In this document: piece after piece, positions 1 through 53,454 of the stretch
How positions within the stretch are numbered: the first letter of the stretch is position 1
How the letters are laid out: the number at the start of each line of letters is the position of its first letter
Origin: Candidatus Hydrogenedentales bacterium
GTDB taxonomy: Bacteria; Hydrogenedentota; Hydrogenedentia; Hydrogenedentales; SLHB01
Length of the DNA: 53,454 bases
Direction: 5' to 3'
Assembly (NCBI GenBank): GCA_041859475.1
Contig: JBHEKO010000545.1
Span: 1-53,454 of the forward strand
Notes under the pieces: model-generated
What the model was told of the DNA's origin: nothing
What the model saw: the letters and a program-made list of their open reading frames with translations, nothing else
Databases searched by the model: none
Made by a program: the position numbers and the translations under genes

Positions 1-3000
1 GCCGAACCTGTTGTCTATGCGGACAAGCCCAATCCCGTCGAGTTCGCGCCACAGCAAGCGCGGTTTGTGCGCTTCATCGTTAAGGCGTCGAATGACGGTG
101 CGCAACCCTGCATCGATGAACTGGAAGTGTACGGCGCGGATGCGGCGCGCAACTTGGCCCTCGCAGCGCAGGGGGGAAAGGCGTCGGCTTCGTCGTGCTT
201 GGCCGGGTACGCGGCGCATCGGGTTGAGCACCTGAACGATGGCCAGTATGGCAACGACCATAGTTGGATCGCCGCTACCGCGAACGAGGAGTGGGCGCAA
301 ATCGAGCTGCCCGAAGCCGTCAAGATTTCGCGCGTTGTCTTCTCGCGCGACCGAGACAGAAACTACGCCGACCGTGTACCACTGGCGTTTGCCGTGTTGC
401 TTTCAATGGATGGCGTAACGTGGACGCCGGTCGCGGACGTAACCGCCACGGCCGGTGCGGTTGCGGTACGTCAGCAGAGCGCGTCCGGATATTCCGGCGA
501 CGTGCCGAATCCGCCACCGCCGCCGCGACGCGGAAAAGACAAGGAGACGGTGCTTGCTACGCCGCCGCAGAACTACGAAGAGCACTTGAAGCTTGCGTTT
601 CTAGGCGAGGAGCATGCGTGGCTCAAGACCTATGGCCGCGCGGATTTGAGCCCGCGTCTTGTCCCCTATAACGGTCGCGTCAAGGAATACCCGCATCATG
701 TGGCCGACGACCGGTTGCCGCTTCCGCCGCTTTCGTCCGCGCCCGCGCTTGATGGCGCGATCGAAGATGACTGCTGGAGCGAGGCATCGCGCGGCGTGGC
801 GCGTGTGGCGTCGCCTTACGACTTCGAGTCGGGTCCACTGGTCGAGCACGCTGTTGCCGCGGGATGGTACGGGACCGATCTGTATCTCGCGATTGAAGTC
901 GACCGGTTGCTTAGCAGCCACGTTGCCGTCATCTCTACGACCGATGGCCAAGGATGCGGCGTGCTGGTGTGCAGCGAGCAAGGGATGGCGTTCAAGCAAT
1001 ACGAAGGAAACACCGAGAAGACGGTTGCGTTGGCAGAATGCGCAGGCGACAAATCGCTCACACGGTGGGAAGTCCGGCTTCCGCTCGCGCTCTTTCCCGC
1101 GTGCACGGAGAAGGGTCTGCGCATTGGTTTGGGGATGGGCGGACAGCACACCGACAAGTTCGGGCGGCCCGTGCAGTTTGTGTTTTCGAGTCTCAGTGTC
1201 GCTCAAGCAGGACCGTATGCGGACGGCGCGTTCCCGGTGCGCTTTGCGCTTGCTGCAACTGAGGAGAGTAAGGCAGAAGGGCCTATTCGCGTCTCCGGCA
1301 ATGCGCCGGAGATTGGCGATACATTCGCGCTAGCCCCGGGTGAGTCTCGTGTTGTGTCCATCAAGGTTGCGAAGAACGATATCGGCCCGGAGTGTAATCT
1401 CGAACTTGCCGACGACAAGGGGCACGACTATGCGCTGAGTTTGTTCCGATATGACCCGCTCGAACGGACATTGACGTTGATGGACGCGATGGCCGAACGG
1501 TTTGAGAAGAAGGGGCGCGATGTCGCGAAGGAACGCGAACAATTGGCGGCGTTTCGCAAGCGTCAACAGCGACTCCTCGCATCACGCAAGAGTGATATGG
1601 CAAGCGAGCGCGCGTCCTTCTTCGAGGCGCGCAGCGCGAAGCGCGCATTGCTCATGCGCGATTCCGATCTTGCGCCGATGGATGATCTGCTATTTGCGAA
1701 GCGCATGCCCTTTGAACCGTCGCACAACTACAGCGACCTTCTCGACGCACCCTATCGGCCGGGCGGGTCCGTCGCTACGCTTCACATCCCGCGCGAAGGC
1801 GACCGGTTCTTGCCCGAGCAAGCGGAGGTAAAGCACCTCTTTGAATCCGGCGGGGGAATTGCCAGGACGCCTGCCGCGACGTTTGATCGGAGCACGATCT
1901 ACTTCGCTTACCGCCCTTCGGAGCAGGGCTATTTTCACATCATGCGCATGAACGCAGACGGAAGCGATCTCAAGCAGATTACGGACGGGCCGTTCCACGA
2001 CTTCTGGCCGTGTCCGCTGCCGGATGGCGATCTGGCCGTGATCAGTACGCGGTGCCATATGCGATTCTTATGCTGGCGGCCACAGGCCTACGTGATGTTT
2101 CGCATGGACCCGAACGGGCAGGAATTCACGCCGTTGTCGTACGCGAATATCAGCGAATGGGCGCCGTCCGTTATGAGTGACGGACGTATTATCTGGACGC
2201 GTTCGGAATACCAAGACAAAGCGGCGGACTTTGGCCATACGTTGTGGTCTATTCACCCCGACGGCAGCAAGCCGGAGTTGGTATTCGGCAATACGATTAT
2301 CCAGCCCAACGGCTATGCCAACGGACGCGAAGTGCCGGAGACGAACGAGATCTGCTGTACCTTGATTTCGCATTTCGGCGATCTGAATGGGCCCATCGCG
2401 CTCGTCGATATCGACAAGGGGCGTTTCAATCAGAAAGCCATTACGAGCCTGACGCCGGAAGTGCCGTGGCCCGGCATGTGGCCCAGCGAAGAATGCTTCC
2501 GTGACGCGTACCCGATTGCGCGCGACTATTTCATTTGTTCGCATGCGCCACAATACCGGTTTGAGTTGTTCGTGATTGACCGGTTCGGAAACCGCGAATT
2601 GTTGTACGGCGATCCCAGTATTTCGTGCATGTGCCCGACGGTGTTCAAGCCGCAGGCGACGCCGCCGGTCATTGCTTCCGATATTCCAGTGCAGGTTGCG
2701 GAGGAGTATGGCGAATTTGTCATGCGCGATGTGTATGCGGGCATATCTCCCGCAGTCGAGCGCGGCACGGTGAAGTACATCCGCGTGTGCGAGGAAGTGC
2801 GGGCGAACCTGGAAGTCATGCCGGATGGCGAATACCGGAAAGACCACGATCCCGAGTTCTTGGACTGGTATGCCACGCCGGTGCACAAGGTGTCCGGCCC
2901 TTACGGCTGGCCGACCTACGTGGCCAAAGCACCGCATGGCATCGTGCCCGTGGATGAGGACGGCTCGGCGCATTTCAAAGCGCCAGCGGGCAAGGTGCTG

Positions 3001-3582
3001 TATTTCGAGGCGCTCGACGAAAACTTCAACGAACTTCAGCGCATGCGTAGCGTGGTGCAGTTGCAGCCAGGCGAGCGCCGAAGCTGCATCGGTTGTCATG
3101 AGCATCGCGAGTTGGCTCCCGCCAATACGAGCCGTCTGCTTGCCAGGGGACCTGTCGACCCGGTGAAGGCGGAATGGGAAGGCGAAGCGTTCTCCTTCGA
3201 GAGAGTCGTGCAACCCGTACTCGACACGAAGTGCGTCCAATGCCACGACGAGAAAAACAAGATGGGCGTCGACCTACGCGGCGTGCTGGGCGAAGACAAG
3301 GTGCCCGAGTCGTATCGCACGCTTATTTCCAAGGGGTATGTGCATTACGCCGACATGCAATGGAACGCCGGGGGCTGCGAAAAGTTCCAACCGCTGTCGC
3401 TTGGAACGCTCAAGAGCAAGCTGTGGGAAGTGCTGAACGCGGGACATCACGACGTGGAATTGTCGCGCGACGAGATGCTCCGGGTGAAGACGTGGATCGA
3501 TTTGAATTGTCCGCTGTGGCCCGACTATGTGAACCGTAACCAAAGGCCCGGGCCGAAGCCCGTGGTGGCGAAGGCTGAGTAG
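1..3582 (+). CDS. 5'-partial large protein: discoidin (F5/8 type C) domain(s) + CBM9/DOMON-like region + TolB-like propeller + hydrazine synthase alpha-like middle domain + two c-type heme motifs
   Basis: Frame is open from base 1 (AEPVVYADKPNPVEFAPQQARFVRF...), so the true start lies upstream of the window. Discoidin-like 'HSWIA...EEWAQIELPEAVKISRVVFSR'. HZS-alpha-like 'HGIVPVDEDGSAHFKAPAGKVLYFEALDENFNELQRMRS..Q.QPGERRSCIGCHE'. CxxCH at 3085-3099 (CIGCH) and 3232-3246 (CVQCH). Confidence 0.85.
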   Translation, partial: AEPVVYADKPNPVEFAPQQARFVRFIVKASNDGAQPCIDELEVYGADAARNLALAAQGGKASASSCLAGYAAHRVEHLNDGQYGNDHSWIAATANEEWAQIELPEAVKISRVVFSRDRDRNYADRVPLAFAVLLSMDGVTWTPVADVTATAGAVAVRQQSASGYSGDVPNPPPPPRRGKDKETVLATPPQNYEEHLKLAFLGEEHAWLKTYGRADLSPRLVPYNGRVKEYPHHVADDRLPLPPLSSAPALDGAIEDDCWSEASRGVARVASPYDFESGPLVEHAVAAGWYGTDLYLAIEVDRLLSSHVAVISTTDGQGCGVLVCSEQGMAFKQYEGNTEKTVALAECAGDKSLTRWEVRLPLALFPACTEKGLRIGLGMGGQHTDKFGRPVQFVFSSLSVAQAGPYADGAFPVRFALAATEESKAEGPIRVSGNAPEIGDTFALAPGESRVVSIKVAKNDIGPECNLELADDKGHDYALSLFRYDPLERTLTLMDAMAERFEKKGRDVAKEREQLAAFRKRQQRLLASRKSDMASERASFFEARSAKRALLMRDSDLAPMDDLLFAKRMPFEPSHNYSDLLDAPYRPGGSVATLHIPREGDRFLPEQAEVKHLFESGGGIARTPAATFDRSTIYFAYRPSEQGYFHIMRMNADGSDLKQITDGPFHDFWPCPLPDGDLAVISTRCHMRFLCWRPQAYVMFRMDPNGQEFTPLSYANISEWAPSVMSDGRIIWTRSEYQDKAADFGHTLWSIHPDGSKPELVFGNTIIQPNGYANGREVPETNEICCTLISHFGDLNGPIALVDIDKGRFNQKAITSLTPEVPWPGMWPSEECFRDAYPIARDYFICSHAPQYRFELFVIDRFGNRELLYGDPSISCMCPTVFKPQATPPVIASDIPVQVAEEYGEFVMRDVYAGISPAVERGTVKYIRVCEEVRANLEVMPDGEYRKDHDPEFLDWYATPVHKVSGPYGWPTYVAKAPHGIVPVDEDGSAHFKAPAGKVLYFEALDENFNELQRMRSVVQLQPGERRSCIGCHEHRELAPANTSRLLARGPVDPVKAEWEGEAFSFERVVQPVLDTKCVQCHDEKNKMGVDLRGVLGEDKVPESYRTLISKGYVHYADMQWNAGGCEKFQPLSLGTLKSKLWEVLNAGHHDVELSRDEMLRVKTWIDLNCPLWPDYVNRNQRPGPKPVVAKAE

Positions 3583-3584
3583 GA

Positions 3585-3626
3585 TTTGGGGTCTGGGGTT
3601 TAGGGTTTGGGGTCTGGGGTCTGGGA
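3585..3626 (+). repeat. G-rich heptamer tandem array, 6 units (TTTGGGG/TCTGGGG/TTTAGGG variants)
   Basis: Read directly: TTTGGGG TCTGGGG TTTAGGG TTTGGGG TCTGGGG TCTGGGA, starting 3 nt after the stop of the first CDS. Confidence 0.95.
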
Positions 3627-3631
3627 ACCAT

Positions 3632-3667
3632 GGGACTCATCGGTCCTATAGGTCCTATAAGTCCTAT
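3632..3667 (+). repeat. Nonamer tandem array (GGGACTCAT CGGTCCTAT AGGTCCTAT AAGTCCTAT)
   Basis: Three NNGTCCTAT units are preceded by ATGGGAC, an imperfect inverted copy, so it can fold. It lies between convergent genes. Confidence 0.85.
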
Positions 3668-3689
3668 TTAGGGAGCGAAGTGGCCGCCT

Positions 3690-4337
3690 TTAGGCCAATC
3701 GACGCAATTCCACCACCTCGTCGGTCAGCGGTGTGAAGTCGGCGCGGTCGTGCGATGAGATGACGAGGGTCGCGCCCTGCGTGATCTTTCGTTGGGCGAG
3801 TTCTTCGATGAATCTGGCGCGGAGCGTATCGTCCAGGTTGGCGAACGGCTCGTCCAGAAGCAGGATGCCGGGGTTGGTCACGAGGGCCCGGGCGATGGCG
3901 AGGCGCTGTTGCTCGCCGCCGGAGAGCGTGGCCGGATAGGCGCGGCGCTTGTCGCTGAGCCCGCAAAACTCGAGCATGGCATGGGCGCGTGCGATGCGTT
4001 CGCGGCTGTCGATGCCCCGGCCTCGCAGGACAAATTCCAGGTGCCGTTCGGCGCGCATGTGGGGCCACAGTGCGAGGTCTTGAAACACCATACTCACCTC
4101 GTGTCCGTCGCGGCGCGCTTCACACCATCCGGGACGGACTTCGGTTCCGCCGACAAGCACCGTGCCGCTGTCGGGACGTTCGAGTCCCGCGATGATTCGT
4201 AGAACGGTGGTCTTGCCTACGCCGGATGGGCCGAAGAGTCCGAGTCCCTTACCATGTCCAATGCGCAGCGATATCCGCTCGAGTACGGGTGTCGCGCCGA
4301 ATCGTTTTGCGATATCGCGCAGTTCAATGCCGGGCAT
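3690..4337 (-). CDS. ABC importer ATP-binding subunit (FbpC/PotA family, short form)
   Basis: Walker A GPSGVGKT, Q-loop VFQD, signature LSGGEQQR, Walker B LLLDEP, H-switch SSHD. 215 aa with no C-terminal regulatory domain. Confidence 0.93.
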   Translation of the reverse strand: MPGIELRDIAKRFGATPVLERISLRIGHGKGLGLFGPSGVGKTTVLRIIAGLERPDSGTVLVGGTEVRPGWCEARRDGHEVSMVFQDLALWPHMRAERHLEFVLRGRGIDSRERIARAHAMLEFCGLSDKRRAYPATLSGGEQQRLAIARALVTNPGILLLDEPFANLDDTLRARFIEELAQRKITQGATLVISSHDRADFTPLTDEVVELRRLA

Positions 4338-5919
4338 GGGTCCACGCTTTCAATCTGCCGTATCCAAGGGCCGCGCAGAACGTCATGCCTATGACAAGGG
4401 CGACGGTCAGTAGACTTAGCGCGGCGACATAGGAATCCGGACCGTAGTGCATGAGGCTGAACAGGCGAATGGATAGTGTGGTCTCGCCCGGCGGGCAGAC
4501 GAGCACGCTCGTGTCGACTTCGCCCATGGTGAGCACGAAGACCAAACCCCACACGGCAGCAAGGTAGGGAGAGAGGAGCGGGAGCGCGAGGCCTGTCGTG
4601 CGCGCGCACCAAGATAAGCCCGCGACCGAGGCAGCCTCGTCGAGGCGCGGATCGAGACGGCGAGTTCCCGCAAGCATGCCTGCGTAGGCGAAGATGAAGA
4701 ATCGAGCCGCGCACCCCACGACGACGATGGCGAGACTGTCGTAGACCCAGCCTGCCGGGCCGTGATGATTCCAGAGCGCAATCAGGCCAAGCCCGAGTGC
4801 GCCGCCGGTGATGCCGAGAGGCAGGACGCTGAGCGCGAGCGCAATCCCGGAGGCGCGGCGGCGCAGTGTGGTCGCTAGGAGAAATGCCAATGCGGACGCG
4901 AAGGTCGCAGTTGCGATCGACACGAACACGCTTGTGAACATCTCCTTTTGAGCCGTGACCCACACATCGTAGAAAGTCCGCAACGGCAACGCGCGCACCA
5001 TGGTCACGCCGAGCGGAAGAGCAACGGCCACGAATAGGAGGATAAGGCAATAAGCCGCGCCGGCGACGCGCGACATGCGGCTTGCAGGCGCAGGCAGGGC
5101 GCGCGCGCGGCCCGAAAGCCATGCGTGGCGCGGGCGGACGTAGAATGCCCAGAGGATTCCTGCGAGGGCGCAAAGCGCGGCGAGAGGCAGCGCCTGTATG
5201 GTCGCTCCGGCGTAGTCGAAGACGGCGCTCAGTGCATTGATCTCGACGGGATAGGTGTTGACTTGCAGGAGGGACGGGACCGCGAAACTCACGAGCGCAT
5301 ATACGAAGACGAGTAGCATGCCGGTGGCGATTCCCGGAAGGAGCAGCGGAAGCATGATGCCGTGAAACACGCGCCGATGTTGGCCCGCAATGCGCGCCGC
5401 TTCGAGCAGGCGTCCGTCGAAACGGTTGAGCGCGGCCAGCGTGGCGGCCATGACGATGGGGTACCACGAAATTCCGAGTGCCCAGATGACGCCGCTCATG
5501 TGGAACATGCCCGGCCACGTGAGGGCCTTGGTGTTGAGTCCGCTGAATTGCACGACAAAGATGCCGTTGCGACCGAGTAGATCGACCCAGGCGATAGCGG
5601 CGATGTGCGGCGGCACGAGAACCGGAACTGCGAGGAGGCAGGTGAACACGGCGCGCCACGGCGCGGGAACGCGTGTAAGCGCAATGGCTGCCGACGCGCC
5701 GGCGATTCCCGCCAACGCAGAGGCACCGCCCGCGAGGAGCAGGCTGTTGCGCAAGAGTCCCCACTGACGCGCATCCATCAGGACGTTAGCGTATGCGCCG
5801 GAATCTTCAACCAACGCTTTCGCTAGCACGCAGGCGACGGGCAAGAGTACGACAACCGCGAAGGCGGCCAGCGCCGCGAGCGCAAACATCGTGCGCGTCC
5901 ATCGCGAAGCTTGGATCAT
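4324..5919 (-). CDS. ABC importer permease (FbpB/AfuB family, two MetI-like halves)
   Basis: Start reassigned to ATG at 5919 (MIQASRW), which overlaps the stop of the binding-protein gene (ATGA). Two EAA motifs (LLEAARIAG; LDEAASVAG); multiple TM segments. Confidence 0.9.
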   Translation of the reverse strand: MIQASRWTRTMFALAALAAFAVVVLLPVACVLAKALVEDSGAYANVLMDARQWGLLRNSLLLAGGASALAGIAGASAAIALTRVPAPWRAVFTCLLAVPVLVPPHIAAIAWVDLLGRNGIFVVQFSGLNTKALTWPGMFHMSGVIWALGISWYPIVMAATLAALNRFDGRLLEAARIAGQHRRVFHGIMLPLLLPGIATGMLLVFVYALVSFAVPSLLQVNTYPVEINALSAVFDYAGATIQALPLAALCALAGILWAFYVRPRHAWLSGRARALPAPASRMSRVAGAAYCLILLFVAVALPLGVTMVRALPLRTFYDVWVTAQKEMFTSVFVSIATATFASALAFLLATTLRRRASGIALALSVLPLGITGGALGLGLIALWNHHGPAGWVYDSLAIVVVGCAARFFIFAYAGMLAGTRRLDPRLDEAASVAGLSWCARTTGLALPLLSPYLAAVWGLVFVLTMGEVDTSVLVCPPGETTLSIRLFSLMHYGPDSYVAALSLLTVALVIGMTFCAALGYGRLKAWTHARH

Positions 5920-6968
5920 TTCAAAAACTCGGCCTTGATGAATTCGGCGGCCTTCTCGAATTCGGCGGCTGCTTTTGCAAAGTCGACGGCCATCGGATGA
6001 ATGTTGGAGAGCGTCGGCAATCCTTCGGGCGCCTTCACGGCAGGGTTGAGAGGGATTTGGAGAGACCGCGATTTTGCAAGGGCTTCCTCTACTTCGGGGC
6101 TCAGCAAGAAGTCGATGAGTTTCCGAGCCGACTCGGGATGCGGCGCGTCCTTCACGATGGCCACGGTATTGGGGATGATGAGCGCGCCGATGTCGCCCTC
6201 CTCCTGATCCGGAAACACCCACTTGGCGGGTTTGCCGTCGAGTACCGCGCCGTTGGCGTCGTCGGTGTCGGTCAAGCCTGCGGCGTACTCGCCGTTGGCT
6301 ACCATGTCGCGAACGGTGGCATTGCCCGCAAGCACGGCGACGTTGTTCTCCAGAAGGCCCTTGAAGTAAGCCTTGGCTTCGACTTCGCCCCATGTCGCGA
6401 AAAGGACTGCGGCGTGCGCGGCGGTGGTACCGAACAACGGCTTTGCGATGGCCGCCTTGCCGTGCCACTCGGGCTTGAGAAAGTCGCGAATGGACTTCGG
6501 CGGTTCGATTGCAAGGTCGGTGTTGTAGATGATCACGCGGCCTCGCGCCGCAAAACCGGACCAGTAGAATTCGGGGTCTTTAAACCCGGCGGGGATGGCG
6601 TCCGCGGAAGGGGAGTGATAAGGCGCAAGCAGTCCCTTCTGCTTGAGCATGATGGTCTGTACAATCTCGTTATTCCAAAAGACGTCCGCGCGCGGACGGT
6701 CCTTTTCGGCGGCGATGCGGCTGACAAGGCCGGTGGTCTTCGAGGCTTCCGTGTCGAACACGGGCAACGCCTTGATGCCTGTTTTCTTCTCGAACGCGTC
6801 GAGAATGGGTTTCGAGAACATTTCGTCGAGCGCGGTGTAGACGACCACCTCGGGTTGACTCTGCTTTGCGCACCCTACGACGCCCGCGAGTGCGGCGCAC
6901 ACGATCATCAAGCACCGAGTGCCTCGAAGGGAAGCCAGGAGTGCTTTGAGCGGTCGAAGAAATCTCAT
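5916..6968 (-). CDS. ABC substrate-binding lipoprotein (FbpA/AfuA-like family)
   Basis: Start at ATG 6968 (MRFLRPL). Lipobox-like VVGC. Family motifs 'VVVYTA', 'FEKKTGI', 'RPRADVFW', 'IPNTVAIVK.APHPESARKLIDFLLS'. Confidence 0.9.
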   Translation of the reverse strand: MRFLRPLKALLASLRGTRCLMIVCAALAGVVGCAKQSQPEVVVYTALDEMFSKPILDAFEKKTGIKALPVFDTEASKTTGLVSRIAAEKDRPRADVFWNNEIVQTIMLKQKGLLAPYHSPSADAIPAGFKDPEFYWSGFAARGRVIIYNTDLAIEPPKSIRDFLKPEWHGKAAIAKPLFGTTAAHAAVLFATWGEVEAKAYFKGLLENNVAVLAGNATVRDMVANGEYAAGLTDTDDANGAVLDGKPAKWVFPDQEEGDIGALIIPNTVAIVKDAPHPESARKLIDFLLSPEVEEALAKSRSLQIPLNPAVKAPEGLPTLSNIHPMAVDFAKAAAEFEKAAEFIKAEFLK

Positions 6969-6973
6969 GCCTA

Positions 6974-8689
6974 TCAGTTCCCCCGTGTGGTGTTCGGCAA
7001 CCCAGGCAGTTCTCTGAACCATCGCTGTCCGAGCGCGCGCTTCGCAATCTGGAGCAAAAAGAGAAGAGCGACCGTGTGAAGCATGGTATGCGCTAACCAT
7101 GGCACGAATCGAATCCCGATTTCGGGTGTATGGCGAACGAATCCGAATGCTCCCAAGACGGGCGAGATGAGGAGGGCGTACGGCTGTCTGCTCATGTATC
7201 CGTAAGCAATCGCACGCATTCCAAACAGGAGCAACGGGCTGAGCGCGTAAGCCAGTGTGACAAGCAGGGAAAGCGCGATGGCGGAACTTGTCGCTTGTGC
7301 ATGGAGCGATACGTAAGCGCTGATTGTGGAAACGGTCAGCACGCAGACCAGAGTGGTTACGGTTCCCGCCGCGAGCACTGGCCACAGGACCGGTTGCGCT
7401 GCAACGAGGGCGAAGAGCGGTAGGTTTGAGAGGGCGACGAGTCCCATGCCGAGCAGAGCATGGTAGGCGCCGCCCAAGACCTTTCCGAAGAGCAACTGTG
7501 ACGGGCTCACCAGTGTGAGTTGGAGTTGGTCCTTAGTTTCCCCCTCAGTCTCCTTGGTGAAGGCCGGAGCGGTCATAGGAATTGCGGAGACAATGGCCAC
7601 GACCGAGAGCATTCCCAACCAACCCAGGACGTAGTACTGCGACACGGCCGAGAACCTCTGCAATTCTCTGTTCGTGAGCAGCACGCCAAGGAAAGCCATA
7701 TTGGAGAGTGCAAGCGCCAGCACCACAATCATTCGCTTGAGTGGAGTGACGTTTTCCAGGAGTTTTCCATGTCTGAGTTCATGAAGAAGGACGGGGTTCC
7801 AATAATCCGGAATTGGACCGCGCTTTCGCCGGTGCGTGCGGGATGATGCGCGGAGTGCTTTGGAGATTGAGGAGGGAGGCTCTCCCGATTCCGACGCGGT
7901 TGCCGCGATAACCTGTGAGGGGCGGGAGATTGCGCGGCGAGCGACAAGATAGGCCACGGTCGCGAAGAACGCTTGTATGGCGACGCTGGATGCCACCGAA
8001 GCCGGCGGGACCGGTGTCCACGCATAGCTGAGGCAGAGCACGGCAGGCGATGTATACAGCAGCGTCCTGCCGAATCCAAGCAGGATGGCGGGATCTTGGG
8101 TGCGCTGCGAATAAACAAGCGCGCCAAGATAGGGCAGGACAGCGTATCCGAAAAGACAGAACGCAGACCATGCCATGGCGCGTTGGGAGGCGTGGCGGGA
8201 ATCGGGAGCGGAGGCCGAAACGGCTACCGCGCCTATGCCGCATGAGAGGGCGCATATGGGGAAGAGGAGCAAGGGGAGCTTCAGAGGAGCGAGGTCGAAG
8301 GGGAAAGCAAACGTCTGCAGTGCGAGCAGAGGAAGAAAGGCAATCGCAAGGAAGAGATACACGGCTAACGCGCTTGTCAGGATCCCGGCGATTATGCCGG
8401 AGGGGGTGATAGGAGTCAGTTTGAGGAGGTCGTAGGTGTTCTTGAGGCGCTCTTCTACAAGGGACTGGGCCGTTATTGAAGGCACAATGGCGAAAAGCGC
8501 AAACAGTAGAAAAGTGCCGGTATAGTGCGCGAAGAACTTGCCGCTCGTGACGGTATCCGAATAGCTCATAGGGTAGTCCGGCCAGATGCGATAGAGAATC
8601 CAGCAGGCAAGAAGGAGGGCAAGCGCCAAACACGCAAAGAGCGTGGCCTTCCGAGCCTGCTGTCGCACGCGGTGACGGACAATCGCCAT
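6974..8689 (-). CDS. ABC-2-type exporter permease, internally duplicated (paralog 4)
   Basis: Start reassigned to ATG 8689 (MAIVRHR). Two ABC-2 loop motifs (SLVEERLKNTYDLLKLTPITPSGIIAG; AFTKETEGETKDQLQLTLVSPSQLLFGK) separated by the NPVLLHELR linker. Confidence 0.82.
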   Translation of the reverse strand: MAIVRHRVRQQARKATLFACLALALLLACWILYRIWPDYPMSYSDTVTSGKFFAHYTGTFLLFALFAIVPSITAQSLVEERLKNTYDLLKLTPITPSGIIAGILTSALAVYLFLAIAFLPLLALQTFAFPFDLAPLKLPLLLFPICALSCGIGAVAVSASAPDSRHASQRAMAWSAFCLFGYAVLPYLGALVYSQRTQDPAILLGFGRTLLYTSPAVLCLSYAWTPVPPASVASSVAIQAFFATVAYLVARRAISRPSQVIAATASESGEPPSSISKALRASSRTHRRKRGPIPDYWNPVLLHELRHGKLLENVTPLKRMIVVLALALSNMAFLGVLLTNRELQRFSAVSQYYVLGWLGMLSVVAIVSAIPMTAPAFTKETEGETKDQLQLTLVSPSQLLFGKVLGGAYHALLGMGLVALSNLPLFALVAAQPVLWPVLAAGTVTTLVCVLTVSTISAYVSLHAQATSSAIALSLLVTLAYALSPLLLFGMRAIAYGYMSRQPYALLISPVLGAFGFVRHTPEIGIRFVPWLAHTMLHTVALLFLLQIAKRALGQRWFRELPGLPNTTRGN

Positions 8690-8733
8690 GAAGGCCCAGG
8701 GTGGACGCAGGCGTTGCGGGATACCGGGGAGTC

Positions 8734-10515
8734 TCATGCGCCCCGCTGTCGTCCGAGCCAGCGACGGCGTGCGAGGCTGATGGCGACTGCGATGAACGCC
8801 ATGACCGCCAAGACGTGGATGAAGAACAGGTACGGTTCGGAGAGGAACGGATCGTTGGTCATTTCCCAACCGCGCCCGAGGATAGCGCCGACAAACTGAA
8901 AGCCGCTTGATACGGGGGAGAGGAGTATGGCGAGGCTTTCGACCGCCCGATTGGACCAAGGAGACCAAGCGCCATCTATCATCTCGTTGAGGATTATCAC
9001 GATGAAGGAAGGTCCCATGAAATAGAAGGCGGTCGACGCGTAGCTGAAAGGAACGGCGATAGACGTGCGCCGGACCAGCATGGAGGCAATTGCGCCAAGG
9101 GCCAGGGAAGCGAGCGCGCACAGCATGATCCAAAAGACGAATGCCAACGTTATCGTACCCCCGTATTTGGCCTGAGCGACGATGCCCAAGACGGGTATCG
9201 AGCAGAGATACGCAAAAGCGAACAACTGCAGAATAAGTACGAATCCCGCCTTCATTTTGCCGGATGCAATCTGCATGGGGGAGAGGAGGGTCATTTGCAG
9301 CAGGTCGCGGGTGTCCTGTTCGCGTTCGCGTACGAAGGTCATTGCCTGCACGGCGGGCGCGCAGAAGACGATGAACATACCGACGATGACGTTCCACGCA
9401 TACGTGATGCTTGTGAAGTCATTGCTGCTTCTTGGCCTTTCTCGCCACACGTATAGAAGGTAGAAGAGAGAAATGTTAACCCCTGCGACCAAGATGATAG
9501 ACAGCAGCTTCTTCCAGTGCTTCATGTTGCGGAAGAGGCCGGTATACCGGTATTCGCGCAGAAAGACTGGATTACGGTGCGTGGGCATTGCGCGGAAGAT
9601 GCGCGTTCGAAGGCGCGGCTTGCTCTTCTTGCTCCACCGGAAGAATCCCTTGCCGTCTTGAGGAACAGTCGCCTCGCTCGGGCGGCACAAGCGCCGCCAT
9701 GCAATCAAAAGAGGAACGAAACTGAAAATTGCTTGCACCCCGCAAACGGTCAGTATTGCATTCAGTCCGCCTAGTCCCCTTGTAAGCGCCCCCCCATCGA
9801 GTAGATAGAATGGAGATCCTCGAAACCCCCACTCAACCGCAGCCTCAAGATGTCTTTCGTTGACGTTGTCGGGGTTCAGGTAGAGTTCGATGGCAAGCGC
9901 GCCAAGGAACAGAAATATCACGTAGCCGCCGAGGGCGAGGGCGCTCCAGAGGTAGGAATGGATGATGGCGCGAAGAGGATTGTGCTGAACGGAAGAGCAG
10001 GCGAGTCCAATCGAGGTGGATGTAACGGCGATGATGGAGACGGTCACGAGCATCAAGAACATGACTTCCACGTTCACGCCTACGATGAAGTAGGTTGTCG
10101 CAAGTAGCGGCATTGCGACGAGCATGAGGAGTACAAAGAGGCCGAGGATGTTTACGAACTTGCCTGCCAGGATGCCCGAGGGGCGTATGAGGCTGGTGCG
10201 GAGAAGGTCAAACGTATCGAGGTTGCGCTCCTCAAGTATCGCGCCGCCTGCGTAGCCGGGAATGAGCAGACACGCTGCGCCAAGTATCAGCATACCGAAC
10301 CATGCCACAATCTGCGTGGAGGCGCTGCCAACCATGATTAGGGGCACGTCGGCCCGGGGCCACATGCCCATCACGCCGAATGTCCCGATGGCGAGCAGCA
10401 GGACCAGCGCCAGGAAGAGGCGCACCGTGCGGACACTGCGCAGCAGTTCGCGGCGGATGAGCGCCACGAAGGGGAGGGGATGCGCCTGCCATCGGTTGCG
10501 TATTCGGACAATCAT
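8734..10515 (-). CDS. ABC-2-type exporter permease, internally duplicated (paralog 3)
   Basis: Start ATG 10515 in an ATGA overlap with the upstream stop. Motifs AILEERNLDTFDLLRTSLIRPSGILAGK and TFVREREQDTRDLLQMTLLSPMQIASGK; linker RNPVFLREYR. Confidence 0.85.
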   Translation of the reverse strand: MIVRIRNRWQAHPLPFVALIRRELLRSVRTVRLFLALVLLLAIGTFGVMGMWPRADVPLIMVGSASTQIVAWFGMLILGAACLLIPGYAGGAILEERNLDTFDLLRTSLIRPSGILAGKFVNILGLFVLLMLVAMPLLATTYFIVGVNVEVMFLMLVTVSIIAVTSTSIGLACSSVQHNPLRAIIHSYLWSALALGGYVIFLFLGALAIELYLNPDNVNERHLEAAVEWGFRGSPFYLLDGGALTRGLGGLNAILTVCGVQAIFSFVPLLIAWRRLCRPSEATVPQDGKGFFRWSKKSKPRLRTRIFRAMPTHRNPVFLREYRYTGLFRNMKHWKKLLSIILVAGVNISLFYLLYVWRERPRSSNDFTSITYAWNVIVGMFIVFCAPAVQAMTFVREREQDTRDLLQMTLLSPMQIASGKMKAGFVLILQLFAFAYLCSIPVLGIVAQAKYGGTITLAFVFWIMLCALASLALGAIASMLVRRTSIAVPFSYASTAFYFMGPSFIVIILNEMIDGAWSPWSNRAVESLAILLSPVSSGFQFVGAILGRGWEMTNDPFLSEPYLFFIHVLAVMAFIAVAISLARRRWLGRQRGA

Positions 10516-12251
10516 GAATGGGTTCGCATTGGGCGTTTCAACCAATATTCGGTGCGTCCCCGCACGGCAATTCGAGCAAGGATCAGCGCTGCAACCAGAT
10601 GCGCACCGGCAAAGGGAATCCAATCGATGCCAACCTCGCGCGAGCGTTGCCCCATGCGGTCCAGCAAGTCGAGTTGGCTGATGACGGGCGACAGCAGAAT
10701 TGCAAAGTCCTCCGCTGCATTGACTCCCGAAGAGTAGCGCAGGAGTTGACAGAGTCCGACAACGGTGAACGACGGGCCGAAGAAGTACGCGGCACAGAGT
10801 CCGTAGGCGAGCGGGACGGCAAGCGCGGTACGCTGGGCGGTCATGGAAGCGATGGATGCGAGGGCGAAGCATGCGATGATGCAGGGCAATGCCCATGCTG
10901 CAGTGACGATAAGTTGCAGCCACCCGTTTGCTGACTTGGCGACAATTGCGAGTAGTGGCCATGCTGCGACGAGTAGAAGGAAACAGAGCTTGGCCAAGCC
11001 GTAGGCCCCTGCGTTGATCTTGCCTACTGCGATTTCATGAGGCGCGAGCGCGGTCATATTCAAGAGGTCTTTGGTGTTTTGTTCATCTTCGCGAACAAAG
11101 GAAGTCGCGAGAACCGCCGGAGCGAGCCCGACTACGATACAGAAGAGCGACTGGAACAAGAAAGAGACAATGGAATTCAGCTCTTCGGGGAGCATCGGCG
11201 CTTCGGATACGTAATAGACGCCCGCGGACAGGACGACGGCAATGAACCCAAGCATTGCGTACAGCACTATCATGCGCCATCGGCTCACGCCTTTGAGGAG
11301 TCCCGTGCACCTCGTTTCCCGGATGTAGATGGGATTGCGATGATCGGCAATGGGTGCGCGGGGCCTTGAGGAGTAGCCCGCGGGAACCTTCACGCGCACG
11401 ATGCTCCATCTCGATTGTGCGCTGTGAGGAAGGGCGAGGTCGCGCGGTGGTTTACAGAGCTTGCGCCAGGCCACGAGCAAGGCGAGGGTGGACACGATAG
11501 CCTGAATCAGTAGCGCGCTCGGCATGTGGACTGCAATAGGCATTCTGAAGGCGCTGAACAATAGGCAGACGGGCGTGGTTCGAAAGGCGGCCAAGAGCGT
11601 CCGCTCGGCAACCGGTTCGAAATAGGTCTCATCACTGAAGAGATAGAGCATCGCCAACGCGAAGTATACGAGAAGCATATATCCGCCTAGCGCAAGGGCG
11701 CACCAAATGTAGGAGGCAATCGTCGCGCCCAAAGGGGTCCGGTAGGAGGCAGAACAAGCCAACCCGATGCTCACGCAGGTAATGGCGCTTACCGTGACCG
11801 CCAGTGCGATGACCAGCAGGGCGTCCCAATCCACGCCGACGAGGAAGTAGGTTGTCGAGAACAGGGGCAAGACGGCCATCAGGAGCAGGAGAAACGCGCC
11901 TAGGCTGTTTGCGAACTTTCCCGCGAGAATGCCGATTGGTCGCACCAACGTCATTCGCATGAGGTCGAACGTGTCGAGACTGCGCTCTTCGACAATTGCT
12001 CCACCGGCTAAGCCGGGAAGCAGGAGACAGACGGATGCTGCGCTCAAGGCAGCAAACAAGATGACGATGGCCTCCGCAACGACACTGAATCGGGACAAGC
12101 TATCATCGTTCGCCGGCCAAAGAACCATGAGGGTGACAACGGCTATCCCGCAGGCAAGCATCATCGCGCCTGCCAAGAAGCGCCCCCGCAGCGCACGGAG
12201 CAAGTCGCGGCGGATGAGGGCGAGAAAGGGGAGTTCAGGTGCGTAGGTCAT
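10512..12251 (-). CDS. ABC-2-type exporter permease, internally duplicated (paralog 2)
   Basis: Motifs AIVEERSLDTFDLMRMTLVRPIGILAGK and SFVREDEQNTKDLLNMTALAPHEIAVGK; linker RNPIYIRETR. Confidence 0.85.
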   Translation of the reverse strand: MTYAPELPFLALIRRDLLRALRGRFLAGAMMLACGIAVVTLMVLWPANDDSLSRFSVVAEAIVILFAALSAASVCLLLPGLAGGAIVEERSLDTFDLMRMTLVRPIGILAGKFANSLGAFLLLLMAVLPLFSTTYFLVGVDWDALLVIALAVTVSAITCVSIGLACSASYRTPLGATIASYIWCALALGGYMLLVYFALAMLYLFSDETYFEPVAERTLLAAFRTTPVCLLFSAFRMPIAVHMPSALLIQAIVSTLALLVAWRKLCKPPRDLALPHSAQSRWSIVRVKVPAGYSSRPRAPIADHRNPIYIRETRCTGLLKGVSRWRMIVLYAMLGFIAVVLSAGVYYVSEAPMLPEELNSIVSFLFQSLFCIVVGLAPAVLATSFVREDEQNTKDLLNMTALAPHEIAVGKINAGAYGLAKLCFLLLVAAWPLLAIVAKSANGWLQLIVTAAWALPCIIACFALASIASMTAQRTALAVPLAYGLCAAYFFGPSFTVVGLCQLLRYSSGVNAAEDFAILLSPVISQLDLLDRMGQRSREVGIDWIPFAGAHLVAALILARIAVRGRTEYWLKRPMRTHS

Positions 12252-12254
12252 GTG

Positions 12255-13979
12255 TCAGACGTCTCGCATGTGGCGCGTCCTGAAGATCCACTCTGAGATC
12301 TTCAGAAGAAACGCCGCGAGGGTGAGGTAGGCAAATTGGCTCAGGATCCAGTTTGTCACGGGCCCTCGACTTGAGCTGAATGCAGCAAAGTAGCCGCCAA
12401 TCAGCGAGAGGAAGGGGAGATAATCATTGCTGGTTTGGCGATCACCGAACGAGTTCCAATAGCCGAACGCGTTTGCATAGACTGACTTGGACCACCACGC
12501 CAGCAAACCCAGGCCGAGAAAGATGAATGCATTGAGCAGGATGCCTGCGGTGATCGCGGTGCGAGTGTATCGCGACATGAGGGAAATCAAGAGGCTCAGA
12601 CTTACGGCAAGCGCCGCGCAGACCGGCATCGTAATGTAGAAGGCGAAGACCATGGCCGCGAAGCGGCTTTCCACGAAGAAGACCGGCACGGAAGCAAGGG
12701 CTATGGCGCAAATGAGAGGGGCAAGGGTCAAGACACCGGCGACGGCCTTTCCGCGCACGACGTCGCGTGGGTTCAGGAGCGTCATGCGGAGCATATCGAT
12801 GTTGCCGAGTTCGCGCTCCTTGGTGAAGGCGTTGGCCATGATAATGGGCGCGAAACTGACTAAGGCGAGAAGTTCCAGGCAAATCCCGAGCGCAAATGAG
12901 GTGTAGTAGCCGCCGGGGTCTACAAACATGGTCATGGCGATGAACAAGAAGCCGAAGACCGTGATTGTTACATAGAAGACGCGGACGAGCGTCGTGCCCC
13001 GCGCGAAAAGCCCCCAACGGATTTCGCGCACGAGCATGGGGTTGCGTCCATCCTCGATGGTCGGACGTCGGCGAGACGGGTCGATCAGGTAGTAGGGGAA
13101 TTGCTTGCGCCGCGCTTCTAGGACGGCTGCGTCGTCGATAACTTTCTCATTGCGAATGCGTTTGGGGGCGGCTTGTCTACGGAGACGCCGCGAGGCAAAC
13201 GAAATTCCCAGGGTGCATAGGAGCACTTGAACAAGCAGGGCCAGCGCGAATGTTGTTGTCGATAGGAAGCCGGTGAAGAGGGCTAGGGCCGTGCCCGCCG
13301 GCGAAACGTAGGTAAACAAGGAGGTGGAGCCACCGGAGGCTGCGAGATTCGCAAACGATCGTGGGTAGTAGCCCACGTTGAGGGTGTAGGCGAATGCTTC
13401 GAACAAGAACTTGGGTCCGCCCATAAGAATCGCGATTAGGACATAGGAGGCGACGAGGGCGACCACGCCACGCTTGAACACGGTAGACATTACAATGCCG
13501 ACGGTGCCGCAGAATGCCGCAAGCATAAGCAGCAGGACAAAGGAATACGCGAGCTGCTGCGTGTCGAGACCCACGGCGAAGAGGGCGCTTGCATAGACCG
13601 GCAACGCGGCCACGACGACCAGCATGTAGACGCCGCAGGTGTTGAACAGCTTGCCCAGGAGGATGGAGCGCGGGCGAATAAGGGTTAGGTACAGGAGATC
13701 AAAGGTGTCCTGTTCGCGCTCGGAGACGATACTCGCGGCGCCGAGCGCGGGAACGATCAGCGCGCATCCGTAGAAGAGCAAGACGGTGATCATCATGATC
13801 AAGGTCTGCGACACGGCAGCAGCTTCTTGAAGGACCAAGCGGTCGGCCGGCCAATTGGAGGTAGTTGTCAATACGGCAAGACTCAGCAGTAAGAGCAGAG
13901 AGTAGAACATGCGCGTCCGGCGCAGATTCTCCATGAACTCGCGCTTGATTATCGCCGTCGTGGGGAAGACGAACCGCAA
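12255..13979 (-). CDS. ABC-2-type exporter permease, internally duplicated (paralog 1)
   Basis: Probable TTG start at 13979, 1 nt after the ATPase stop. Motifs SIVSEREQDTFDLLYLTLIRPRSILLGK and AFTKERELGNIDMLRMTLLNPRDVVRGK; linker RNPMLVREIR. Confidence 0.85.
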   Translation of the reverse strand: MRFVFPTTAIIKREFMENLRRTRMFYSLLLLLSLAVLTTTSNWPADRLVLQEAAAVSQTLIMMITVLLFYGCALIVPALGAASIVSEREQDTFDLLYLTLIRPRSILLGKLFNTCGVYMLVVVAALPVYASALFAVGLDTQQLAYSFVLLLMLAAFCGTVGIVMSTVFKRGVVALVASYVLIAILMGGPKFLFEAFAYTLNVGYYPRSFANLAASGGSTSLFTYVSPAGTALALFTGFLSTTTFALALLVQVLLCTLGISFASRRLRRQAAPKRIRNEKVIDDAAVLEARRKQFPYYLIDPSRRRPTIEDGRNPMLVREIRWGLFARGTTLVRVFYVTITVFGFLFIAMTMFVDPGGYYTSFALGICLELLALVSFAPIIMANAFTKERELGNIDMLRMTLLNPRDVVRGKAVAGVLTLAPLICAIALASVPVFFVESRFAAMVFAFYITMPVCAALAVSLSLLISLMSRYTRTAITAGILLNAFIFLGLGLLAWWSKSVYANAFGYWNSFGDRQTSNDYLPFLSLIGGYFAAFSSSRGPVTNWILSQFAYLTLAAFLLKISEWIFRTRHMRDV

Positions 13980-13980
13980 C

Positions 13981-14910
13981 TCACAAGCCTCCCTTGGTGA
14001 TTTGCAGGAACACGTCTTCGAGCGACCCTTCCTCCTGCGCAAACGTCAGTACTTGCACACCGGCCTGGACCAACTTCGTATTGAGGCTCGACAACTCGAA
14101 CCGGTCGAGGTTGGAATTCATGTGAAACTCGTTTCCGGACTGTTCGATGTTGAAGAGTCCTGGAGTCTCCTCGAAAATCCGCATCGCGGTCACTGCGCCA
14201 TCCAGGACATCGATGCGCACTTCCCGTTCCTGCTTCATGCTGTTGAGGATGGAGCGGTATTCGCCCGCGGCCAAGAGCTTGCCGTGCTCGATGATGCCGA
14301 TCTTGTTGCACATGTCGCCCAACTCGGAGAGGATATGCGACGAGATGAGGATAGTCTTTCCCATGCGCTGCAGGGTCTTCAGGAGTTCGCGCATTTCGAT
14401 GCGCGCGCGCGGGTCGAGTCCACTGGCGGGCTCGTCGAGCAGCAGAACTTTCGGGTCGTGGAGTAGCGTCTTCGCAAGGCAACAGCGTTGTTTCATGCCT
14501 CGCGAGAACGCGCTGACGAAATCGTCGGCCTTGCCGGTGAGGTCCGTGAGTTCGAGCACGTCGTCGATGATGACCTTGCGCTTCTTGCTCGGGATCTTGT
14601 AGGCGGCCCCGAAGAAATCAAGATACTCGCGCAGACGCATGCCGTCGTACACACCGAAGGAGTCGGGCATGTAGCCAAGGATTTTCTTGATCTCGTAGGG
14701 CTTGCGGGTCACGTCGATGCCGTCGATCATGGCCATTCCGGAGGTAGGCTCCAGGAGCGTCGATAGAATGCGGATCGTCGTTGTCTTCCCAGCCCCATTG
14801 GGGCCGATGAATCCAAAAAGGTCGCCCTCTTCGATTTCGAGGTTGAAGTCACAGAGCGCAACGAAGTCGTTGTAGCGTTTTGTCAAGGCGACCGTTTCGA
14901 TTATTGCCAT
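13981..14910 (-). CDS. ABC-2/DrrA-family ATP-binding subunit
   Basis: Start ATG 14910 (MAIIETVAL). Walker A GPNGAGKTT, signature FSRGMKQR, Walker B LLLDEPASGLDP, ISSH. Confidence 0.95.
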   Translation of the reverse strand: MAIIETVALTKRYNDFVALCDFNLEIEEGDLFGFIGPNGAGKTTTIRILSTLLEPTSGMAMIDGIDVTRKPYEIKKILGYMPDSFGVYDGMRLREYLDFFGAAYKIPSKKRKVIIDDVLELTDLTGKADDFVSAFSRGMKQRCCLAKTLLHDPKVLLLDEPASGLDPRARIEMRELLKTLQRMGKTILISSHILSELGDMCNKIGIIEHGKLLAAGEYRSILNSMKQEREVRIDVLDGAVTAMRIFEETPGLFNIEQSGNEFHMNSNLDRFELSSLNTKLVQAGVQVLTFAQEEGSLEDVFLQITKGGL

Positions 14911-17450
14911 GGTACCCATCCCCTGTTTGTCGTCTCTTTGGGAGCCTCTATTCGTCCAACGGCCCAGTAGTTGCCCCATCTTCCCTGATTGGGGCCGCGG
15001 GACGATCCCTCGAAAGCAATCGTGCCGTTCATGGTTTCTTTCGTCGCATCGTAATAGGTTCGCCAATCGTCTATGCGGTACGTGGTCTGATTGACCGCAT
15101 TTCCCGATTGCCTGACCGAGCGGCTTCGTGCCCCGGAGGCGGTCTTCGCCACGTGGCTTTGGGTCCAATCGGGCTGCGCCAACGTAGGGCGATAGATGAT
15201 CGAGCTATTGTCCGACTGCCAATACAGGTCGACGTAAACCACCGCGCCTGGCGTATCCACGAAAGGTTGCGGTATGCGTAGATTGAACTCGACGGGCGTA
15301 TTCGTGTTGAGAGGCGTCATGTTGTAGAAAGAGCCTCCCATCGGATAGTACGCGCCACTGCCTCGCCGTGCGCGCTGCATCTGATCCTGGACGATGGGAT
15401 TGTCGTAACTCTCCGTCAGCGATGTGACGGCATTCTCGACTATCCCGTCGTAGACAACCTCGACATCCGCGAGAATGAGCGTTTGGCGCGATGTGCGCTT
15501 CATATCGGCGGAGGGGATCACGCCGCTGAGGTCGGCCTGGCTTGACCACCCGCAGAGCATTGGGGGCATTGCCGCATTCAGGAGTCCGGGGAAATCAGGG
15601 TCCGCAAGCACCGTGCGGGTAAGCTGCGGACGAAGAGACTGCGGATTCTCGCGCGAGACTCCGCGGTATCCCAACATATACATGTTCGGATCTTCTTCCT
15701 GTGCCGATGGAGGATTCTCGAGCACATCGGGCTTGATGTCCACCTGCCACTCAGGTCCTCTGCCGTTGATAATGAGCAGAGACCCTTTGAAGAACAAGGC
15801 GGCGGAGTCCATCTGCCATTCCGTGGAGTTCGTAAGCGTACCGTGAAGTCCGCTCTTGTCGAACGTGAGAACGCCCTGCACGCCGCCCGTGACGGTCGTG
15901 TCCGCTTCCACGTTGCAGACGCGAAATACGCTCGCGCCCACCTGAAAGTCCTCCAGGCGGGGAGGTTGATCGAGTACGTAGCGGCTTGGGCGCAGCGAAG
16001 CCCCAAACGGCGATCCCCCCCGCTGCATATACGGAGAGCTCGCGGTGGATTCCGATACCAATGCGCCGGGATACGCCAGATCGAACGTGAACTCCGACGA
16101 CCGGGCGGAGAGAATTCCCGTCACCGCGTCAAGGTGAGCCGAGTTGGCGTGGAGGGGCAGGCGCACGATGCCGATCTCGTGCATCTCCGTCGACTTTGCG
16201 CGTCCGGCGGTTCCAAACACGAGGGCGTAACCAGTGAACCCGAAACTGAAAACGATGAGGCATACCCAAGCCATTTCACGTCGCTTCAGTAGACTCCAGA
16301 AGATCCAATTGCCGATAACCCCGACCAGAATGTAGAGGCCGAGGAAGATGATGACCGTGGAACGAGGCACGATGCGGACGCCGGTGATCGATGGCATGGC
16401 CTGAGTGAAGTGCTGAACGGCCCCATCGACGTTGGGACGGGGGACACGCGGGCGCCATTCGCAAAGCTCCCGCCAGATTTCCAAGTATCCCGAGCATTCT
16501 TGGAGTGACTTCCCGGATGCGTCGACGCCCAAGACTGCCACATAGCCGCCACCCAGCGGACGGCGCGTTGCGAGAACGGGACTCTTGCCGCGCACGGTCA
16601 CCTCGGGAAGCATGGGCGTTAGTTGAGACAGCGCAACCTGCTTGTCTTCCCGCGCGCCGGATTGCGCCTCCGGGGAGAGAGTCGCCTCGGCCAATTCCTT
16701 TTCGTTCATCGTGGTTTGGCCCGCGATGCGGACGCCCGCAAGATCTTCCAGCCACGTGCCCTGGTAGCGTGTGCCGAATTCGCCCGTGCACACGATGAGC
16801 ACGCCACCTTCCCGGACGTACTTTTCCAGAAGCGCGCGGTGCTCGGCGGTAATGGCGGCTGGGTCCGTTTTGCCCATGATGATCGCGTCGTATGATTCGT
16901 AGCAGGCGTATTGCTCGGGAAGCAGGTCGAGTTCGTTGCTTCGGATCTCAATCCGGTGGATGGCGCGTTGCGCTGCCCCCTTCTGGAGTGCCGAGTACAG
17001 GAACCCGTAGGCAGGCCCGTCGTCGTCGATAACCATGACCAGCATGTCCAGTGGGTCAATGGGGCGAAGGGTGATACGCATGGGCATGTCGACGGAGCGC
17101 CATCGCTTCTGATAGACGCCTGCCTGTATCTCCGTGGTCCCGGACAAATTGCAGTACACGCGAAACCGTTTTCGGGATGCCTTGGGGGATTCTGCCGGTA
17201 TGGCATATACCGGACTTTGCGCCCCCAGCGCGGACTGAAGATCGACCTGCACGAAGCCCGAGATATCCTTGCGGTTGTTGTTGACGACAACGTCCACGGG
17301 CACCCATGCACCGTCACGATACGCCGTGATGAACCGCGGCGGAACTTCAATGGTGAATTGGCCCTCATGCATCGGCGCGTCCTCTTGCGCCCACGCACTC
17401 GCGCACGCGACCACGCAACCGAGCAGCGCCACAACTCCGAATCTCCTCAC
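14901..17450 (-). CDS. Exported, membrane-anchored hypothetical protein with class I glutamine-amidotransferase-like domain
   Basis: GTG start at 17450 (GTGA overlap). Signal peptide (RRFGVVALLGCVVACASAWA). 'SYDAIIMG....ITAEHRALLEKYVREGGVLIV' is GATase-like. Central two-helix TM hairpin. Confidence 0.75.
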   Translation of the reverse strand: MRRFGVVALLGCVVACASAWAQEDAPMHEGQFTIEVPPRFITAYRDGAWVPVDVVVNNNRKDISGFVQVDLQSALGAQSPVYAIPAESPKASRKRFRVYCNLSGTTEIQAGVYQKRWRSVDMPMRITLRPIDPLDMLVMVIDDDGPAYGFLYSALQKGAAQRAIHRIEIRSNELDLLPEQYACYESYDAIIMGKTDPAAITAEHRALLEKYVREGGVLIVCTGEFGTRYQGTWLEDLAGVRIAGQTTMNEKELAEATLSPEAQSGAREDKQVALSQLTPMLPEVTVRGKSPVLATRRPLGGGYVAVLGVDASGKSLQECSGYLEIWRELCEWRPRVPRPNVDGAVQHFTQAMPSITGVRIVPRSTVIIFLGLYILVGVIGNWIFWSLLKRREMAWVCLIVFSFGFTGYALVFGTAGRAKSTEMHEIGIVRLPLHANSAHLDAVTGILSARSSEFTFDLAYPGALVSESTASSPYMQRGGSPFGASLRPSRYVLDQPPRLEDFQVGASVFRVCNVEADTTVTGGVQGVLTFDKSGLHGTLTNSTEWQMDSAALFFKGSLLIINGRGPEWQVDIKPDVLENPPSAQEEDPNMYMLGYRGVSRENPQSLRPQLTRTVLADPDFPGLLNAAMPPMLCGWSSQADLSGVIPSADMKRTSRQTLILADVEVVYDGIVENAVTSLTESYDNPIVQDQMQRARRGSGAYYPMGGSFYNMTPLNTNTPVEFNLRIPQPFVDTPGAVVYVDLYWQSDNSSIIYRPTLAQPDWTQSHVAKTASGARSRSVRQSGNAVNQTTYRIDDWRTYYDATKETMNGTIAFEGSSRGPNQGRWGNYWAVGRIEAPKETTNRGWVPWQ

Positions 17451-19408
17451 ATCCACGCCCTCCTGCTGAACAACCACCACTCCAAGGCGATCACGCACAA
17501 CGCGGCGGCAAGGAGATACCGCCACAACTCGCGATTCTGTCGAATGCGGCCGCGCTCGGCTTCAAATTCGCCCTGGCCGATAGCGAGCTTATCCGAAGGA
17601 CCGATCGAGGATTCGACCTTGTCGAGCAAATTCACGGCGAAACGTTCCTTGCGCTCTCCGTAGCCAACGGTGTACACGCCGATTTGGCCGGTATTGCTGA
17701 AATAGACAGGGCGCATCGGATCGAGGGCGACTTGTTCGCTCGACCCGTCCGGCCGGGCCACGGTTGCCGTGCCGATGTCAGGCTCGGCGACGAGTGTCAG
17801 CGGCTTGCCCGCGGCGACGGAGACCTCGCCGCTCAACGCCGCGCGCGTAGTCCACGCGAGCACATTTTGGAAGAAGAGCGGGAAGGAGAGATTGAGCGGC
17901 CAATCGGATTCGGCGATATCGAATCCAATGAAGGCCATGCGTTGGCCGCCGCGCGAGATGTCGCCTATGAGCGCGCCGCCCGTAGTGGACACCACGGGGC
18001 GTGCCCAATCCGGCAAAGCGACGTGCATGGCGGAGCGAATCGCGACATTTCCGGGATTGACGTTGAATCGCAGCAGCGGATGCTCGGCATCCACCGACAA
18101 CACCGGCGGATTCTCAATCGTGGTATCGGCTCCCAAGCCATCGAGCTTAGGAAGGGCGTTGATAAAGAGCAGTGTTCCCGCGGGGAGTTTCTCCGGAGCA
18201 AACCCGTAGAAAACGATAAGGTCGAATTCGTTCGTGTCCGTGAAGGCCCCGGGGGCGATGGTGCTGAGTTCGACACGCGGGTCGGGAGACAACACGCGCT
18301 GCAAGAAATAGGTGCCCGTCGCGGAGGCCTCGGCGACGACCAAGGTTCGGATCTTCACAGTGGGGCGAAGCGAAAGCCAAGCCGTATTGTCCAAGGGAAA
18401 GTCGTCTTCGTGGTCGAGGACGGCTTTGAGAATTCCTTCGCCCACTTCGGGTAGACGAAAAACAAGTTCGGAATCCTGCCCCGGCTCCACGGAGATTTCT
18501 TCGACGGCAAGCGTGGTGTCTTCGAAATGGAGAGTGACTGTCGTTGTCAGCGGTTTCGTATCCGCATTGTGGACAAGTACAAGACACTGGCGGTCGCCTG
18601 TCGTGCCTTCGCTGGGCTCGCGTAGGCTGAACACGACAATGCCTGCGTTGTTGACGCTTGCGCCTACCTGTACGAAGCTCAAGTCGTAAAAACGCGCGCG
18701 CGCCTCGGTCGATTGCTCCGAGACTTGCCGCACGGGGCCGAAGTTGCGCGGGACGATCTCATCGAGGTCTGCGATATCGCCATCGCTGATGATCACGGAA
18801 TGGAGGTCCGGCGTGGTCAGTTGGAGCGAATAGGCGACGAAGTAGGCGTCCCGAACTTTGGTCTGCGTGTCGGTGGCTTGAATTGCGTTGATAGCGGCGC
18901 GCAAGCGAGGGCGGTCGTCAGTCAATTCGCAAAGCACGTCGGCCTTGTCCGCGAAGGAAACGAGCATGACCTTGTCGCCGCGCTGCATTTCGTCGACCAT
19001 GCGTGTTGCTTCCTGCTTCGCGAGGTCAAGACGCGGGCGGCCTCCTTCGTTGGTCTTCATGCTCGCCGAGCGGTCCACGAGCAGGCACAGGTTGCGGCCC
19101 GCACTTCCTTCTGCCTTTACAAACGGGCGCGCCAACGCAAGGACGGCGAGAAGCAGGACGAGGATTTGGAGGAGGAGCAGCAAGTTGCGCCGCAGGCGCT
19201 GGAAAGGAGCGTTGGCGGTAATGTCTTGCAGGCTCTTCATCCAAAGCAAGGTGCTCGAAATCACGACGGGCGTGCGACGAAGTTTCAGGAAGTAGAGAAT
19301 GATGAAGATGGGGATGAGACCCAGGAACCACAAGAACGGCGGCGCAAGAAAGGCGGTGCCGAGCGCTCGTTCTGCTCCTGCCAGGAATCGAGTCCATGCG
19401 GCGTTCAT
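17447..19408 (-). CDS. BatA-type vWA domain membrane protein
   Basis: N-terminal BatA-like helix (FLAPPFLWFLGLIPIFIILYFL..RR...SS..LW), intact MIDAS DRSAS, 'SDG', Ig-like and GATase-like middle region, C-terminal TM. Confidence 0.88.
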   Translation of the reverse strand: MNAAWTRFLAGAERALGTAFLAPPFLWFLGLIPIFIILYFLKLRRTPVVISSTLLWMKSLQDITANAPFQRLRRNLLLLLQILVLLLAVLALARPFVKAEGSAGRNLCLLVDRSASMKTNEGGRPRLDLAKQEATRMVDEMQRGDKVMLVSFADKADVLCELTDDRPRLRAAINAIQATDTQTKVRDAYFVAYSLQLTTPDLHSVIISDGDIADLDEIVPRNFGPVRQVSEQSTEARARFYDLSFVQVGASVNNAGIVVFSLREPSEGTTGDRQCLVLVHNADTKPLTTTVTLHFEDTTLAVEEISVEPGQDSELVFRLPEVGEGILKAVLDHEDDFPLDNTAWLSLRPTVKIRTLVVAEASATGTYFLQRVLSPDPRVELSTIAPGAFTDTNEFDLIVFYGFAPEKLPAGTLLFINALPKLDGLGADTTIENPPVLSVDAEHPLLRFNVNPGNVAIRSAMHVALPDWARPVVSTTGGALIGDISRGGQRMAFIGFDIAESDWPLNLSFPLFFQNVLAWTTRAALSGEVSVAAGKPLTLVAEPDIGTATVARPDGSSEQVALDPMRPVYFSNTGQIGVYTVGYGERKERFAVNLLDKVESSIGPSDKLAIGQGEFEAERGRIRQNRELWRYLLAAALCVIALEWWLFSRRAWM

Positions 19409-20301
19409 CGGAAGAGGCCTCCTCGTCGCATGACCTCAAGCGTCAGGCGCTCGAACGAGGTGTCGCTGGGCGCGAAGATATAACCAATTCCTCGCGCGAG
19501 ACAGAACTTGCGGATGGATTCGCAGAACCCCGCGAGGTTGTCGGTATATCGTTTTACCAGCATGGGGCTGGCGGAGATTTCGACGAAGCCGCCGGTTTCG
19601 CTGTCGACCAGGCGCAAATCGCCCACAATGGGCGGTTCAATCTCGTCGGGCGCGAGCACATGAACGACGTAGCAGTCCGACCCCGATTGCTGGAGTTTGC
19701 GAAGGCCCGGTTCGAAACCCTCGGGGTCCAACAAATCCGAGAATAGAACGGCGACGCCCTTGGCGCGGTTTCGCATGATGTAGGTGTGGGTGGACTGCTC
19801 CAGTTGGGTGGCGCCTTCGGGCGTCACGCTTGAGAGAAATGAGAGGAGCTGGCGCGCCTTCGCTTTGCCCCTGCACGGAGTGAGGCGAACGGAACCTGCC
19901 TGCGAAAAGGCCTCCGCGCTAACGCGGTCGTAGCCGATGAGTCCGACGTAGCCGATGGCGGCGGCGAGCTTGGTGGCAAAGTCGATCTTCGCCGGAGTCC
20001 CGTAGGCCATGGACCGGCTGGCGTCGATGAGGAGATGGACCGTCAGGTCTTCGGTTTCTTGGAAGAGCTTGAGATAGAGGGCGTTGAGGCGGCCGAAGAT
20101 GTTCCAATCGACATGGCGCAAGTCGTCGCCTTGAACGTAGTCGCGGTAGTCCGCGAATTCCACGCTGCTGCCTTTCCGCTTGCTCTTGCGTTCGCCCTTG
20201 GCCAGGCCCAGTTGGACCTTGCGCGCGGATATGGCGAGACGCTCCAGCTTCCGCAGGAAGTCGGGTTCAAGCAAGGTGTCGGCTGTTGTCACATCGGACA
20301 C
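19405..20301 (-). CDS. DUF58 family protein (MoxR-associated, vWA-like)
   Basis: 'GSSVEFADYRDYVQGDDLRHVDWN', 'LYLKLFQE', 'LLIDASRSM' are typical of DUF58. Confidence 0.93.
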   Translation of the reverse strand: MSDVTTADTLLEPDFLRKLERLAISARKVQLGLAKGERKSKRKGSSVEFADYRDYVQGDDLRHVDWNIFGRLNALYLKLFQETEDLTVHLLIDASRSMAYGTPAKIDFATKLAAAIGYVGLIGYDRVSAEAFSQAGSVRLTPCRGKAKARQLLSFLSSVTPEGATQLEQSTHTYIMRNRAKGVAVLFSDLLDPEGFEPGLRKLQQSGSDCYVVHVLAPDEIEPPIVGDLRLVDSETGGFVEISASPMLVKRYTDNLAGFCESIRKFCLARGIGYIFAPSDTSFERLTLEVMRRGGLFR

Positions 20302-20312
20302 GGGTTGATTCC

Positions 20313-21308
20313 TTACGCGACCTTTGCGCTCGTTTCCACCTTGGCCAACAAGTCCGCGACGACGTCATCCGTTGTGACGGCATCGGCTTCGGCTTCAAAA
20401 TTGAGAATGAGGCGATGCCGCAGCGCGGACAACGCGGAAAGACGGATATCTTCGAAGCTGACGTTGTAGCGGCCGGCGCGCAACGCGTTGACCTTTCCGC
20501 TCAACTGAAGGGCCTGTGCGCCGCGCGGGCTGGAGCCGAATCGCACGTACTTGTTGATCATCTCGGTGCTGAACGGGCTGCGCGGCTGCGTGGCAATGAC
20601 GAGCCGGACGGCGTAGTCGGTCACCTGCGGCGCGGACACCACGTCGCGCACGAGCGCTTGCCAGCGTTTGATACTGGCCGCGTCCATGACGGGTTCCCCG
20701 TGGGGGAGGTCGCGTTGGGTCGTGCGTTCGAGGATCGTGGTCAAGTCCTTCTGCGAAGGGGAGGCCACCAGCAATTTGAAGAAGAAACGGTCGAGTTGCG
20801 CCTCGGGCAGCGTATACGTGCCTTCCATCTCGATTGGATTTTGCGTGGCCATCACGAAGAATGGTTCTTCGAGTATGTGGATCTGGCGCGCCACCGACAC
20901 GGTGTGCTCCTGCATCGCTTCGAGCAACGCGGACTGCGTCTTGGGCGTGGCGCGATTGATTTCGTCGGCAAGCACAATGTTCGAGAAGATTGGACCGGGG
21001 CGGAATCGGAACTCGCGCCCGCCTTCGTCACTCTCCGCGATGATGTTGGTGCCGATGATATCGGCAGGCATCAAGTCGGGCGTGAATTGGATGCGCGAGA
21101 ACTGGAGGCTCAAGGCCTCGCTCAGCGTCCGCACGAGCAGGGTCTTTCCCAAGCCCGGCACGCCTTCCAGCAAGCAGTGCCCGCCCGCGAACAGGCAGGT
21201 CAACACACCGTCGATGACGGACTCGCTACCGACGATGACCTTTGCGATTTCGTCGTGCAGTTTTTGGAAATTGTTGCGGAATTCCTCCGCGTCCTTATGC
21301 ACATCCAT
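20313..21308 (-). CDS. moxR: MoxR-family AAA+ ATPase (MoxR-proper type)
   Basis: Walker A GVPGLGKT, 'RIQFTPDLMPADIIG', Walker B LADEINRATPKTQSALLEAMQE, 'ATQNPIEMEGTY.LPEAQLDRF'. Confidence 0.96.
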   Translation of the reverse strand: MDVHKDAEEFRNNFQKLHDEIAKVIVGSESVIDGVLTCLFAGGHCLLEGVPGLGKTLLVRTLSEALSLQFSRIQFTPDLMPADIIGTNIIAESDEGGREFRFRPGPIFSNIVLADEINRATPKTQSALLEAMQEHTVSVARQIHILEEPFFVMATQNPIEMEGTYTLPEAQLDRFFFKLLVASPSQKDLTTILERTTQRDLPHGEPVMDAASIKRWQALVRDVVSAPQVTDYAVRLVIATQPRSPFSTEMINKYVRFGSSPRGAQALQLSGKVNALRAGRYNVSFEDIRLSALSALRHRLILNFEAEADAVTTDDVVADLLAKVETSAKVA

Positions 21309-21370
21309 GCGACCCTCTCCTCTCGGTTTCGGATAGCGCTGTCATTTCAGTCGAGTCTATCGAATGCATT

Positions 21371-24313
21371 CTATTTGTCGTCTTCCTGCTTGCCGCGCCG
21401 CATCCGCTTGTCGAGCGCACGCTCCTTGGCAGCAAGCAGTTGAGTTGTGTAATCGCTTCGCTGTTGCTGCGGTTCCGAGGCCGCGGAAGCATCGGTCCCT
21501 TCCGTGAGCGCATCGCTCGGTACGCCCGCGGGAAGGTCCTGCAAACTCGTTGGCATTGCGCCGCGCACGTGTTCATAGGATAGCGTCGTGGCGGCTTGCG
21601 TTCCCATTCCATACACGCCGGTGAACGGAGCACGTTTGGGTTTTGGCTTCGGGATCAAGCGTTTGATGCCCGGCAGCATACGAAGAAATGCCAGCGCCCA
21701 TCGGAAGACGATCGTGAAGTCGACAACGACTCGGCGCACGAACACATCGAGTGGGAACAGGCACGCGGCAGCCGCGAGCAGGTAGGGCCAAATCGGGGTA
21801 ATCGCGGGCGTGGTCGTCAAGTTGTGTTCGAACGGATTTGCCGTTGGTTCAAGAATGTGGCCGCCGCCCACAGAGGCCAGTTGCTCAAGAAGGGCGATGT
21901 TGGTCGTGTTGTATTCGTACTCTTTCGAGTAGTTCATCGAGAGACCGGTGACCATCATGCCGCGCGACCCGTCTTCGCGCTCGTAGGTCAGGTTGACCAT
22001 GTACGTGCCGGAACCGTCCAGCGGAAACGCACCCTCGTAGATACCGGGGGCCGTTTGGATAAGGCCAAGCTCGCCTCGCGTGAATTGCGGCGGCGGTCCC
22101 GTGACGACGCCCTCGGGGCGAAGGAAATTCACGAAACGGCCTTGGTCGTCCACGGCATCGATTCGCACGTGGCCCTTTCCGTCTTTCACGCGCGTATCCA
22201 CGGAAAAGCTCGCGGGACTGGTCTCGCGCAGGGCCCAGCGCGTGGTTTGCGACCAGAATTGGTTGAATCCTTCCCAGTTGAGCCAATCCGGCGCCCAGCG
22301 GCTGGTCACGTCCGACGTGAACGCCACGGACTTGCCAAGGCCATAGCGCCATTGCGCGAGCACCGGGTCGTCGTCCTGGGAGATCATGGAGACGATGGCG
22401 CTGTCCTTGGGGGTCGTCGCCACATAGCCAAGCAGCGAAGGGAACGCGTCGGGGGCGATACCGCGAAGTATCTCCGAGTCATAAGTGACCTTGGGCACAA
22501 ACGGCTTCTCAACCACGAGCCCGCGCTTCACGACGGCCGCTTCCTTGGTGAAGATCTGAGGCAGCTTGCGCGGATCGGTGACGTAGTAGTAGTTGCCGCC
22601 TGTCTGATACGCGACCCACCGCAGCATGTCCTGGTCGGACTGCTGATGCGGATTGATGCAGATCGTGCTAACGGAGATCGTCGCGTCCGCAAGGTCCTTG
22701 AGCAGGCTTGCTTGGGGGGCGCCGGGGTCGCCGTCGGAGATGACAATGACGCGCTTGACGGAGGCCGTGCAGTCTTTCAGGGCGTCGTAGGCCTGTTTGA
22801 GCGTGGGGGCTACGTCGGGCATGTCGCCGATACGCGTCGTGTTGAGGGCGGCGCGCATGGCCGATTTGTCTCCAACGGGCTGGAGTTCATACAACCACGA
22901 TTCGCCCTGCTCCCAGTCGTAGGCGATTGCGCCCATGAGGTCTTGAGAGGAAAGGACTTCAAGGGCAGACGAGGCAATCGCGCGCGCCCAGGCGTTGCCG
23001 TCCGGGAATTCGCACGTGTGGAGAATCGTCACGAGCGCGTCTTGCGGGAGCACCTTGCGCTGGGTGAGGTCCATGTTGAGAGGGAGCGCGCGCTCGACGG
23101 GCGTTTGGTGATAGCCGCCTGCCCCGAAGGAGTTGGGGCCGCCGATCATCACCAACCCAATCCCCAGGTCGCGAACCATGGCTTCGAGGGCGTTGAGCTG
23201 ATCGGTCGAAAGGTCGGTTGCGCTCACGTTGGACAACACCACGGCATCGAAATTCTGAAACTGGGCAAGCGAAGTCGGCATGCTTCCCAGGTCGCCTTGC
23301 GTGACGTGCACGCCTTCGGCCTGCAACGCGGGCAACAGCCGTTGGCTGTGTTCCCAGTCGGCATCGATGTAGAGCACGCTGGGTTCGCCGTAGACGACGG
23401 AGAACGAGCGGCCCTCGTTATTCGCAAACGTGGTGTCCGACGTGGATTCGACGATGGCCTCGTACTCGTAGAACCCGGGGTTGCTCAGCTCCAATGGAAG
23501 CAGGAAAGCGTTGTCCCCTTTCTGCAAGGTTACCGGGGCCGTTTGCATGAGTTGACGCCCTTCGCGCCCGCGCTGATACAAGCGCAGCGTGGCCTGGCTA
23601 TCCTGATCGGCTTCCACTACGACGCGGAGCTTGAAAGGTTCATCGGCATTCACGCGATTGGGAGACGACACTTCGCGCATGCGCACTTCCGGTTGCTCGC
23701 CGAGCACGATAGGCAGAACGTCGACCGATACGCCCGCCGATTGAGCGAGCTTCGCCTCTTCCAGCGCCGAGCCATACGTCTCGTTGCCATCGCTGAGAAC
23801 GACGATACGGCGCATGTAGCCCTGAGGAAATGCGGCCATGGCAAGCCGAATCGCGGCGGCGATATCCGTTTGTTCGCCGCCCACATAGGATTGCACGGTG
23901 TCGAGTTCCAGGGTCGGCCCCATGCTGAGCTCGATGCTCGGGTTCTCTCCGAACGCGACGATGCCGGCCTCGTCTTTGGTCGTCATGTTGGCTTGGGTCA
24001 TCGTCTTCACCGTCTGTTCCGCGGCCGCGCGCGTGGGTTCGGGGATGCTGTACGAGCGGTCGAGCAGGAAGAAGACGGCAAGCTTGTCGTTAATCTTGAC
24101 CAGCTCGGCCCCGGCGAGCGCGAAGATCATGCAGAGCAGCACGAGACAGCGCAGGACGATGGCCGTCCACTTGCGCGTTGACGACAGCGACCGCAGCTTG
24201 GCTCCAAGCCAGACTGTCCAAGGTAGGAGCAGCAGAAACCCCAAGCCCAGCGGGAACGTGAACCGGATGTACTTGAGGTCGAGTGTGCCCAGGAGGTCGA
24301 TAAGCCAGTTCAC
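21371..24313 (-). CDS. Double-vWA, GATase1-like (DUF1355-type) domain membrane protein
   Basis: GTG start in a GTGA overlap. N-terminal TM pair; vWA1 MIDAS DRSYS; 'FDAVVLSNV...IGLVMIGGPNSFGAGGY' GATase-like; second vWA with degenerate MIDAS; C-terminal TM. Confidence 0.87.
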   Translation of the reverse strand: MNWLIDLLGTLDLKYIRFTFPLGLGFLLLLPWTVWLGAKLRSLSSTRKWTAIVLRCLVLLCMIFALAGAELVKINDKLAVFFLLDRSYSIPEPTRAAAEQTVKTMTQANMTTKDEAGIVAFGENPSIELSMGPTLELDTVQSYVGGEQTDIAAAIRLAMAAFPQGYMRRIVVLSDGNETYGSALEEAKLAQSAGVSVDVLPIVLGEQPEVRMREVSSPNRVNADEPFKLRVVVEADQDSQATLRLYQRGREGRQLMQTAPVTLQKGDNAFLLPLELSNPGFYEYEAIVESTSDTTFANNEGRSFSVVYGEPSVLYIDADWEHSQRLLPALQAEGVHVTQGDLGSMPTSLAQFQNFDAVVLSNVSATDLSTDQLNALEAMVRDLGIGLVMIGGPNSFGAGGYHQTPVERALPLNMDLTQRKVLPQDALVTILHTCEFPDGNAWARAIASSALEVLSSQDLMGAIAYDWEQGESWLYELQPVGDKSAMRAALNTTRIGDMPDVAPTLKQAYDALKDCTASVKRVIVISDGDPGAPQASLLKDLADATISVSTICINPHQQSDQDMLRWVAYQTGGNYYYVTDPRKLPQIFTKEAAVVKRGLVVEKPFVPKVTYDSEILRGIAPDAFPSLLGYVATTPKDSAIVSMISQDDDPVLAQWRYGLGKSVAFTSDVTSRWAPDWLNWEGFNQFWSQTTRWALRETSPASFSVDTRVKDGKGHVRIDAVDDQGRFVNFLRPEGVVTGPPPQFTRGELGLIQTAPGIYEGAFPLDGSGTYMVNLTYEREDGSRGMMVTGLSMNYSKEYEYNTTNIALLEQLASVGGGHILEPTANPFEHNLTTTPAITPIWPYLLAAAACLFPLDVFVRRVVVDFTIVFRWALAFLRMLPGIKRLIPKPKPKRAPFTGVYGMGTQAATTLSYEHVRGAMPTSLQDLPAGVPSDALTEGTDASAASEPQQQRSDYTTQLLAAKERALDKRMRRGKQEDDK

Positions 24314-25263
24314 GCGACCTCCTCCCAGGCAAAGCGCTGAATTCGGTCATTATCGGTATCCGCTACGAACAAGAAACCCTTCGGAGAAATCGCGATTCCG
24401 CGGGGTGCCGCAAACAAGCCCGGTTCGCGCCCTGGTTCTCCAAAGCAAGAACGGAAAGTCCCGTCCAATCCGAAGATAGAAAGACGGTTATTGCCATATT
24501 CGCAGGCCACGAGCGCATCGCCTGGGGCAAGCGCAAGGTCATGGGGAAACTTTAGCCGCCCCGGTTCGGCTCCTGCGCCTCCCATGCTGCGGATAAACTT
24601 GCCGTCTGGGGTGAAGCACTGAATGCGATGGTTGGCCGTATCGCAGACGTAAACGATGTCTTTGGCGAACGCGATGGCCATCGGGCGGGAGAACTCGCCT
24701 GGGTTCTCTCCATGTTTGCCCCATTGGCGCAGGTAGTTGCCCTTGCCGTCGAAGACGTGGACACGCTCCGCGCCAGTCCCGTATTCGGAGATGTAGAGTG
24801 TGCCGTCAGAGCCTTCCGCAATGTCCGTGGGGTAGATGAACTCGTTGTCGCCTGTGCCGGTGGACCCCCATTGGCGCTGCAACTGCCCTTCGGGCGTGTA
24901 CTCGGTGATGTGGCTATAATGGGTATCCGGGATGAGGACACGTCCGTCGTTCGCGAATGTGACGCTCGTGGGCGTGCCGTTTTCCGCTGACGGCATGGAC
25001 CATTTGCGTTTGAATGCGCCGTCGTGGTCGAAGACTTGCACCCTTCCCGTCGTGTCCGCCACATACAACTCGGTCGCGGTTGCGCCCACGGCGCGCGGCC
25101 TTATAAACATGCCCACGCGCGTGCCCGATTGTCCCCACGATAATACGCGACCCTTTGCCCCTCCTGACTGGGCACAGCCATGCACCATGGCAATCGCGGC
25201 GGAAGCAAGAAAGGTTCGGCGAGTCACGCGGATCGGTTCCCTCCGGCTCGGCGTCATCGACAT
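24310..25263 (-). CDS. NHL-repeat beta-propeller, probable Tat-exported lipoprotein
   Basis: Repeated 'F..P..IA....LYV.DT.N.RIQ.F...G.F' units. N-terminus TRRTFL (twin-Arg) followed by hydrophobic stretch and HGC lipobox-like Cys. Confidence 0.9.
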   Translation of the reverse strand: MSMTPSRREPIRVTRRTFLASAAIAMVHGCAQSGGAKGRVLSWGQSGTRVGMFIRPRAVGATATELYVADTTGRVQVFDHDGAFKRKWSMPSAENGTPTSVTFANDGRVLIPDTHYSHITEYTPEGQLQRQWGSTGTGDNEFIYPTDIAEGSDGTLYISEYGTGAERVHVFDGKGNYLRQWGKHGENPGEFSRPMAIAFAKDIVYVCDTANHRIQCFTPDGKFIRSMGGAGAEPGRLKFPHDLALAPGDALVACEYGNNRLSIFGLDGTFRSCFGEPGREPGLFAAPRGIAISPKGFLFVADTDNDRIQRFAWEEVA

Positions 25264-25278
25264 TGAATGAATTATGGC

Positions 25279-26787
25279 TTACTGCTGCGCGGTTGCCGAA
25301 TCCGGTTCGAGCGACCCGAAATACTGGCGCACGTATTCGCGGGCGCCAGGCGGAATCTCTTCCTTCGTCAATGCCTGTTCGGATTGTTGCTGCACTTGCA
25401 CAAGGGCCTCCGTCGAAAAACTCCTCTCGGCGTCCCCCTCTTTTTGCGGTGCGGAACGTTGCATCAAATCGGCGAGGATCTTCCCTTTGGTCATATCTCC
25501 CGGAAGCATGCTCGGGTCATACTGGCCGTCCACGTCCGGAAGCTCTCCGATACTGTTCCCCTGGCCGCGTCCCGGACCGCGCATGCCGAGGCCTTGACCG
25601 TTGCAGGAGGCACACCCCTTGCCATTGCACAATGCGCAGAACTTGGCAAAATCCCCCTTGCACATCTTCGCGCGGCAGTCACCGAACTTGCTCATACAGG
25701 CTTCGAGCTTCTTCATCTGTTCCATCATGGCTTTCAGGTCTTCCATGGACAAATTGAGCTTCTCAAGTTCCTTGAGCGCGTTCTCCATGTCCTTCATGCT
25801 CAGGCCCGAGGCGATGTTTTCCAGGGCCTTGCCCAATTCGGAATTCTGGCCGCCAAGCATCTTCGAGAGCTCTTTCAGCTCCTCCGACAGCTTTGTCTGT
25901 TCGCCCGGCGTCATTTCTCCGGACTTCAGCTTTTCGATCATCTTCTGCGCTTCCGCGGCGGCCTTCTCGAAATTGCCCTTCTGAATGTTCTGGGCCAACT
26001 CCTTGGTCATCTCAAGCCGCGAAGGGTCACCCTTCATCTGCGGTAGCTTGGCCTGATTTGCCATCTGCTCGCGGCGCTCCGCCAACTCGGTCATGACGTT
26101 GCTCAATTTCGCGGTGGCTTGTTTCTCGGTCAATTCGCCGGCTTGCAGTTTCTCCGCGATGCGCTCGACCTCTTCGGCAATCTCCTTCAGATTCTCGTCG
26201 CCCTGGGCCGCGGCCTCCTTCACCGGTTGCGCCGCGACGCGGAGCCGCTCCGCGTGCTCGCGCATGGCCAACTCATTCTGCTTGGCCTGAGCCTCACGGG
26301 CGCGTTGTCCAAAGAGATCGAACTCGGGAAGAAGCAGGTACCCCACGGCGAACAGCATGACGGGAATCGTGAGGTAGCGCATCCGGCGCGGCAGACCAAC
26401 CGGAAAGTCGCGGTGGGGAACAATCTTGCCCAAATAATAGCGCGCGTCGGAATGAACCGCGTCTACCATAGGCGTATGGACGCCGGCCAACTCGAGCGAA
26501 CTGGTCAGGCGTTCCTGAAGTCCCAGACGCTTGTCTGCTTCGACGGCCGACTGCAATTCACTCGGTCGCTTGAGCAACGTGTATACGGTCGCCCACAGGA
26601 TGCCCGCCGCCACAAGAATCGCGCCCACGGGGATCGGGTCGCCGAGCATGGGGAAAAGCCGGGTGATGCTCAGCCAAAGGCAGGCCAGCGAAAAAGTGAG
26701 GAGCATGCCGGTGCTGAGCGAGTTAAGCCATAGTCTCAACGACAGCCGGCGACGTATCGACCGGAGGACAACGGTTAAGGGGTCCAT
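25279..26787 (-). CDS. Hypothetical membrane protein: three TM segments, long coiled coil, Cys/Gly-rich segment
   Basis: 502 aa ORF with SD GGAGG. N-terminal TM pair plus a third TM, heptad-rich region, CALCNGKG-CASCNGQG, and C-terminal 'IPPGAREYVRQYF' of the kind seen in proteins of MoxR-vWA clusters. Confidence 0.82.
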   Translation of the reverse strand: MDPLTVVLRSIRRRLSLRLWLNSLSTGMLLTFSLACLWLSITRLFPMLGDPIPVGAILVAAGILWATVYTLLKRPSELQSAVEADKRLGLQERLTSSLELAGVHTPMVDAVHSDARYYLGKIVPHRDFPVGLPRRMRYLTIPVMLFAVGYLLLPEFDLFGQRAREAQAKQNELAMREHAERLRVAAQPVKEAAAQGDENLKEIAEEVERIAEKLQAGELTEKQATAKLSNVMTELAERREQMANQAKLPQMKGDPSRLEMTKELAQNIQKGNFEKAAAEAQKMIEKLKSGEMTPGEQTKLSEELKELSKMLGGQNSELGKALENIASGLSMKDMENALKELEKLNLSMEDLKAMMEQMKKLEACMSKFGDCRAKMCKGDFAKFCALCNGKGCASCNGQGLGMRGPGRGQGNSIGELPDVDGQYDPSMLPGDMTKGKILADLMQRSAPQKEGDAERSFSTEALVQVQQQSEQALTKEEIPPGAREYVRQYFGSLEPDSATAQQ

Positions 26788-26813
26788 CTCAATTCCTCCA
26801 TCCGATGCCCTAC

Positions 26814-26842
26814 AGTATACGTTCGGTTTGGCACGTGTGCAA
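26814..26842 (-). promoter_or_regulatory. Sigma70-type promoter for the 23-kb operon
   Basis: Minus strand TTGCAC-17 nt-TATACT, with the -10 ending 26 nt upstream of the ATG at 26787. Confidence 0.75.
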
Positions 26843-27423
26843 TTACTCGATGCGCGCTACGACACTATGGAGATCGAGTTGAGTATAACGCAAGCGCTGG
26901 GTCGTTCGCTAAGCACGAAACAAGGTGCGAATCCGTGTGAGGCGACTGCGAATCTCGGGCGGCACCCAATCCATATGCAGATCCCCTCGGGCGTATAAAT
27001 GACAGGTTTCGGCGCGGGCGATCAGCGTGAGTCGATTTGGATAATGAAATAGAAGGATGGCGCGGGGTGCGGAGGGAGAGGCAAAGTGACGAACTGGAGG
27101 AGAAGATCTGTCACTTTTTGCCGGAGCGAGACTTGACCTAAAACCACAGATGTGGCCGTAGTGGCAGGATTTGGATGAAGCGGCACGAATTACACCAAAA
27201 TGGAACTATTGTTTTATTGATAAGCCTGCTAGAATTGATTTTAATAGAAATAAACATTTAGCAGCAAGTGCATACTTTTGCCAAAGGCCCTTTCGGGCTG
27301 CGCTGGACTCAAGGTTTTGGTGTAGAAGAATTGGCAGTTTGACGAACGGCGAAGTCGGCTGGGCTGGCGAAGTGGCACGCGTCGCAGAGAGGGGCAGATT
27401 GGGTCGCTTATGACGCGGAGTGT

Positions 27424-27885
27424 TCAACCGCCCTTGGCGCTGTTGAGCAAAGTCACAACCTCTTCGGGAGTGGTGCAATCGGCAAGACTTTGGCGAAAAC
27501 CGTCCTGCTTCATCGCGGTCATCACCTGGGCAAGCAGGAAAAGATATTCCTTTTGGGATCCCGACGGCATGGCGAACAATACAATGATATTGACGGGCTT
27601 GTCGTCGAGCGTATTGAAATCGATGCCGCTGTGGGAAATGCCCACGCCCACGGTTGCGCGCCGGATGGCGTCGATGCGCACGTGGGGAATGGCGACGCCG
27701 GATCCGATGCCGGTGCTCATGACGGACTCACGTTCGTGGACCGCGCGGCGAAACTCGTCGAGATCGGAGACAGCGCCCGACGAGGCTATGGCATCGACCA
27801 GAAAGTCCAAGGCTTCATGTTTTGAAGCCTGTTCCGGATAGATGCAGACGGCGGACGGGACAATATCCAACCCAAATACGCTCAT
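27424..27885 (-). CDS. Stand-alone PTS EIIA (fructose/mannitol/nitrogen-regulatory type) domain protein
   Basis: 'ERESVMSTGIGSGVAIPH' with the phospho-accepting His; 'GIDFNTLDDKPVNIIVLFA'. Confidence 0.9.
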   Translation of the reverse strand: MSVFGLDIVPSAVCIYPEQASKHEALDFLVDAIASSGAVSDLDEFRRAVHERESVMSTGIGSGVAIPHVRIDAIRRATVGVGISHSGIDFNTLDDKPVNIIVLFAMPSGSQKEYLFLLAQVMTAMKQDGFRQSLADCTTPEEVVTLLNSAKGG

Positions 27886-28443
27886 AGTTCACCCAAGATC
27901 CAAAGCAATACGCCGGAATGGGGCATGGCACTAAGCGTCTCCAGTCTCTTCCCGCGAAACGGCGCGAGAAAAGACGCAAAACGACCCCTTCCCCGAACGT
28001 CAGCTTCCGATTGTAACAGGATACCCGAAGGCGGATCTTACACTCCTTGCACATGGGTGGTCAATTAAGGAGAGACGAAATCTGCATCTTGTAGCCCGTT
28101 CTCCGCCGACACACCTGTCGGCAGCCGGGCGTCTTCGTTCTCGCTTCTGCGCAGAGTACCTGTATTCGTAGCCTGCAATTCAGCGCCTGGTTTGCCGAAC
28201 CCGGCGCATGGATGTGACCGCCGTTGGGTTTTCCCGGGACTTGTCAGTAGCGCGCAGTCTGCGGTTTACCCCGCGCCGCGCTCGGCGATCACGGCGCGGT
28301 CTACTGAAGCGCCCGAACAGTCCTGAGCCTTGCGTCATGCTGGACTCTACCGCCGGACGCACACTAAGATTATTTCGCTGGAGGCGACAGTGCGCCTCCT
28401 TCCGAAGATTCGCTGTCCGGTGGAAAGACCTGGAGCCATCGAA

Positions 28444-29472
28444 ATGCGCGTTGCCGTATTCAACACCCGTCCCCATGACGAAGGGGCTTTTGCCAGTGCA
28501 AATAGCGCCTTCGGACATCCCGTTACCTACTTCGAGTCTCCACTGAACGCGGAGACGGTCCCCTTGGCCAAAGGCTATCCCTGTGTGTGCGCTTCTGCCG
28601 GGGACCTGTTGGACTCAGACGTAGTCGAAACGCTGGCCTCCGGCGGCACGCGTCTCATTGCGCTTCGTTGCTCAGGCCTCAATCATGTGGATCTTGCGGC
28701 GGCGTGGGAGAGAGGCCTCTCCCTTGTGCGTGTCCCTGCCTGTTCACCCCACGCGGTAGCGGAACACACCCTCGCGCTCATCCTCACACTCAGTCGCGGA
28801 ATTCCGCGTGCCTATGAGCGTGTAAGGGACGGAAATCCTGCTCGAGACGGCCTTATCGGACTCGAATTGAACGATAAGACCGCGGGCATCATCGGCACGG
28901 GGTCCATCGGGCGCGCCGTCGCGCGGATTCTCGAAGGGTTCGGCTGCAATGTCCTTGGCTACGACCTCATCCCCAACCTCTCCTTCGAAGCCCACGGCGT
29001 CTACGTCGCGCTCGACGAGCTGTTGGCCCAATCCGATTTCATCACTCTCCATTGCCCCCTGACCCCAGACACCTATCACCTCATCGGCCGCAAAGCCTTG
29101 AAAGAAATGAAAGACGGCGTCATGCTGATCAATACCTCCCGGAGCGCGCTCCTTAGCCCAACTGCGGTTCTGGAGGCCCTCAAGAGCGGCAAGCTCGGCT
29201 ATCTTGGCCTCGACCTGTTCGAAGAAGAAACCGACCTCTACGCCCAAGAACCACCTGCCGCAATCTCCATCGCCGGCATTCTTCCAAAGCTCATGGCCTT
29301 TCCCAACGTCGTTATCACCAATCACCAAGGCCAACTCACGCAAGCTTCGCTCAATCATCTCGCGGTGACCACGCTCGAAAACATCACGGAATTCGAGCGC
29401 ACCGGTCTGTGCAGAAACGCCATCGCTCGCATCGCCCCCGAACACCTGTCACGGTCCCTCGCCACGGGATGA
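28444..29472 (+). CDS. ldhA: D-isomer-specific 2-hydroxyacid dehydrogenase (D-lactate dehydrogenase family)
   Basis: Start MRVAVFN (ATG 28444; an in-frame GTG at 28390 is an alternative). 'VRVPACSPHAVAEH', Rossmann GIIGTGSIG, 'LHCPLT', 'LINTSR', catalytic His in 'ITNHQ'. Confidence 0.85.
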   Translation: MRVAVFNTRPHDEGAFASANSAFGHPVTYFESPLNAETVPLAKGYPCVCASAGDLLDSDVVETLASGGTRLIALRCSGLNHVDLAAAWERGLSLVRVPACSPHAVAEHTLALILTLSRGIPRAYERVRDGNPARDGLIGLELNDKTAGIIGTGSIGRAVARILEGFGCNVLGYDLIPNLSFEAHGVYVALDELLAQSDFITLHCPLTPDTYHLIGRKALKEMKDGVMLINTSRSALLSPTAVLEALKSGKLGYLGLDLFEEETDLYAQEPPAAISIAGILPKLMAFPNVVITNHQGQLTQASLNHLAVTTLENITEFERTGLCRNAIARIAPEHLSRSLATG

Positions 29473-29509
29473 TTTCGCCCTCAGTGAGACCGGTCGGCTT
29501 GCGCTTACT

Positions 29510-29545
29510 GAGTCCACAAAGTCCACAGGGTCCATGGAGTCCATG
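29510..29545 (+). repeat. Nonamer tandem array, 4 units (GAGTCCACA AAGTCCACA GGGTCCATG GAGTCCATG)
   Basis: Read directly, 37 nt after the ldhA stop. Shares the NNGTCC core with the array at 3632. Confidence 0.85.
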
Positions 29546-29692
29546 CATTTTCGGGCAAAATCGCTGCCTTTTTTCCTGTGACACGCCGCCGTCGCTCAGC
29601 GTTCTCCAGCTTCCGCCGCAATGCCGGCCGGCTCTATCTGCAAGACCTTGACGAGCAAGCCTTTCGAGCGCACTCCCTTGTGCGTCGGTTTC

Positions 29693-29721
29693 TTGACACG
29701 CCCATCACCGTGTGCTATCAT
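29693..29721 (+). promoter_or_regulatory. Sigma70 promoter for the tRNA cluster / tig
   Basis: TTGACA-17 nt-TATCAT with extended -10 TG, 16 nt upstream of tRNA-Gly. Confidence 0.85.
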
Positions 29722-29737
29722 TCGCGCCGCTTGCTGA

Positions 29738-29812
<75 letters not shown>

Positions 29813-29859
29813 TTTTTGTTTTTGACGGCATGGGGGTAACAGCCCATGGTTGCGGTAGT

Positions 29860-29935
29860 GGGCCGCTAGCTCAGTTGGTAGAGCAGGTGACTCTTAATCA
29901 CAAGGTCGTGGGTTCGATTCCCTCGCGGCCCACCA
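29860..29935 (+). tRNA. tRNA-Lys(CTT)
   Basis: Acceptor GGGCCGC/GCGGCCC, anticodon loop CTCTTAA, T-loop TTCGATT, encoded CCA; 76 nt. Confidence 0.95.
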
Positions 29936-30019
29936 GTTCTTGTATTCATTTTCGGTTCGTGCCCGAGTGGCCCGTTCCGGTGATTTCACGCGATGCCAAT
30001 CCATGTCAACTGACTCTCT

Positions 30020-30104
30020 GGGCGAGTGGCGGAATTGGCAGACGCGCTGGACTTAGGATCCAGTATCGCAAGATGTGCGGGTTCAACTCCCGCCTCGCCC
30101 ACCA
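30020..30104 (+). tRNA. tRNA-Leu(TAG)
   Basis: Acceptor GGGCGAG/CTCGCCC, anticodon arm CTGGA-CTTAGGA-TCCAG, long variable arm TATC-GCAA-GATG, encoded CCA. Confidence 0.97.
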
Positions 30105-30126
30105 ACTGTGAAGCGAAATGGGAATC

Positions 30127-31578
30127 ATGGCCGACCAAGAAAAAGACACAGCGACCGTTACCGATGAAACGCCCGCAGCCCCTGGGGCCGAGGCGGAGAA
30201 CGAAGAATTCCAGTTCGTCGAAGACCCTACGTTCGACGTGGAATACAAAGGCGAGTGCGCCTACGAGGTAAAAGTCGTCGTCCCTGTGGCAAACAGGCAG
30301 AAGCAGGCCGACACTTTGTTTGAAGAACTCAAACACGATGCCGAAGTCCCCGGCTTCCGCCGCGGCCGCGCTCCGCGGAAACTCATCGAGCGCAAGTTCT
30401 CCAAAGCGGTTCGCTCCGAGGTTGAGCAGAAGCTCGTCGCCGCCGCATTTCGCAAGCTCCTCACCGATAAGGCCCTAAAGCCGATTGGTTCGCCCGATAT
30501 CGAGGGTATCGAGGAGAGTCAGGGCAAAGACGATGTTCCTCTTTCCTTCACGCTGAAGTTCGAAGTAACTCCGAAGATCGAGCTCGGCAAGTATCGCGGC
30601 GTTGCCGTCGAACGGCCCGTTGTCACGATCAAGGATGAAGATTGCCAAGAGGCCATCAACGAGCAGCGCGAGCGCTATGCTACGTTCGAGACCCTTGCCG
30701 AAGGCGTCGCAGCGGATGGCGATCAAGTGATCATTTCCTTCGAAGGGATCGTCGATGGCGAGTCCTTCGCGGGCGGAAAAGCATCCGACTATCCCTACAT
30801 CCTGGGCACCAAGCGCTTCTTCCCCGAATTCGAGACCGCCCTCCTCGGCAGTTCCGCCGGCGATGAGGTCAAGTGCACCGTGAACTTCCCCGAATCGACT
30901 CCGAGCGAGAAGTTGCGCGGTAAGGACGCCGAGTTCACCATCAAGGTCGGAGAGGTCAAGCGCAAGGTCCTTCCCGAGCTCAACGACGAATTCGCCAAGC
31001 AGGCAGGCTTCGAAAATGTCGAAGACCTTAAAGCAAAGACAGTCGAACGGCTCAGCGCGAATTCCAAGCAAATGAGCGAGTCCATTGCGCGCCGCCGCAC
31101 CTTGGAAGAAATCGTGAAGAACTGCACGTACGAAATCCCGAAATCGCTTATCGAAGCCGTGGCGGGCGAGCATTTCGAGCGTGAAGTGCGCCATCTTATG
31201 TCGCACCGCGTTCATGCCGATGCCATCGTCAATCGCACCGAAGAGTTGATGAAGGAAGCACGCGAATCCGCCATCGCCGAAATCAAGCAGATGGTGGCCC
31301 TGAACGAGATCGGCGAGGCCGAAGGCATCGAAGTCACCGACGAAGACTTTGAAAAAGAGGCCGAGACCCTCGCCTCCCAGTGGGGGATGGACGCCGACAC
31401 CGTCGCCAACTACCTCGCCTCCGAAAACGATCGACGCAGCATGTATGAGTCGCGTATCTATCGCACAAAGGCTCTCAACGTCATCATGGAGCATGCAGTC
31501 GTCACCGACAAAGAAGTTCCGGCCGACGCTCTCGACGATGAACAGGAACATGATCACCACCATGACCATGAACATTAG
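30127..31578 (+). CDS. tig: Trigger factor
   Basis: Ribosome-binding motif [14 protein letters not shown]-type middle domain ([18 protein letters not shown]), followed by clpP-clpX-lon. Start is 30127 or 30118. Confidence 0.95.
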
Positions 31579-32185
31579 TCTGGGCGCGAGACTTTCAAAC
31601 CCCTTGGACGTACAGGCCGTCACGATTTACGAGCAGACCAGTCGCGGGGAGCGTCCCTACGACATCTACTCGCGTCTGTTGGCCGACCGGATCATCTTTC
31701 TGGGGATGCCTATTGACGACTACGTCGCCAACTACATCATCGCCCAGTTACTCTTCCTGGAAGCCGAGGACCCCGACAAGGACGTTCAGCTCTATATCAA
31801 TTCTCCTGGAGGGAGCGTGACCGCGGGGCTGGCCATCTACGACACAATGCAGTACATCAAGCCCGACCTGTCGACCATTTGTCTCGGCCAGGCATCCAGC
31901 ATGGCGGCCGTCCTGATGAGCGCAGGCGCCAAAGGCAAACGATTTGCGCTCCCGTATTCCCGCTTCCTGCTACATCAGCCGATGGGCGGAATCCAGGGGC
32001 AGGCTTCCGACATCGACATTCAGGCCCGCGAGATCATGCGCATTGGCGAGATGATAGACGAGATCCTTGTCAGGCACACCGGGCAGACTACTGACTCCAT
32101 ACGCCACGACAGCGACCGTGATTTCTTCATGGGGGCCGAAGAGGCGAAGTCCTACGGGCTTATTGATGAGGTACTCAAGCGCTAA
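31568..32185 (+). CDS. clpP: ATP-dependent Clp protease proteolytic subunit
   Basis: '[19 protein letters not shown]', '[20 protein letters not shown]', catalytic Ser (ASSMAA), His (LHQP), Asp (DRD). Start is uncertain (ATGs 31538-31568 or TTG 31604). Confidence 0.96.
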
Positions 32186-32348
32186 GACCCCCGTCACGGG
32201 AACTCCCGTATGAAATAGGGGATCGAGTGCGTATGTTACCCTGTGTTGGTAGGAGCAATTCCATGAAGGAGTTGCCCAAATGCCTCGGTTGAAGGCACAA
32301 TAGGGACGATAGGCCGACGGGCGGTGAGAGAATCCGTGAAGAAAACTG

Positions 32349-32377
32349 TTGACAAATTCGCCCTTAACTGCTATAAG
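32349..32377 (+). promoter_or_regulatory. Sigma70 promoter upstream of clpX
   Basis: TTGACA-17 nt-TATAAG with extended -10 TG; SD GGGAGG before the ATG at 32413. Confidence 0.75.
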
Positions 32378-32412
32378 ACACCTGTGTCTGGCAGCTCGTA
32401 AGGGAGGTTCGT

Positions 32413-33690
32413 ATGGCTCCTCATCGCACCCGGGGTGACGTCCACACGTGTTCGTTTTGCGGTAAACGTCACGATGAAGTTAGTAAACTGATTGCAGGGC
32501 CAGACGTCAACATTTGCGACGAATGCGTTAGCCTGTGCGCGGATATCGTTGCGGAAGATCGCGCCCGTAAAGGGGTTACGCGTAGTCTGAGGGTCCCTAA
32601 ACCCGCCGAAATCAAGACCTTTCTCGACCAATACGCCGTCGGCCAAGAACAGGCCAAGCGCGTCCTCTCCGTAGCCGTTCACAATCACTACAAGCGCATC
32701 GCATCCGGTGGAGAGATTGACGGCGTCGAAATCCAGAAATCCAATGTCTTGCTCATCGGCCCCTCCGGGTGTGGCAAGACCCTTCTGGCGCAATCTCTGG
32801 CAAAACTCCTGGATGTCCCCTTCGCCGTCGTCGACGCAACTACCCTCACCGAGGCCGGTTACGTTGGAGACGACGTGGAGAACATCATTCTAAAAGTTCT
32901 CCAGGCCGCCGAATTCGACCAAGGACGCGCCGAGACCGGTATCGTCTACATCGACGAAATCGACAAGATTGCCCGCAAAAGCGACAGCCCGTCCATCACG
33001 CGCGATGTCTCCGGTGAAGGCGTGCAGCAGGCCCTGCTGAAGATTCTTGAGGGCACCGTCGCCAATGTGCCCCCTCAAGGCGGACGCAAGCACCCGCAGC
33101 AAGAGTGTATTCAGGTTGATACCACCAATATTCTCTTCCTGTGCGGCGGCGCGTTTAACGGCCTTGAGCGCATCATAGAAAAGCGCACCCGGAAGACCGT
33201 CATCGGTTTCAACGCGGAGATTCTCTCCAAGAAAGACCGTAGCGTCGGCGAGATTCTGGAACTCGTGGAACCCGAAGACCTCATCAAGTTCGGTATGATT
33301 CCTGAGTTTTCCGGCCGCCTTCCGATCACGGCCACCCTGCATGAACTGAACAAGGAAGACCTGATTCGGATCCTTATCGAACCCAAGAATGCGATAATCC
33401 GGCAGTATCAGAAGCTCTTCGAACTTGAAAACGTGAAACTCTCTTTCAAAGACGATGCCATCGAGGCCGTCGCCGATCTCGCTCTTGAAAAAGAGACCGG
33501 TGCGCGCGGTCTTCGCAGTATCCTCGAAGAAGTCATGTTGGATGTCATGTTTGAGATTCCCTCGCGCAAGGACGTGCGAGAATGCGTGATTACCGCGGGT
33601 GTCATCCGGCATAAGGAAGATCCCCTGCTCGTCTACGAACATGAAGAATTCAAGTCAGTCGGCGAGCAAGGCCGTACCGCTTCGGCGTAA
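32413..33690 (+). CDS. clpX: ATP-dependent Clp protease ATP-binding subunit
   Basis: Zn finger CSFC..ICDECV, Walker A GPSGCGKT, 'TEAGYVG', 'YIDEIDKI', '[14 protein letters not shown]', IGF loop. Confidence 0.98.
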
Positions 33691-33761
33691 GGCCATACTC
33701 GGCTGACGCACAACTACTCGATATCGCCCTCAAGTTTCGGCGCAAGAGGGTCTGTTTCGCG

Positions 33762-33793
33762 GCCGGAAGGGATTCTTCCCTTCCGGTCTTTTT
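33762..33793 (+). terminator. Intrinsic terminator-like hairpin between clpX and lon
   Basis: Perfect 10-bp stem CCGGAAGGGA-TTCT-TCCCTTCCGG followed by TCTTTTT. Confidence 0.75.
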
Positions 33794-33836
33794 GGTTATA
33801 CCGCCCACAATGGGCAATTCTCTCGGAGAAGGTCAC

Positions 33837-36227
33837 ATGGCGTTGAAAGTTAAGCCTTCGGAGACTCATAAGCTTCCACTGCTCCCCCTTAAGGATGTGG
33901 TGGTTTTCCCTCGCATGGTTGTCCCTCTGCTTGTCGGCAGAAAAGGTTCCATTATCGCGGTCGAAGAATGCCTCACGGGTGGTAGCCCTCTGTTTCTGTG
34001 CACCCAGCGCGACCCGGCTGTCGATTCGCCCGCGTTTAAGGACCTATACCCCGTCGGTGTTGCCGCAAGCATCCTCCAGACGCTGCGTATGCCGGACGGC
34101 ACCATTAAGGTCGTCGTAGAGGGCCTTGGCCGGGGCCGTCTCGTCCGCATCCGAAATAAAGGCGAACTCACCGAGGCGACCGTCGAGCGCGTTCCCGAGG
34201 CTCCCCTTGAAGGCCCCCAGGTTGAAGCACTTATGCGTACCTCGCTCAACCAATTCGAGGCCTACGTTAAAGCGAGCGGCCGCGTAGCTCCCGAAGTCGT
34301 CGCCTCCCTGCGCGGCGTCACGGATCCAAATGCCCTCTCCGATCTTGTTTGCGCCTACTTGCCCCTGCGCGTGGAAGAGCGGCAGAGCCTCCTGGATTCC
34401 TTCGACGTATTGGAACGTCTCGAAAAGCTCTCTTCGCTTCTCATGCGCGAAGGCGAAATGCTCGAAATCGAGCAGCGCGTCCGCGAACGCATCCGCGAAC
34501 AAATGGATCGCAGCCAGCGCGAGTACTACCTTCACGAGCAACTTAAGGCCATTCATCAGGAGTTGGGTCGCGGCGAAGGCGGCGGCGACGAACCTTCCGA
34601 AGTCCGCGAGATGATCGAAAACGGGAAGATGCCCGCGGAGGTCCGCGAAAAGGCCTTGCGCGAGTTGGGCCGCTTCGAGCGCATGCCCGCCATGAGTCCC
34701 GAGGCTGGAATCATCCGCACGTATATCGAGTGGTTGACCGATATGCCCTGGCAAAAGCGCACGAAGGACTCGCTCGACCTCAAAGCCGCTCGTAGAGTCC
34801 TTGATGAGGATCACTTTGGACTTGTCAAAGTCAAAGAGCGCATTCTCGAGTTCCTCGCCGTCCGCAAGCTAAGCAAGAGCACAAAGGGTCCTATTCTCTG
34901 CCTCGTTGGCCCTCCTGGGGTTGGCAAGACTTCCCTCGGGAAATCCGTAGCCCGCGCCATGGGCCGCAAGTTCGTTCGCGTTTCCCTGGGCGGTGTCCGC
35001 GACGAAGCGGAAATCCGCGGGCATCGAAGAACCTACATCGGTGCATTGCCGGGCCGCGTTGTGCAGAGTCTGAAACGCACCGGCGTTAAGAATCCTGTCT
35101 TTATGCTCGATGAAATCGACAAGATGAGCACCGACTTCCGAGGGGACCCCTCCTCCGCGTTGCTCGAAGTCCTCGACCCCGAACAGAACACCGCCTTTAG
35201 CGATCACTACCTTGAGGTAGATTTCGATCTGAGTGAAGTCTTCTTCATCACGACCGCGAACAGCGAATACGATATTCCGGAACCCTTGCACGACCGCATG
35301 GAAGTGGTCCGTCTTTCGGGGTATACCTCGTTTGAAAAGGAACGCATTGCGCGCCTCTTTCTCGTTCCGAAGCAAATGAAAGAAACGGGCCTCACCGAGC
35401 GCGAAGTCCACTTCTCCGACGGTTCCCTGAAGACCGTCATTCAGCGCTATACGCGGGAAGCCGGCGTTCGCGAACTCGAACGGCAAGTGGCCAATCTTTG
35501 CCGAAAGGTTGCCCACCAGGTTGTGTCCAAACGCCGCACGCGCCGCGCCGTGATTACCGAAGCAAAGGTCCTCGAACTTCTCGGGCCCCAGAACTACAGC
35601 GAAATTCGCGCCGACAAGATTCCCCTGCCCGGAGTGGCGGTCGGGCTTGCGTGGACTTGGGCCGGGGGCGACGTGCTCAGCATCGAAACCAGCACCATGA
35701 AAGGCAAGGGGACCCTTATGCTCACCGGCCAACTCGGTGACGTCATGAAGGAGTCAGCTCAAGCCGCCTACACCTATCTCCGTTCCCACGCCAAAGAACT
35801 CGGCATTCCTCCGTTGTTCTATCGCAACATGGACCTTCACCTCCATGTGCCTGAGGGAGCCATTCCCAAAGACGGGCCATCCGCAGGGATTGCCTTGGCC
35901 GTCTCCATGGTGTCCGCTCTGCGCGCAACGCCCCCAACCGCCGCGCTTGCCATGACTGGCGAAATTACCCTGCGCGGACGTGTGCTTCCCGTCGGTGGTA
36001 TCAAAGAAAAGGTTCTCGCGGCGCACCGCGCCGGAATTCGGACCATCGTCCTTCCGAAAGAAAACGAGAAAGACCTCAAGGAAATACCCAAGGAAATCCT
36101 CGACGATATCACGATTGTGCTGGTGACCGAAGTTGGCGAGGCGTTTGCCGTTGCATTTCGCGCGTCCGATGCTTCTCCGGCGCGAACGCGCAAACCGAAA
36201 TCTAAAAAGCGCGTCCGATCCTCATGA
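33837..36227 (+). CDS. lon: Lon protease (endopeptidase La)
   Basis: Start ATG 33837. N-domain '[13 protein letters not shown]', Walker [10 protein letters not shown], 'FMLDEIDK', catalytic PKDGPSAG and GGIKEK. Confidence 0.98.
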
Positions 36228-36814
36228 GGATAAAGTCCGCCGAATTCGTGAAGAGCGCCATACTGTCCGATCAGTTTCCTCGCGACGGTCGGCCGGAGAT
36301 CGCGTTTGCCGGGCGCTCCAATGTCGGGAAATCCACGCTTCTGAACGTTTTGCTGAACAAGAAGAATCTCGCAAAGACCAGCAAGCGTCCCGGCAAGACG
36401 CAGATGATCAATTTCTTCGACGTGAACGGAACGGTCTACTTTGTCGATTTGCCAGGCTATGGCTTCGCGAAAGTCTCAAAGGACTTGCGCGAAGAGTGGG
36501 GGAGGGCCATCACGGATTACCTCGCGACACGTAACACACTGCGAATTGTGGCCCACCTTATTGATATACGACACAAACCTTCTGAAAACGATCACGATCT
36601 ATTGAATCTCTTGGAGGAGGCCAAAGTCCCCACTGTGCTAGTTGCCACGAAAGTCGATAAGCTGGGTGCCACAGAGCGACGCCACTACCTGGATCAACTC
36701 GCCAGGGAACTCGAGTTCGATGAGGATGTTCCCATTATTCCGTTCTCTTCTATCTCCAAAGAGGGATTGCATGAACTCTGGAACACCATTGACGCGCATA
36801 TCGGTACAAAATAG
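36224..36814 (+). CDS. engB: Ribosome biogenesis GTP-binding protein EngB/YihA/YsxC
   Basis: G1 GRSNVGKS, G2 PGKT, G3 DLPGYG, G4 TKVDK; ATGA overlap with lon. Confidence 0.97.
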
Positions 36815-36954
36815 CCTAAATGTGCTAAAGATAAAGTCATTCCGAATTTCTTTCCGTTGATTCGCGGGTATAATCCGTGTAGTCTTGTCGTCGGGGAAGT
36901 CGTGACCGCTACGTAGTTGCTGGATCATTCGGTCTACTACCGTGGGAGCCGGTG

Positions 36955-38091
36955 ATGGAGTTGTTTAAACGCATCACGGATTTGATGACGCCGCCACCGT
37001 CTAAAGCTACTGAGTCATTCAGGGTCGCGCCGCCGCGTGCGATGAATCCTCTCTCCGAAGATCAAGGTTTGACTACCGCCCCGTTGGGCGAGCTCGTCAA
37101 GAAGCTGGTCGCCATTCAAAACGTAGACGACCCAGCCGTCCTCGAGGTTCTTGAGGACATAAAGAAGATCGCGGTGCAGGGCGGACTATACGTGACCGCT
37201 TCGAAGATTCGCATCCAGCTCGACTCGATGCCCCGCATTGATCCGGCCAAGGCGACCATCAACTGGAAAGACAGAGGCTACGTTTTCGCGGCCGACCTTA
37301 TTTATCAGCACGTACTGCGCGAACTCAGGGCTATCGATGCCGAAAAGCGTGTCATCGGCCCCAATGTCTTCGCAGGGTATTTCAACGAATTGGTGGCGTG
37401 CCTGTTGCAGGGAAAGAACGTCAGACGCGCAATCGAACTCCCCGTTATCGTCATAGAATCGCTCATGGAGAGTGCCGTCTACTCCGCCGAGAATCGCGCC
37501 GGTTATCTCGATATGGTCGAACTCGGCATTCAATGCGTTCTCACGCAAGCCATGGCCAAGTACGAATTGGATTCCCGCGAACAGGCAAAGCGCCGCACGG
37601 AGATGCGCAAGACCGACACCCCCACGCCAACTGAAATGAGTCCGCTCGCTTCGTTAAGCACGGCGACCATCGCATACATGAAAGAGCTTCAGGAACAGTT
37701 CGTGCGCTTTCGTCAGGGCATAGCCAACTACCAGCGAACGCCCGTCGCACGCAACACCCTCGCTCAACAGCCTATCGATGTTGCGGCCGCGCAGCAGCAA
37801 CTCGAGTATTTGGCAGGCATCCTCAAGCTTGTGGACCCAGCCGTGTACCTTAGCCTTACGGCCTCGACCACGGAAAGCATTGCCCAACTCTACAGACCAT
37901 TGAATCCAGCGGCGCACCATGATTTCACCGTGCGCGCGGCGGAACTCTACGAACAACTCGGCGACAAAGAGCGCACGTTGCTGTTCCAGAAACTGTGCGA
38001 TCGGCGCTATACAAAGGCCGGCGACCTCTTCGCCTCCGTTTCCGAGCCTGCAAAAGCCGACGCGGTGCGACAGAAACTCTCCAAGCACTGA
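36955..38091 (+). CDS. Hypothetical soluble, mostly helical protein
   Basis: About 378 aa ORF with C-ending codon style like its neighbours, GGGAG SD and an upstream TATAAT (36869-36874). No motif recognised. Confidence 0.75.
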   Translation: MELFKRITDLMTPPPSKATESFRVAPPRAMNPLSEDQGLTTAPLGELVKKLVAIQNVDDPAVLEVLEDIKKIAVQGGLYVTASKIRIQLDSMPRIDPAKATINWKDRGYVFAADLIYQHVLRELRAIDAEKRVIGPNVFAGYFNELVACLLQGKNVRRAIELPVIVIESLMESAVYSAENRAGYLDMVELGIQCVLTQAMAKYELDSREQAKRRTEMRKTDTPTPTEMSPLASLSTATIAYMKELQEQFVRFRQGIANYQRTPVARNTLAQQPIDVAAAQQQLEYLAGILKLVDPAVYLSLTASTTESIAQLYRPLNPAAHHDFTVRAAELYEQLGDKERTLLFQKLCDRRYTKAGDLFASVSEPAKADAVRQKLSKH

Positions 38092-38114
38092 CACGCTGAC
38101 ACGCAGCAGCACTC

Positions 38115-39149
38115 ATGACTCAGCGTATCTCTATTGTTTTGCCCTGTTTCAACGCAGAAGCCACCATCGAACAGGCCGTCCTTTCGCTTTGCGCGCAGAC
38201 CTTCGCCGATTGGGATTTGCTCCTCGTCGATGACGGCTCTACCGACGATTCTCCGCGCCTATTGCGACTGCTTGCCCGCCACGACGCCAGAATCCGCCTC
38301 ATGGAGATTCCCAGTTCCGGTATTGTGGCCGCGCTTCAGCGAGGCATACGCGAGTGCAGCGCTCCCTACCTTGCTCGCATGGACGCCGACGACGCCGCCC
38401 ACCCTGCGCGACTCGAGCGGCAGCTCGAATGCATGGAGTCCGACCCAGCCCTCGCCCTGTGTGGGACGCGTGTCCAAGTAATCGGCGACTCCATCTCCGA
38501 AGGACGACAGCGATACATCGATTGGTTGAACGGACTCACGCGGCACGAGGATATCGTACGAGAGATTTTCATCGAATGCCCTATTGCGCATCCGACGTTT
38601 CTCATGCGGCGCGACGCTGTCGTCAACGCCGGCGGCTATCGAGACCGGGCGTGGCCCGAAGATTACGACCTTTGTATGCGCCTGTGGCTTGCGGGGGGAC
38701 GGCTTGCTAACGTCGATGAAGTCTTACTCGATTGGCACGACAGGCCCGCCCGCCTCTCCATGTCCGATCCCCGCTACAACGAGGCCGCGTTCCGGGCACT
38801 CAAGCGGCACTTCCTCAAGGAATCGGGGATACTGGTCCCCGCGCCCGACGGAACCTGCACCTCGCGCGGGCGTCCCGTGCAGTTCTTCCAATGGGGCGCG
38901 GGCGAGGTTGGCAAGCGTTGGTTGCGTGAATGGCGCGTCCTCCGGCCTGCCGCGGTAATCGACATCAACGAACGCAAAATAGGGGAGACGATCCACAACA
39001 CGCGCGTCATCCCTCCCGGCGAATTGCCTCCCCCCGGCAGCGTCATCGTGCTCATCGCCGTCGGCACCCCAGGCGCCCGCGACGAAATCCGCGCTAAACT
39101 CACTCCCCGCGGCTACCAAGAAGGAATCGACTTCCTCTTCATCGCATAG
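38115..39149 (+). CDS. Glycosyltransferase family 2 with C-terminal Rossmann-like domain
   Basis: 'SIVLPCFN', 'LVDDGSTD', DxD motif 'ARMDADD', 'EDYDL'; C-terminal 'WGAGEVGK...VIDIN...LIAVG'. Confidence 0.92.
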   Translation: MTQRISIVLPCFNAEATIEQAVLSLCAQTFADWDLLLVDDGSTDDSPRLLRLLARHDARIRLMEIPSSGIVAALQRGIRECSAPYLARMDADDAAHPARLERQLECMESDPALALCGTRVQVIGDSISEGRQRYIDWLNGLTRHEDIVREIFIECPIAHPTFLMRRDAVVNAGGYRDRAWPEDYDLCMRLWLAGGRLANVDEVLLDWHDRPARLSMSDPRYNEAAFRALKRHFLKESGILVPAPDGTCTSRGRPVQFFQWGAGEVGKRWLREWRVLRPAAVIDINERKIGETIHNTRVIPPGELPPPGSVIVLIAVGTPGARDEIRAKLTPRGYQEGIDFLFIA

Positions 39150-39166
39150 CACCCAAGTTCCCCTAG

Positions 39167-39273
<107 letters not shown>

Positions 39274-39356
39274 CTCTTACCCCCCCTCCGCGTTACTCTT
39301 TGCCTGTAAACCTTTTGCCGTCCCGGCACGTTCTCTACTCTGGAAGACATATCCGA

Positions 39357-39955
39357 ATGGATTGGGCACATAGGGGTGACGAAGACCTGGCCCTGGCTCA
39401 CAAAGCCGGGGACACCCTTGCATTTGAAGAATTGGTCCGCAGGCACCAGGGGCGCGTTTACGCAATCGCCTATCGCATTACCGGCAATCGCGAAGACGCC
39501 CTCGATGTCGCCCAGGAAGCCTTCGTGAAGGCTTTTCGCAAGATTGACGCGTGGCAGCCCGTCGGCGGTTTTCTCCCATGGTTGCTTCGGTTGACGGTTA
39601 ATCAGTCAATTGACGCCCTGCGACGGAAGAAACGCAGACGTCATGAGAGCTTGGATAACGTAGCCGTCGAGGCTTGGCCGTCGCGGAGAACACCGCCCCG
39701 GGGAGCGACACCGAGCGCTGTGTGCGAGCCGGCGAAATCGCCGTCCGTGTGCAGCAAGCCCTTGAAGTACTGTCGCCCTCGCAACGGTCCGTCTTCGTGA
39801 TGCGCCATTACGAAGGCCTCCAACTGGCGGAGATTGCCGCCGTACTCGGATGTACCGTGGGCAGCGTGAAGGTGCACCTCTTCCGGGCCCTTCGGAAGTT
39901 GCAGACGCAATTGAAAGATTTGACCGGCCACGAGGTGACATCGAAAGACGGATGA
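39357..39955 (+). pseudogene. ECF sigma-70 factor interrupted by a frameshift (sigma2 and sigma4 in different frames)
   Basis: Region 2 'AFEELVRRHQ...DALDVAQEAF...PWLLRL..N..ID' is in the frame of 39357. Region 4 'LSPSQRSVFVMRHYEGLQLAEIA..LG..VGSVKVHLFRA' is in the frame ending 39955. The span is 599 nt (3n-1), with the shift after 39658. Confidence 0.85.
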
Positions 39956-39995
39956 CCACCCCGTGTGCAATTGCGACCCAAAGAGGATTCATTCC

Positions 39996-41045
39996 ATGTT
40001 CTTGTTCCGGAAACGACGATTGGAGGCAGCCCTAGCGGCCTCGCTCTACGACGACGCCACGCCGCGCGAGCGCGACTCCCTCGAATCCGCGCTGAGCCGC
40101 GACTCGGCCCTTCGCAGCGAATACGACTCCTTGCGCGCCTTGCGCAATTCCATCCCCGTCGATCATCCCGAACTGAAGCTCGACCTGACCCCACTGATTC
40201 GGCGCCGGCTTGAGGAAGTCCCTGTGGCGTCAGGCGGACGCCGCCTTGCACTTGCTCTGGGCACGGCGTCCTGCGTCGTTATTCTCGCCGCGCTTGGCTG
40301 GAATCACTCCGGCAAACCTTCAGCGCCTGGCATTCAAGTCGCAACGTCGCAGAACACCGGCGCTCCCACGGCGCTCGGTTCGCTCTTTCAAGAAACGGAT
40401 GCCCTCGTGAAGAATGGCGATCTCGCCTCCGCCTTTCGGAAGCTGAGCGATTCGGTGGCCGCCCACCCCGACGACCCCTTGGCAGCCGATGCACAATTGC
40501 GGCTCGCGGACCTTGCCTTCGACCTCAAACGGTACCCCGAAGCGTTGGCCGCTACCACGACCCTTATGACCCGCTATCATTCATTTGTCGCGCAATCCCC
40601 CGAACGCGAACGTCACACCATTGCCCGCAGGGACTTGCTCGCCGAGGCCGAAGCGGTTCACTATGCTACGCTCTACGCCCTCGATACCGCCCGCCGAGAT
40701 CGCGCCAATCCTTATGGAAAGCTCGAAGATGTGATCGTCGGATACCAGAACTCCCTCGTTGCAGAAGAAGCCGCGCTCGATATGGGCAAGTTACTCCTGG
40801 CCGAATCCGCTTCCATACCCGATTCCGCGAATCCTCGTTTGACCGCGATGACCCTGGCCCGCGACCGATGCGCAAATCCCGTGGCGGTCGCGCTGCTCGA
40901 AATAAAGATCGGCGAGATCTACCAAAATGACCTGCGCGACTTCTCTTCTGCCGAAGCGCATTTCCTGCGTGCTGCCGCCAATCCGGTCCTTACGCAGCGA
41001 GCGAAGACCGCGCTGGCAAGCCTTGCGGAAGCGAAGAGCCGCTGA
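39996..41045 (+). CDS. Putative anti-sigma factor: short cytoplasmic domain, one TM, periplasmic TPR-like repeats
   Basis: Directly downstream of the ECF gene; GAGGA SD before ATG 39996 (GTG 39963 is an alternative). TM 'LALALGTASCVVILAALGW'; TPR-like 'HPDDPLAADAQLRLADLAFDLKRYPEAL'. Confidence 0.72.
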   Translation: MFLFRKRRLEAALAASLYDDATPRERDSLESALSRDSALRSEYDSLRALRNSIPVDHPELKLDLTPLIRRRLEEVPVASGGRRLALALGTASCVVILAALGWNHSGKPSAPGIQVATSQNTGAPTALGSLFQETDALVKNGDLASAFRKLSDSVAAHPDDPLAADAQLRLADLAFDLKRYPEALAATTTLMTRYHSFVAQSPERERHTIARRDLLAEAEAVHYATLYALDTARRDRANPYGKLEDVIVGYQNSLVAEEAALDMGKLLLAESASIPDSANPRLTAMTLARDRCANPVAVALLEIKIGEIYQNDLRDFSSAEAHFLRAAANPVLTQRAKTALASLAEAKSR

Positions 41046-41142
41046 GCGCCAGGGGGTCTTGGGGGATACGTTGAATCCTCGGCGAATTGCAGGATCGTCC
41101 GGGGTTTGATAAGATCTTGATATACAACGAGTTCTTTCATTT

Positions 41143-42906
41143 TTGGAGCGTCTACTCTTGGCTGTTGAATCCGCCTTCGAGAAACAACTTCTCCGCGACG
41201 CCGTGGTCGACGAGGCGCGCCTCGTTCGCGCGCGGCAGGAAGCCGCCGCGAAAGGCATCGCCCTCATGGATGTCCTCGTCCAAACCGGCTGTGCAACGTC
41301 GGAGGCCCTCTACCGCGCCCTTGCGCAATTCTGCGAAATGCGGTTTGTGTCCCCCTCGAAAATTGAAGTGCCGCCCGAGATCGTCGCCCGCGTCCCGGCC
41401 CGCTTTGCAACCCACTATCAGTTCGTGCCCATTCAAGATCGAAACGGTACCCTCGTCGTCGCCGTATGCGATCCGCTCAATCGTCATTTGCTCGACGATA
41501 TTCGCATGGTGCTCAAGCAACGCGTCGAGGCCGTCGTCACCACCCCCGAGGAAATCACGCGCGCCATCAAAGCCCTCTATGGCGTTGGGGCCGATACCGT
41601 AGAAAAGATCCTTAGCGATTCCGAAAGCGTCGGCTCGATTGTCAGCCTCGATATTGCCAACGCGGGTTCCGACCTCGGCGACGAAAGCCTCGACGCCTCG
41701 ATCATCAAATTCGTAAACGAACTCATCGCCGAAGCCATTCAAACGGGCGCTACCGACGTTCATCTGGAGCCCTTCGAAGATCAACTGCGCCTGCGCTACC
41801 GTATCGACGGCATCCTCCACGCCGTCCCTACGCCGCCCAGCATTCGCGGTTTCCATCCCGCGATCGTTTCGCGCATCAAGATAATGGCCAATCTCAACAT
41901 CGCCGAAAAGCGCCTCCCTCAAGACGGAAAGATCCGCGCCTCGCTCGGCGAAGATCAGTTCGACCTGCGCGTCTCCGTGCTCCCGTCCGCGCACGGCGAA
42001 ACGGTCAACCTCCGCATACTCAACCGTTCTTCGATGTTCATGACCCTCGAACAACTCGGGTTCCTCGAAGAAGATTTGCTCCAATTCAACTCGTTTCTCT
42101 CGCGCCCCCACGGCATGATTCTCGTCACGGGCCCAACCGGCAGCGGAAAAACGACGACACTCTACGGCGCGCTCAGCAAGCTCAACAAGCTCGAACACAA
42201 GATCATCACCATCGAAGACCCGATCGAATACCAACTCAAAGGCATCACGCAGATGCAGACCTTGCCCCAGATCGGCTTCGACTTCTCCACGGCCTTGCGC
42301 TCCATGCTGCGCCACGACCCCGATATCATGCTCGTCGGAGAAATCCGCGACTTCGAGACCGCCGAAATGGCGATTCGATCCAGCCTCACTGGCCACTTGG
42401 TATTCAGCACCTTGCACACCAACGACGCCGCAGGCGCCGTGACGCGCCTCACCGACATGGGTGTCGAACCGTTCCTGATCGCCAGCACGATGATCGCTTC
42501 GCTTGCTCAGCGCCTCGTGCGTCGCCTGTGCCCGCAATGCGCCGAGGCTTTCACGCCCGACCCATTCGCAATTGCCCAAGTCGGCATGGACGCCACCATG
42601 GCGAAGTCCGCCAAGTTCATGCGCGCCAAAGGCTGCGAGGCTTGCCGCCATACGGGGTACCGAGGCCGCATCGCCATCTACGAAATCCTGCCGTTCACCA
42701 CAGCCATCAAAGAGATGACGATCCAACGCGAGCCATCGACGCACATCAAACGAAAAGCCATGGAACTCGGCATGCGCACCCTGCGCCACTCCGGCTGTGT
42801 CCGCATCGCCCAGGGACTCACGACCTTCGAAGAAGTGCTGCGCGTAACCGCCGAGTCCGACGCCTTCGACGACCCAGAGACTGCAAATGCCTCAGTACCA
42901 GTATGA
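41143..42906 (+). CDS. gspE: Type II secretion / pilus assembly ATPase GspE/PilB
   Basis: Walker A GPTGSGKTT, 'ITIEDPIEY', 'LRHDPDIMLVGEIRD', His box 'GHLVFSTLHTN', Cys motif CPQC...CEAC. Confidence 0.95.
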   Translation: MERLLLAVESAFEKQLLRDAVVDEARLVRARQEAAAKGIALMDVLVQTGCATSEALYRALAQFCEMRFVSPSKIEVPPEIVARVPARFATHYQFVPIQDRNGTLVVAVCDPLNRHLLDDIRMVLKQRVEAVVTTPEEITRAIKALYGVGADTVEKILSDSESVGSIVSLDIANAGSDLGDESLDASIIKFVNELIAEAIQTGATDVHLEPFEDQLRLRYRIDGILHAVPTPPSIRGFHPAIVSRIKIMANLNIAEKRLPQDGKIRASLGEDQFDLRVSVLPSAHGETVNLRILNRSSMFMTLEQLGFLEEDLLQFNSFLSRPHGMILVTGPTGSGKTTTLYGALSKLNKLEHKIITIEDPIEYQLKGITQMQTLPQIGFDFSTALRSMLRHDPDIMLVGEIRDFETAEMAIRSSLTGHLVFSTLHTNDAAGAVTRLTDMGVEPFLIASTMIASLAQRLVRRLCPQCAEAFTPDPFAIAQVGMDATMAKSAKFMRAKGCEACRHTGYRGRIAIYEILPFTTAIKEMTIQREPSTHIKRKAMELGMRTLRHSGCVRIAQGLTTFEEVLRVTAESDAFDDPETANASVPV

Positions 42907-44098
42907 GGTGAAGAAGGGCCCCGGTCAGGCCACGACCGGCGTCCTCGAAGCCGAAAGCCAGCGCGCCGCATTGGCCCGTCTCCGCGACATGGGCTATTTC
43001 CCCATCTCCATACGCGAGTTCACCGGCGATGCCAAACAAGACGCCATTAAACGCGCCATCCTTCGAATCAGCCTCAAGGATCGCAACATCTTTTTCCGCC
43101 AACTCGCAAACCTGATCGAGTCCGGCATGCCCCTGACCCGCGCCCTATCGACCATCGTGCAGCAGAACACGAATCCAAAGCTCATCGCCGTCGTCGAACA
43201 AATCCGCGACGAAATCCAAAAGGGCAGTACCCTCACCGAAGCCCTCGAACGGCATCCTCGCGTCTTTCCGCCCATGCACGTGAGCCTCATTCACGCCGGA
43301 GAAACCGGCGGCATGCTCGAAGAAGTCGTGTGGCGCATTGTCTCCTTCGGCGAACGGGACGAAGAACTGCGCGGCACCGCGATCTCCGCCATGATCTATC
43401 CCGTCTTCCTGCTCCTGATGGGGACCGCCGCAATCTTCATTCTCGTCTCTTTTGTGTTTCCTCAATTCGTCGGGCTATTTGATGACTTCGAAGTAGAGCT
43501 CCCGATGATTACCCAAGTAGTCCTTGCGCTTTGCACGTTCATGTCTCACTTCTGGTGGGCCGTGCTGCTTGCCTTTGCGCTTGTCGTTGCGGGCCTTGTC
43601 TCCTATTGGCGCAGCGCCGCGGGCCGCCTCCAGATCGATACGGTTGCGCTGCGCGTCCCCCTCGTCCGCACGATTGTCCAGAAATATGTCATGGCCCAAT
43701 TCGCGCGCACGCTCGGAACCTTGCTCGACAACGGCGTTCCCATCCTGCGCTCCATTCGGATTACCAGCGATACCCTCAGCAACAAAGCCATCGCCGCCGA
43801 ACTCGCGATCATCGAAGATCGCGTCTCCGAAGGCGATAGCATCAGCTCCGGACTCAAAGACACCAAGCACTTCCCGCCGATGGTCGTAAACATGTTTGCT
43901 GTCGGCGAGGAAGGCGGACGCCTCGGCGCCGTCACGAAGCGTATGGCCGACGCTTACGACATCGAAGTCGAACGCGCCGTCAAGGCCATGACCGCCCTCT
44001 TCGAACCTATCATGATCGTGATTATGGGCGGAGTCATCGGGACACTGGTGATCTCCATGTTGTTGCCCATTCTGACCTTGAGTTCTCACGTGAAATAA
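42887..44098 (+). CDS. gspF: Type II secretion inner-membrane platform protein GspF/PilC
   Basis: 'FFRQLANLIESGMPL', 'AGETGG.L', 'SAMIYP', second repeat 'FARTLGTLLDNGVPI', 'GEEGG.L', 'LFEP'. Confidence 0.95.
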   Translation: MPQYQYEVKKGPGQATTGVLEAESQRAALARLRDMGYFPISIREFTGDAKQDAIKRAILRISLKDRNIFFRQLANLIESGMPLTRALSTIVQQNTNPKLIAVVEQIRDEIQKGSTLTEALERHPRVFPPMHVSLIHAGETGGMLEEVVWRIVSFGERDEELRGTAISAMIYPVFLLLMGTAAIFILVSFVFPQFVGLFDDFEVELPMITQVVLALCTFMSHFWWAVLLAFALVVAGLVSYWRSAAGRLQIDTVALRVPLVRTIVQKYVMAQFARTLGTLLDNGVPILRSIRITSDTLSNKAIAAELAIIEDRVSEGDSISSGLKDTKHFPPMVVNMFAVGEEGGRLGAVTKRMADAYDIEVERAVKAMTALFEPIMIVIMGGVIGTLVISMLLPILTLSSHVK

Positions 44099-44152
44099 CA
44101 GGGGTTTCCCCAAGAAGCCAAATGCACGAACAAACAAATGCGATGAGAGATA

Positions 44153-44196
44153 GCGGAAACCAGGTGTCCCTGCTTTCCGCGTCCACGGATAAGTTA
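44153..44196. repeat. Palindromic intergenic element, copy A (upstream of gspG)
   Basis: Hairpin GCGGAAA-C-CAGG-TGTC-CCTG-C-TTTCCGC, then ATAAGTTA. Shares the 17-mer TGTCCCTGCTTTCCGCG with copy B. Confidence 0.8.
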
Positions 44197-44240
44197 CAGT
44201 CGACACGACTTACTTTTGACTAGCCTGGAGATAGCGAACG

Positions 44241-44630
44241 ATGAATGAGAAGAGCGGGTTTACACTAATCGAGTTGCTTCTGGTGATGGTGATCATCTCC
44301 ATCCTTGCCGGAGCCGTGGCGTTCAGCGTCACGGGTCGAAGCACCCAGGCGCGAAGGACACGCGCGCAGGCCGATCTGTCCACGTACCAGCGTGCCATCG
44401 AGGCCTTTGGCCTCGAACACAACGACAAGTATCCCAAGACCCTCGATGACCTCGCCACGCCCGATGCCAAGACCGGCATCAAGTACATCGAGAAGATTAA
44501 GAACGATCCGTGGACGAATCCCTACGTCTTCAACGTGCCCGGCAAGGGCAACAAGTACGACCTATTCTCCCGTGGACCCGACGGCCAATCCGGCACCGAT
44601 GACGACATCTCCGTGTGGGATATCGAATAG
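44241..44630 (+). CDS. gspG: Major pseudopilin GspG
   Basis: Prepilin site G|FTLIE and T2SS-G C-terminus 'DPW.NPY...PG....YDLFS.GPDG..GTDDDI..W'. Confidence 0.93.
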   Translation: MNEKSGFTLIELLLVMVIISILAGAVAFSVTGRSTQARRTRAQADLSTYQRAIEAFGLEHNDKYPKTLDDLATPDAKTGIKYIEKIKNDPWTNPYVFNVPGKGNKYDLFSRGPDGQSGTDDDISVWDIE

Positions 44631-44682
44631 GCGAGAATCATTCAGTGATTGTTCATTCAATCCCAAAGTATGCGGCGAGAGA

Positions 44683-44771
44683 GCGCGGAATACAGGGACT
44701 GACACAAGCGCAGTCCGCCTCAGCGGACGGAGACGTGTCTGTCCCTGCTTTCCGCGCCTTCGAATAAGTTA
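44683..44771. repeat. Palindromic intergenic element, copy B (downstream of gspG)
   Basis: 23-nt arms GCGCGGAATACAGGGACTGACAC / GTGTCTGTCCCTGCTTTCCGCGC (20/23 complementary) enclose the hairpin GTCCGC-CTCA-GCGGAC; ATAAGTTA follows at the same spacing as in copy A. Confidence 0.85.
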
Positions 44772-44802
44772 TGACTTGTACGCATAAGAACCGCCGAGAC
44801 AA

Positions 44803-45315
44803 ATGAACGCTCCCAAACGAACATCCTCCAACGCCGGCTTCACGCTGATGGAACTCATCATCGTGATGACGATCATCGCCATCATGTCCGCCACGGTCGT
44901 GCCCATTTATCACGGTTCCGTCTCATGGGTCCAGCGCGACCGAGCCACGCGCGATTTCGTCGCCCTCATGAAATACGCCCAGGAACGCGCCATCATCGAT
45001 ACCGTCGAGTATCGCTTCTACATGAACGCCGATAAACGCGCCTACTGGGTTATGCGCCTCGACAAAGTTGAAGACGACGGCGAAAAGCTGTTTGCGCGGC
45101 CCGAGGAAGGCGAGGGGATCGTGCGCCGTCTTCCAGAGACGATTGCGCTCAAGAAGCCCAAAGCCCATTTAGACAAGAAAGCCAAGGCCCACTACATTTC
45201 CTTCTTTGGAAGCGGCGCGTGCGACGAGGCCAAGGTCGAACTCATCGTCGACAAGCGTCAGAAGATCACCATCGACACGAAGGGCCGTCTTGGCCAGTTC
45301 GAGGTGAAATCGTGA
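44803..45315 (+). CDS. Minor pseudopilin (GspH/FimT-like)
   Basis: G|FTLME prepilin motif and 'ALMKYAQERAI' helix; position after gspG. Confidence 0.85.
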   Translation: MNAPKRTSSNAGFTLMELIIVMTIIAIMSATVVPIYHGSVSWVQRDRATRDFVALMKYAQERAIIDTVEYRFYMNADKRAYWVMRLDKVEDDGEKLFARPEEGEGIVRRLPETIALKKPKAHLDKKAKAHYISFFGSGACDEAKVELIVDKRQKITIDTKGRLGQFEVKS

Positions 45316-45887
45316 ACGCCCGTAGCGATCGCTCGAACGCGAGAGTGGGGGATAGGTCTGCTTCCTGCTCCCATTGTGGTGCAGGCTTCCAGCCTGCCGC
45401 CCTACAACCCGCCGGCTGGATACTGATCGAAACCCTCGTTGCGCTCGTCGTCCTGAGCATCGGCATCGTGGCCGCCAACCGCGCCCTTGGTGAATCTCTT
45501 TTCACCCGCGCCATGGCCCAGGACTATACGCAGGCGCGTTTCTTCCTCGAACAGGTCATGTCCGAGTTGGAGCTTCAACCTGTGCTCGCGGAGAACAGCA
45601 CGGGCAAAGGCGATTTCGGCAAGGACTTTCCTCGCTTCAATTACAAGTGGGCCGTCACTCGCTACGATCTTCCCGTTCCGCGGATTCCTCCGGAGATTCT
45701 CTTGAACTTCCCGAATGGCGTCCAATTGCCCGTTCCCTATCTCGGCAAGATCTCCGCGACTGTCTCATGGACGCGCCGCGAACAGACGTTCACGCGCACC
45801 GTGGAAACCCTCATTGGCCCCGAACGACTCTTCGTCTACGAAAAGGCTGTGGAGCAAGGTGAATCACCCCAGGCACAACAGAAATAG
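45312..45887 (+). CDS. Minor pseudopilin (GspI/PilV-like) with unusually long leader
   Basis: GTG start in a GTGA overlap; G|WILIE prepilin-like site at 45414-45431; hydrophobic helix follows. Confidence 0.8.
   Translation: MNARSDRSNARVGDRSASCSHCGAGFQPAALQPAGWILIETLVALVVLSIGIVAANRALGESLFTRAMAQDYTQARFFLEQVMSELELQPVLAENSTGKGDFGKDFPRFNYKWAVTRYDLPVPRIPPEILLNFPNGVQLPVPYLGKISATVSWTRREQTFTRTVETLIGPERLFVYEKAVEQGESPQAQQK
45375..45397. repeat. REP-like palindrome inside the gspI-like coding leader
   Basis: TGTGGT-GCAGGCT-TCC-AGCCTGC: perfect 7-bp stem with a GTGG-type foot. Confidence 0.65.
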
Positions 45888-46644
45888 AGCCAGGCAGGGT
45901 TTCACCCTGGCCGAGCTGCTTGTGGCAACCACCATCGTCACCATTGTGATGACGGCGCTTTTCACTGCCTACAGTTCGTCCATTCGTCTCTGGCGTATCG
46001 GCGAATCGAATCTGCGAACCTACCAAGACGCACGCACGTCCCTTAGCATCATCAGGCGAGAACTCCAGAACATTGTGCCCGGCGCCATCCACCTCATGCA
46101 GGGAACTGACGACGAACTCGAGTTCTTTGCCGTGGTCCCCCCGATGGATGTTGAAGAGGGCTCTGGCCCGAGGACGATGTGGGTGCGGTACCGCATCAAG
46201 AAAGGCTCCGCAAAGACCGGGGCCACCCTGGTGCGCGAAGAGCGCGTCGTAGAGAGTTCGCTTCCGCCCGCGCCTCCCAAGGACGGCGAGATCGACAAGT
46301 CCATCATCAAGCTCGGCAACGAACGCCAATTCGACCTGGCCGAACACGTCGACGACTTCGTCATTAAGTACTACTGGCTTCCTCCGAAAAGTGAATTGAA
46401 GGAAATCGATCCCTCGCTACCCCCGGCTCCTATCAAGTTCATTGTGCTCGATGAACTCAAAGAAGGCATGGGAATGCCGCAAGGTATTCGCATCGAACTG
46501 ACGCTCGAGGACGCCACCGTCTCAAAGAAATCCAAGGCACAGAAGACCACCTTCACGACGATGACAGCCTTTCGTGGCCCCACATCCGAAATCGACCGCG
46601 ACTCATTTGAGAAGGAAGGAGGGCTACTGGATGCGGGCGCATAG
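45859..46644 (+). CDS. Minor pseudopilin (GspJ/PilW-like)
   Basis: GTG start 45859 (MNHPRHNRNRARQ) with G|FTLAE motif; position between I and K. Confidence 0.85.
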   Translation: MNHPRHNRNRARQGFTLAELLVATTIVTIVMTALFTAYSSSIRLWRIGESNLRTYQDARTSLSIIRRELQNIVPGAIHLMQGTDDELEFFAVVPPMDVEEGSGPRTMWVRYRIKKGSAKTGATLVREERVVESSLPPAPPKDGEIDKSIIKLGNERQFDLAEHVDDFVIKYYWLPPKSELKEIDPSLPPAPIKFIVLDELKEGMGMPQGIRIELTLEDATVSKKSKAQKTTFTTMTAFRGPTSEIDRDSFEKEGGLLDAGA

Positions 46645-47614
46645 TCTCGGCTCCTCCGTCATTGACCCCAGTGTTCCGAGTCCATCCTCGGGCTACGTCC
46701 TAATCACGGTCCTGTGGGCGCTCGTCGTACTCACCGCTCTCATGGTAGGTTTTGGCCGCCGCGCCATGTTCGACCAACGCGCTGCCGCCTACTCAATCGA
46801 TCACGCGGAAGCCTACTTCAAGGCCCGCGGAGCCATCGAGATGGGCATCGCCCATGTGCAAAATGAAGTGTTCATCCAGTCCCTGTACAACAACGTCGGC
46901 CTCGAATACAGCCTCAATCTACAGACGCGAAAAGCCGACATGATGGGTGCCGGCGGCGCGTTTGCTCCCGCGGATTCGGGACTCTACGAAGGCGACGAAG
47001 CCGGGTTCGAACTCGAAGACGCCGAGTCCCGCATTTCCCTCAATACCTCCAATGAGGACATCTTCGACAACATCGAAGACCTGAGCTTCACCACCGTCGA
47101 CGCAATTGTGGAACGACAGAAAACGAAAGACGACCCGGACAAAGGCAACCCATTCCTGACCATTGATGAAGCCCGCTACCTGAAGGGCATGACCGACAGC
47201 CTGTGGGATGGGGATCAGGATTCGAAAGGACTCCGCGATCTCTTCACCATCTACGGAGACGGCCGCATCAACATCAACACCGCCTCCGAGGAAGTCCTTA
47301 AGGCTATCCCCGAACTCTCCGACGATACTCGTGATTCGATCATCGGGTACCGCCAGGGGCCCGATGGAACTATCGACACGAAAGACGACCGGACCTTCCG
47401 CACCGTTGGCGAGCTGGTCAAGAGGCTTTCCCTTAGCCCAGAGCAACTCGCGCCCATTCAGAAGTATTGTAAGTTGAGGTCGCAGGTCTATAAAATCAAG
47501 GGCTTTGCAACCGATCGACAGGGGAAGATCCGCGTCACTGCCGAAGCGGTCGTCGGAATCAAACTCGATGAAGTTACCTTCCTCAATTGGATGGAGGGCG
47601 GAATTGGCTCGTAA
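46631..47614 (+). CDS. gspK: Tip pseudopilin GspK
   Basis: G|YVLITVLW (no Glu5, typical of K), 'EDAESRISLN', 'GRININTASEEVLKAIP' and HhH-like repeats. Confidence 0.88.
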   Translation: MRAHSLGSSVIDPSVPSPSSGYVLITVLWALVVLTALMVGFGRRAMFDQRAAAYSIDHAEAYFKARGAIEMGIAHVQNEVFIQSLYNNVGLEYSLNLQTRKADMMGAGGAFAPADSGLYEGDEAGFELEDAESRISLNTSNEDIFDNIEDLSFTTVDAIVERQKTKDDPDKGNPFLTIDEARYLKGMTDSLWDGDQDSKGLRDLFTIYGDGRININTASEEVLKAIPELSDDTRDSIIGYRQGPDGTIDTKDDRTFRTVGELVKRLSLSPEQLAPIQKYCKLRSQVYKIKGFATDRQGKIRVTAEAVVGIKLDEVTFLNWMEGGIGS

Positions 47615-49094
47615 GTCCTCGAATATCGCGATTCTACAGGTAGATGGCAACGTCATCTCCCTGCTGCGATGCCATCGAAGCCCCAAAGGCGTCGAAGTTC
47701 TCGACCACATCGTCGAGCGCGGCGCGTGGTCTTCGCAAGACGACTCGCTCAAGACAGCGCTGCGCGATTTCGCCGCCACGCATCGCGTCGCCGACGACCA
47801 TTTGTATTCCGTTCTTGCACGGCACGATATGACTGCCCGAATTCTCATGCTCCCTTCGGAATCCCCCGAAGAAATCGCGGGCATGGTGCGACTGAGTATC
47901 GAGGAATATGTCCCTTATCCTCCCCACGAAGTCGTCGTTGACCAGTGCGTCTTGCAGAAGATGTCCGACGGCCAGTCGCGCGTACTCGCCGTCCTTGCCC
48001 ATCGCGACATCGTCGAATCGCACGTCGCCCTTCTGAAATCCTGCGGCCTCGAACCCGAGCGAATCTTCGTGAGCACCGCGTGCCTCGGCGCGGCCTGCGC
48101 CTCGCTCCACGCTGGTGAGCGATGGGCTCTCCTCCACCTGGGCGCCGCGGGCATCGAGGTTCTCGTCTTCAACGCCGGCCGCATCGAATTCGGCCGCGGC
48201 GTCGCAACTGCCCATGATTGGTCCGCCAACGCGGACCAGGATTTCGAGGCCATCGAAGAGCTATCCGCGGAATTGCGCGCATCCCTCTCCGCCTATCGCC
48301 GCGAGAGCGATGATGGCGAATCCGTCGAGCGCGTCTATCTCTGCTCCGAATCGGCGGAAGTCGCGCGGATCGCCCAAGTCTTGGCCGATACTTCCGGTCT
48401 GGAGTGTTCGCCTGCGCGCATTCCCAAAAACCTCTGCACAAAAGGCGACGAACTGCTGAAAGGCGTGCCCCTGATTCCCCTGGGCGCAGCCTTGGCCGCG
48501 CAGGATCGCACCCCTTCGGTCATAGGCCTCGTGCCGCATTCCCTCTCCGAAAGCCGTCAGCGCGCCTCGTTCAAGAGTAAATTCTATCGCACGGCCGGAC
48601 TCGGTGTTGCAATCCTGATCGCCCTGCTCGCGGTCTATGGACAAGCCTCTTGGCAGCGAACCACCTATATCCGCGAGCTTCGACAGAAAGCCGACCAACT
48701 CAAGCCCGTCGCACTCGACGTCGAAACGAAGAAGAAGCAACTGGGGGTGCTGCAGCGTGGCCTCGATAGACGCGGCTCCGCGCTTGAACTCTTGGCCGAG
48801 TTGGTCAAGCGTGCGCCAAGCTCCGGCCTCAACATTACCCGGTTCGCCTTTGTCCACGGTCAGAGCATCACGGTCTCCGGACGCGCCGAGACCATTACCG
48901 TCGTCGAAAACTGGATCGATACGCTGCGCGAGGCCGGGAAATCGGAAGTCCTCCAATTCGCGCGAGTCCAACCCGGCTCGCACAAGCAGGTTGAAGAGAA
49001 CGGGAAGAACGTCTGGCAATACGAAATCGTCATTCCGTTGAGCGAAGGGGAAGCTGTCGCACCAACTGGGGAGGAAGCCGTCGATGAAGAATGA
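47604..49094 (+). CDS. GspL-like protein (PilM-type actin-like cytoplasmic domain + TM + PilN-like domain)
   Basis: TTG start with GGAGG SD. PilM-like 'EEYVPYPPHEVVVD', 'LLHLGAAGIEVLVF..G.I.F.R'; TM; PilN-like 'LNITRFAF...ITVSGRA'. Confidence 0.8.
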   Translation: MARKSSNIAILQVDGNVISLLRCHRSPKGVEVLDHIVERGAWSSQDDSLKTALRDFAATHRVADDHLYSVLARHDMTARILMLPSESPEEIAGMVRLSIEEYVPYPPHEVVVDQCVLQKMSDGQSRVLAVLAHRDIVESHVALLKSCGLEPERIFVSTACLGAACASLHAGERWALLHLGAAGIEVLVFNAGRIEFGRGVATAHDWSANADQDFEAIEELSAELRASLSAYRRESDDGESVERVYLCSESAEVARIAQVLADTSGLECSPARIPKNLCTKGDELLKGVPLIPLGAALAAQDRTPSVIGLVPHSLSESRQRASFKSKFYRTAGLGVAILIALLAVYGQASWQRTTYIRELRQKADQLKPVALDVETKKKQLGVLQRGLDRRGSALELLAELVKRAPSSGLNITRFAFVHGQSITVSGRAETITVVENWIDTLREAGKSEVLQFARVQPGSHKQVEENGKNVWQYEIVIPLSEGEAVAPTGEEAVDEE

Positions 49095-49109
49095 CCCAGG
49101 AGAGCCCCG

Positions 49110-50198
49110 GTGATCGGTTTCGTCAAAAAGCTCTCTCCCTCGGAGCGCAAGCTCGCCATCCTCGCTGGCGTCTTGTTGCTTGCCTCGATCTTTGTTGTCG
49201 GCACCCTGCGTGCCCTCGATAGCTTGGCCTCCATGGATGAAACCATCTACGGCTTGCAGCAAGACCTGCTGTACTACAAGCAACTGACCGTACAGGCCGA
49301 GGCCGTCGAAAAGGCTTATCAGGCCATTGCCGCGCAGCACTCCAGCCAGTGGACCCAAGAAGAAATCCATGACCGTCTGGGCCGCGAGATCAGACGGCTC
49401 GCTGCCAAGAACCTGCCCCAACCGGGAGTGGAGGTTCCTCCCGCTCAGGCAGGCAATGTGCTCGTCGATATCCGCTCAATGCCCAGCGGAACGCTCGAGG
49501 ACAGTGGAGAAGGGTATCGCAGCTATACAATTACGTTCCGCACGGAGCAAGCTCCGGTACTGAGCCTGGCCACCTTCCTTGAACGTCTGCAACAAAGCGA
49601 TCAGGCCCTGCGCGTCGACAGCATTGATATTTCCCGTCAGCCCGCAATAAACAGCGTCACGGCTTTCATGAAGGTGACGCGAACCGTCATTGGCGCTCCT
49701 AGCGCGGAGACTCCGGTTGCCCCCCCGAAGGCCCCCGCCGAAGTGGGCAACCTCGTGCGCAATCCCGGCTTTGAGGAGTGGGACCCCCAGACCTCCACAG
49801 CCAAGGAGTGGTCCGGTCAAGGCTGCACCGTTACCCAATCTCAGGACAACGTCACCGAGGGCAAGAGCAGTCTCCGCGTCGCAGCGGATCAAGACGCCGC
49901 CGCCTTCTATCAAGAACAGAATCTTGTCGGGGGCAGCACCTACGAAGTCGTCCTCGACCTTCAAGCCGAAGCCCCGGCCAACATCACCGTGGCGAACGGA
50001 AGTGATGGCGTCCCTCTGGGTGAAGGCCAGGCCGCCCGCTCCGACAGCGCGGTCTATCGCTATCGCTTGCGCTTCACCGTCCCCGGCGAGAGTGGGGCTA
50101 CTGTCTCCATTCGCGCCCCCTACATCGTTCTTAGTACGAAGACTGCCGTTGTAACCGTCGACAATGTGTCGCTTACCCGGATGGAGGACAAGCCGTGA
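49110..50198 (+). CDS. GspM/PilO-like protein fused to a C-terminal carbohydrate-binding-module-like jelly-roll domain
   Basis: N-terminal TM and coiled coil; ferredoxin-like PilO/GspM core ('LATFLERLQQS...LRVDSIDI'); Pro-rich linker; 'NLVRNPGFEEW...W...EGKSSLRV...GSTYEV...VDNVSL'. Confidence 0.78.
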   Translation: MIGFVKKLSPSERKLAILAGVLLLASIFVVGTLRALDSLASMDETIYGLQQDLLYYKQLTVQAEAVEKAYQAIAAQHSSQWTQEEIHDRLGREIRRLAAKNLPQPGVEVPPAQAGNVLVDIRSMPSGTLEDSGEGYRSYTITFRTEQAPVLSLATFLERLQQSDQALRVDSIDISRQPAINSVTAFMKVTRTVIGAPSAETPVAPPKAPAEVGNLVRNPGFEEWDPQTSTAKEWSGQGCTVTQSQDNVTEGKSSLRVAADQDAAAFYQEQNLVGGSTYEVVLDLQAEAPANITVANGSDGVPLGEGQAARSDSAVYRYRLRFTVPGESGATVSIRAPYIVLSTKTAVVTVDNVSLTRMEDKP

Positions 50199-50656
50199 AG
50201 CGTATCCTTCTTCCGCTTGCCGTTCTCCTGTTGCTTGCGTTGGTGGCCCTGTTGCTCGTCGGCTTCTTCAAGAGCCCCGTGATTGCCGAAAAGAACCGGT
50301 TCGCCGTCGAACTCGAAGACTTGCAGCCACCCCCCTATGCCCCCGACAACACCGAAGCCGACTCTTCCGCTTGGCGTAATGACGTCACGGTGAGGGCCGA
50401 TGTCTGGGAACCCCTGGTTGCCGCAGCCGTGCAAGCCGCTCCGCCTCCCAACCTCTCCGCCTTGCTCGCTGGCGTTCAACCCAAACGCAATAAGATGGCC
50501 GACAAGATCCAGATCATCGTGGACGGCAAGAAAGACTGGTACGGACAAGGCCAACAGATAAAAGGCTGTACCATCAAGGAGATCACCGACGCAGGAGTCA
50601 TGTTTTCGCTTGTTCAGGGCGGACAGGAATACAACGTAAGCATTCCGAGACGCTAA
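50195..50656 (+). CDS. GspC/PilP-position single-TM protein
   Basis: N-terminal TM, Pro-rich linker, short beta-domain 'GQQIKGCTIKEITDAGVMF' resembling the GspC HR / PilP fold; lies directly before the secretin. Confidence 0.6.
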   Translation: MKRILLPLAVLLLLALVALLLVGFFKSPVIAEKNRFAVELEDLQPPPYAPDNTEADSSAWRNDVTVRADVWEPLVAAAVQAAPPPNLSALLAGVQPKRNKMADKIQIIVDGKKDWYGQGQQIKGCTIKEITDAGVMFSLVQGGQEYNVSIPRR

Positions 50657-50796
50657 TGGGTCCCCCTGAAGCCGTTGAAAACCGGCTGTTGAATTTTAGA
50701 AGTTTGCGCTATACTGTAAATGGTTAACGTTCGCCATGGAGCCCTGAGTGGCTGGCCAGGCAGATGCTATTCCGTCTGAATCGCGGGAGGATTGAA

Positions 50797-53250
50797 GTGA
50801 GACGTATCTGGATGACCGCAGTGCTGACCACACTCGCGGCTGCATTGACGCCCGTGTCTTGGGCGCAGCAGAGCCCCGTCACTCCCACGCCCGTACCTAC
50901 CCCCGTTGTCGATGTGGGCGCGGGCGGCGGCGGAGCCATTGTCCAGAATTTCGCTCCAGATGGGCAGGACTCCCAGAGTGGAAGGGTCGCGCAGCCCGGA
51001 GGGGGCTCTCAACCGCAAGCGACGACGCAGCAGACCAGGGGAGCTTCGGTAAAGGCCATCAAGCAGGAGCGCCGTCAAGTTACCATCGGCGGGTCTGGAG
51101 CCTTTGAGCCTATCCTTCAACGCAAAGTCGAATACGGCGATGTCCCCGATGAGGGGCAACCCATTACGCTCCTTGCCACCGACGCGGCCGTGCCCGTAAT
51201 CGAACTCCTCGACTATGTCGCGACATCGACGGGCTGGAACATCATCGCTTCGAAGGGCCTTGAGGGCTTGGCTATCCGCTTTTGGGTGAACGAAGTCAAA
51301 CCGAAGCAAGTGATGTCCGTGCTCAAGTTCAACGGCATCCATTACGAATACGATGCCGAAAGTAAGTTCCTCTACGTAATGCTGAGCGAAGAGTATCTTG
51401 CCCGGCAGTTCGGCGCGGTTGAAAGCGCCGAATTCCAGATCAAACACGCCGACGTTATCGACATGGAGACCATTCTCTCCGCCCTCACGTCCGAATCGGG
51501 CAAGCTCGTCAGCGACCCCCGCACGGGCCGTATTCTCGTGTGGGACACCGAGGCCAACATCGAAGAGATGACCAAGGCCGTCGAGCAGATGGATGTCCCG
51601 CTCGAACCGCGCGTGTTCGCCCTCAAGCACCTCGCGGCCGAAGACCTGCTTGAATCCATCCAGAGCCTTCTCTCCGAGCGCGGTCTCGCCAACTCCGACC
51701 CCCGAACGAATTCCATCGTCGTCACCGACTTGCCAAGCCGCCAGGACCAGATCGGAAAGATGCTCGAAGCGCTCGATCAGAAGCTTGAAACGCGCACTTG
51801 GACCTTGAACTACGCCGATCCGAAGACCATTTCCGAACGTATCGAAGCCGTATTACCCGAAGACACCACCGGCTTGACCATTGATGAAGTTACGCACCAA
51901 GTTAGCATGACATCGATTCCAGCCCGCATTGAGGAACTGGACGAGATGATTAAGATGTGGGACGTCAAAGGCCGACAGGTCACGATCGAGGCTTACCTCG
52001 TCACGGCCTCCAGTACCGTCATGCGAAATCTCTCGATAAATTGGTCCTACTTCGACGAAATTTCGGGCGTGCCTTTTGCCATTCAAAGCGGCAACGCCAC
52101 TCCCGATTACACTTCAAGCCCCGAGTCGGGGCAACGCGCCACCGTCGGTCGCAAGCCCTATCGTGCGTTCCTCCGCGATTCGTTCAACAATTCTCCCATC
52201 CAGGAGGTCAGCAACCCCGATGGTGGCGAGGCAGGAAAGCTCACCGGCAACTACGTCCTCGACCCCGACTTCAAAGGCAATCGCGTTGCCGCCGTGCTGG
52301 ACTATCTCGACCGAAACGGCGAGATCCGCATCCTCGCGCGACCCCGCGTCACCGTGCAAGATGGGGAAGAGGCAAGCTTCGAAAACACCCGCGAAAACGC
52401 GTACCAGACCTTCGGCTTCTCCAATACGGGCATCGTCTCAAACGATCAAGACAACGGCATTGCCTCACGTGTCTCCCCGGGGAGCGTGCAATTCGTAACC
52501 ACCGGTACCATCCTGAAGGTCAAGCCTCGCATTAATGACGATGCGAATATCCTCATGGAGATTGAGGCCGAGGATAGCACCGCCGAAGACAAGACCATCG
52601 AGACCGCCAACCTGAAAAGTACCGTCCCTGAAAAGTCTCAGAACAAAGCAACCACGATGGTCTTGGTCAACAGCGGCCAAACCCTCGTGATTGGTGGCCT
52701 TCGCTTTGCCAGTCTCACCGACTCCGTCGACAAAGTGCCCATCCTTGGGGACATTCCGTTCTTGGGCCGCCTGTTCAAGGGCACCGAGAAGGATCACAGC
52801 AATCGCGAGTTGGCTGTGTTCATAACGTCAACCATCGTGGACGAATTCACACAGCCCGAAGCGGAAGAGCTTGCGAAATTCGACGCCGAAACTGCCGACA
52901 AGTTCCGCCACTCCAAAAAGAATACGTGGGGCCGCGTCCAGGATAGGATGTCGGGCGGCGCAAACGAGCTCTCGGTCGCTCTCGGAGACAATGGCAAGTT
53001 CTACGTCGATGAAAAGACCATCACCATCGACGAGCTTCAAGCTGAATTCGACAAGGCGCGCGAAGCCAAAATTAAGCCCACGGTCTATCTCCGAGCCCAT
53101 CCAAACGCACCAGCCGGCCTTGCCAGCGAAGTGAAGACGAGGGCAGAGGCCGCCGGGCTCAAGTTCAAGCAAGAAGAAAATGCGTCGCCCTTTGTCCCCT
53201 CCTACAAGGAGGACGCGCTACCGAACGACCGTCAATCGGAAGCTCCCTGA
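50797..53250 (+). CDS. gspD: Secretin GspD/PilQ with N0 and three N (KH-like) repeats plus a C-terminal ExbD/TolR-like domain
   Basis: GTG 50797 with GGGAGG SD gives a signal peptide. 'DPRTNSIVV' N-repeats, 'QVTIEA', 'ILARPRVTVQDGEEA', 'SGQTLVIGGL', 'VPILGDIPFLGRLFK', 'ELAVFITSTIV'. Confidence 0.93.
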   Translation: MRRIWMTAVLTTLAAALTPVSWAQQSPVTPTPVPTPVVDVGAGGGGAIVQNFAPDGQDSQSGRVAQPGGGSQPQATTQQTRGASVKAIKQERRQVTIGGSGAFEPILQRKVEYGDVPDEGQPITLLATDAAVPVIELLDYVATSTGWNIIASKGLEGLAIRFWVNEVKPKQVMSVLKFNGIHYEYDAESKFLYVMLSEEYLARQFGAVESAEFQIKHADVIDMETILSALTSESGKLVSDPRTGRILVWDTEANIEEMTKAVEQMDVPLEPRVFALKHLAAEDLLESIQSLLSERGLANSDPRTNSIVVTDLPSRQDQIGKMLEALDQKLETRTWTLNYADPKTISERIEAVLPEDTTGLTIDEVTHQVSMTSIPARIEELDEMIKMWDVKGRQVTIEAYLVTASSTVMRNLSINWSYFDEISGVPFAIQSGNATPDYTSSPESGQRATVGRKPYRAFLRDSFNNSPIQEVSNPDGGEAGKLTGNYVLDPDFKGNRVAAVLDYLDRNGEIRILARPRVTVQDGEEASFENTRENAYQTFGFSNTGIVSNDQDNGIASRVSPGSVQFVTTGTILKVKPRINDDANILMEIEAEDSTAEDKTIETANLKSTVPEKSQNKATTMVLVNSGQTLVIGGLRFASLTDSVDKVPILGDIPFLGRLFKGTEKDHSNRELAVFITSTIVDEFTQPEAEELAKFDAETADKFRHSKKNTWGRVQDRMSGGANELSVALGDNGKFYVDEKTITIDELQAEFDKAREAKIKPTVYLRAHPNAPAGLASEVKTRAEAAGLKFKQEENASPFVPSYKEDALPNDRQSEAP

Positions 53251-53273
53251 TTCTTCTGCCCAAGGCGGCACGC

Positions 53274-53454
53274 TTAGTCTTGAGGTGAAGCAGGGCGCAT
53301 AGCCGTGGCCAGCAGCAGCCCCCACCCAACGAGAAATGCCACCCCGCCAAACGGAGTTATGGCGCCAAGCCACCGTATGCCGCTGATGGCAAGCACGTAC
53401 AAGCTGCCCGAGAATATCAGCACGCCGGCGGTCCACATCACGCAAGATCGGAAG
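53274..53454 (-). CDS. DUF423 (YgdD/TMEM256) family membrane protein, 5'-partial
   Basis: Absent from the ORF track. Hand translation ...[38 protein letters not shown]... carries the DUF423 signature FSGSLY...LGAITPFGG; stop TAA at 53274-53276. Confidence 0.9.

Follow-up and report, generated by a model that had tools for sequence, protein, structure and literature searches.

Clusters in which genes for a MoxR-proper ATPase, a DUF58 protein and vWA proteins lie together, such as the Bat (Bacteroides aerotolerance) operon, have been described for B. fragilis, Riemerella, Francisella, Borrelia (BB0170-0176) and Rhizobium (RL3499-3502), and the known phenotypes of Bat/MoxR clusters are stress- and envelope-related (PMC11834572). 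The window analyzed here, a stretch of 53,454 nucleotides from an uncultured member of Candidatus Hydrogenedentota, harbors a large operon (genes G1 to G15) that resembles Bat in that the gene for a MoxR-proper AAA+ ATPase precedes those for a DUF58 protein and then for BatA-type membrane proteins with a double-transmembrane (TM) N-terminus and a MIDAS-containing vWA domain predicted to face the periplasm. However, TPR proteins (BatC/BatE type) and BatD are not encoded in this operon, MoxR is not its first gene, the module is permanently linked to an ABC-2 transporter, to the DUF7408 protein G7 and to the novel helical protein G1, and the membrane protein G3 possesses two vWA domains plus GATase1-like domains.

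Archaeal DUF4350 proteins have been reported to be GldG-like and to be linked to MoxR and vWA genes (PMC5898192). As in those archaeal operons, a membrane-anchored protein with a signal peptide and an extracytoplasmic, GldG-related flavodoxin-like domain is encoded beside a MoxR ATPase and vWA proteins, and the components are mostly membrane-bound or extracytoplasmic. In contrast to the archaeal operons, a complete ABC-2 transporter (ATPase and permease) is present, the G7 domain matches DUF7408 and not DUF4350, the TMs of G7 form an internal hairpin where the archaeal proteins have one TM at the C-terminus, and no S-layer or Ig-like partners were identified at this locus. The operon resembles the GldA/GldF/GldG gliding transporter of Bacteroidota in its three-part build, as the ATPase is of DrrA/GldA type, the permease is ABC-2 and the accessory protein is large and extracytoplasmic with a flavodoxin-like (GIFT-class) domain, and GldA and GldF are among the top NCBIfam matches of G8 and of the permeases. 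Unlike in the gliding transporter, the permeases are fused duplicates and multiplied, the transporter is linked to MoxR/vWA genes, and gliding or T9SS genes are absent nearby. Finally, G13 to G15 follow the order binding protein, fused double permease and ATPase known from FbpABC/AfuABC/PhnSTU/ThiBPQ importers, but they are the last genes, on the 3' side, of an operon that also encodes an exporter and MoxR.

Layout and transcription of the operon

The analysis confirmed that the 15 co-oriented minus-strand genes, running from position 26787 to 3690, form a single real operon, and 13 of the 15 open reading frames are backed by Pfam or NCBIfam. Domain matches bear out the labels MoxR, DUF58, vWA, ABC-2 and binding-protein importer of the original prediction, but not the label metal-type. 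The junctions from G1/G2 to G7/G8 measure +15, -4, +62, +11, -4, -4 and -10/-19 nt, and those from G8/G9 to G14/G15 +1, +3, -4, -4, +5, -4 and -14 nt, the G6/G7 value being a GTGA overlap of 4 nt if G7 starts at 17450. The widest intergenic gap is therefore 62 nt and 4-nt overlaps are numerous. This agrees with the original prediction, which named co-oriented genes, spacings up to 62 nt, ATGA/GTGA couplings and 5 nt between the permeases and the importer. Spacing, overlaps and a promoter conserved in relatives likewise bear out a single tightly packed unit.

Table 1. Features of the operon and of its boundaries in the analyzed window.
Feature	Position	Strand	Description
Predicted sigma-70-like promoter	26814..26842	-	TTGCAC-N17-TATACT with the RBS GGAGGA after it; lies about 27 nt ahead of the G1 start codon
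G1	25279..26787	-	502 aa helical membrane protein, core; AF2 model, without Pfam match
G2	24310..25263	-	317 aa NHL six-bladed beta-propeller with twin-arginine signal and lipobox; Pfam NHL
G3	21371..24313	-	980 aa vWA membrane protein; Pfam VWA, VWA_3, GATase1_like
G4	20313..21308	-	331 aa MoxR-proper AAA+ ATPase, cytoplasmic; Pfam AAA_3, AAA_lid_2
G5	19405..20301	-	298 aa DUF58 protein, cytoplasmic; Pfam DUF58
G6	17447..19408	-	653 aa BatA-type vWA membrane protein; Pfam BatA, VWA_2
G7	14901..17456 or 17450	-	about 850 aa GldG/DUF4350-class accessory; GTG at 17450 is the likely start
G8	13981..14919	-	312 aa ABC ATPase, DrrA/GldA/NatA type; Pfam ABC_tran
G9	12255..13979	-	574 aa fused double ABC-2 permease, about 12 TMs; Pfam ABC2_membrane_2, ABC2_membrane_3 (two matched stretches)
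G10	10512..12251	-	579 aa fused ABC-2 permease paralog, accessory; Pfam
G11	8734..10515	-	593 aa fused ABC-2 permease paralog; Pfam
G12	6974..8737	-	587 aa fused ABC-2 permease paralog; Pfam
G13	5916..6968	-	350 aa solute-binding lipoprotein, FbpA/PhnS/thiamine/polyamine class; Pfam SBP_bac_8, SBP_bac_6, SBP_bac_1
G14	4324..5919	-	531 aa fused double BPD_transp_1 importer permease; Pfam, two matched stretches
G15	3690..4337	-	215 aa importer ABC ATPase; Pfam ABC_tran, 121.9 bits
Operon 3' end	3583..3689	-	C-rich, G-poor tract (CCCCAGACCCCAAACCC...) before a convergent gene

The promoter had been called canonical, which overstates it, as by consensus the site is weak (scanner score 9/12) and such sites are as frequent as by chance. 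Its conservation does stand: in comparison with locus L067, the -35 TTG, the -10 CGTATACTG and the RBS form the sole conserved block in an otherwise unalignable region upstream of G1, and of 12 further Hydrogenedentota loci, 7 have a TTGnnn-N16-18-TATA(A/C)T element at a distance of 30-90 nt upstream of G1. Overall the element recurs in 9 of the 14 relatives examined. Terminator-like sites that would split the unit are not in excess over shuffled sequences inside the operon (10 versus 11.2 expected and 7 versus 13.3 expected). At the 3' end, neither the scanner nor folding (z-score -0.88, without a hairpin plus U-tract) revealed an intrinsic terminator, and the C-rich, G-poor tract may serve for Rho loading. 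In three metatranscriptome runs, contigs span 11 of the 14 gene junctions, including G12/G13. This RNA evidence is weak, as the assembled contigs are unstranded with a depth of about 2-9, and a similar depth in a DNA-like run of the same study points to possible DNA carry-over.

Core genes and synteny across phyla

A synteny survey of about 75 loci showed that G1, G3, G4, G5, G6, G7, G8 and G9 constitute an eight-gene core. In Hydrogenedentota the order G1-G2-G3-G4-G5-G6-G7-G8-P (P, permease) was found in all loci with enough sequence, whereas 19 of 22 informative loci from Chloroflexota/Armatimonadota have the order G7-G8-P-G1-G4-G5-G6-G3. Hydrogenedentota alone have the additions, namely G2, the permease paralogs G10-G12 and, for the importer, G13-G15. 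Both ends of the unit are conserved, but its flanks are different at every locus. The predicted association of MoxR, DUF58 and vWA proteins with the ABC-2 transporter is thus upheld by eight families that cluster in at least two phyla and in two gene orders.

It is unlikely that the unit consists of three independent operons (a stress module resembling Bat, an efflux pump of ABC-2 type and an importer for a nutrient), which merely lie head-to-tail with read-through and are functionally uncoupled. Such a view would account for three non-Hydrogenedentota loci (L056, L059 and L063) where G7-G8(-P-G1) occurs without MoxR nearby. L007, in turn, has G8 but no permease, and the modules can therefore separate. 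The importer is also found with a single permease (L073), alone (L076) or not at all (L007, L009, L024 and L025), and within the phylum G13 orthologs are 60-70% identical whereas G7 and the permeases reach about 30-37%, the much slower evolution of G13 suggesting a different selective regime. However, the persistent clustering of the same eight families despite complete reshuffling of their order is hard to square with uncoupled function. Also at odds with independence are the conserved unit ends amid variable flanks, the translational coupling across module junctions (4-nt overlap at G6/G7, 5-nt gap at G12/G13) and a DUF7408-type domain that is common to G3 and G7 and matched no more than faintly in G6 orthologs.

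Protein components and proposed mechanism

G4 displays a Walker A motif (GVPGLGKT) and a Walker B DE, and matches Pfam AAA_3 with 210.5 bits in addition to AAA_lid_2. G5 matches DUF58 with 117.5 bits and is vWA-like, with a DxSxS motif at D93. In G6 (BatA, 54.6 bits; VWA_2, 57.2 bits) the double-TM N-terminus leads into a vWA domain whose MIDAS motif is intact (D112); another extracytoplasmic region follows, and the protein ends with a TM. G3 starts with two TMs and a vWA domain, the MIDAS motif of which is likewise intact (D85-x-S-x-S). Next come a DUF7408-like domain (residues 337-409 are matched by an HMM of the G7 domain), another vWA domain that is degenerate, a GATase1_like domain and, at the C-terminus, further TMs. 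The vWA/MIDAS domains of G3 and G6 are predicted to face the periplasm, in the case of G6 because of the positively charged TM1-TM2 loop (positive-inside rule). A periplasmic vWA topology was determined experimentally for the BatA-like BB0173 of Borrelia (PMC5700661).

In G1, an N-terminal TM hairpin and a third TM precede a helical bundle, after which a Gly-rich, disordered linker leads to a conserved pair of helices at the C-terminus. No Pfam family matched, and Foldseek searches of the PDB with its all-helical AF2 model (pLDDT 78) gave no match at E<1. Its 127 homologs come almost all from Hydrogenedentota, and G1 is found in both gene orders of the core. The NHL match of G2 has an E-value of 1.2e-24, and 17 of 19 G2 orthologs carry a TRRTFL motif together with a (G/A)C lipobox. 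G2 is confined to Hydrogenedentota and missing from Chloroflexota-type loci; this Tat-exported lipoprotein would be a candidate for a partner or client in the periplasm.

It is very improbable that these genes encode an NTP-dependent system for conflict or defence of the 'ternary' MoxR-vWA-beta-propeller type (Kaur, Burroughs, Iyer, Aravind 2020; PMC7159879). The beta-propeller gene G2 does adjoin vWA genes, and G4 passes the gathering threshold of Pfam bpMoxR with 40.7 bits, but this score is far below that for AAA_3 (MoxR proper). G2 is, furthermore, a Tat-exported periplasmic lipoprotein that is missing from the second phylum, the operon is devoid of effector domains, PADLOC found nothing specific, and the unit, much like housekeeping genes, keeps a fixed position with vertical conservation and is not mobile.

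G7 is built from a signal peptide, a beta-sandwich, a flavodoxin/GATase1-like DUF7408 domain, a TM hairpin whose cytoplasmic loop (LKRREMAW) is invariant, and a region rich in beta structure at the C-terminus. Pfam DUF7408 is matched by 14 of 24 family members, with 34.6 bits (above the gathering threshold) for a Chloroflexota ortholog that matches DUF4350 weakly. Foldseek searches with the AF2 model (pLDDT 79.7, pTM 0.77) gave domain-level matches only, to non-catalytic domains of GH164, GH42 and GH2 enzymes. G7 directly precedes G8 in 51 of 55 informative loci. G8 matches the NCBIfam models drrA (238.6 bits) and GldA (225.4 bits), both below their cutoffs. As none of the GldG, GldA and GldF equivalog models was passed by G7, G8 or the permeases (GldA 225 versus a cutoff of 402.6 bits; GldF at most 32 versus 288.5 bits; GldG no match), the term GldAFG-like denotes an analogy at the level of fold and architecture only.

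In all loci the first permease has G9 as its best reciprocal match (30-64% identity), and G9 is the sole universally orthologous permease in Hydrogenedentota. The other permeases, present in 0 to 5 copies per locus, are 25-39% identical; G10 is 28% identical to G9 and 39% to G11, and for G12 a clear ortholog is absent even from L067, the closest complete relative.

We consider it slightly better than an even chance (about 0.55) that the whole unit combines a Bat-like MoxR envelope module and a GldAFG-like transporter, to which the importer is accessory. The operon would then encode a composite system of inner membrane and periplasm. In its Bat-like part, cytoplasmic G4 and the DUF58 adaptor G5 may act on the cytoplasmic loops and tails of a membrane vWA scaffold and so drive its ATP-dependent assembly or remodelling, with the MIDAS vWA and flavodoxin-like domains of G6 and G3 on the periplasmic side. 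The ABC-2 part (ATPase G8, fused permease G9 and the extracytoplasmic GldG/DUF4350-class accessory G7) might, by way of G7, export or mechanically handle an envelope or surface component bound by the periplasmic vWA/flavodoxin-like scaffold. Helical G1 would accompany both parts, and in Hydrogenedentota up to five additional, fast-evolving permease paralogs would share the single ATPase. By analogy, the mechanism would be of the same kind as in archaeal operons of the DUF4350-MoxR-vWA type, for which a 'secretion or membrane-remodelling complex' has been predicted. Speaking against this explanation, MoxR is cytoplasmic whereas the vWA domains on which it would act are predicted to be periplasmic, the Gld equivalog models are not passed, and the modules are separate at L056, L059, L063 and L007.

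The importer and its ligand

MoxR/vWA pairs such as NorQ/NorD, CbbQ/CbbO and CoxD/CoxE serve as precedents for maturation, and NosDFY is an ABC-2 system that assembles a metal centre. In line with the original prediction, the operon could be a machine maturing a metal centre or complex, in which metal from the importer would be inserted by MoxR and MIDAS-bearing vWA proteins and the product delivered or exported by the ABC-2 transporter. MoxR, DUF58 and intact MIDAS motifs are indeed present, and G2 has a conserved Tat signal, as is typical of proteins that are exported folded and often with a cofactor. The importer adjoins the permeases in most Hydrogenedentota, a ferritin gene is located just downstream of it in L072 and L074, and G13 belongs to the same fold family as FbpA, FbpA-type ferric-ion binders being its closest solved relatives in the PDB (E=1e-22). 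Nevertheless, we regard such a machine as quite improbable. G13 retains none of the four residues that bind Fe3+ in FbpA of H. influenzae (H9 is replaced by D48, E57 by N100, Y195/Y196 by D236/D237), and the replacing Asp-rich motif, GLTDTDDANG, is invariant in 120 homologs. The best NCBIfam matches are of phosphonate type, namely PhnS (2-aminoethylphosphonate binding protein) for G13 (119.6 bits versus a cutoff of 310), PhnU2 for G14 (113 versus 593) and PhnT2 for G15 (180.7 versus 457.7), all far below their cutoffs, and G15 lacks the usual C-terminal regulatory domain. The designation as a metal-type importer is thus unsupported. Metal insertion, also proposed originally, is likewise unsupported in view of the predicted periplasmic location of the vWA/MIDAS domains versus cytoplasmic MoxR and DUF58, and of a core that encodes no metalloenzyme client; neither the importer nor G2 occurs in the Chloroflexota/Armatimonadota version or in at least four Hydrogenedentota loci. 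In our best reading, the ligand of this highly conserved importer is probably small and not bound in a tyrosine-based ferric-ion manner.

The proposal that the importer is part of the system holds in part. It is kept beside the permeases in most Hydrogenedentota lineages, directly following them in 7 G7-anchored loci (in one of them as the binding protein only) and adjoining them in 8 of 9 when the binding protein served as anchor, and the RNA-run contigs cross G12/G13. However, with patchy retention across the tree, at least four losses, a solitary occurrence and its absence from all 22 informative Chloroflexota/Armatimonadota loci, it is a phylum-specific accessory and does not belong to the core; together with the Bat-like and GldAFG-like parts, it is best read as a co-transcribed accessory. 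In L025 the importer is precisely missing between the permeases and purH-purD, and in L069 and L075 it is found at this same place.

Layout and transcription of the fifteen-gene unit

On the minus strand of the window, 15 ORFs (G1 to G15) occur in succession, with junctions of, in order, +15, -4, +62, +11, -4, -4, about -10, +1, +3, -4, -4, +5, -4 and -14 nt. This packing agrees with that of the original prediction, including the 5-nt gap ahead of the importer genes. Thirteen of the 15 products have a clear Pfam or NCBIfam assignment, the remainder being G1, a helical membrane protein, and G7, a GldG-class protein. Terminator-like sites that might split the unit were not enriched when compared to shuffled sequences. 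The promoter upstream of G1 had been described as canonical for sigma70; its 9/12 match is not canonical and by itself is statistically unremarkable, but it is the sole conserved block upstream of G1 in an alignment with the closest complete relative (L067), and a TTGnnn-N16-18-TATA(A/C)T element is found 30-90 nt upstream of G1 in seven of 12 further relatives, where a rough estimate gives a chance expectation of well under 1% per locus. Because of this conservation, the promoter is real in a comparative sense. G1-G15 make up a single, closely packed unit under this conserved promoter. No riboswitch or leader RNA, which might have pointed to the importer's ligand or to an internal start, was detected with Rfam in the window, in the region upstream of G1 or in seven related loci. 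About 400 nt upstream of the promoter, the 640-nt intergenic region ahead of G1 becomes strongly AT-rich (TAAATGTTTATTTCTATTAAAATCAATTC...AATAAAACAATAG), against a genomic GC content of ~60%. No intrinsic terminator was found 3' of G15, and the C-rich tract in the convergent intergenic region that follows may be a Rho loading site. The same kind of F5/8 type C/HZS_alpha gene that lies beyond this tract is present in the same place in L067.

Three biofilm metatranscriptome runs contain the operon locus. Their contigs cover the entire unit at a low, uniform depth. Of the 14 gene junctions they span 11, and the junction between G12, the last ABC-2 permease, and G13, the importer's binding protein, is spanned in two runs (X1 and X2). 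This coverage is compatible with a single transcript but does not decide it, because strand information is lacking for the contigs, genes on either side are covered equally and a DNA-like run of the same study is similar in depth. Two apparent loose ends in the RNA data, at positions 5726 and 6271, were rejected as signs of a rearrangement, being 18-nt chance matches to an unrelated high-depth contig. Outside the unit, an intergenic stretch of ~40 nt with a hairpin was covered, in each of the three runs, 3-6 times more deeply than its surroundings; since contigs covering it have flanks unlike those of the window, it is suggested to be a short element common to other sequences of the samples, and it matched nothing in Rfam.

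Positions of features in the window, in related loci (L) and in metatranscriptome runs (X)
Sequence	Positions	Strand	Feature
Window	67-3582	+	1171-aa protein, F5/8 type C domain and hydrazine-synthase-alpha middle domain (HZS_alpha); convergent
Window	3583-3689		C-rich, G-poor near-repeat of CCCCAGA/CCCCAAA units; minus strand unstructured
Window	26787-3690	-	G1-G15
Window	26842-26814	-	Promoter TTGCAC-N17-TATACT
Window	27190-27270		AT-rich tract
Window	27424-27885		PTS EIIA-like gene
Window	28094-28135		Hairpin GCCGACA...TGTCGGC, between the PTS EIIA-like and 2-hydroxyacid dehydrogenase genes
Window	28330		2-Hydroxyacid dehydrogenase gene
Window	29738-36227	+	Housekeeping block: tRNA-Gly, tRNA-Lys, tRNA-Leu, trigger factor, presumed ClpP ORF, ClpX, Lon
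X1	6684-7012		RNA contig across G12/G13
X2	6624-7019		RNA contig across G12/G13
L069	8784-9000		217-nt gap, last permease to binding-protein gene
L071 (ENA contig k127_4195207)	9001-11576		Binding protein and importer permease
L072	12345-12857		Ferritin gene
L074	6289-6810		Ferritin gene
L007			In place of importer: sugar kinase/nucleotidyltransferase, PIG-L
L009			In place of importer: PMT_2/TPR protein
L024			In place of importer: acyl-CoA dehydrogenase
L025			In place of importer: purH, purD

An eight-gene core conserved across phyla

With a profile of G7, 66 loci with 10-kb flanks were retrieved from species-representative genomes, ten further loci were obtained by exact-protein look-ups, and all were annotated by searching them for the 15 window proteins with tblastn and jackhmmer. 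Candidatus Hydrogenedentota MAGs are the source of almost all homologs found for G7 and G1, the locus of one Hydrogenedentales MAG (L001) showing 93-99% protein identity to the window. Throughout Hydrogenedentota (30 loci and L067) the order G1-G2-G3-G4-G5-G6-G7-G8-permease(s) is invariant where sequence exists. A second order of the same families, G7-G8-P-G1-G4-G5-G6-G3, was encountered in 36 loci outside this phylum, namely in Chloroflexota (mostly Anaerolineae), one Armatimonadota MAG and one 'Zipacnadia' MAG. In these loci G2 and the importer are absent, the permease (P) is a single-domain ABC-2 protein of ~320 aa, and the MoxR gene (G4) follows in 19 of the 22 cases with enough downstream sequence (exceptions L056, L059 and L063). 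The genes bordering the unit are different in every locus. The core conserved across phyla therefore consists of G1, G3, G4, G5, G6, G7, G8 and one ABC-2 permease. That these eight families stay clustered despite complete reordering between phyla is strong evidence for functional coupling, and a simple juxtaposition of independent operons is considered less probable than the main reading given below; if the coupling were merely genomic, the locus would be an ordinary large envelope operon of an uncultured phylum.

Additional genes upstream of G7 were noted in the Chloroflexota loci L035, L039, L050, L052 and L061. Some Anaerolineae carry two or three LysM/M23-peptidase-like genes and a gene for a ~830-aa melibiase-like protein directly upstream of G7, and other Anaerolineae loci have a gene for an FHA/Ig-like protein there instead. 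These genes may be lineage-specific extensions of the cluster; as parts of the core they were rejected, each occurring in 5-7 Chloroflexota loci only.

G1, to which no family could be assigned, is conserved in both gene orders. Its predicted structure (pLDDT 78) comprises a TM hairpin, a third TM and a helical bundle, followed by a disordered Gly-rich linker and a conserved C-terminal helix pair; this confident model has no neighbour in the PDB. Sequence matches of G1 to SMC, Rad50 and LmuB were dismissed as reflecting coiled-coil composition only. At residues 384-399, G1 has two adjacent DnaJ-like CxxCxGxG motifs, CALCNGKG and CASCNGQG. A zinc-finger pair was rejected for lack of conservation, as only the lineage of the window carries both motifs; a single one occurs in three relatives, and Chloroflexota orthologs are almost devoid of cysteines.

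The MoxR module and the ABC-2 transporter

G4 matched PF07726 (AAA_3) with 210.5 bits (gathering threshold 27) and AAA_lid_2 with 49.4 bits, and its Walker A (GVPGLGKT) and Walker B (DE) motifs are intact, which, together with its DUF58/vWA neighbours, places it among the MoxR-proper (MRP) ATPases. It is directly followed by G5 (DUF58) and then by G6, which combines a BatA N-terminus (PF07584, 54.6 bits) with a vWA domain (VWA_2, 57.2 bits); upstream lies G3 (Pfam VWA, VWA_3 and GATase1_like), with two N-terminal TMs and a vWA domain. G3, G5 and G6 all retain an intact DxSxS MIDAS motif. To our knowledge, few bacterial gene clusters without a known mechanism are as widespread as such MoxR-proper/DUF58/vWA ('Bat') clusters. 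In G6 and G3, a strongly positive loop joins the two N-terminal TMs, so their vWA domains are predicted to face the periplasm, a topology that has been demonstrated experimentally for the BatA-like protein BB0173 of Borrelia (PMC5700661). G4 and G5 lack TMs and signal peptides and should therefore be cytoplasmic. While the double-TM N-terminus and MIDAS vWA domain of the BatA/BatB type are found in G6 and G3, none of the 15 products gave a Pfam match (E<=0.01) to the TPR proteins (BatC/BatE) or to BatD of Bat operons, and because of the absence of these proteins we regard the module as Bat-like and not as a Bat operon.

G2 contains an NHL propeller, and in 17 of 19 orthologs a twin-arginine motif is accompanied by a lipobox. 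The co-occurrence of MoxR, vWA and propeller genes recalls the MoxR-vWA-beta-propeller ternary conflict systems, which are characterized by a bpMoxR-type ATPase, effector domains on the vWA proteins and a cytoplasmic beta-propeller; G2, in contrast, is predicted to be Tat-exported, and the operon encodes no effector domains. Also, G4 scored far lower with bpMoxR (40.7 bits) than with AAA_3, and PADLOC returned generic P-loop matches and nothing specific, which argues against a conflict system and leaves it behind the envelope reading in probability.

G7 regularly precedes G8, a DrrA/GldA-type ABC ATPase, the two being adjacent in 51 of 55 informative loci. In an AlphaFold model (AF2) of G7 (pLDDT 79.7, pTM 0.77), the signal peptide is followed by a beta-sandwich, then by a flavodoxin/GATase1-like alpha/beta domain (residues 138-310), and finally by a TM hairpin and a large C-terminal beta-rich region. 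Within the family, for which 1.84 billion proteins yielded 368 representatives at E<=1e-30, conservation is highest in the short cytoplasmic loop of this hairpin, LKRREMAW. Foldseek matches of G7 were limited to non-catalytic middle domains of GH42, GH164 and GH2 enzymes with TM-scores <0.2, so we infer nothing functional beyond the fold class, and the G7 profile had no match among PDB sequences. For the window's G7, matches to ThuA and DUF7408 were sub-threshold only (DUF7408, 17.9 bits); DUF7408 was matched by 14 of 24 family members (best E-value 1.1e-6), and a Chloroflexota ortholog reached 34.6 bits with DUF7408 (gathering threshold 27) and E=3e-4 with DUF4350. A DUF7408-type domain is also present in G3, and only faint matches were obtained for G6 orthologs. 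The signal peptide and extracytoplasmic flavodoxin/GATase1-like domain of the G7 family, as well as the COG0714 MoxR ATPase and vWA partners at the locus, correspond to the arCOG01314-type DUF4350/DUF7408 class as defined by Makarova et al. (PMC5898192). These authors found DUF4350 proteins to be GldG-like by HHpred and archaeal DUF4350 genes to reside in operons with MoxR and vWA genes, for which they predicted 'a secretion or membrane remodeling complex' (PMC5898192). When compared to those archaeal operons, the present locus supplies the missing ATPase and permease.

In the window, G8 is followed by four fused double ABC-2 permeases (G9-G12). The first permease after G8 is always an ortholog of G9 (30-64% identity), and the additional ones, in 0 to 5 copies with 25-39% mutual identity, show unstable orthology, no ortholog of G12 being found even in L067. 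Each fused permease, having two transmembrane domains, could form a complete transporter with two copies of G8, in which case the paralogs would be alternative membrane modules of one common ATPase. The transporter resembles GldA/GldF/GldG in architecture. With the NCBIfam equivalog models, however, G8 reached 225.4 bits for GldA (TIGR03522; cutoff 402.6), G9, G11 and G12 reached 20-32 bits for GldF (TIGR03518; cutoff 288.5) with G10 unmatched, and G7 had no match, including to GldG (TIGR03521). Pfam ABC_transp_aux was absent from all 24 G7-family members (E<=0.1), and G7 and GldG have the fold class alone in common. As all three Gld models fail, the transporter would at most work like GldAFG and is not a member of that group. 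We also know of no resolved role for GldAFG.

In the main reading, MoxR and DUF58 would assemble or remodel the periplasm-facing scaffold of G3, G6 and G7, and the transporter, via G7, would export an envelope component or exert mechanical force on it; G2, the importer and the extra permeases would be elaborations specific to Hydrogenedentota. A GldG-class protein and an ABC-2 transporter invariably accompany the Bat-like module, and this linkage outlasts the complete reshuffling of gene order between phyla, which suggests that at least some Bat-like systems work with an envelope transporter. A more far-reaching reading is speculative, and we give it a probability of about 15%: the core could be a previously unrecognised two-ATPase machine in which the AAA+ MoxR chaperone and the ABC-2 transporter act on a single periplasmic scaffold of vWA/MIDAS and GldG-class flavodoxin-like domains, Bat/MoxR-proper clusters, archaeal DUF4350-MoxR-vWA operons and GldAFG might belong to one family of envelope secretion/remodelling systems, and the Hydrogenedentota importer might close a cycle of small-molecule export and re-import. 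An association of a Bat-like MoxR module with an ABC-2 transporter was not described in the full-text literature searched, which lay largely outside subscription journals. The individual parts are of known kinds; new are the permanent joining of Bat-like module, GldG-class protein and ABC-2 transporter, the conserved G1 and G7 families, neither of which has a dedicated curated family, and the embedded importer. Judging from gene content and order, the locus could provide a testable comparative handle on two long-unexplained systems, Bat and GldAFG.

Retention and ligand of the importer

The importer consists of a solute-binding protein (G13), a fused double permease (G14) and an ABC ATPase (G15). 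Among the loci anchored on G7, it follows the permeases in L003, L004, L015, L016, L020 and L067, is represented by the binding protein alone in L019, and is absent from L007, L009, L024 and L025, where the sequence runs on into unrelated genes. On a tree of G6 and G7, presence and absence are interleaved, which suggests that the linkage is ancestral in the phylum and was lost several times. The importer of L069 and L075 lies between the permeases and purH-purD, and in L025 the permeases abut purH-purD, so that the loss in L025 looks like a clean deletion. Of nine loci anchored on the importer, each with a binding-protein homolog on a long contig, eight have this homolog directly after ABC-2 permeases; further cluster genes lie upstream of these in five loci (L069-L072 and L075), the retrieved sequence of L068 and L074 contains permeases only, L073 combines a single permease with no further gene of the cluster, and in L076 the importer is alone, adjoining RHS/PKD genes. 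The proposal that the importer is part of the system thus holds in so far as it adjoins the permeases in most Hydrogenedentota, but not for other phyla or for the four loci that lack it, and its distribution marks it as a well-retained phylum-specific accessory and not as a part of the core. A conserved sub-module of the importer with a G12-type permease was rejected because G12 has no ortholog elsewhere and the importer-adjacent permease varies by locus. In relatives where the gap ahead of the binding-protein gene is larger, no TTG-N-TATAAT element that might serve as an internal promoter was found there, and some apparent gaps at this position were miscalled gene ends.

The closest solved relatives of G13 are FbpA-type proteins (1e-22). 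Its residues D48, N100, D236 and D237 align to His9, Glu57, Tyr195 and Tyr196 of H. influenzae FbpA (hFbpA), which we take to be the Fe3+-coordinating residues, and these ligands are therefore replaced, in contrast to an FbpA-type ferric-ion importer. The best NCBIfam models were PhnS for G13 (119.6 bits vs cutoff 310), PhnU2 for G14 (113.3 vs 593) and PhnT2 for G15 (180.7 vs 457.7), all far below the equivalog cutoffs that a PhnSTU 2-aminoethylphosphonate importer would reach. The designation 'metal-type' could thus not be upheld, and the original model of metal maturation, in which an imported ligand or metal, MIDAS-bearing membrane proteins and the exporter would mature or export a substrate, and which can appeal to the FbpA-type relatives of G13, is judged less probable than the main envelope reading. 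The binding protein is unusually conserved, being 60-70% identical across the phylum, compared to 32-37% for G7, and the motif GLTDTDDANG is invariant in 120 homologs. With its unusual Asp-rich site, this protein may be amenable to ligand identification in vitro.

Some relatives show peculiarities at the importer. The gap before the binding-protein gene in L069 contains two copies of a GGAACGCCTTCGGCGTGCT hairpin, which may be a REP-like element or an attenuator. In L071 there is no importer ATPase gene, and a convergent MurJ/MatE-family gene directly follows the importer permease; L076 has a truncated importer ATPase of 141 aa. In L072 and L074, a ferritin gene lies directly downstream of the importer and convergent to it, the sole hint of iron in any neighbourhood.

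What the first reader, a model, noticed from the sequence alone, without database searches (positions are those of the whole stretch)
41143..53250. Variant type II secretion system with two accessory-domain fusions and RNA-level tuning elements
Seen: complete E-F-G-H-I-J-K-L-M-C/P-D order with no recognisable pilotin, peptidase or PilT gene. The M subunit carries a CBM-like domain, the secretin an ExbD-like domain, and hairpin elements bracket gspG. Known: canonical T2SS M and D subunits lack these domains. Inference: a T2SS subtype in which the periplasmic platform binds glycan or peptidoglycan and the secretin may engage a Ton/Tol-like partner. This is the best candidate in the window for an undescribed system.
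Basis: partly seen in the sequence, partly recalled or inferred. Interest (0 to 1): 0.75.

Follow-up and report, generated by a model that had tools for sequence, protein, structure and literature searches.

The report
Hydrogenedentota type II secretion variant
This is a real type II protein-secretion operon of an uncultured Hydrogenedentota bacterium. Its inner-membrane M subunit carries an extra sugar-binding-type domain and its outer-membrane pore carries an extra ExbD/TolR-type domain. Both additions are conserved across the phylum, whereas the hairpins around gspG are copies of a common genomic repeat.

Summary
Window 41143-53250 holds a co-directional gspE-F-G-H-I-J-K-L-M-C-D operon.

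- **GspM fusion.** GspM (362 aa) ends in a beta-sandwich. Its AlphaFold model matches CBM4, CBM16 and CBM22 modules (Foldseek E about 1e-8).
- **Secretin fusion.** The secretin (828 aa) ends in a domain that passes the Pfam ExbD cutoff when scanned alone. It superposes on the E. coli ExbD periplasmic domain (TM 0.78, rmsd 2.3 A).
- **Conservation.** Neither fusion is strain-specific. 57 species-level Hydrogenedentota genomes carry the M protein. All 40 loci where the secretin is in range carry the ExbD-like tail, and 39 of them also carry the M+CBM fusion. One subclade adds a SPOR domain after the tail.
- **Outside the phylum.** A profile search of 1.84 billion representative proteins found the secretin+ExbD-like tail only in this family.
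- **Hairpins.** The hairpins flanking gspG exist, but they are copies of a dispersed REP-like palindrome. That repeat is about 18-fold over-represented in DNA, has at least 15 different flanks, and is absent from the closest contiguous relative.

The function of the two domains is inferred, not shown. The most likely role is built-in anchoring to the cell wall and envelope. Verdict: a new, phylum-wide variant of a known system, of moderate interest.

The parts
41087..41115 (+). Sigma-70-type promoter candidate upstream of gspE: TTGCAG, 17-nt spacer, extended -10 TGATAAGAT
   Evidence: The same TTGC(G/A)-N17-TGnTAA(C/G)AT arrangement recurs upstream of gspE in at least 11 related loci. The strict consensus scan did not call it. 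It is inferred from conservation only.
41143..42906 (+). gspE, the assembly ATPase, with an N-terminal MshEN domain
   Evidence: Pfam T2SSE 447 bits and MshEN 83 bits. NCBIfam GspE 607 bits (cutoff 630) ranks above PilB at 584. The true start codon is uncertain.
42887..44098 (+). gspF, the inner-membrane platform protein
   Evidence: Pfam T2SSF in two copies, 209 bits. NCBIfam GspF 389 bits, cutoff 424.
44135..44196 (+). Upstream short copy of the REP-like repeat: hairpin 44153-44180 plus the 32-nt direct repeat 44165-44196
   Evidence: The left flank resembles the flanks of other copies seen in metagenome contigs.
44241..44630 (+). gspG, the major pseudopilin (129 aa, leader MNEKSG|FTLIELL)
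   Evidence: NCBIfam GspG 95 bits, above the 88.85 cutoff. Translation.
44683..44771 (+). Downstream full copy of the REP-like palindrome: arms 44683-44705 and 44735-44757, inner hairpin 44713-44728, then the 32-nt direct repeat 44740-44771
   Evidence: The intergenic region folds at -66.8 kcal/mol, z = -5.1. Contig word depth rises from about 5 to 92 in DNA and from about 7 to 455 in RNA, with at least 15 different flanks.
44803..45315 (+). gspH-like minor pseudopilin
   Evidence: N_methyl motif. GspH is the best NCBIfam hit but falls below its cutoff.
45312..45887 (+). gspI-like minor pseudopilin (leader ...PAG|WILIETL)
   Evidence: Weak PilV and GspI hits. Start candidates. Conserved in position in all loci.
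45859..46644 (+). gspJ-like minor pseudopilin (leader ...RQG|FTLAELL)
   Evidence: N_methyl motif. Weak GspJ and HpsC hits. Start.
46631..47614 (+). gspK-like minor pseudopilin (no Glu5, helix-hairpin-helix region)
   Evidence: Pfam T2SSK 27 bits, above the 24.2 cutoff. NCBIfam GspK is the only hit, E 4.6e-13.
47568..49094 (+). gspL-like protein: a PilM-type cytoplasmic domain, a TM helix and a PilN-type periplasmic domain in one chain
   Evidence: Pfam PilM_2, PilN and T2SSL. NCBIfam PilM and the Amuc_1101 family.
49110..49742 (+). gspM core: TM helix, coiled coil, invariant QHSSxWTQEEIHDR helix, ferredoxin-like domain and flexible linker
   Evidence: Pfam T2SSM 27.7 bits against a 27.8 cutoff. 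PF04612 is precomputed in many homologues. AlphaFold model, alignment.
49743..50198 (+). CBM4/16/22-type beta-sandwich fused to the C-terminus of GspM (aa 212-362)
   Evidence: pLDDT about 90 in this domain. Foldseek against PDB: top domain-level hits are CBM4-2, CBM16, CBM22 and CBM61, E about 1e-8, target TM 0.65-0.85. One RNA contig spans 48993-50326.
50195..50656 (+). gspC/PilP-like small protein: TM helix, Pro-rich spacer and a beta domain of about 55 aa, with no PDZ domain
   Evidence: Conserved between M and D in all loci examined. Only 3 of 17 homologues hit PF11356 T2SSC weakly. No sequence match in PDB.
50764..52809 (+). Secretin core: Sec signal peptide (no lipobox), low-complexity region, three Secretin_N domains and the secretin barrel
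   Evidence: Pfam Secretin 142 bits and Secretin_N 106 bits. NCBIfam PilQ 205 and GspD 195 bits, both below their cutoffs.
52810..53250 (+). Secretin C-terminal extension: two helices followed by an ExbD/TolR-type periplasmic domain (aa 734-805)
   Evidence: Pfam ExbD 26.6 bits, above the 25.4 cutoff, when the tail is scanned alone. 23 of 30 homologous tails also hit. The seven best Foldseek hits are ExbD or TolR (8p9r: TM 0.78, rmsd 2.3 A).
39357..41045 (+). ECF sigma factor (39357-39800) and an anti-sigma-like membrane protein with a periplasmic TPR domain (39963-41045). Conserved neighbours; their link to the operon is inferred.
   Evidence: Pfam, sequence. Synteny GT2-ECF-TPR-gspE holds in about 20 loci.

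Best explanation

**Shown**
- An 11-gene gspE-F-G-H-I-J-K-L-M-C-D operon.
- GspM carries a periplasmic CBM4/16/22-type beta-sandwich at its C-terminus, joined by a linker of about 20 residues.
- The secretin carries two helices and an ExbD/TolR-type periplasmic domain after its barrel. This is the position where classical secretins have the short pilotin-binding S-domain.
- Both fusions are conserved and co-occur across the phylum.
- The operon appears in metatranscriptome contigs.

**Inferred**
- The machine works as a normal T2SS. The ATPase and platform assemble a GspG pseudopilus, tipped by H-I-J-K, which pushes folded periplasmic proteins out through the secretin.
- The two added domains are built-in envelope-anchoring modules. 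The secretin would then carry a ring of ExbD/TolR-like domains just under the outer membrane. One subclade extends this with a SPOR domain. The CBM-like domain would rise from the inner-membrane platform. Together they would tie the machine to the peptidoglycan layer.
- That job is done elsewhere by separate accessory proteins: GspA/GspB, pilotins, PilQ AMIN domains and TsaP.
- The hairpins around gspG are two copies of a genome-wide REP-like palindrome. They may incidentally stabilise or attenuate the gspG transcript, but they are not part of the conserved system.
For: - **Gene content and order:**
- **CBM fold:**
- **ExbD/TolR domain:**. The tail profile also reaches canonical 135-aa ExbD proteins at E about 1e-5 in a library of 1.84 billion proteins.
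- **Phylum-wide conservation and co-occurrence:** 63 M-protein clusters. About 98 secretin clusters share the tail. 57 loci come from different species. All 40 loci with a secretin in range have the tail, and 39 of the 40 have both fusions.
- **SPOR in relatives:** a SPOR domain (PF05036) follows the tail in one subclade. SPOR is a known peptidoglycan-binding module and is also found on the Legionella T2SS secretin (PMC9239104).
- **TolR precedent:** the TolR periplasmic domain is a peptidoglycan-associating domain (own knowledge; PDB 5by4 is among the hits).
- **No self-piloting signal:** the secretin signal peptide has no lipobox, and no pilotin gene is in the window.
- **Transcription:** RNA contigs cover F-J, L, M (one contig spans 48993-50326) and D across the barrel/tail junction.
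- **REP-like nature of the hairpins:**. They are absent in L058.
Against: - No binding partner of either domain was tested or can be deduced from sequence.
- CBM4/16/22 modules typically bind beta-glucans, xylans or mannans, not peptidoglycan.
- The CBM-like domain is the least conserved folded part of M: 29% mean pairwise identity against 50-65% for the rest.
- One lineage (L026) has lost the CBM-like domain while keeping the secretin tail. That fits an accessory or cargo-related role at least as well as a structural anchor.
- The ExbD periplasmic domain is best known for binding a TonB peptide by strand addition (8p9r and 8vgc). That would favour a protein partner over peptidoglycan.
- The tail profile finds no ExbD or TolR chain in PDB by sequence alone, so the homology is remote.
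- Several core proteins score below the NCBIfam equivalog cutoffs.
Confidence: 0.5

Rival explanations
1. The added domains mediate protein or cargo contacts rather than wall anchoring. The CBM-like domain of M would be a cargo-recruiting module. It would replace the PDZ domain that this short GspC lacks, or it would bind a polysaccharide being exported. The ExbD-like domain of the secretin would capture a peptide strand from an inner-membrane component, such as the Pro-rich GspC-like protein. That would dock the outer and inner assemblies the way ExbD grips TonB.
For: - The best structural matches of the tail are ExbD-TonB peptide complexes.
- The C-like protein has a TonB-like layout: TM helix, poly-Pro spacer and a small C-terminal domain, with no PDZ.
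- The CBM-like domain evolves fast and is dispensable in L026, as expected for a cargo-facing module.
- A GT2 glycosyltransferase is a conserved neighbour.
- ExbD-type domains are reused as modules in FecR- and BlaR1-type periplasmic proteins, together with TonB_C.
Against: - No complex prediction or covariation test could be run.
- The SPOR addition in one subclade points to the wall.
- No candidate cargo was identified.
- The gspE promoter is separate from the GT2 gene.
Confidence: 0.25
2. The secretin's ExbD-like domain would engage a Ton/Tol-like proton-motive-force stator, so that pore gating or secretion is energised from the inner membrane.
For: The domain family is that of ExbD/TolR.
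Against: - The domain sits at the C-terminus of an outer-membrane protein.
- It lacks the N-terminal TM helix with the conserved acidic residue through which ExbD/TolR sit inside the ExbB/TolQ pentamer (sequence).
- No exbB, tolQ or tonB gene lies in the window or in the conserved neighbourhood.
Confidence: 0.07
3. The locus encodes a type IV pilus-like surface filament, used for adhesion or motility, rather than a secretion system.
For: - The L-like protein scores better as PilM+PilN than as GspL.
- The secretin scores slightly better as PilQ than as GspD.
- GspE and PilB scores are close.
Against: - GspG passes the GspG equivalog cutoff.
- A GspK-type cap protein is present.
- GspE and GspF rank above PilB and PilC.
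- The major subunit is only 129 aa.
- There is no PilT in the locus.
Confidence: 0.1
4. The hairpins are dedicated regulatory elements. A protective or attenuating stem-loop would set the major pseudopilin above the downstream minor pseudopilins.
For: - The stem-loop after gspG is very stable.
- Unrelated large hairpins occupy the same F-G or G-H gaps in several other lineages: L002, L004, L010, L009 and L021. This suggests that structure at this position is repeatedly tolerated or favoured.
- The repeat is over-represented more strongly in RNA than in DNA contigs.
Against: - The sequence is a dispersed repeat with many unrelated flanks.
- It is absent from the nearest contiguous relative, whose gaps are 32 and about 80 nt.
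- There is no T-tract.
- Contig depths show no clear step between gspG and gspH.
- These are among the few sizeable intergenic gaps in the operon, so inserts are expected to land there.
Confidence: 0.1

Closest known systems
Classical proteobacterial T2SS (Gsp/Pul/Out/Eps/Xcp)
   Same: The core parts, and the G-to-M order, match the classical clusters: GspE with an N-terminal domain, GspF, GspG, the H-I-J-K tip set, an L-M pair, a C-like protein and a multi-N-domain secretin. There is no retraction ATPase.
   Different: - M has an extra CBM-type domain.
- The secretin has an ExbD/TolR-type domain where the S-domain tail would be.
- C is short and lacks PDZ or coiled-coil domains.
- L looks like a PilM-PilN fusion.
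- The secretin gene is last rather than second.
- There is no gspO, gspN, gspA/B or pilotin gene in the locus.
- Most subunits fall below the NCBIfam equivalog cutoffs.
Peptidoglycan-anchoring accessories of secretin machines: GspA/GspB (ExeA/ExeB, OutB), Legionella LspD N-terminal SPOR, PilQ AMIN domains, TsaP LysM
   Same: The proposed job is the same: fixing a secretin channel in the cell wall and envelope. Relatives of this secretin even carry a SPOR domain (PMC9239104).
   Different: Here the candidate modules are fused to the core subunits. They also belong to other fold families, ExbD/TolR-type and CBM4/16/22-type, and they sit at the C-termini. Binding to peptidoglycan was not tested.
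ExbD/TolR periplasmic domain (Pfam PF02472; PDB 8p9r, 8pek, 5by4, 2pfu)
   Same: The fold matches, with a borderline-significant sequence match. The core GxxG...L...P pattern is conserved.
   Different: There is no transmembrane helix and no ExbB/TolQ context. The domain is attached to an outer-membrane protein, so it cannot be a stator subunit.
CBM4_9 / CBM16 / CBM22 carbohydrate-binding modules (Pfam PF02018)
   Same: It is a beta-jelly-roll with the N-terminal 'NxxxNxxFExW' strand. Foldseek gives E about 1e-8, and PF02018 is recorded for some homologues.
   Different: It is attached to a secretion-platform subunit instead of a glycoside hydrolase. The window protein itself gave no PF02018 hit at E <= 0.01. 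Ligand-binding residues could not be identified.
REP / MITE-like extragenic palindromes (for example the E. coli REP between malE and malF)
   Same: It is a short, imperfect palindrome that lies between genes, is present in many copies with unrelated flanks, and is abundant in RNA.
   Different: Its sequence is unrelated to described REP families, and no Rfam match was found. No RAYT transposase is in the window. Copy number is known only from metagenome contigs.

Membership tests
Type II secretion system (T2SS, type IV filament superfamily) | GspE-type assembly ATPase and GspF platform protein | tested here: met
   Pfam T2SSE 447 bits and T2SSF 209 bits. In NCBIfam, GspE and GspF are the top hits, ranking above PilB and PilC, although slightly below the equivalog cutoffs.
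Type II secretion system (T2SS, type IV filament superfamily) | Short major pseudopilin GspG with a prepilin leader | tested here: met
   TIGR01710 scores 95 bits against an 88.85 cutoff. The leader is G|FTLIELL.
Type II secretion system (T2SS, type IV filament superfamily) | Minor pseudopilin set H-I-J-K, including the GspK cap | tested here: met
   Four consecutive genes carry prepilin-type leaders. K hits Pfam T2SSK above its cutoff and NCBIfam GspK only. The identities of H, I and J rest on weak hits and on gene order.
Type II secretion system (T2SS, type IV filament superfamily) | GspL/GspM inner-membrane pair | tested here: met
   L matches PilM_2, PilN and T2SSL. M matches T2SSM at 27.7 bits against a 27.8 cutoff, many homologues carry PF04612, and the model shows a ferredoxin-like fold. 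The match is borderline by score.
Type II secretion system (T2SS, type IV filament superfamily) | GspC with an HR domain contacting the secretin N0 domain | tested here: inconclusive
   The 153-aa protein has the expected position and topology. Only 3 of 17 homologues hit PF11356 weakly (best E 0.0068). There is no sequence match in PDB.
Type II secretion system (T2SS, type IV filament superfamily) | Outer-membrane secretin with N domains | tested here: met
   Pfam Secretin 142 bits and three Secretin_N domains. Assignment to GspD or PilQ is not resolved.
Type II secretion system (T2SS, type IV filament superfamily) | Prepilin peptidase (GspO/PilD) available in the genome | not testable with these tools
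   None is present in the 53-kb window. The rest of the genome is not available. Its presence is required by the five prepilin leaders, which is an inference.
Type II secretion system (T2SS, type IV filament superfamily) | No retraction ATPase (PilT) in the system | tested here: met
   There is no PilT-type gene in the window or in the conserved neighbourhood of the related loci. Elsewhere in the genome is unknown.
Type II secretion system (T2SS, type IV filament superfamily) | Secretion of folded exoproteins | not testable with these tools
   This needs experiments.
ExbD/TolR family (PF02472) | Periplasmic alpha/beta domain of the ExbD fold | tested here: met
   Pfam 26.6 bits against a 25.4 cutoff on the isolated tail, and 23 of 30 homologous tails hit. 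Foldseek ranks 1-7 are ExbD or TolR, TM 0.78.
ExbD/TolR family (PF02472) | N-terminal transmembrane helix with a conserved acidic residue that inserts into the ExbB/TolQ pentamer | tested here: not met
   The domain follows the secretin barrel, and only two amphipathic helices precede it. It is therefore a domain relative, not an ExbD/TolR protein.
CBM4_9-type carbohydrate-binding modules (PF02018) | Beta-jelly-roll fold of the CBM4/16/22 group | tested here: met
   Foldseek E about 1e-8, target TM 0.65-0.85. PF02018 is recorded, faintly, for homologues.
CBM4_9-type carbohydrate-binding modules (PF02018) | A carbohydrate-binding cleft and demonstrated glycan binding | not testable with these tools
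   The conserved residues found (W234, Y267, Y278, Y318, F322 and others) look like core positions. No ligand can be inferred.
REP-like extragenic palindromic repeats | Imperfect palindrome lying between genes and dispersed in many copies | tested here: met
   Word depth is about 18 times the flanks in DNA, with at least 15 distinct flanks.
REP-like extragenic palindromic repeats | Association with a RAYT (TnpA-REP) transposase | not tested
   There is no such gene among the window ORFs scanned. The rest of the genome is not available.

The most novel reading that the evidence does not exclude
The two fused domains are partners. The CBM-like domain on the inner-membrane GspM, or the Pro-rich GspC-like protein, would dock onto the ring of ExbD-like domains on the secretin. 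This would give a TonB/ExbD-style strand-capture link between the inner- and outer-membrane halves of a T2SS. It would be a new way of coupling or gating a secretin, replacing both the pilotin-binding S-domain and part of the GspC-N0 contact.
Probability: 0.12. Interest if true: 0.8.

Novelty: new variant of a known kind. Interest (0 to 1): 0.5.

Why it matters
How T2SS secretins are targeted, stabilised and tied to the cell wall without pilotins is an open question outside the Proteobacteria. Here a whole uncultured phylum appears to have solved it by fusing two extra domains onto core subunits.

That yields clear, testable constructs. It also widens the known uses of the ExbD/TolR periplasmic domain beyond stator proteins. 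Finally, it gives a sequence signature for recognising Hydrogenedentota T2SS loci that current equivalog models mostly score below their cutoffs.

Hydrogenedentota are thought to live by degrading polymers, so their main exoprotein route is ecologically relevant.

Tried and rejected
- **Metagenome scan with a 16-mer from the repeat.** It returned only single chance hits. None carried the extended 32-nt motif. The pattern was too short and the scan was wasted.
- **The search for homologous proteins with the CBM-like domain alone.** It returned nothing, not even the known M homologues, so it says nothing either way.
- **Sequence-profile searches of PDB.** The secretin tail and the C-like protein gave no meaningful hits. 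The ExbD link needed Pfam and fold comparison.
- **The TPR protein upstream of gspE as a PilF/Tgl-type pilotin.** Rejected. It has a cytoplasmic N-terminus, one TM helix and no lipobox, and it follows an ECF sigma gene, so it is anti-sigma-like.
- **The 32-nt direct repeat as a promoter for gspG and gspH.** There is no acceptable -35/-10 pair (and inspection), and the repeat is absent in relatives.
- **An ECF-type promoter in front of gspE.** Rejected. The conserved motif there is sigma-70-like with an extended -10.
- **Rfam.** No family matches the intergenic elements.
- **L001 as the closest comparator for the hairpins.** This failed because its sequence upstream of gspH is unrelated to the window.

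Full report
**What is there**

The + strand of 41143-53250 carries eleven tightly packed or overlapping genes.

- Pfam gives T2SSE+MshEN, T2SSF, N_methyl leaders, T2SSK, PilM_2+PilN+T2SSL, T2SSM, and Secretin_N (three copies) + Secretin.
- NCBIfam ranks GspE above PilB and GspF above PilC.
- NCBIfam places the 129-aa protein at 44241-44630 above the GspG equivalog cutoff (95 against 88.85 bits).
- NCBIfam finds only GspK for the fifth pseudopilin.
- The secretin sits between PilQ and GspD, and most scores are below the equivalog cutoffs.
- The five pseudopilins have class III leaders: G|FTLIELL, G|FTLMELI, G|WILIETL, G|FTLAELL and G|YVLITVL.
- The likely starts of I, J, K and L are 45312, 45859, 46631 and 47568, later than the raw ORF starts.

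The rest of the window holds trigger factor, ClpX, Lon, a GTPase, a BatA/MoxR/VWA cluster, ABC-2 transporters, three tRNAs and a GT2 glycosyltransferase. It also holds an ECF sigma gene followed by an anti-sigma-like TPR membrane protein. Nothing resembles a prepilin peptidase, PilT or a pilotin. The system is best called a divergent T2SS.

**The organism and how widespread the system is**

All named homologues of M and of the secretin come from Candidatus Hydrogenedentes/Hydrogenedentota MAGs.

A scan of one genome per GTDB species with an M alignment returned 57 loci. Their records are titled Hydrogenedentota, or are evidently mislabelled TPA bins. tblastn with the window's proteins shows the order G-H-I-J-K-L-M-(C)-D in every locus long enough to judge. 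GT2-ECF-TPR-E-F lies directly upstream in about twenty of them.

**The M fusion**

M homologues are uniformly about 350-370 aa, down to 31% identity. The AlphaFold model (mean pLDDT 83) shows these parts in order:

- a TM helix running into a long coiled coil
- a short helix carrying the invariant motif QHSSxWTQEEIHDR
- a ferredoxin-like domain
- a disordered linker of about 15 residues
- a beta-sandwich with pLDDT about 90

Foldseek against PDB puts CBM4-2, CBM16, CBM22, CBM61 and related modules at the top (E about 1e-8, target TM 0.65-0.85). 'CBM-like' is therefore correct at the fold level.

The window protein itself gave no PF02018 hit at E <= 0.01. The domain is also the least conserved folded part of M, at 29% mean pairwise identity against 50% for the ferredoxin-like domain and 65% for the motif helix. 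One lineage (L026) has a 250-aa M with no such domain.

**The secretin fusion**

After the last barrel strand (…VFITSTIVDE) every Hydrogenedentota homologue continues with a conserved stretch of about 135 residues.

- Scanned alone, the window tail passes the Pfam ExbD cutoff (26.6 against 25.4 bits).
- 23 of 30 diverse tails hit ExbD.
- The model (pLDDT above 90 in the domain) has two helices and then a beta-alpha-beta domain.
- Its seven best PDB matches are all ExbD or TolR periplasmic domains. The best is 8p9r, at TM 0.78 and rmsd 2.3 A.
- A sequence-only profile search of PDB did not find ExbD or TolR.

In a search of 1.84 billion representatives, the same profile gave 41 representatives below E 1e-30, which match essentially the whole profile. 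This is the Hydrogenedentota secretin family. Next came FecR- and BlaR1-type periplasmic proteins with one to nine ExbD domains. Canonical 135-aa ExbD proteins followed at E about 1e-5.

So the homology to ExbD is remote but real. The ExbD periplasmic domain is a reusable module. The secretin+ExbD-like combination was found only in this clade. A subclade (L002, L004, L007 and L023 type) adds a Pro-rich linker and a SPOR domain after it.

With HMMs built from the tail and from the two halves of M, all 40 loci with a secretin in range have the tail. Of these, 39 also have the M core and the CBM-like domain in one ORF. The fusions are not strain-specific, and they co-occur.

**The C-like gene**

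A protein of 153-175 aa always sits between M and D. It has a TM helix, a Pro-rich spacer (a long poly-Pro run in many relatives) and a beta domain of about 55 aa. Only 3 of 17 homologues hit Pfam T2SSC weakly. I call it GspC/PilP-like on position and topology. It lacks a PDZ domain.

**The hairpins**

The 32-mer TGTCCCTGCTTTCCGCG…ATAAGTTA occurs at 44165-44196 and 44740-44771. Each copy is the 3' arm of a hairpin. The core motif occurs in the window more often than in any of 100 shuffles. The G-H gap folds at -66.8 kcal/mol (z = -5.1). The F-G gap is unremarkable (z = -1.0).

The closest relative with a contiguous locus is L058 (GspG 83% identical). It has gaps of 32 and about 80 nt with no such element. 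Other lineages carry unrelated large hairpins in the same gaps.

I laid contigs of three biofilm metatranscriptomes and two DNA runs on the element at 90% likeness or better. In the run X3, word depth over 44685-44757 rises from about 5 to 92 in DNA. In X2 it rises from about 7 to 455 in RNA. At least fifteen contigs leave the element into different, unrelated sequence.

This is a dispersed REP-like palindrome of roughly 72 nt. Two copies, one of them short, happen to bracket gspG. A generic effect on mRNA stability is possible, as for classical REPs. Contig depths show no clear step between gspG and gspH, and contig depth is a poor measure of expression.

**Regulation**

Upstream of gspE a sigma-70-type promoter with an extended -10 is conserved across at least 11 loci. 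In the window it reads TTGCAG-17 nt-TGATAAGAT at 41087-41115. The ECF/anti-sigma pair is therefore a conserved neighbour rather than an obvious direct driver of the operon.

RNA contigs cover F to J, L, all of M in one contig (48993-50326), and D across the barrel/tail junction. This argues that the fusions are transcribed as single ORFs. DNA carry-over in the RNA libraries cannot be excluded.

**How it most likely works**

Shown:
- the parts list
- the two fusions
- their conservation across the phylum

Inferred from established T2SS biology:
- The ATPase and platform assemble a GspG pseudopilus, capped by H-I-J-K, that expels folded periplasmic proteins through the secretin.
- A prepilin peptidase must be encoded elsewhere in the genome.

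My preferred reading of the added domains is envelope anchoring, with a probability of about 0.4-0.5. The reasons are these:
- The tail sits where classical secretins bind their pilotin.
- The secretin is not a lipoprotein.
- No pilotin or GspA/B gene is in the conserved locus.
- TolR-type domains associate with peptidoglycan (own knowledge).
- A subclade extends the same tail with SPOR, a wall-binding module already known on the Legionella T2SS secretin (PMC9239104).

The CBM-like domain on a flexible linker could reach the wall from below.

The main rival has a probability of about 0.25. In it the ExbD-like domain captures a peptide strand from the Pro-rich C-like protein or another platform subunit, as ExbD captures TonB (8p9r and 8vgc). 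The fast-evolving, dispensable CBM-like domain would then face cargo or polysaccharide.

Literal Ton/Tol energy coupling is unlikely, because the domain lacks the stator TM helix and has no ExbB/TolQ context.

**Novelty**

Full-text searches found no paper on a Hydrogenedentota T2SS, on a secretin with an ExbD domain, or on GspM with a CBM. The library is incomplete, so this is absence of evidence only.

The system is a new, phylum-wide variant of a known kind. It is not a new kind of machine. Interest is moderate. Domain accretion on secretion machines is common, but the two fusions are clean, conserved and directly testable.

Noticed in passing
L001:1-725, compared with window 44099-44827: L001 is 93% identical in DNA to the window from gspH codon 9 to the end of the secretin, yet shares no DNA homology upstream of that point. 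Instead of gspG with REP copies it has two GspG-like globular-domain genes. The complete one has an ordinary TM helix rather than a prepilin leader. This is either a real structural variant at the major-pseudopilin locus or a chimeric low-coverage assembly (contig coverage 0.78).
   Followed up: partly
window 39205-39273: A heptamer tandem repeat, (ACTTCTG) x 9.9, lies between the GT2 gene and the ECF sigma gene. It is absent from L058. The same repeat is hugely over-represented in the biofilm metagenomes, with word depth in the thousands and hundreds of different flanks. It is therefore a widespread simple repeat in that community, possibly partly from other organisms.
   Followed up: partly
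window 38115-41045 and about 20 related loci: The synteny GT2 glycosyltransferase, ECF sigma factor, then an anti-sigma-like protein (cytoplasmic N-terminus, one TM helix, periplasmic TPR domain) is conserved directly upstream of gspE. A short motif (TGTAAACCTTTTGCC) upstream of the ECF gene is shared with L058.
   Followed up: partly
window 49335-49376 (GspM aa 76-89): The motif QHSSxWTQEEIHDR is almost invariant. H77, S78, W81, I86 and D88 are identical in all 21 sequences down to 30% identity. It is the most conserved stretch of M and has no counterpart that I recognise in classical GspM or PilO.
   Followed up: no
L026:1523-2275: One Hydrogenedentota lineage has a 250-aa GspM that ends after the ferredoxin-like domain, with no CBM-like domain. 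Its secretin keeps the ExbD-like tail.
   Followed up: partly
window 50812-51100 (secretin N-terminus): All homologous secretins begin, right after the signal peptide, with a conserved AQQ(S/T)P(T/V)xPxP motif. A low-complexity region of variable length (50-250 aa) follows, before the first folded domain. There is no lipobox cysteine.
   Followed up: no
window 45315-45414: The 98-nt stretch around the gspH/gspI junction is replaced by an unrelated 35-nt sequence in contigs of one RNA run and one DNA run. The blastn match to L001 also breaks over the same stretch. This is a population-level indel at the start of gspI.
   Followed up: no
L002:5284-5492, L004:5636-5845, L010:2009-2218, L009:5163-5366, L021:3500-3701: Other Hydrogenedentota species carry unrelated, very stable 200-nt inverted-repeat elements (-79 to -89 kcal/mol) in the gspG-gspH or gspF-gspG gap. 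One example is CCCCCTTCAAAGGGGGAAT…ATTCCCCCTTTGAAGGGG. They look like MITE- or REP-type inserts that recur at the same position.
   Followed up: partly
P0222, P0224, P0233, P0240, P0242, P0245, P0280: Large periplasmic proteins from unknown organisms combine FecR or BlaR1 (M56) N-terminal parts with one to nine tandem ExbD-type domains, sometimes together with TonB_C. These are multi-ExbD architectures that I have not seen described.
   Followed up: partly
window 67-3582: A 1171-aa protein carries an F5/8 type C (discoidin) domain and a domain matching the middle domain of the hydrazine synthase alpha subunit (HZS_alpha, 70 bits).
   Followed up: no
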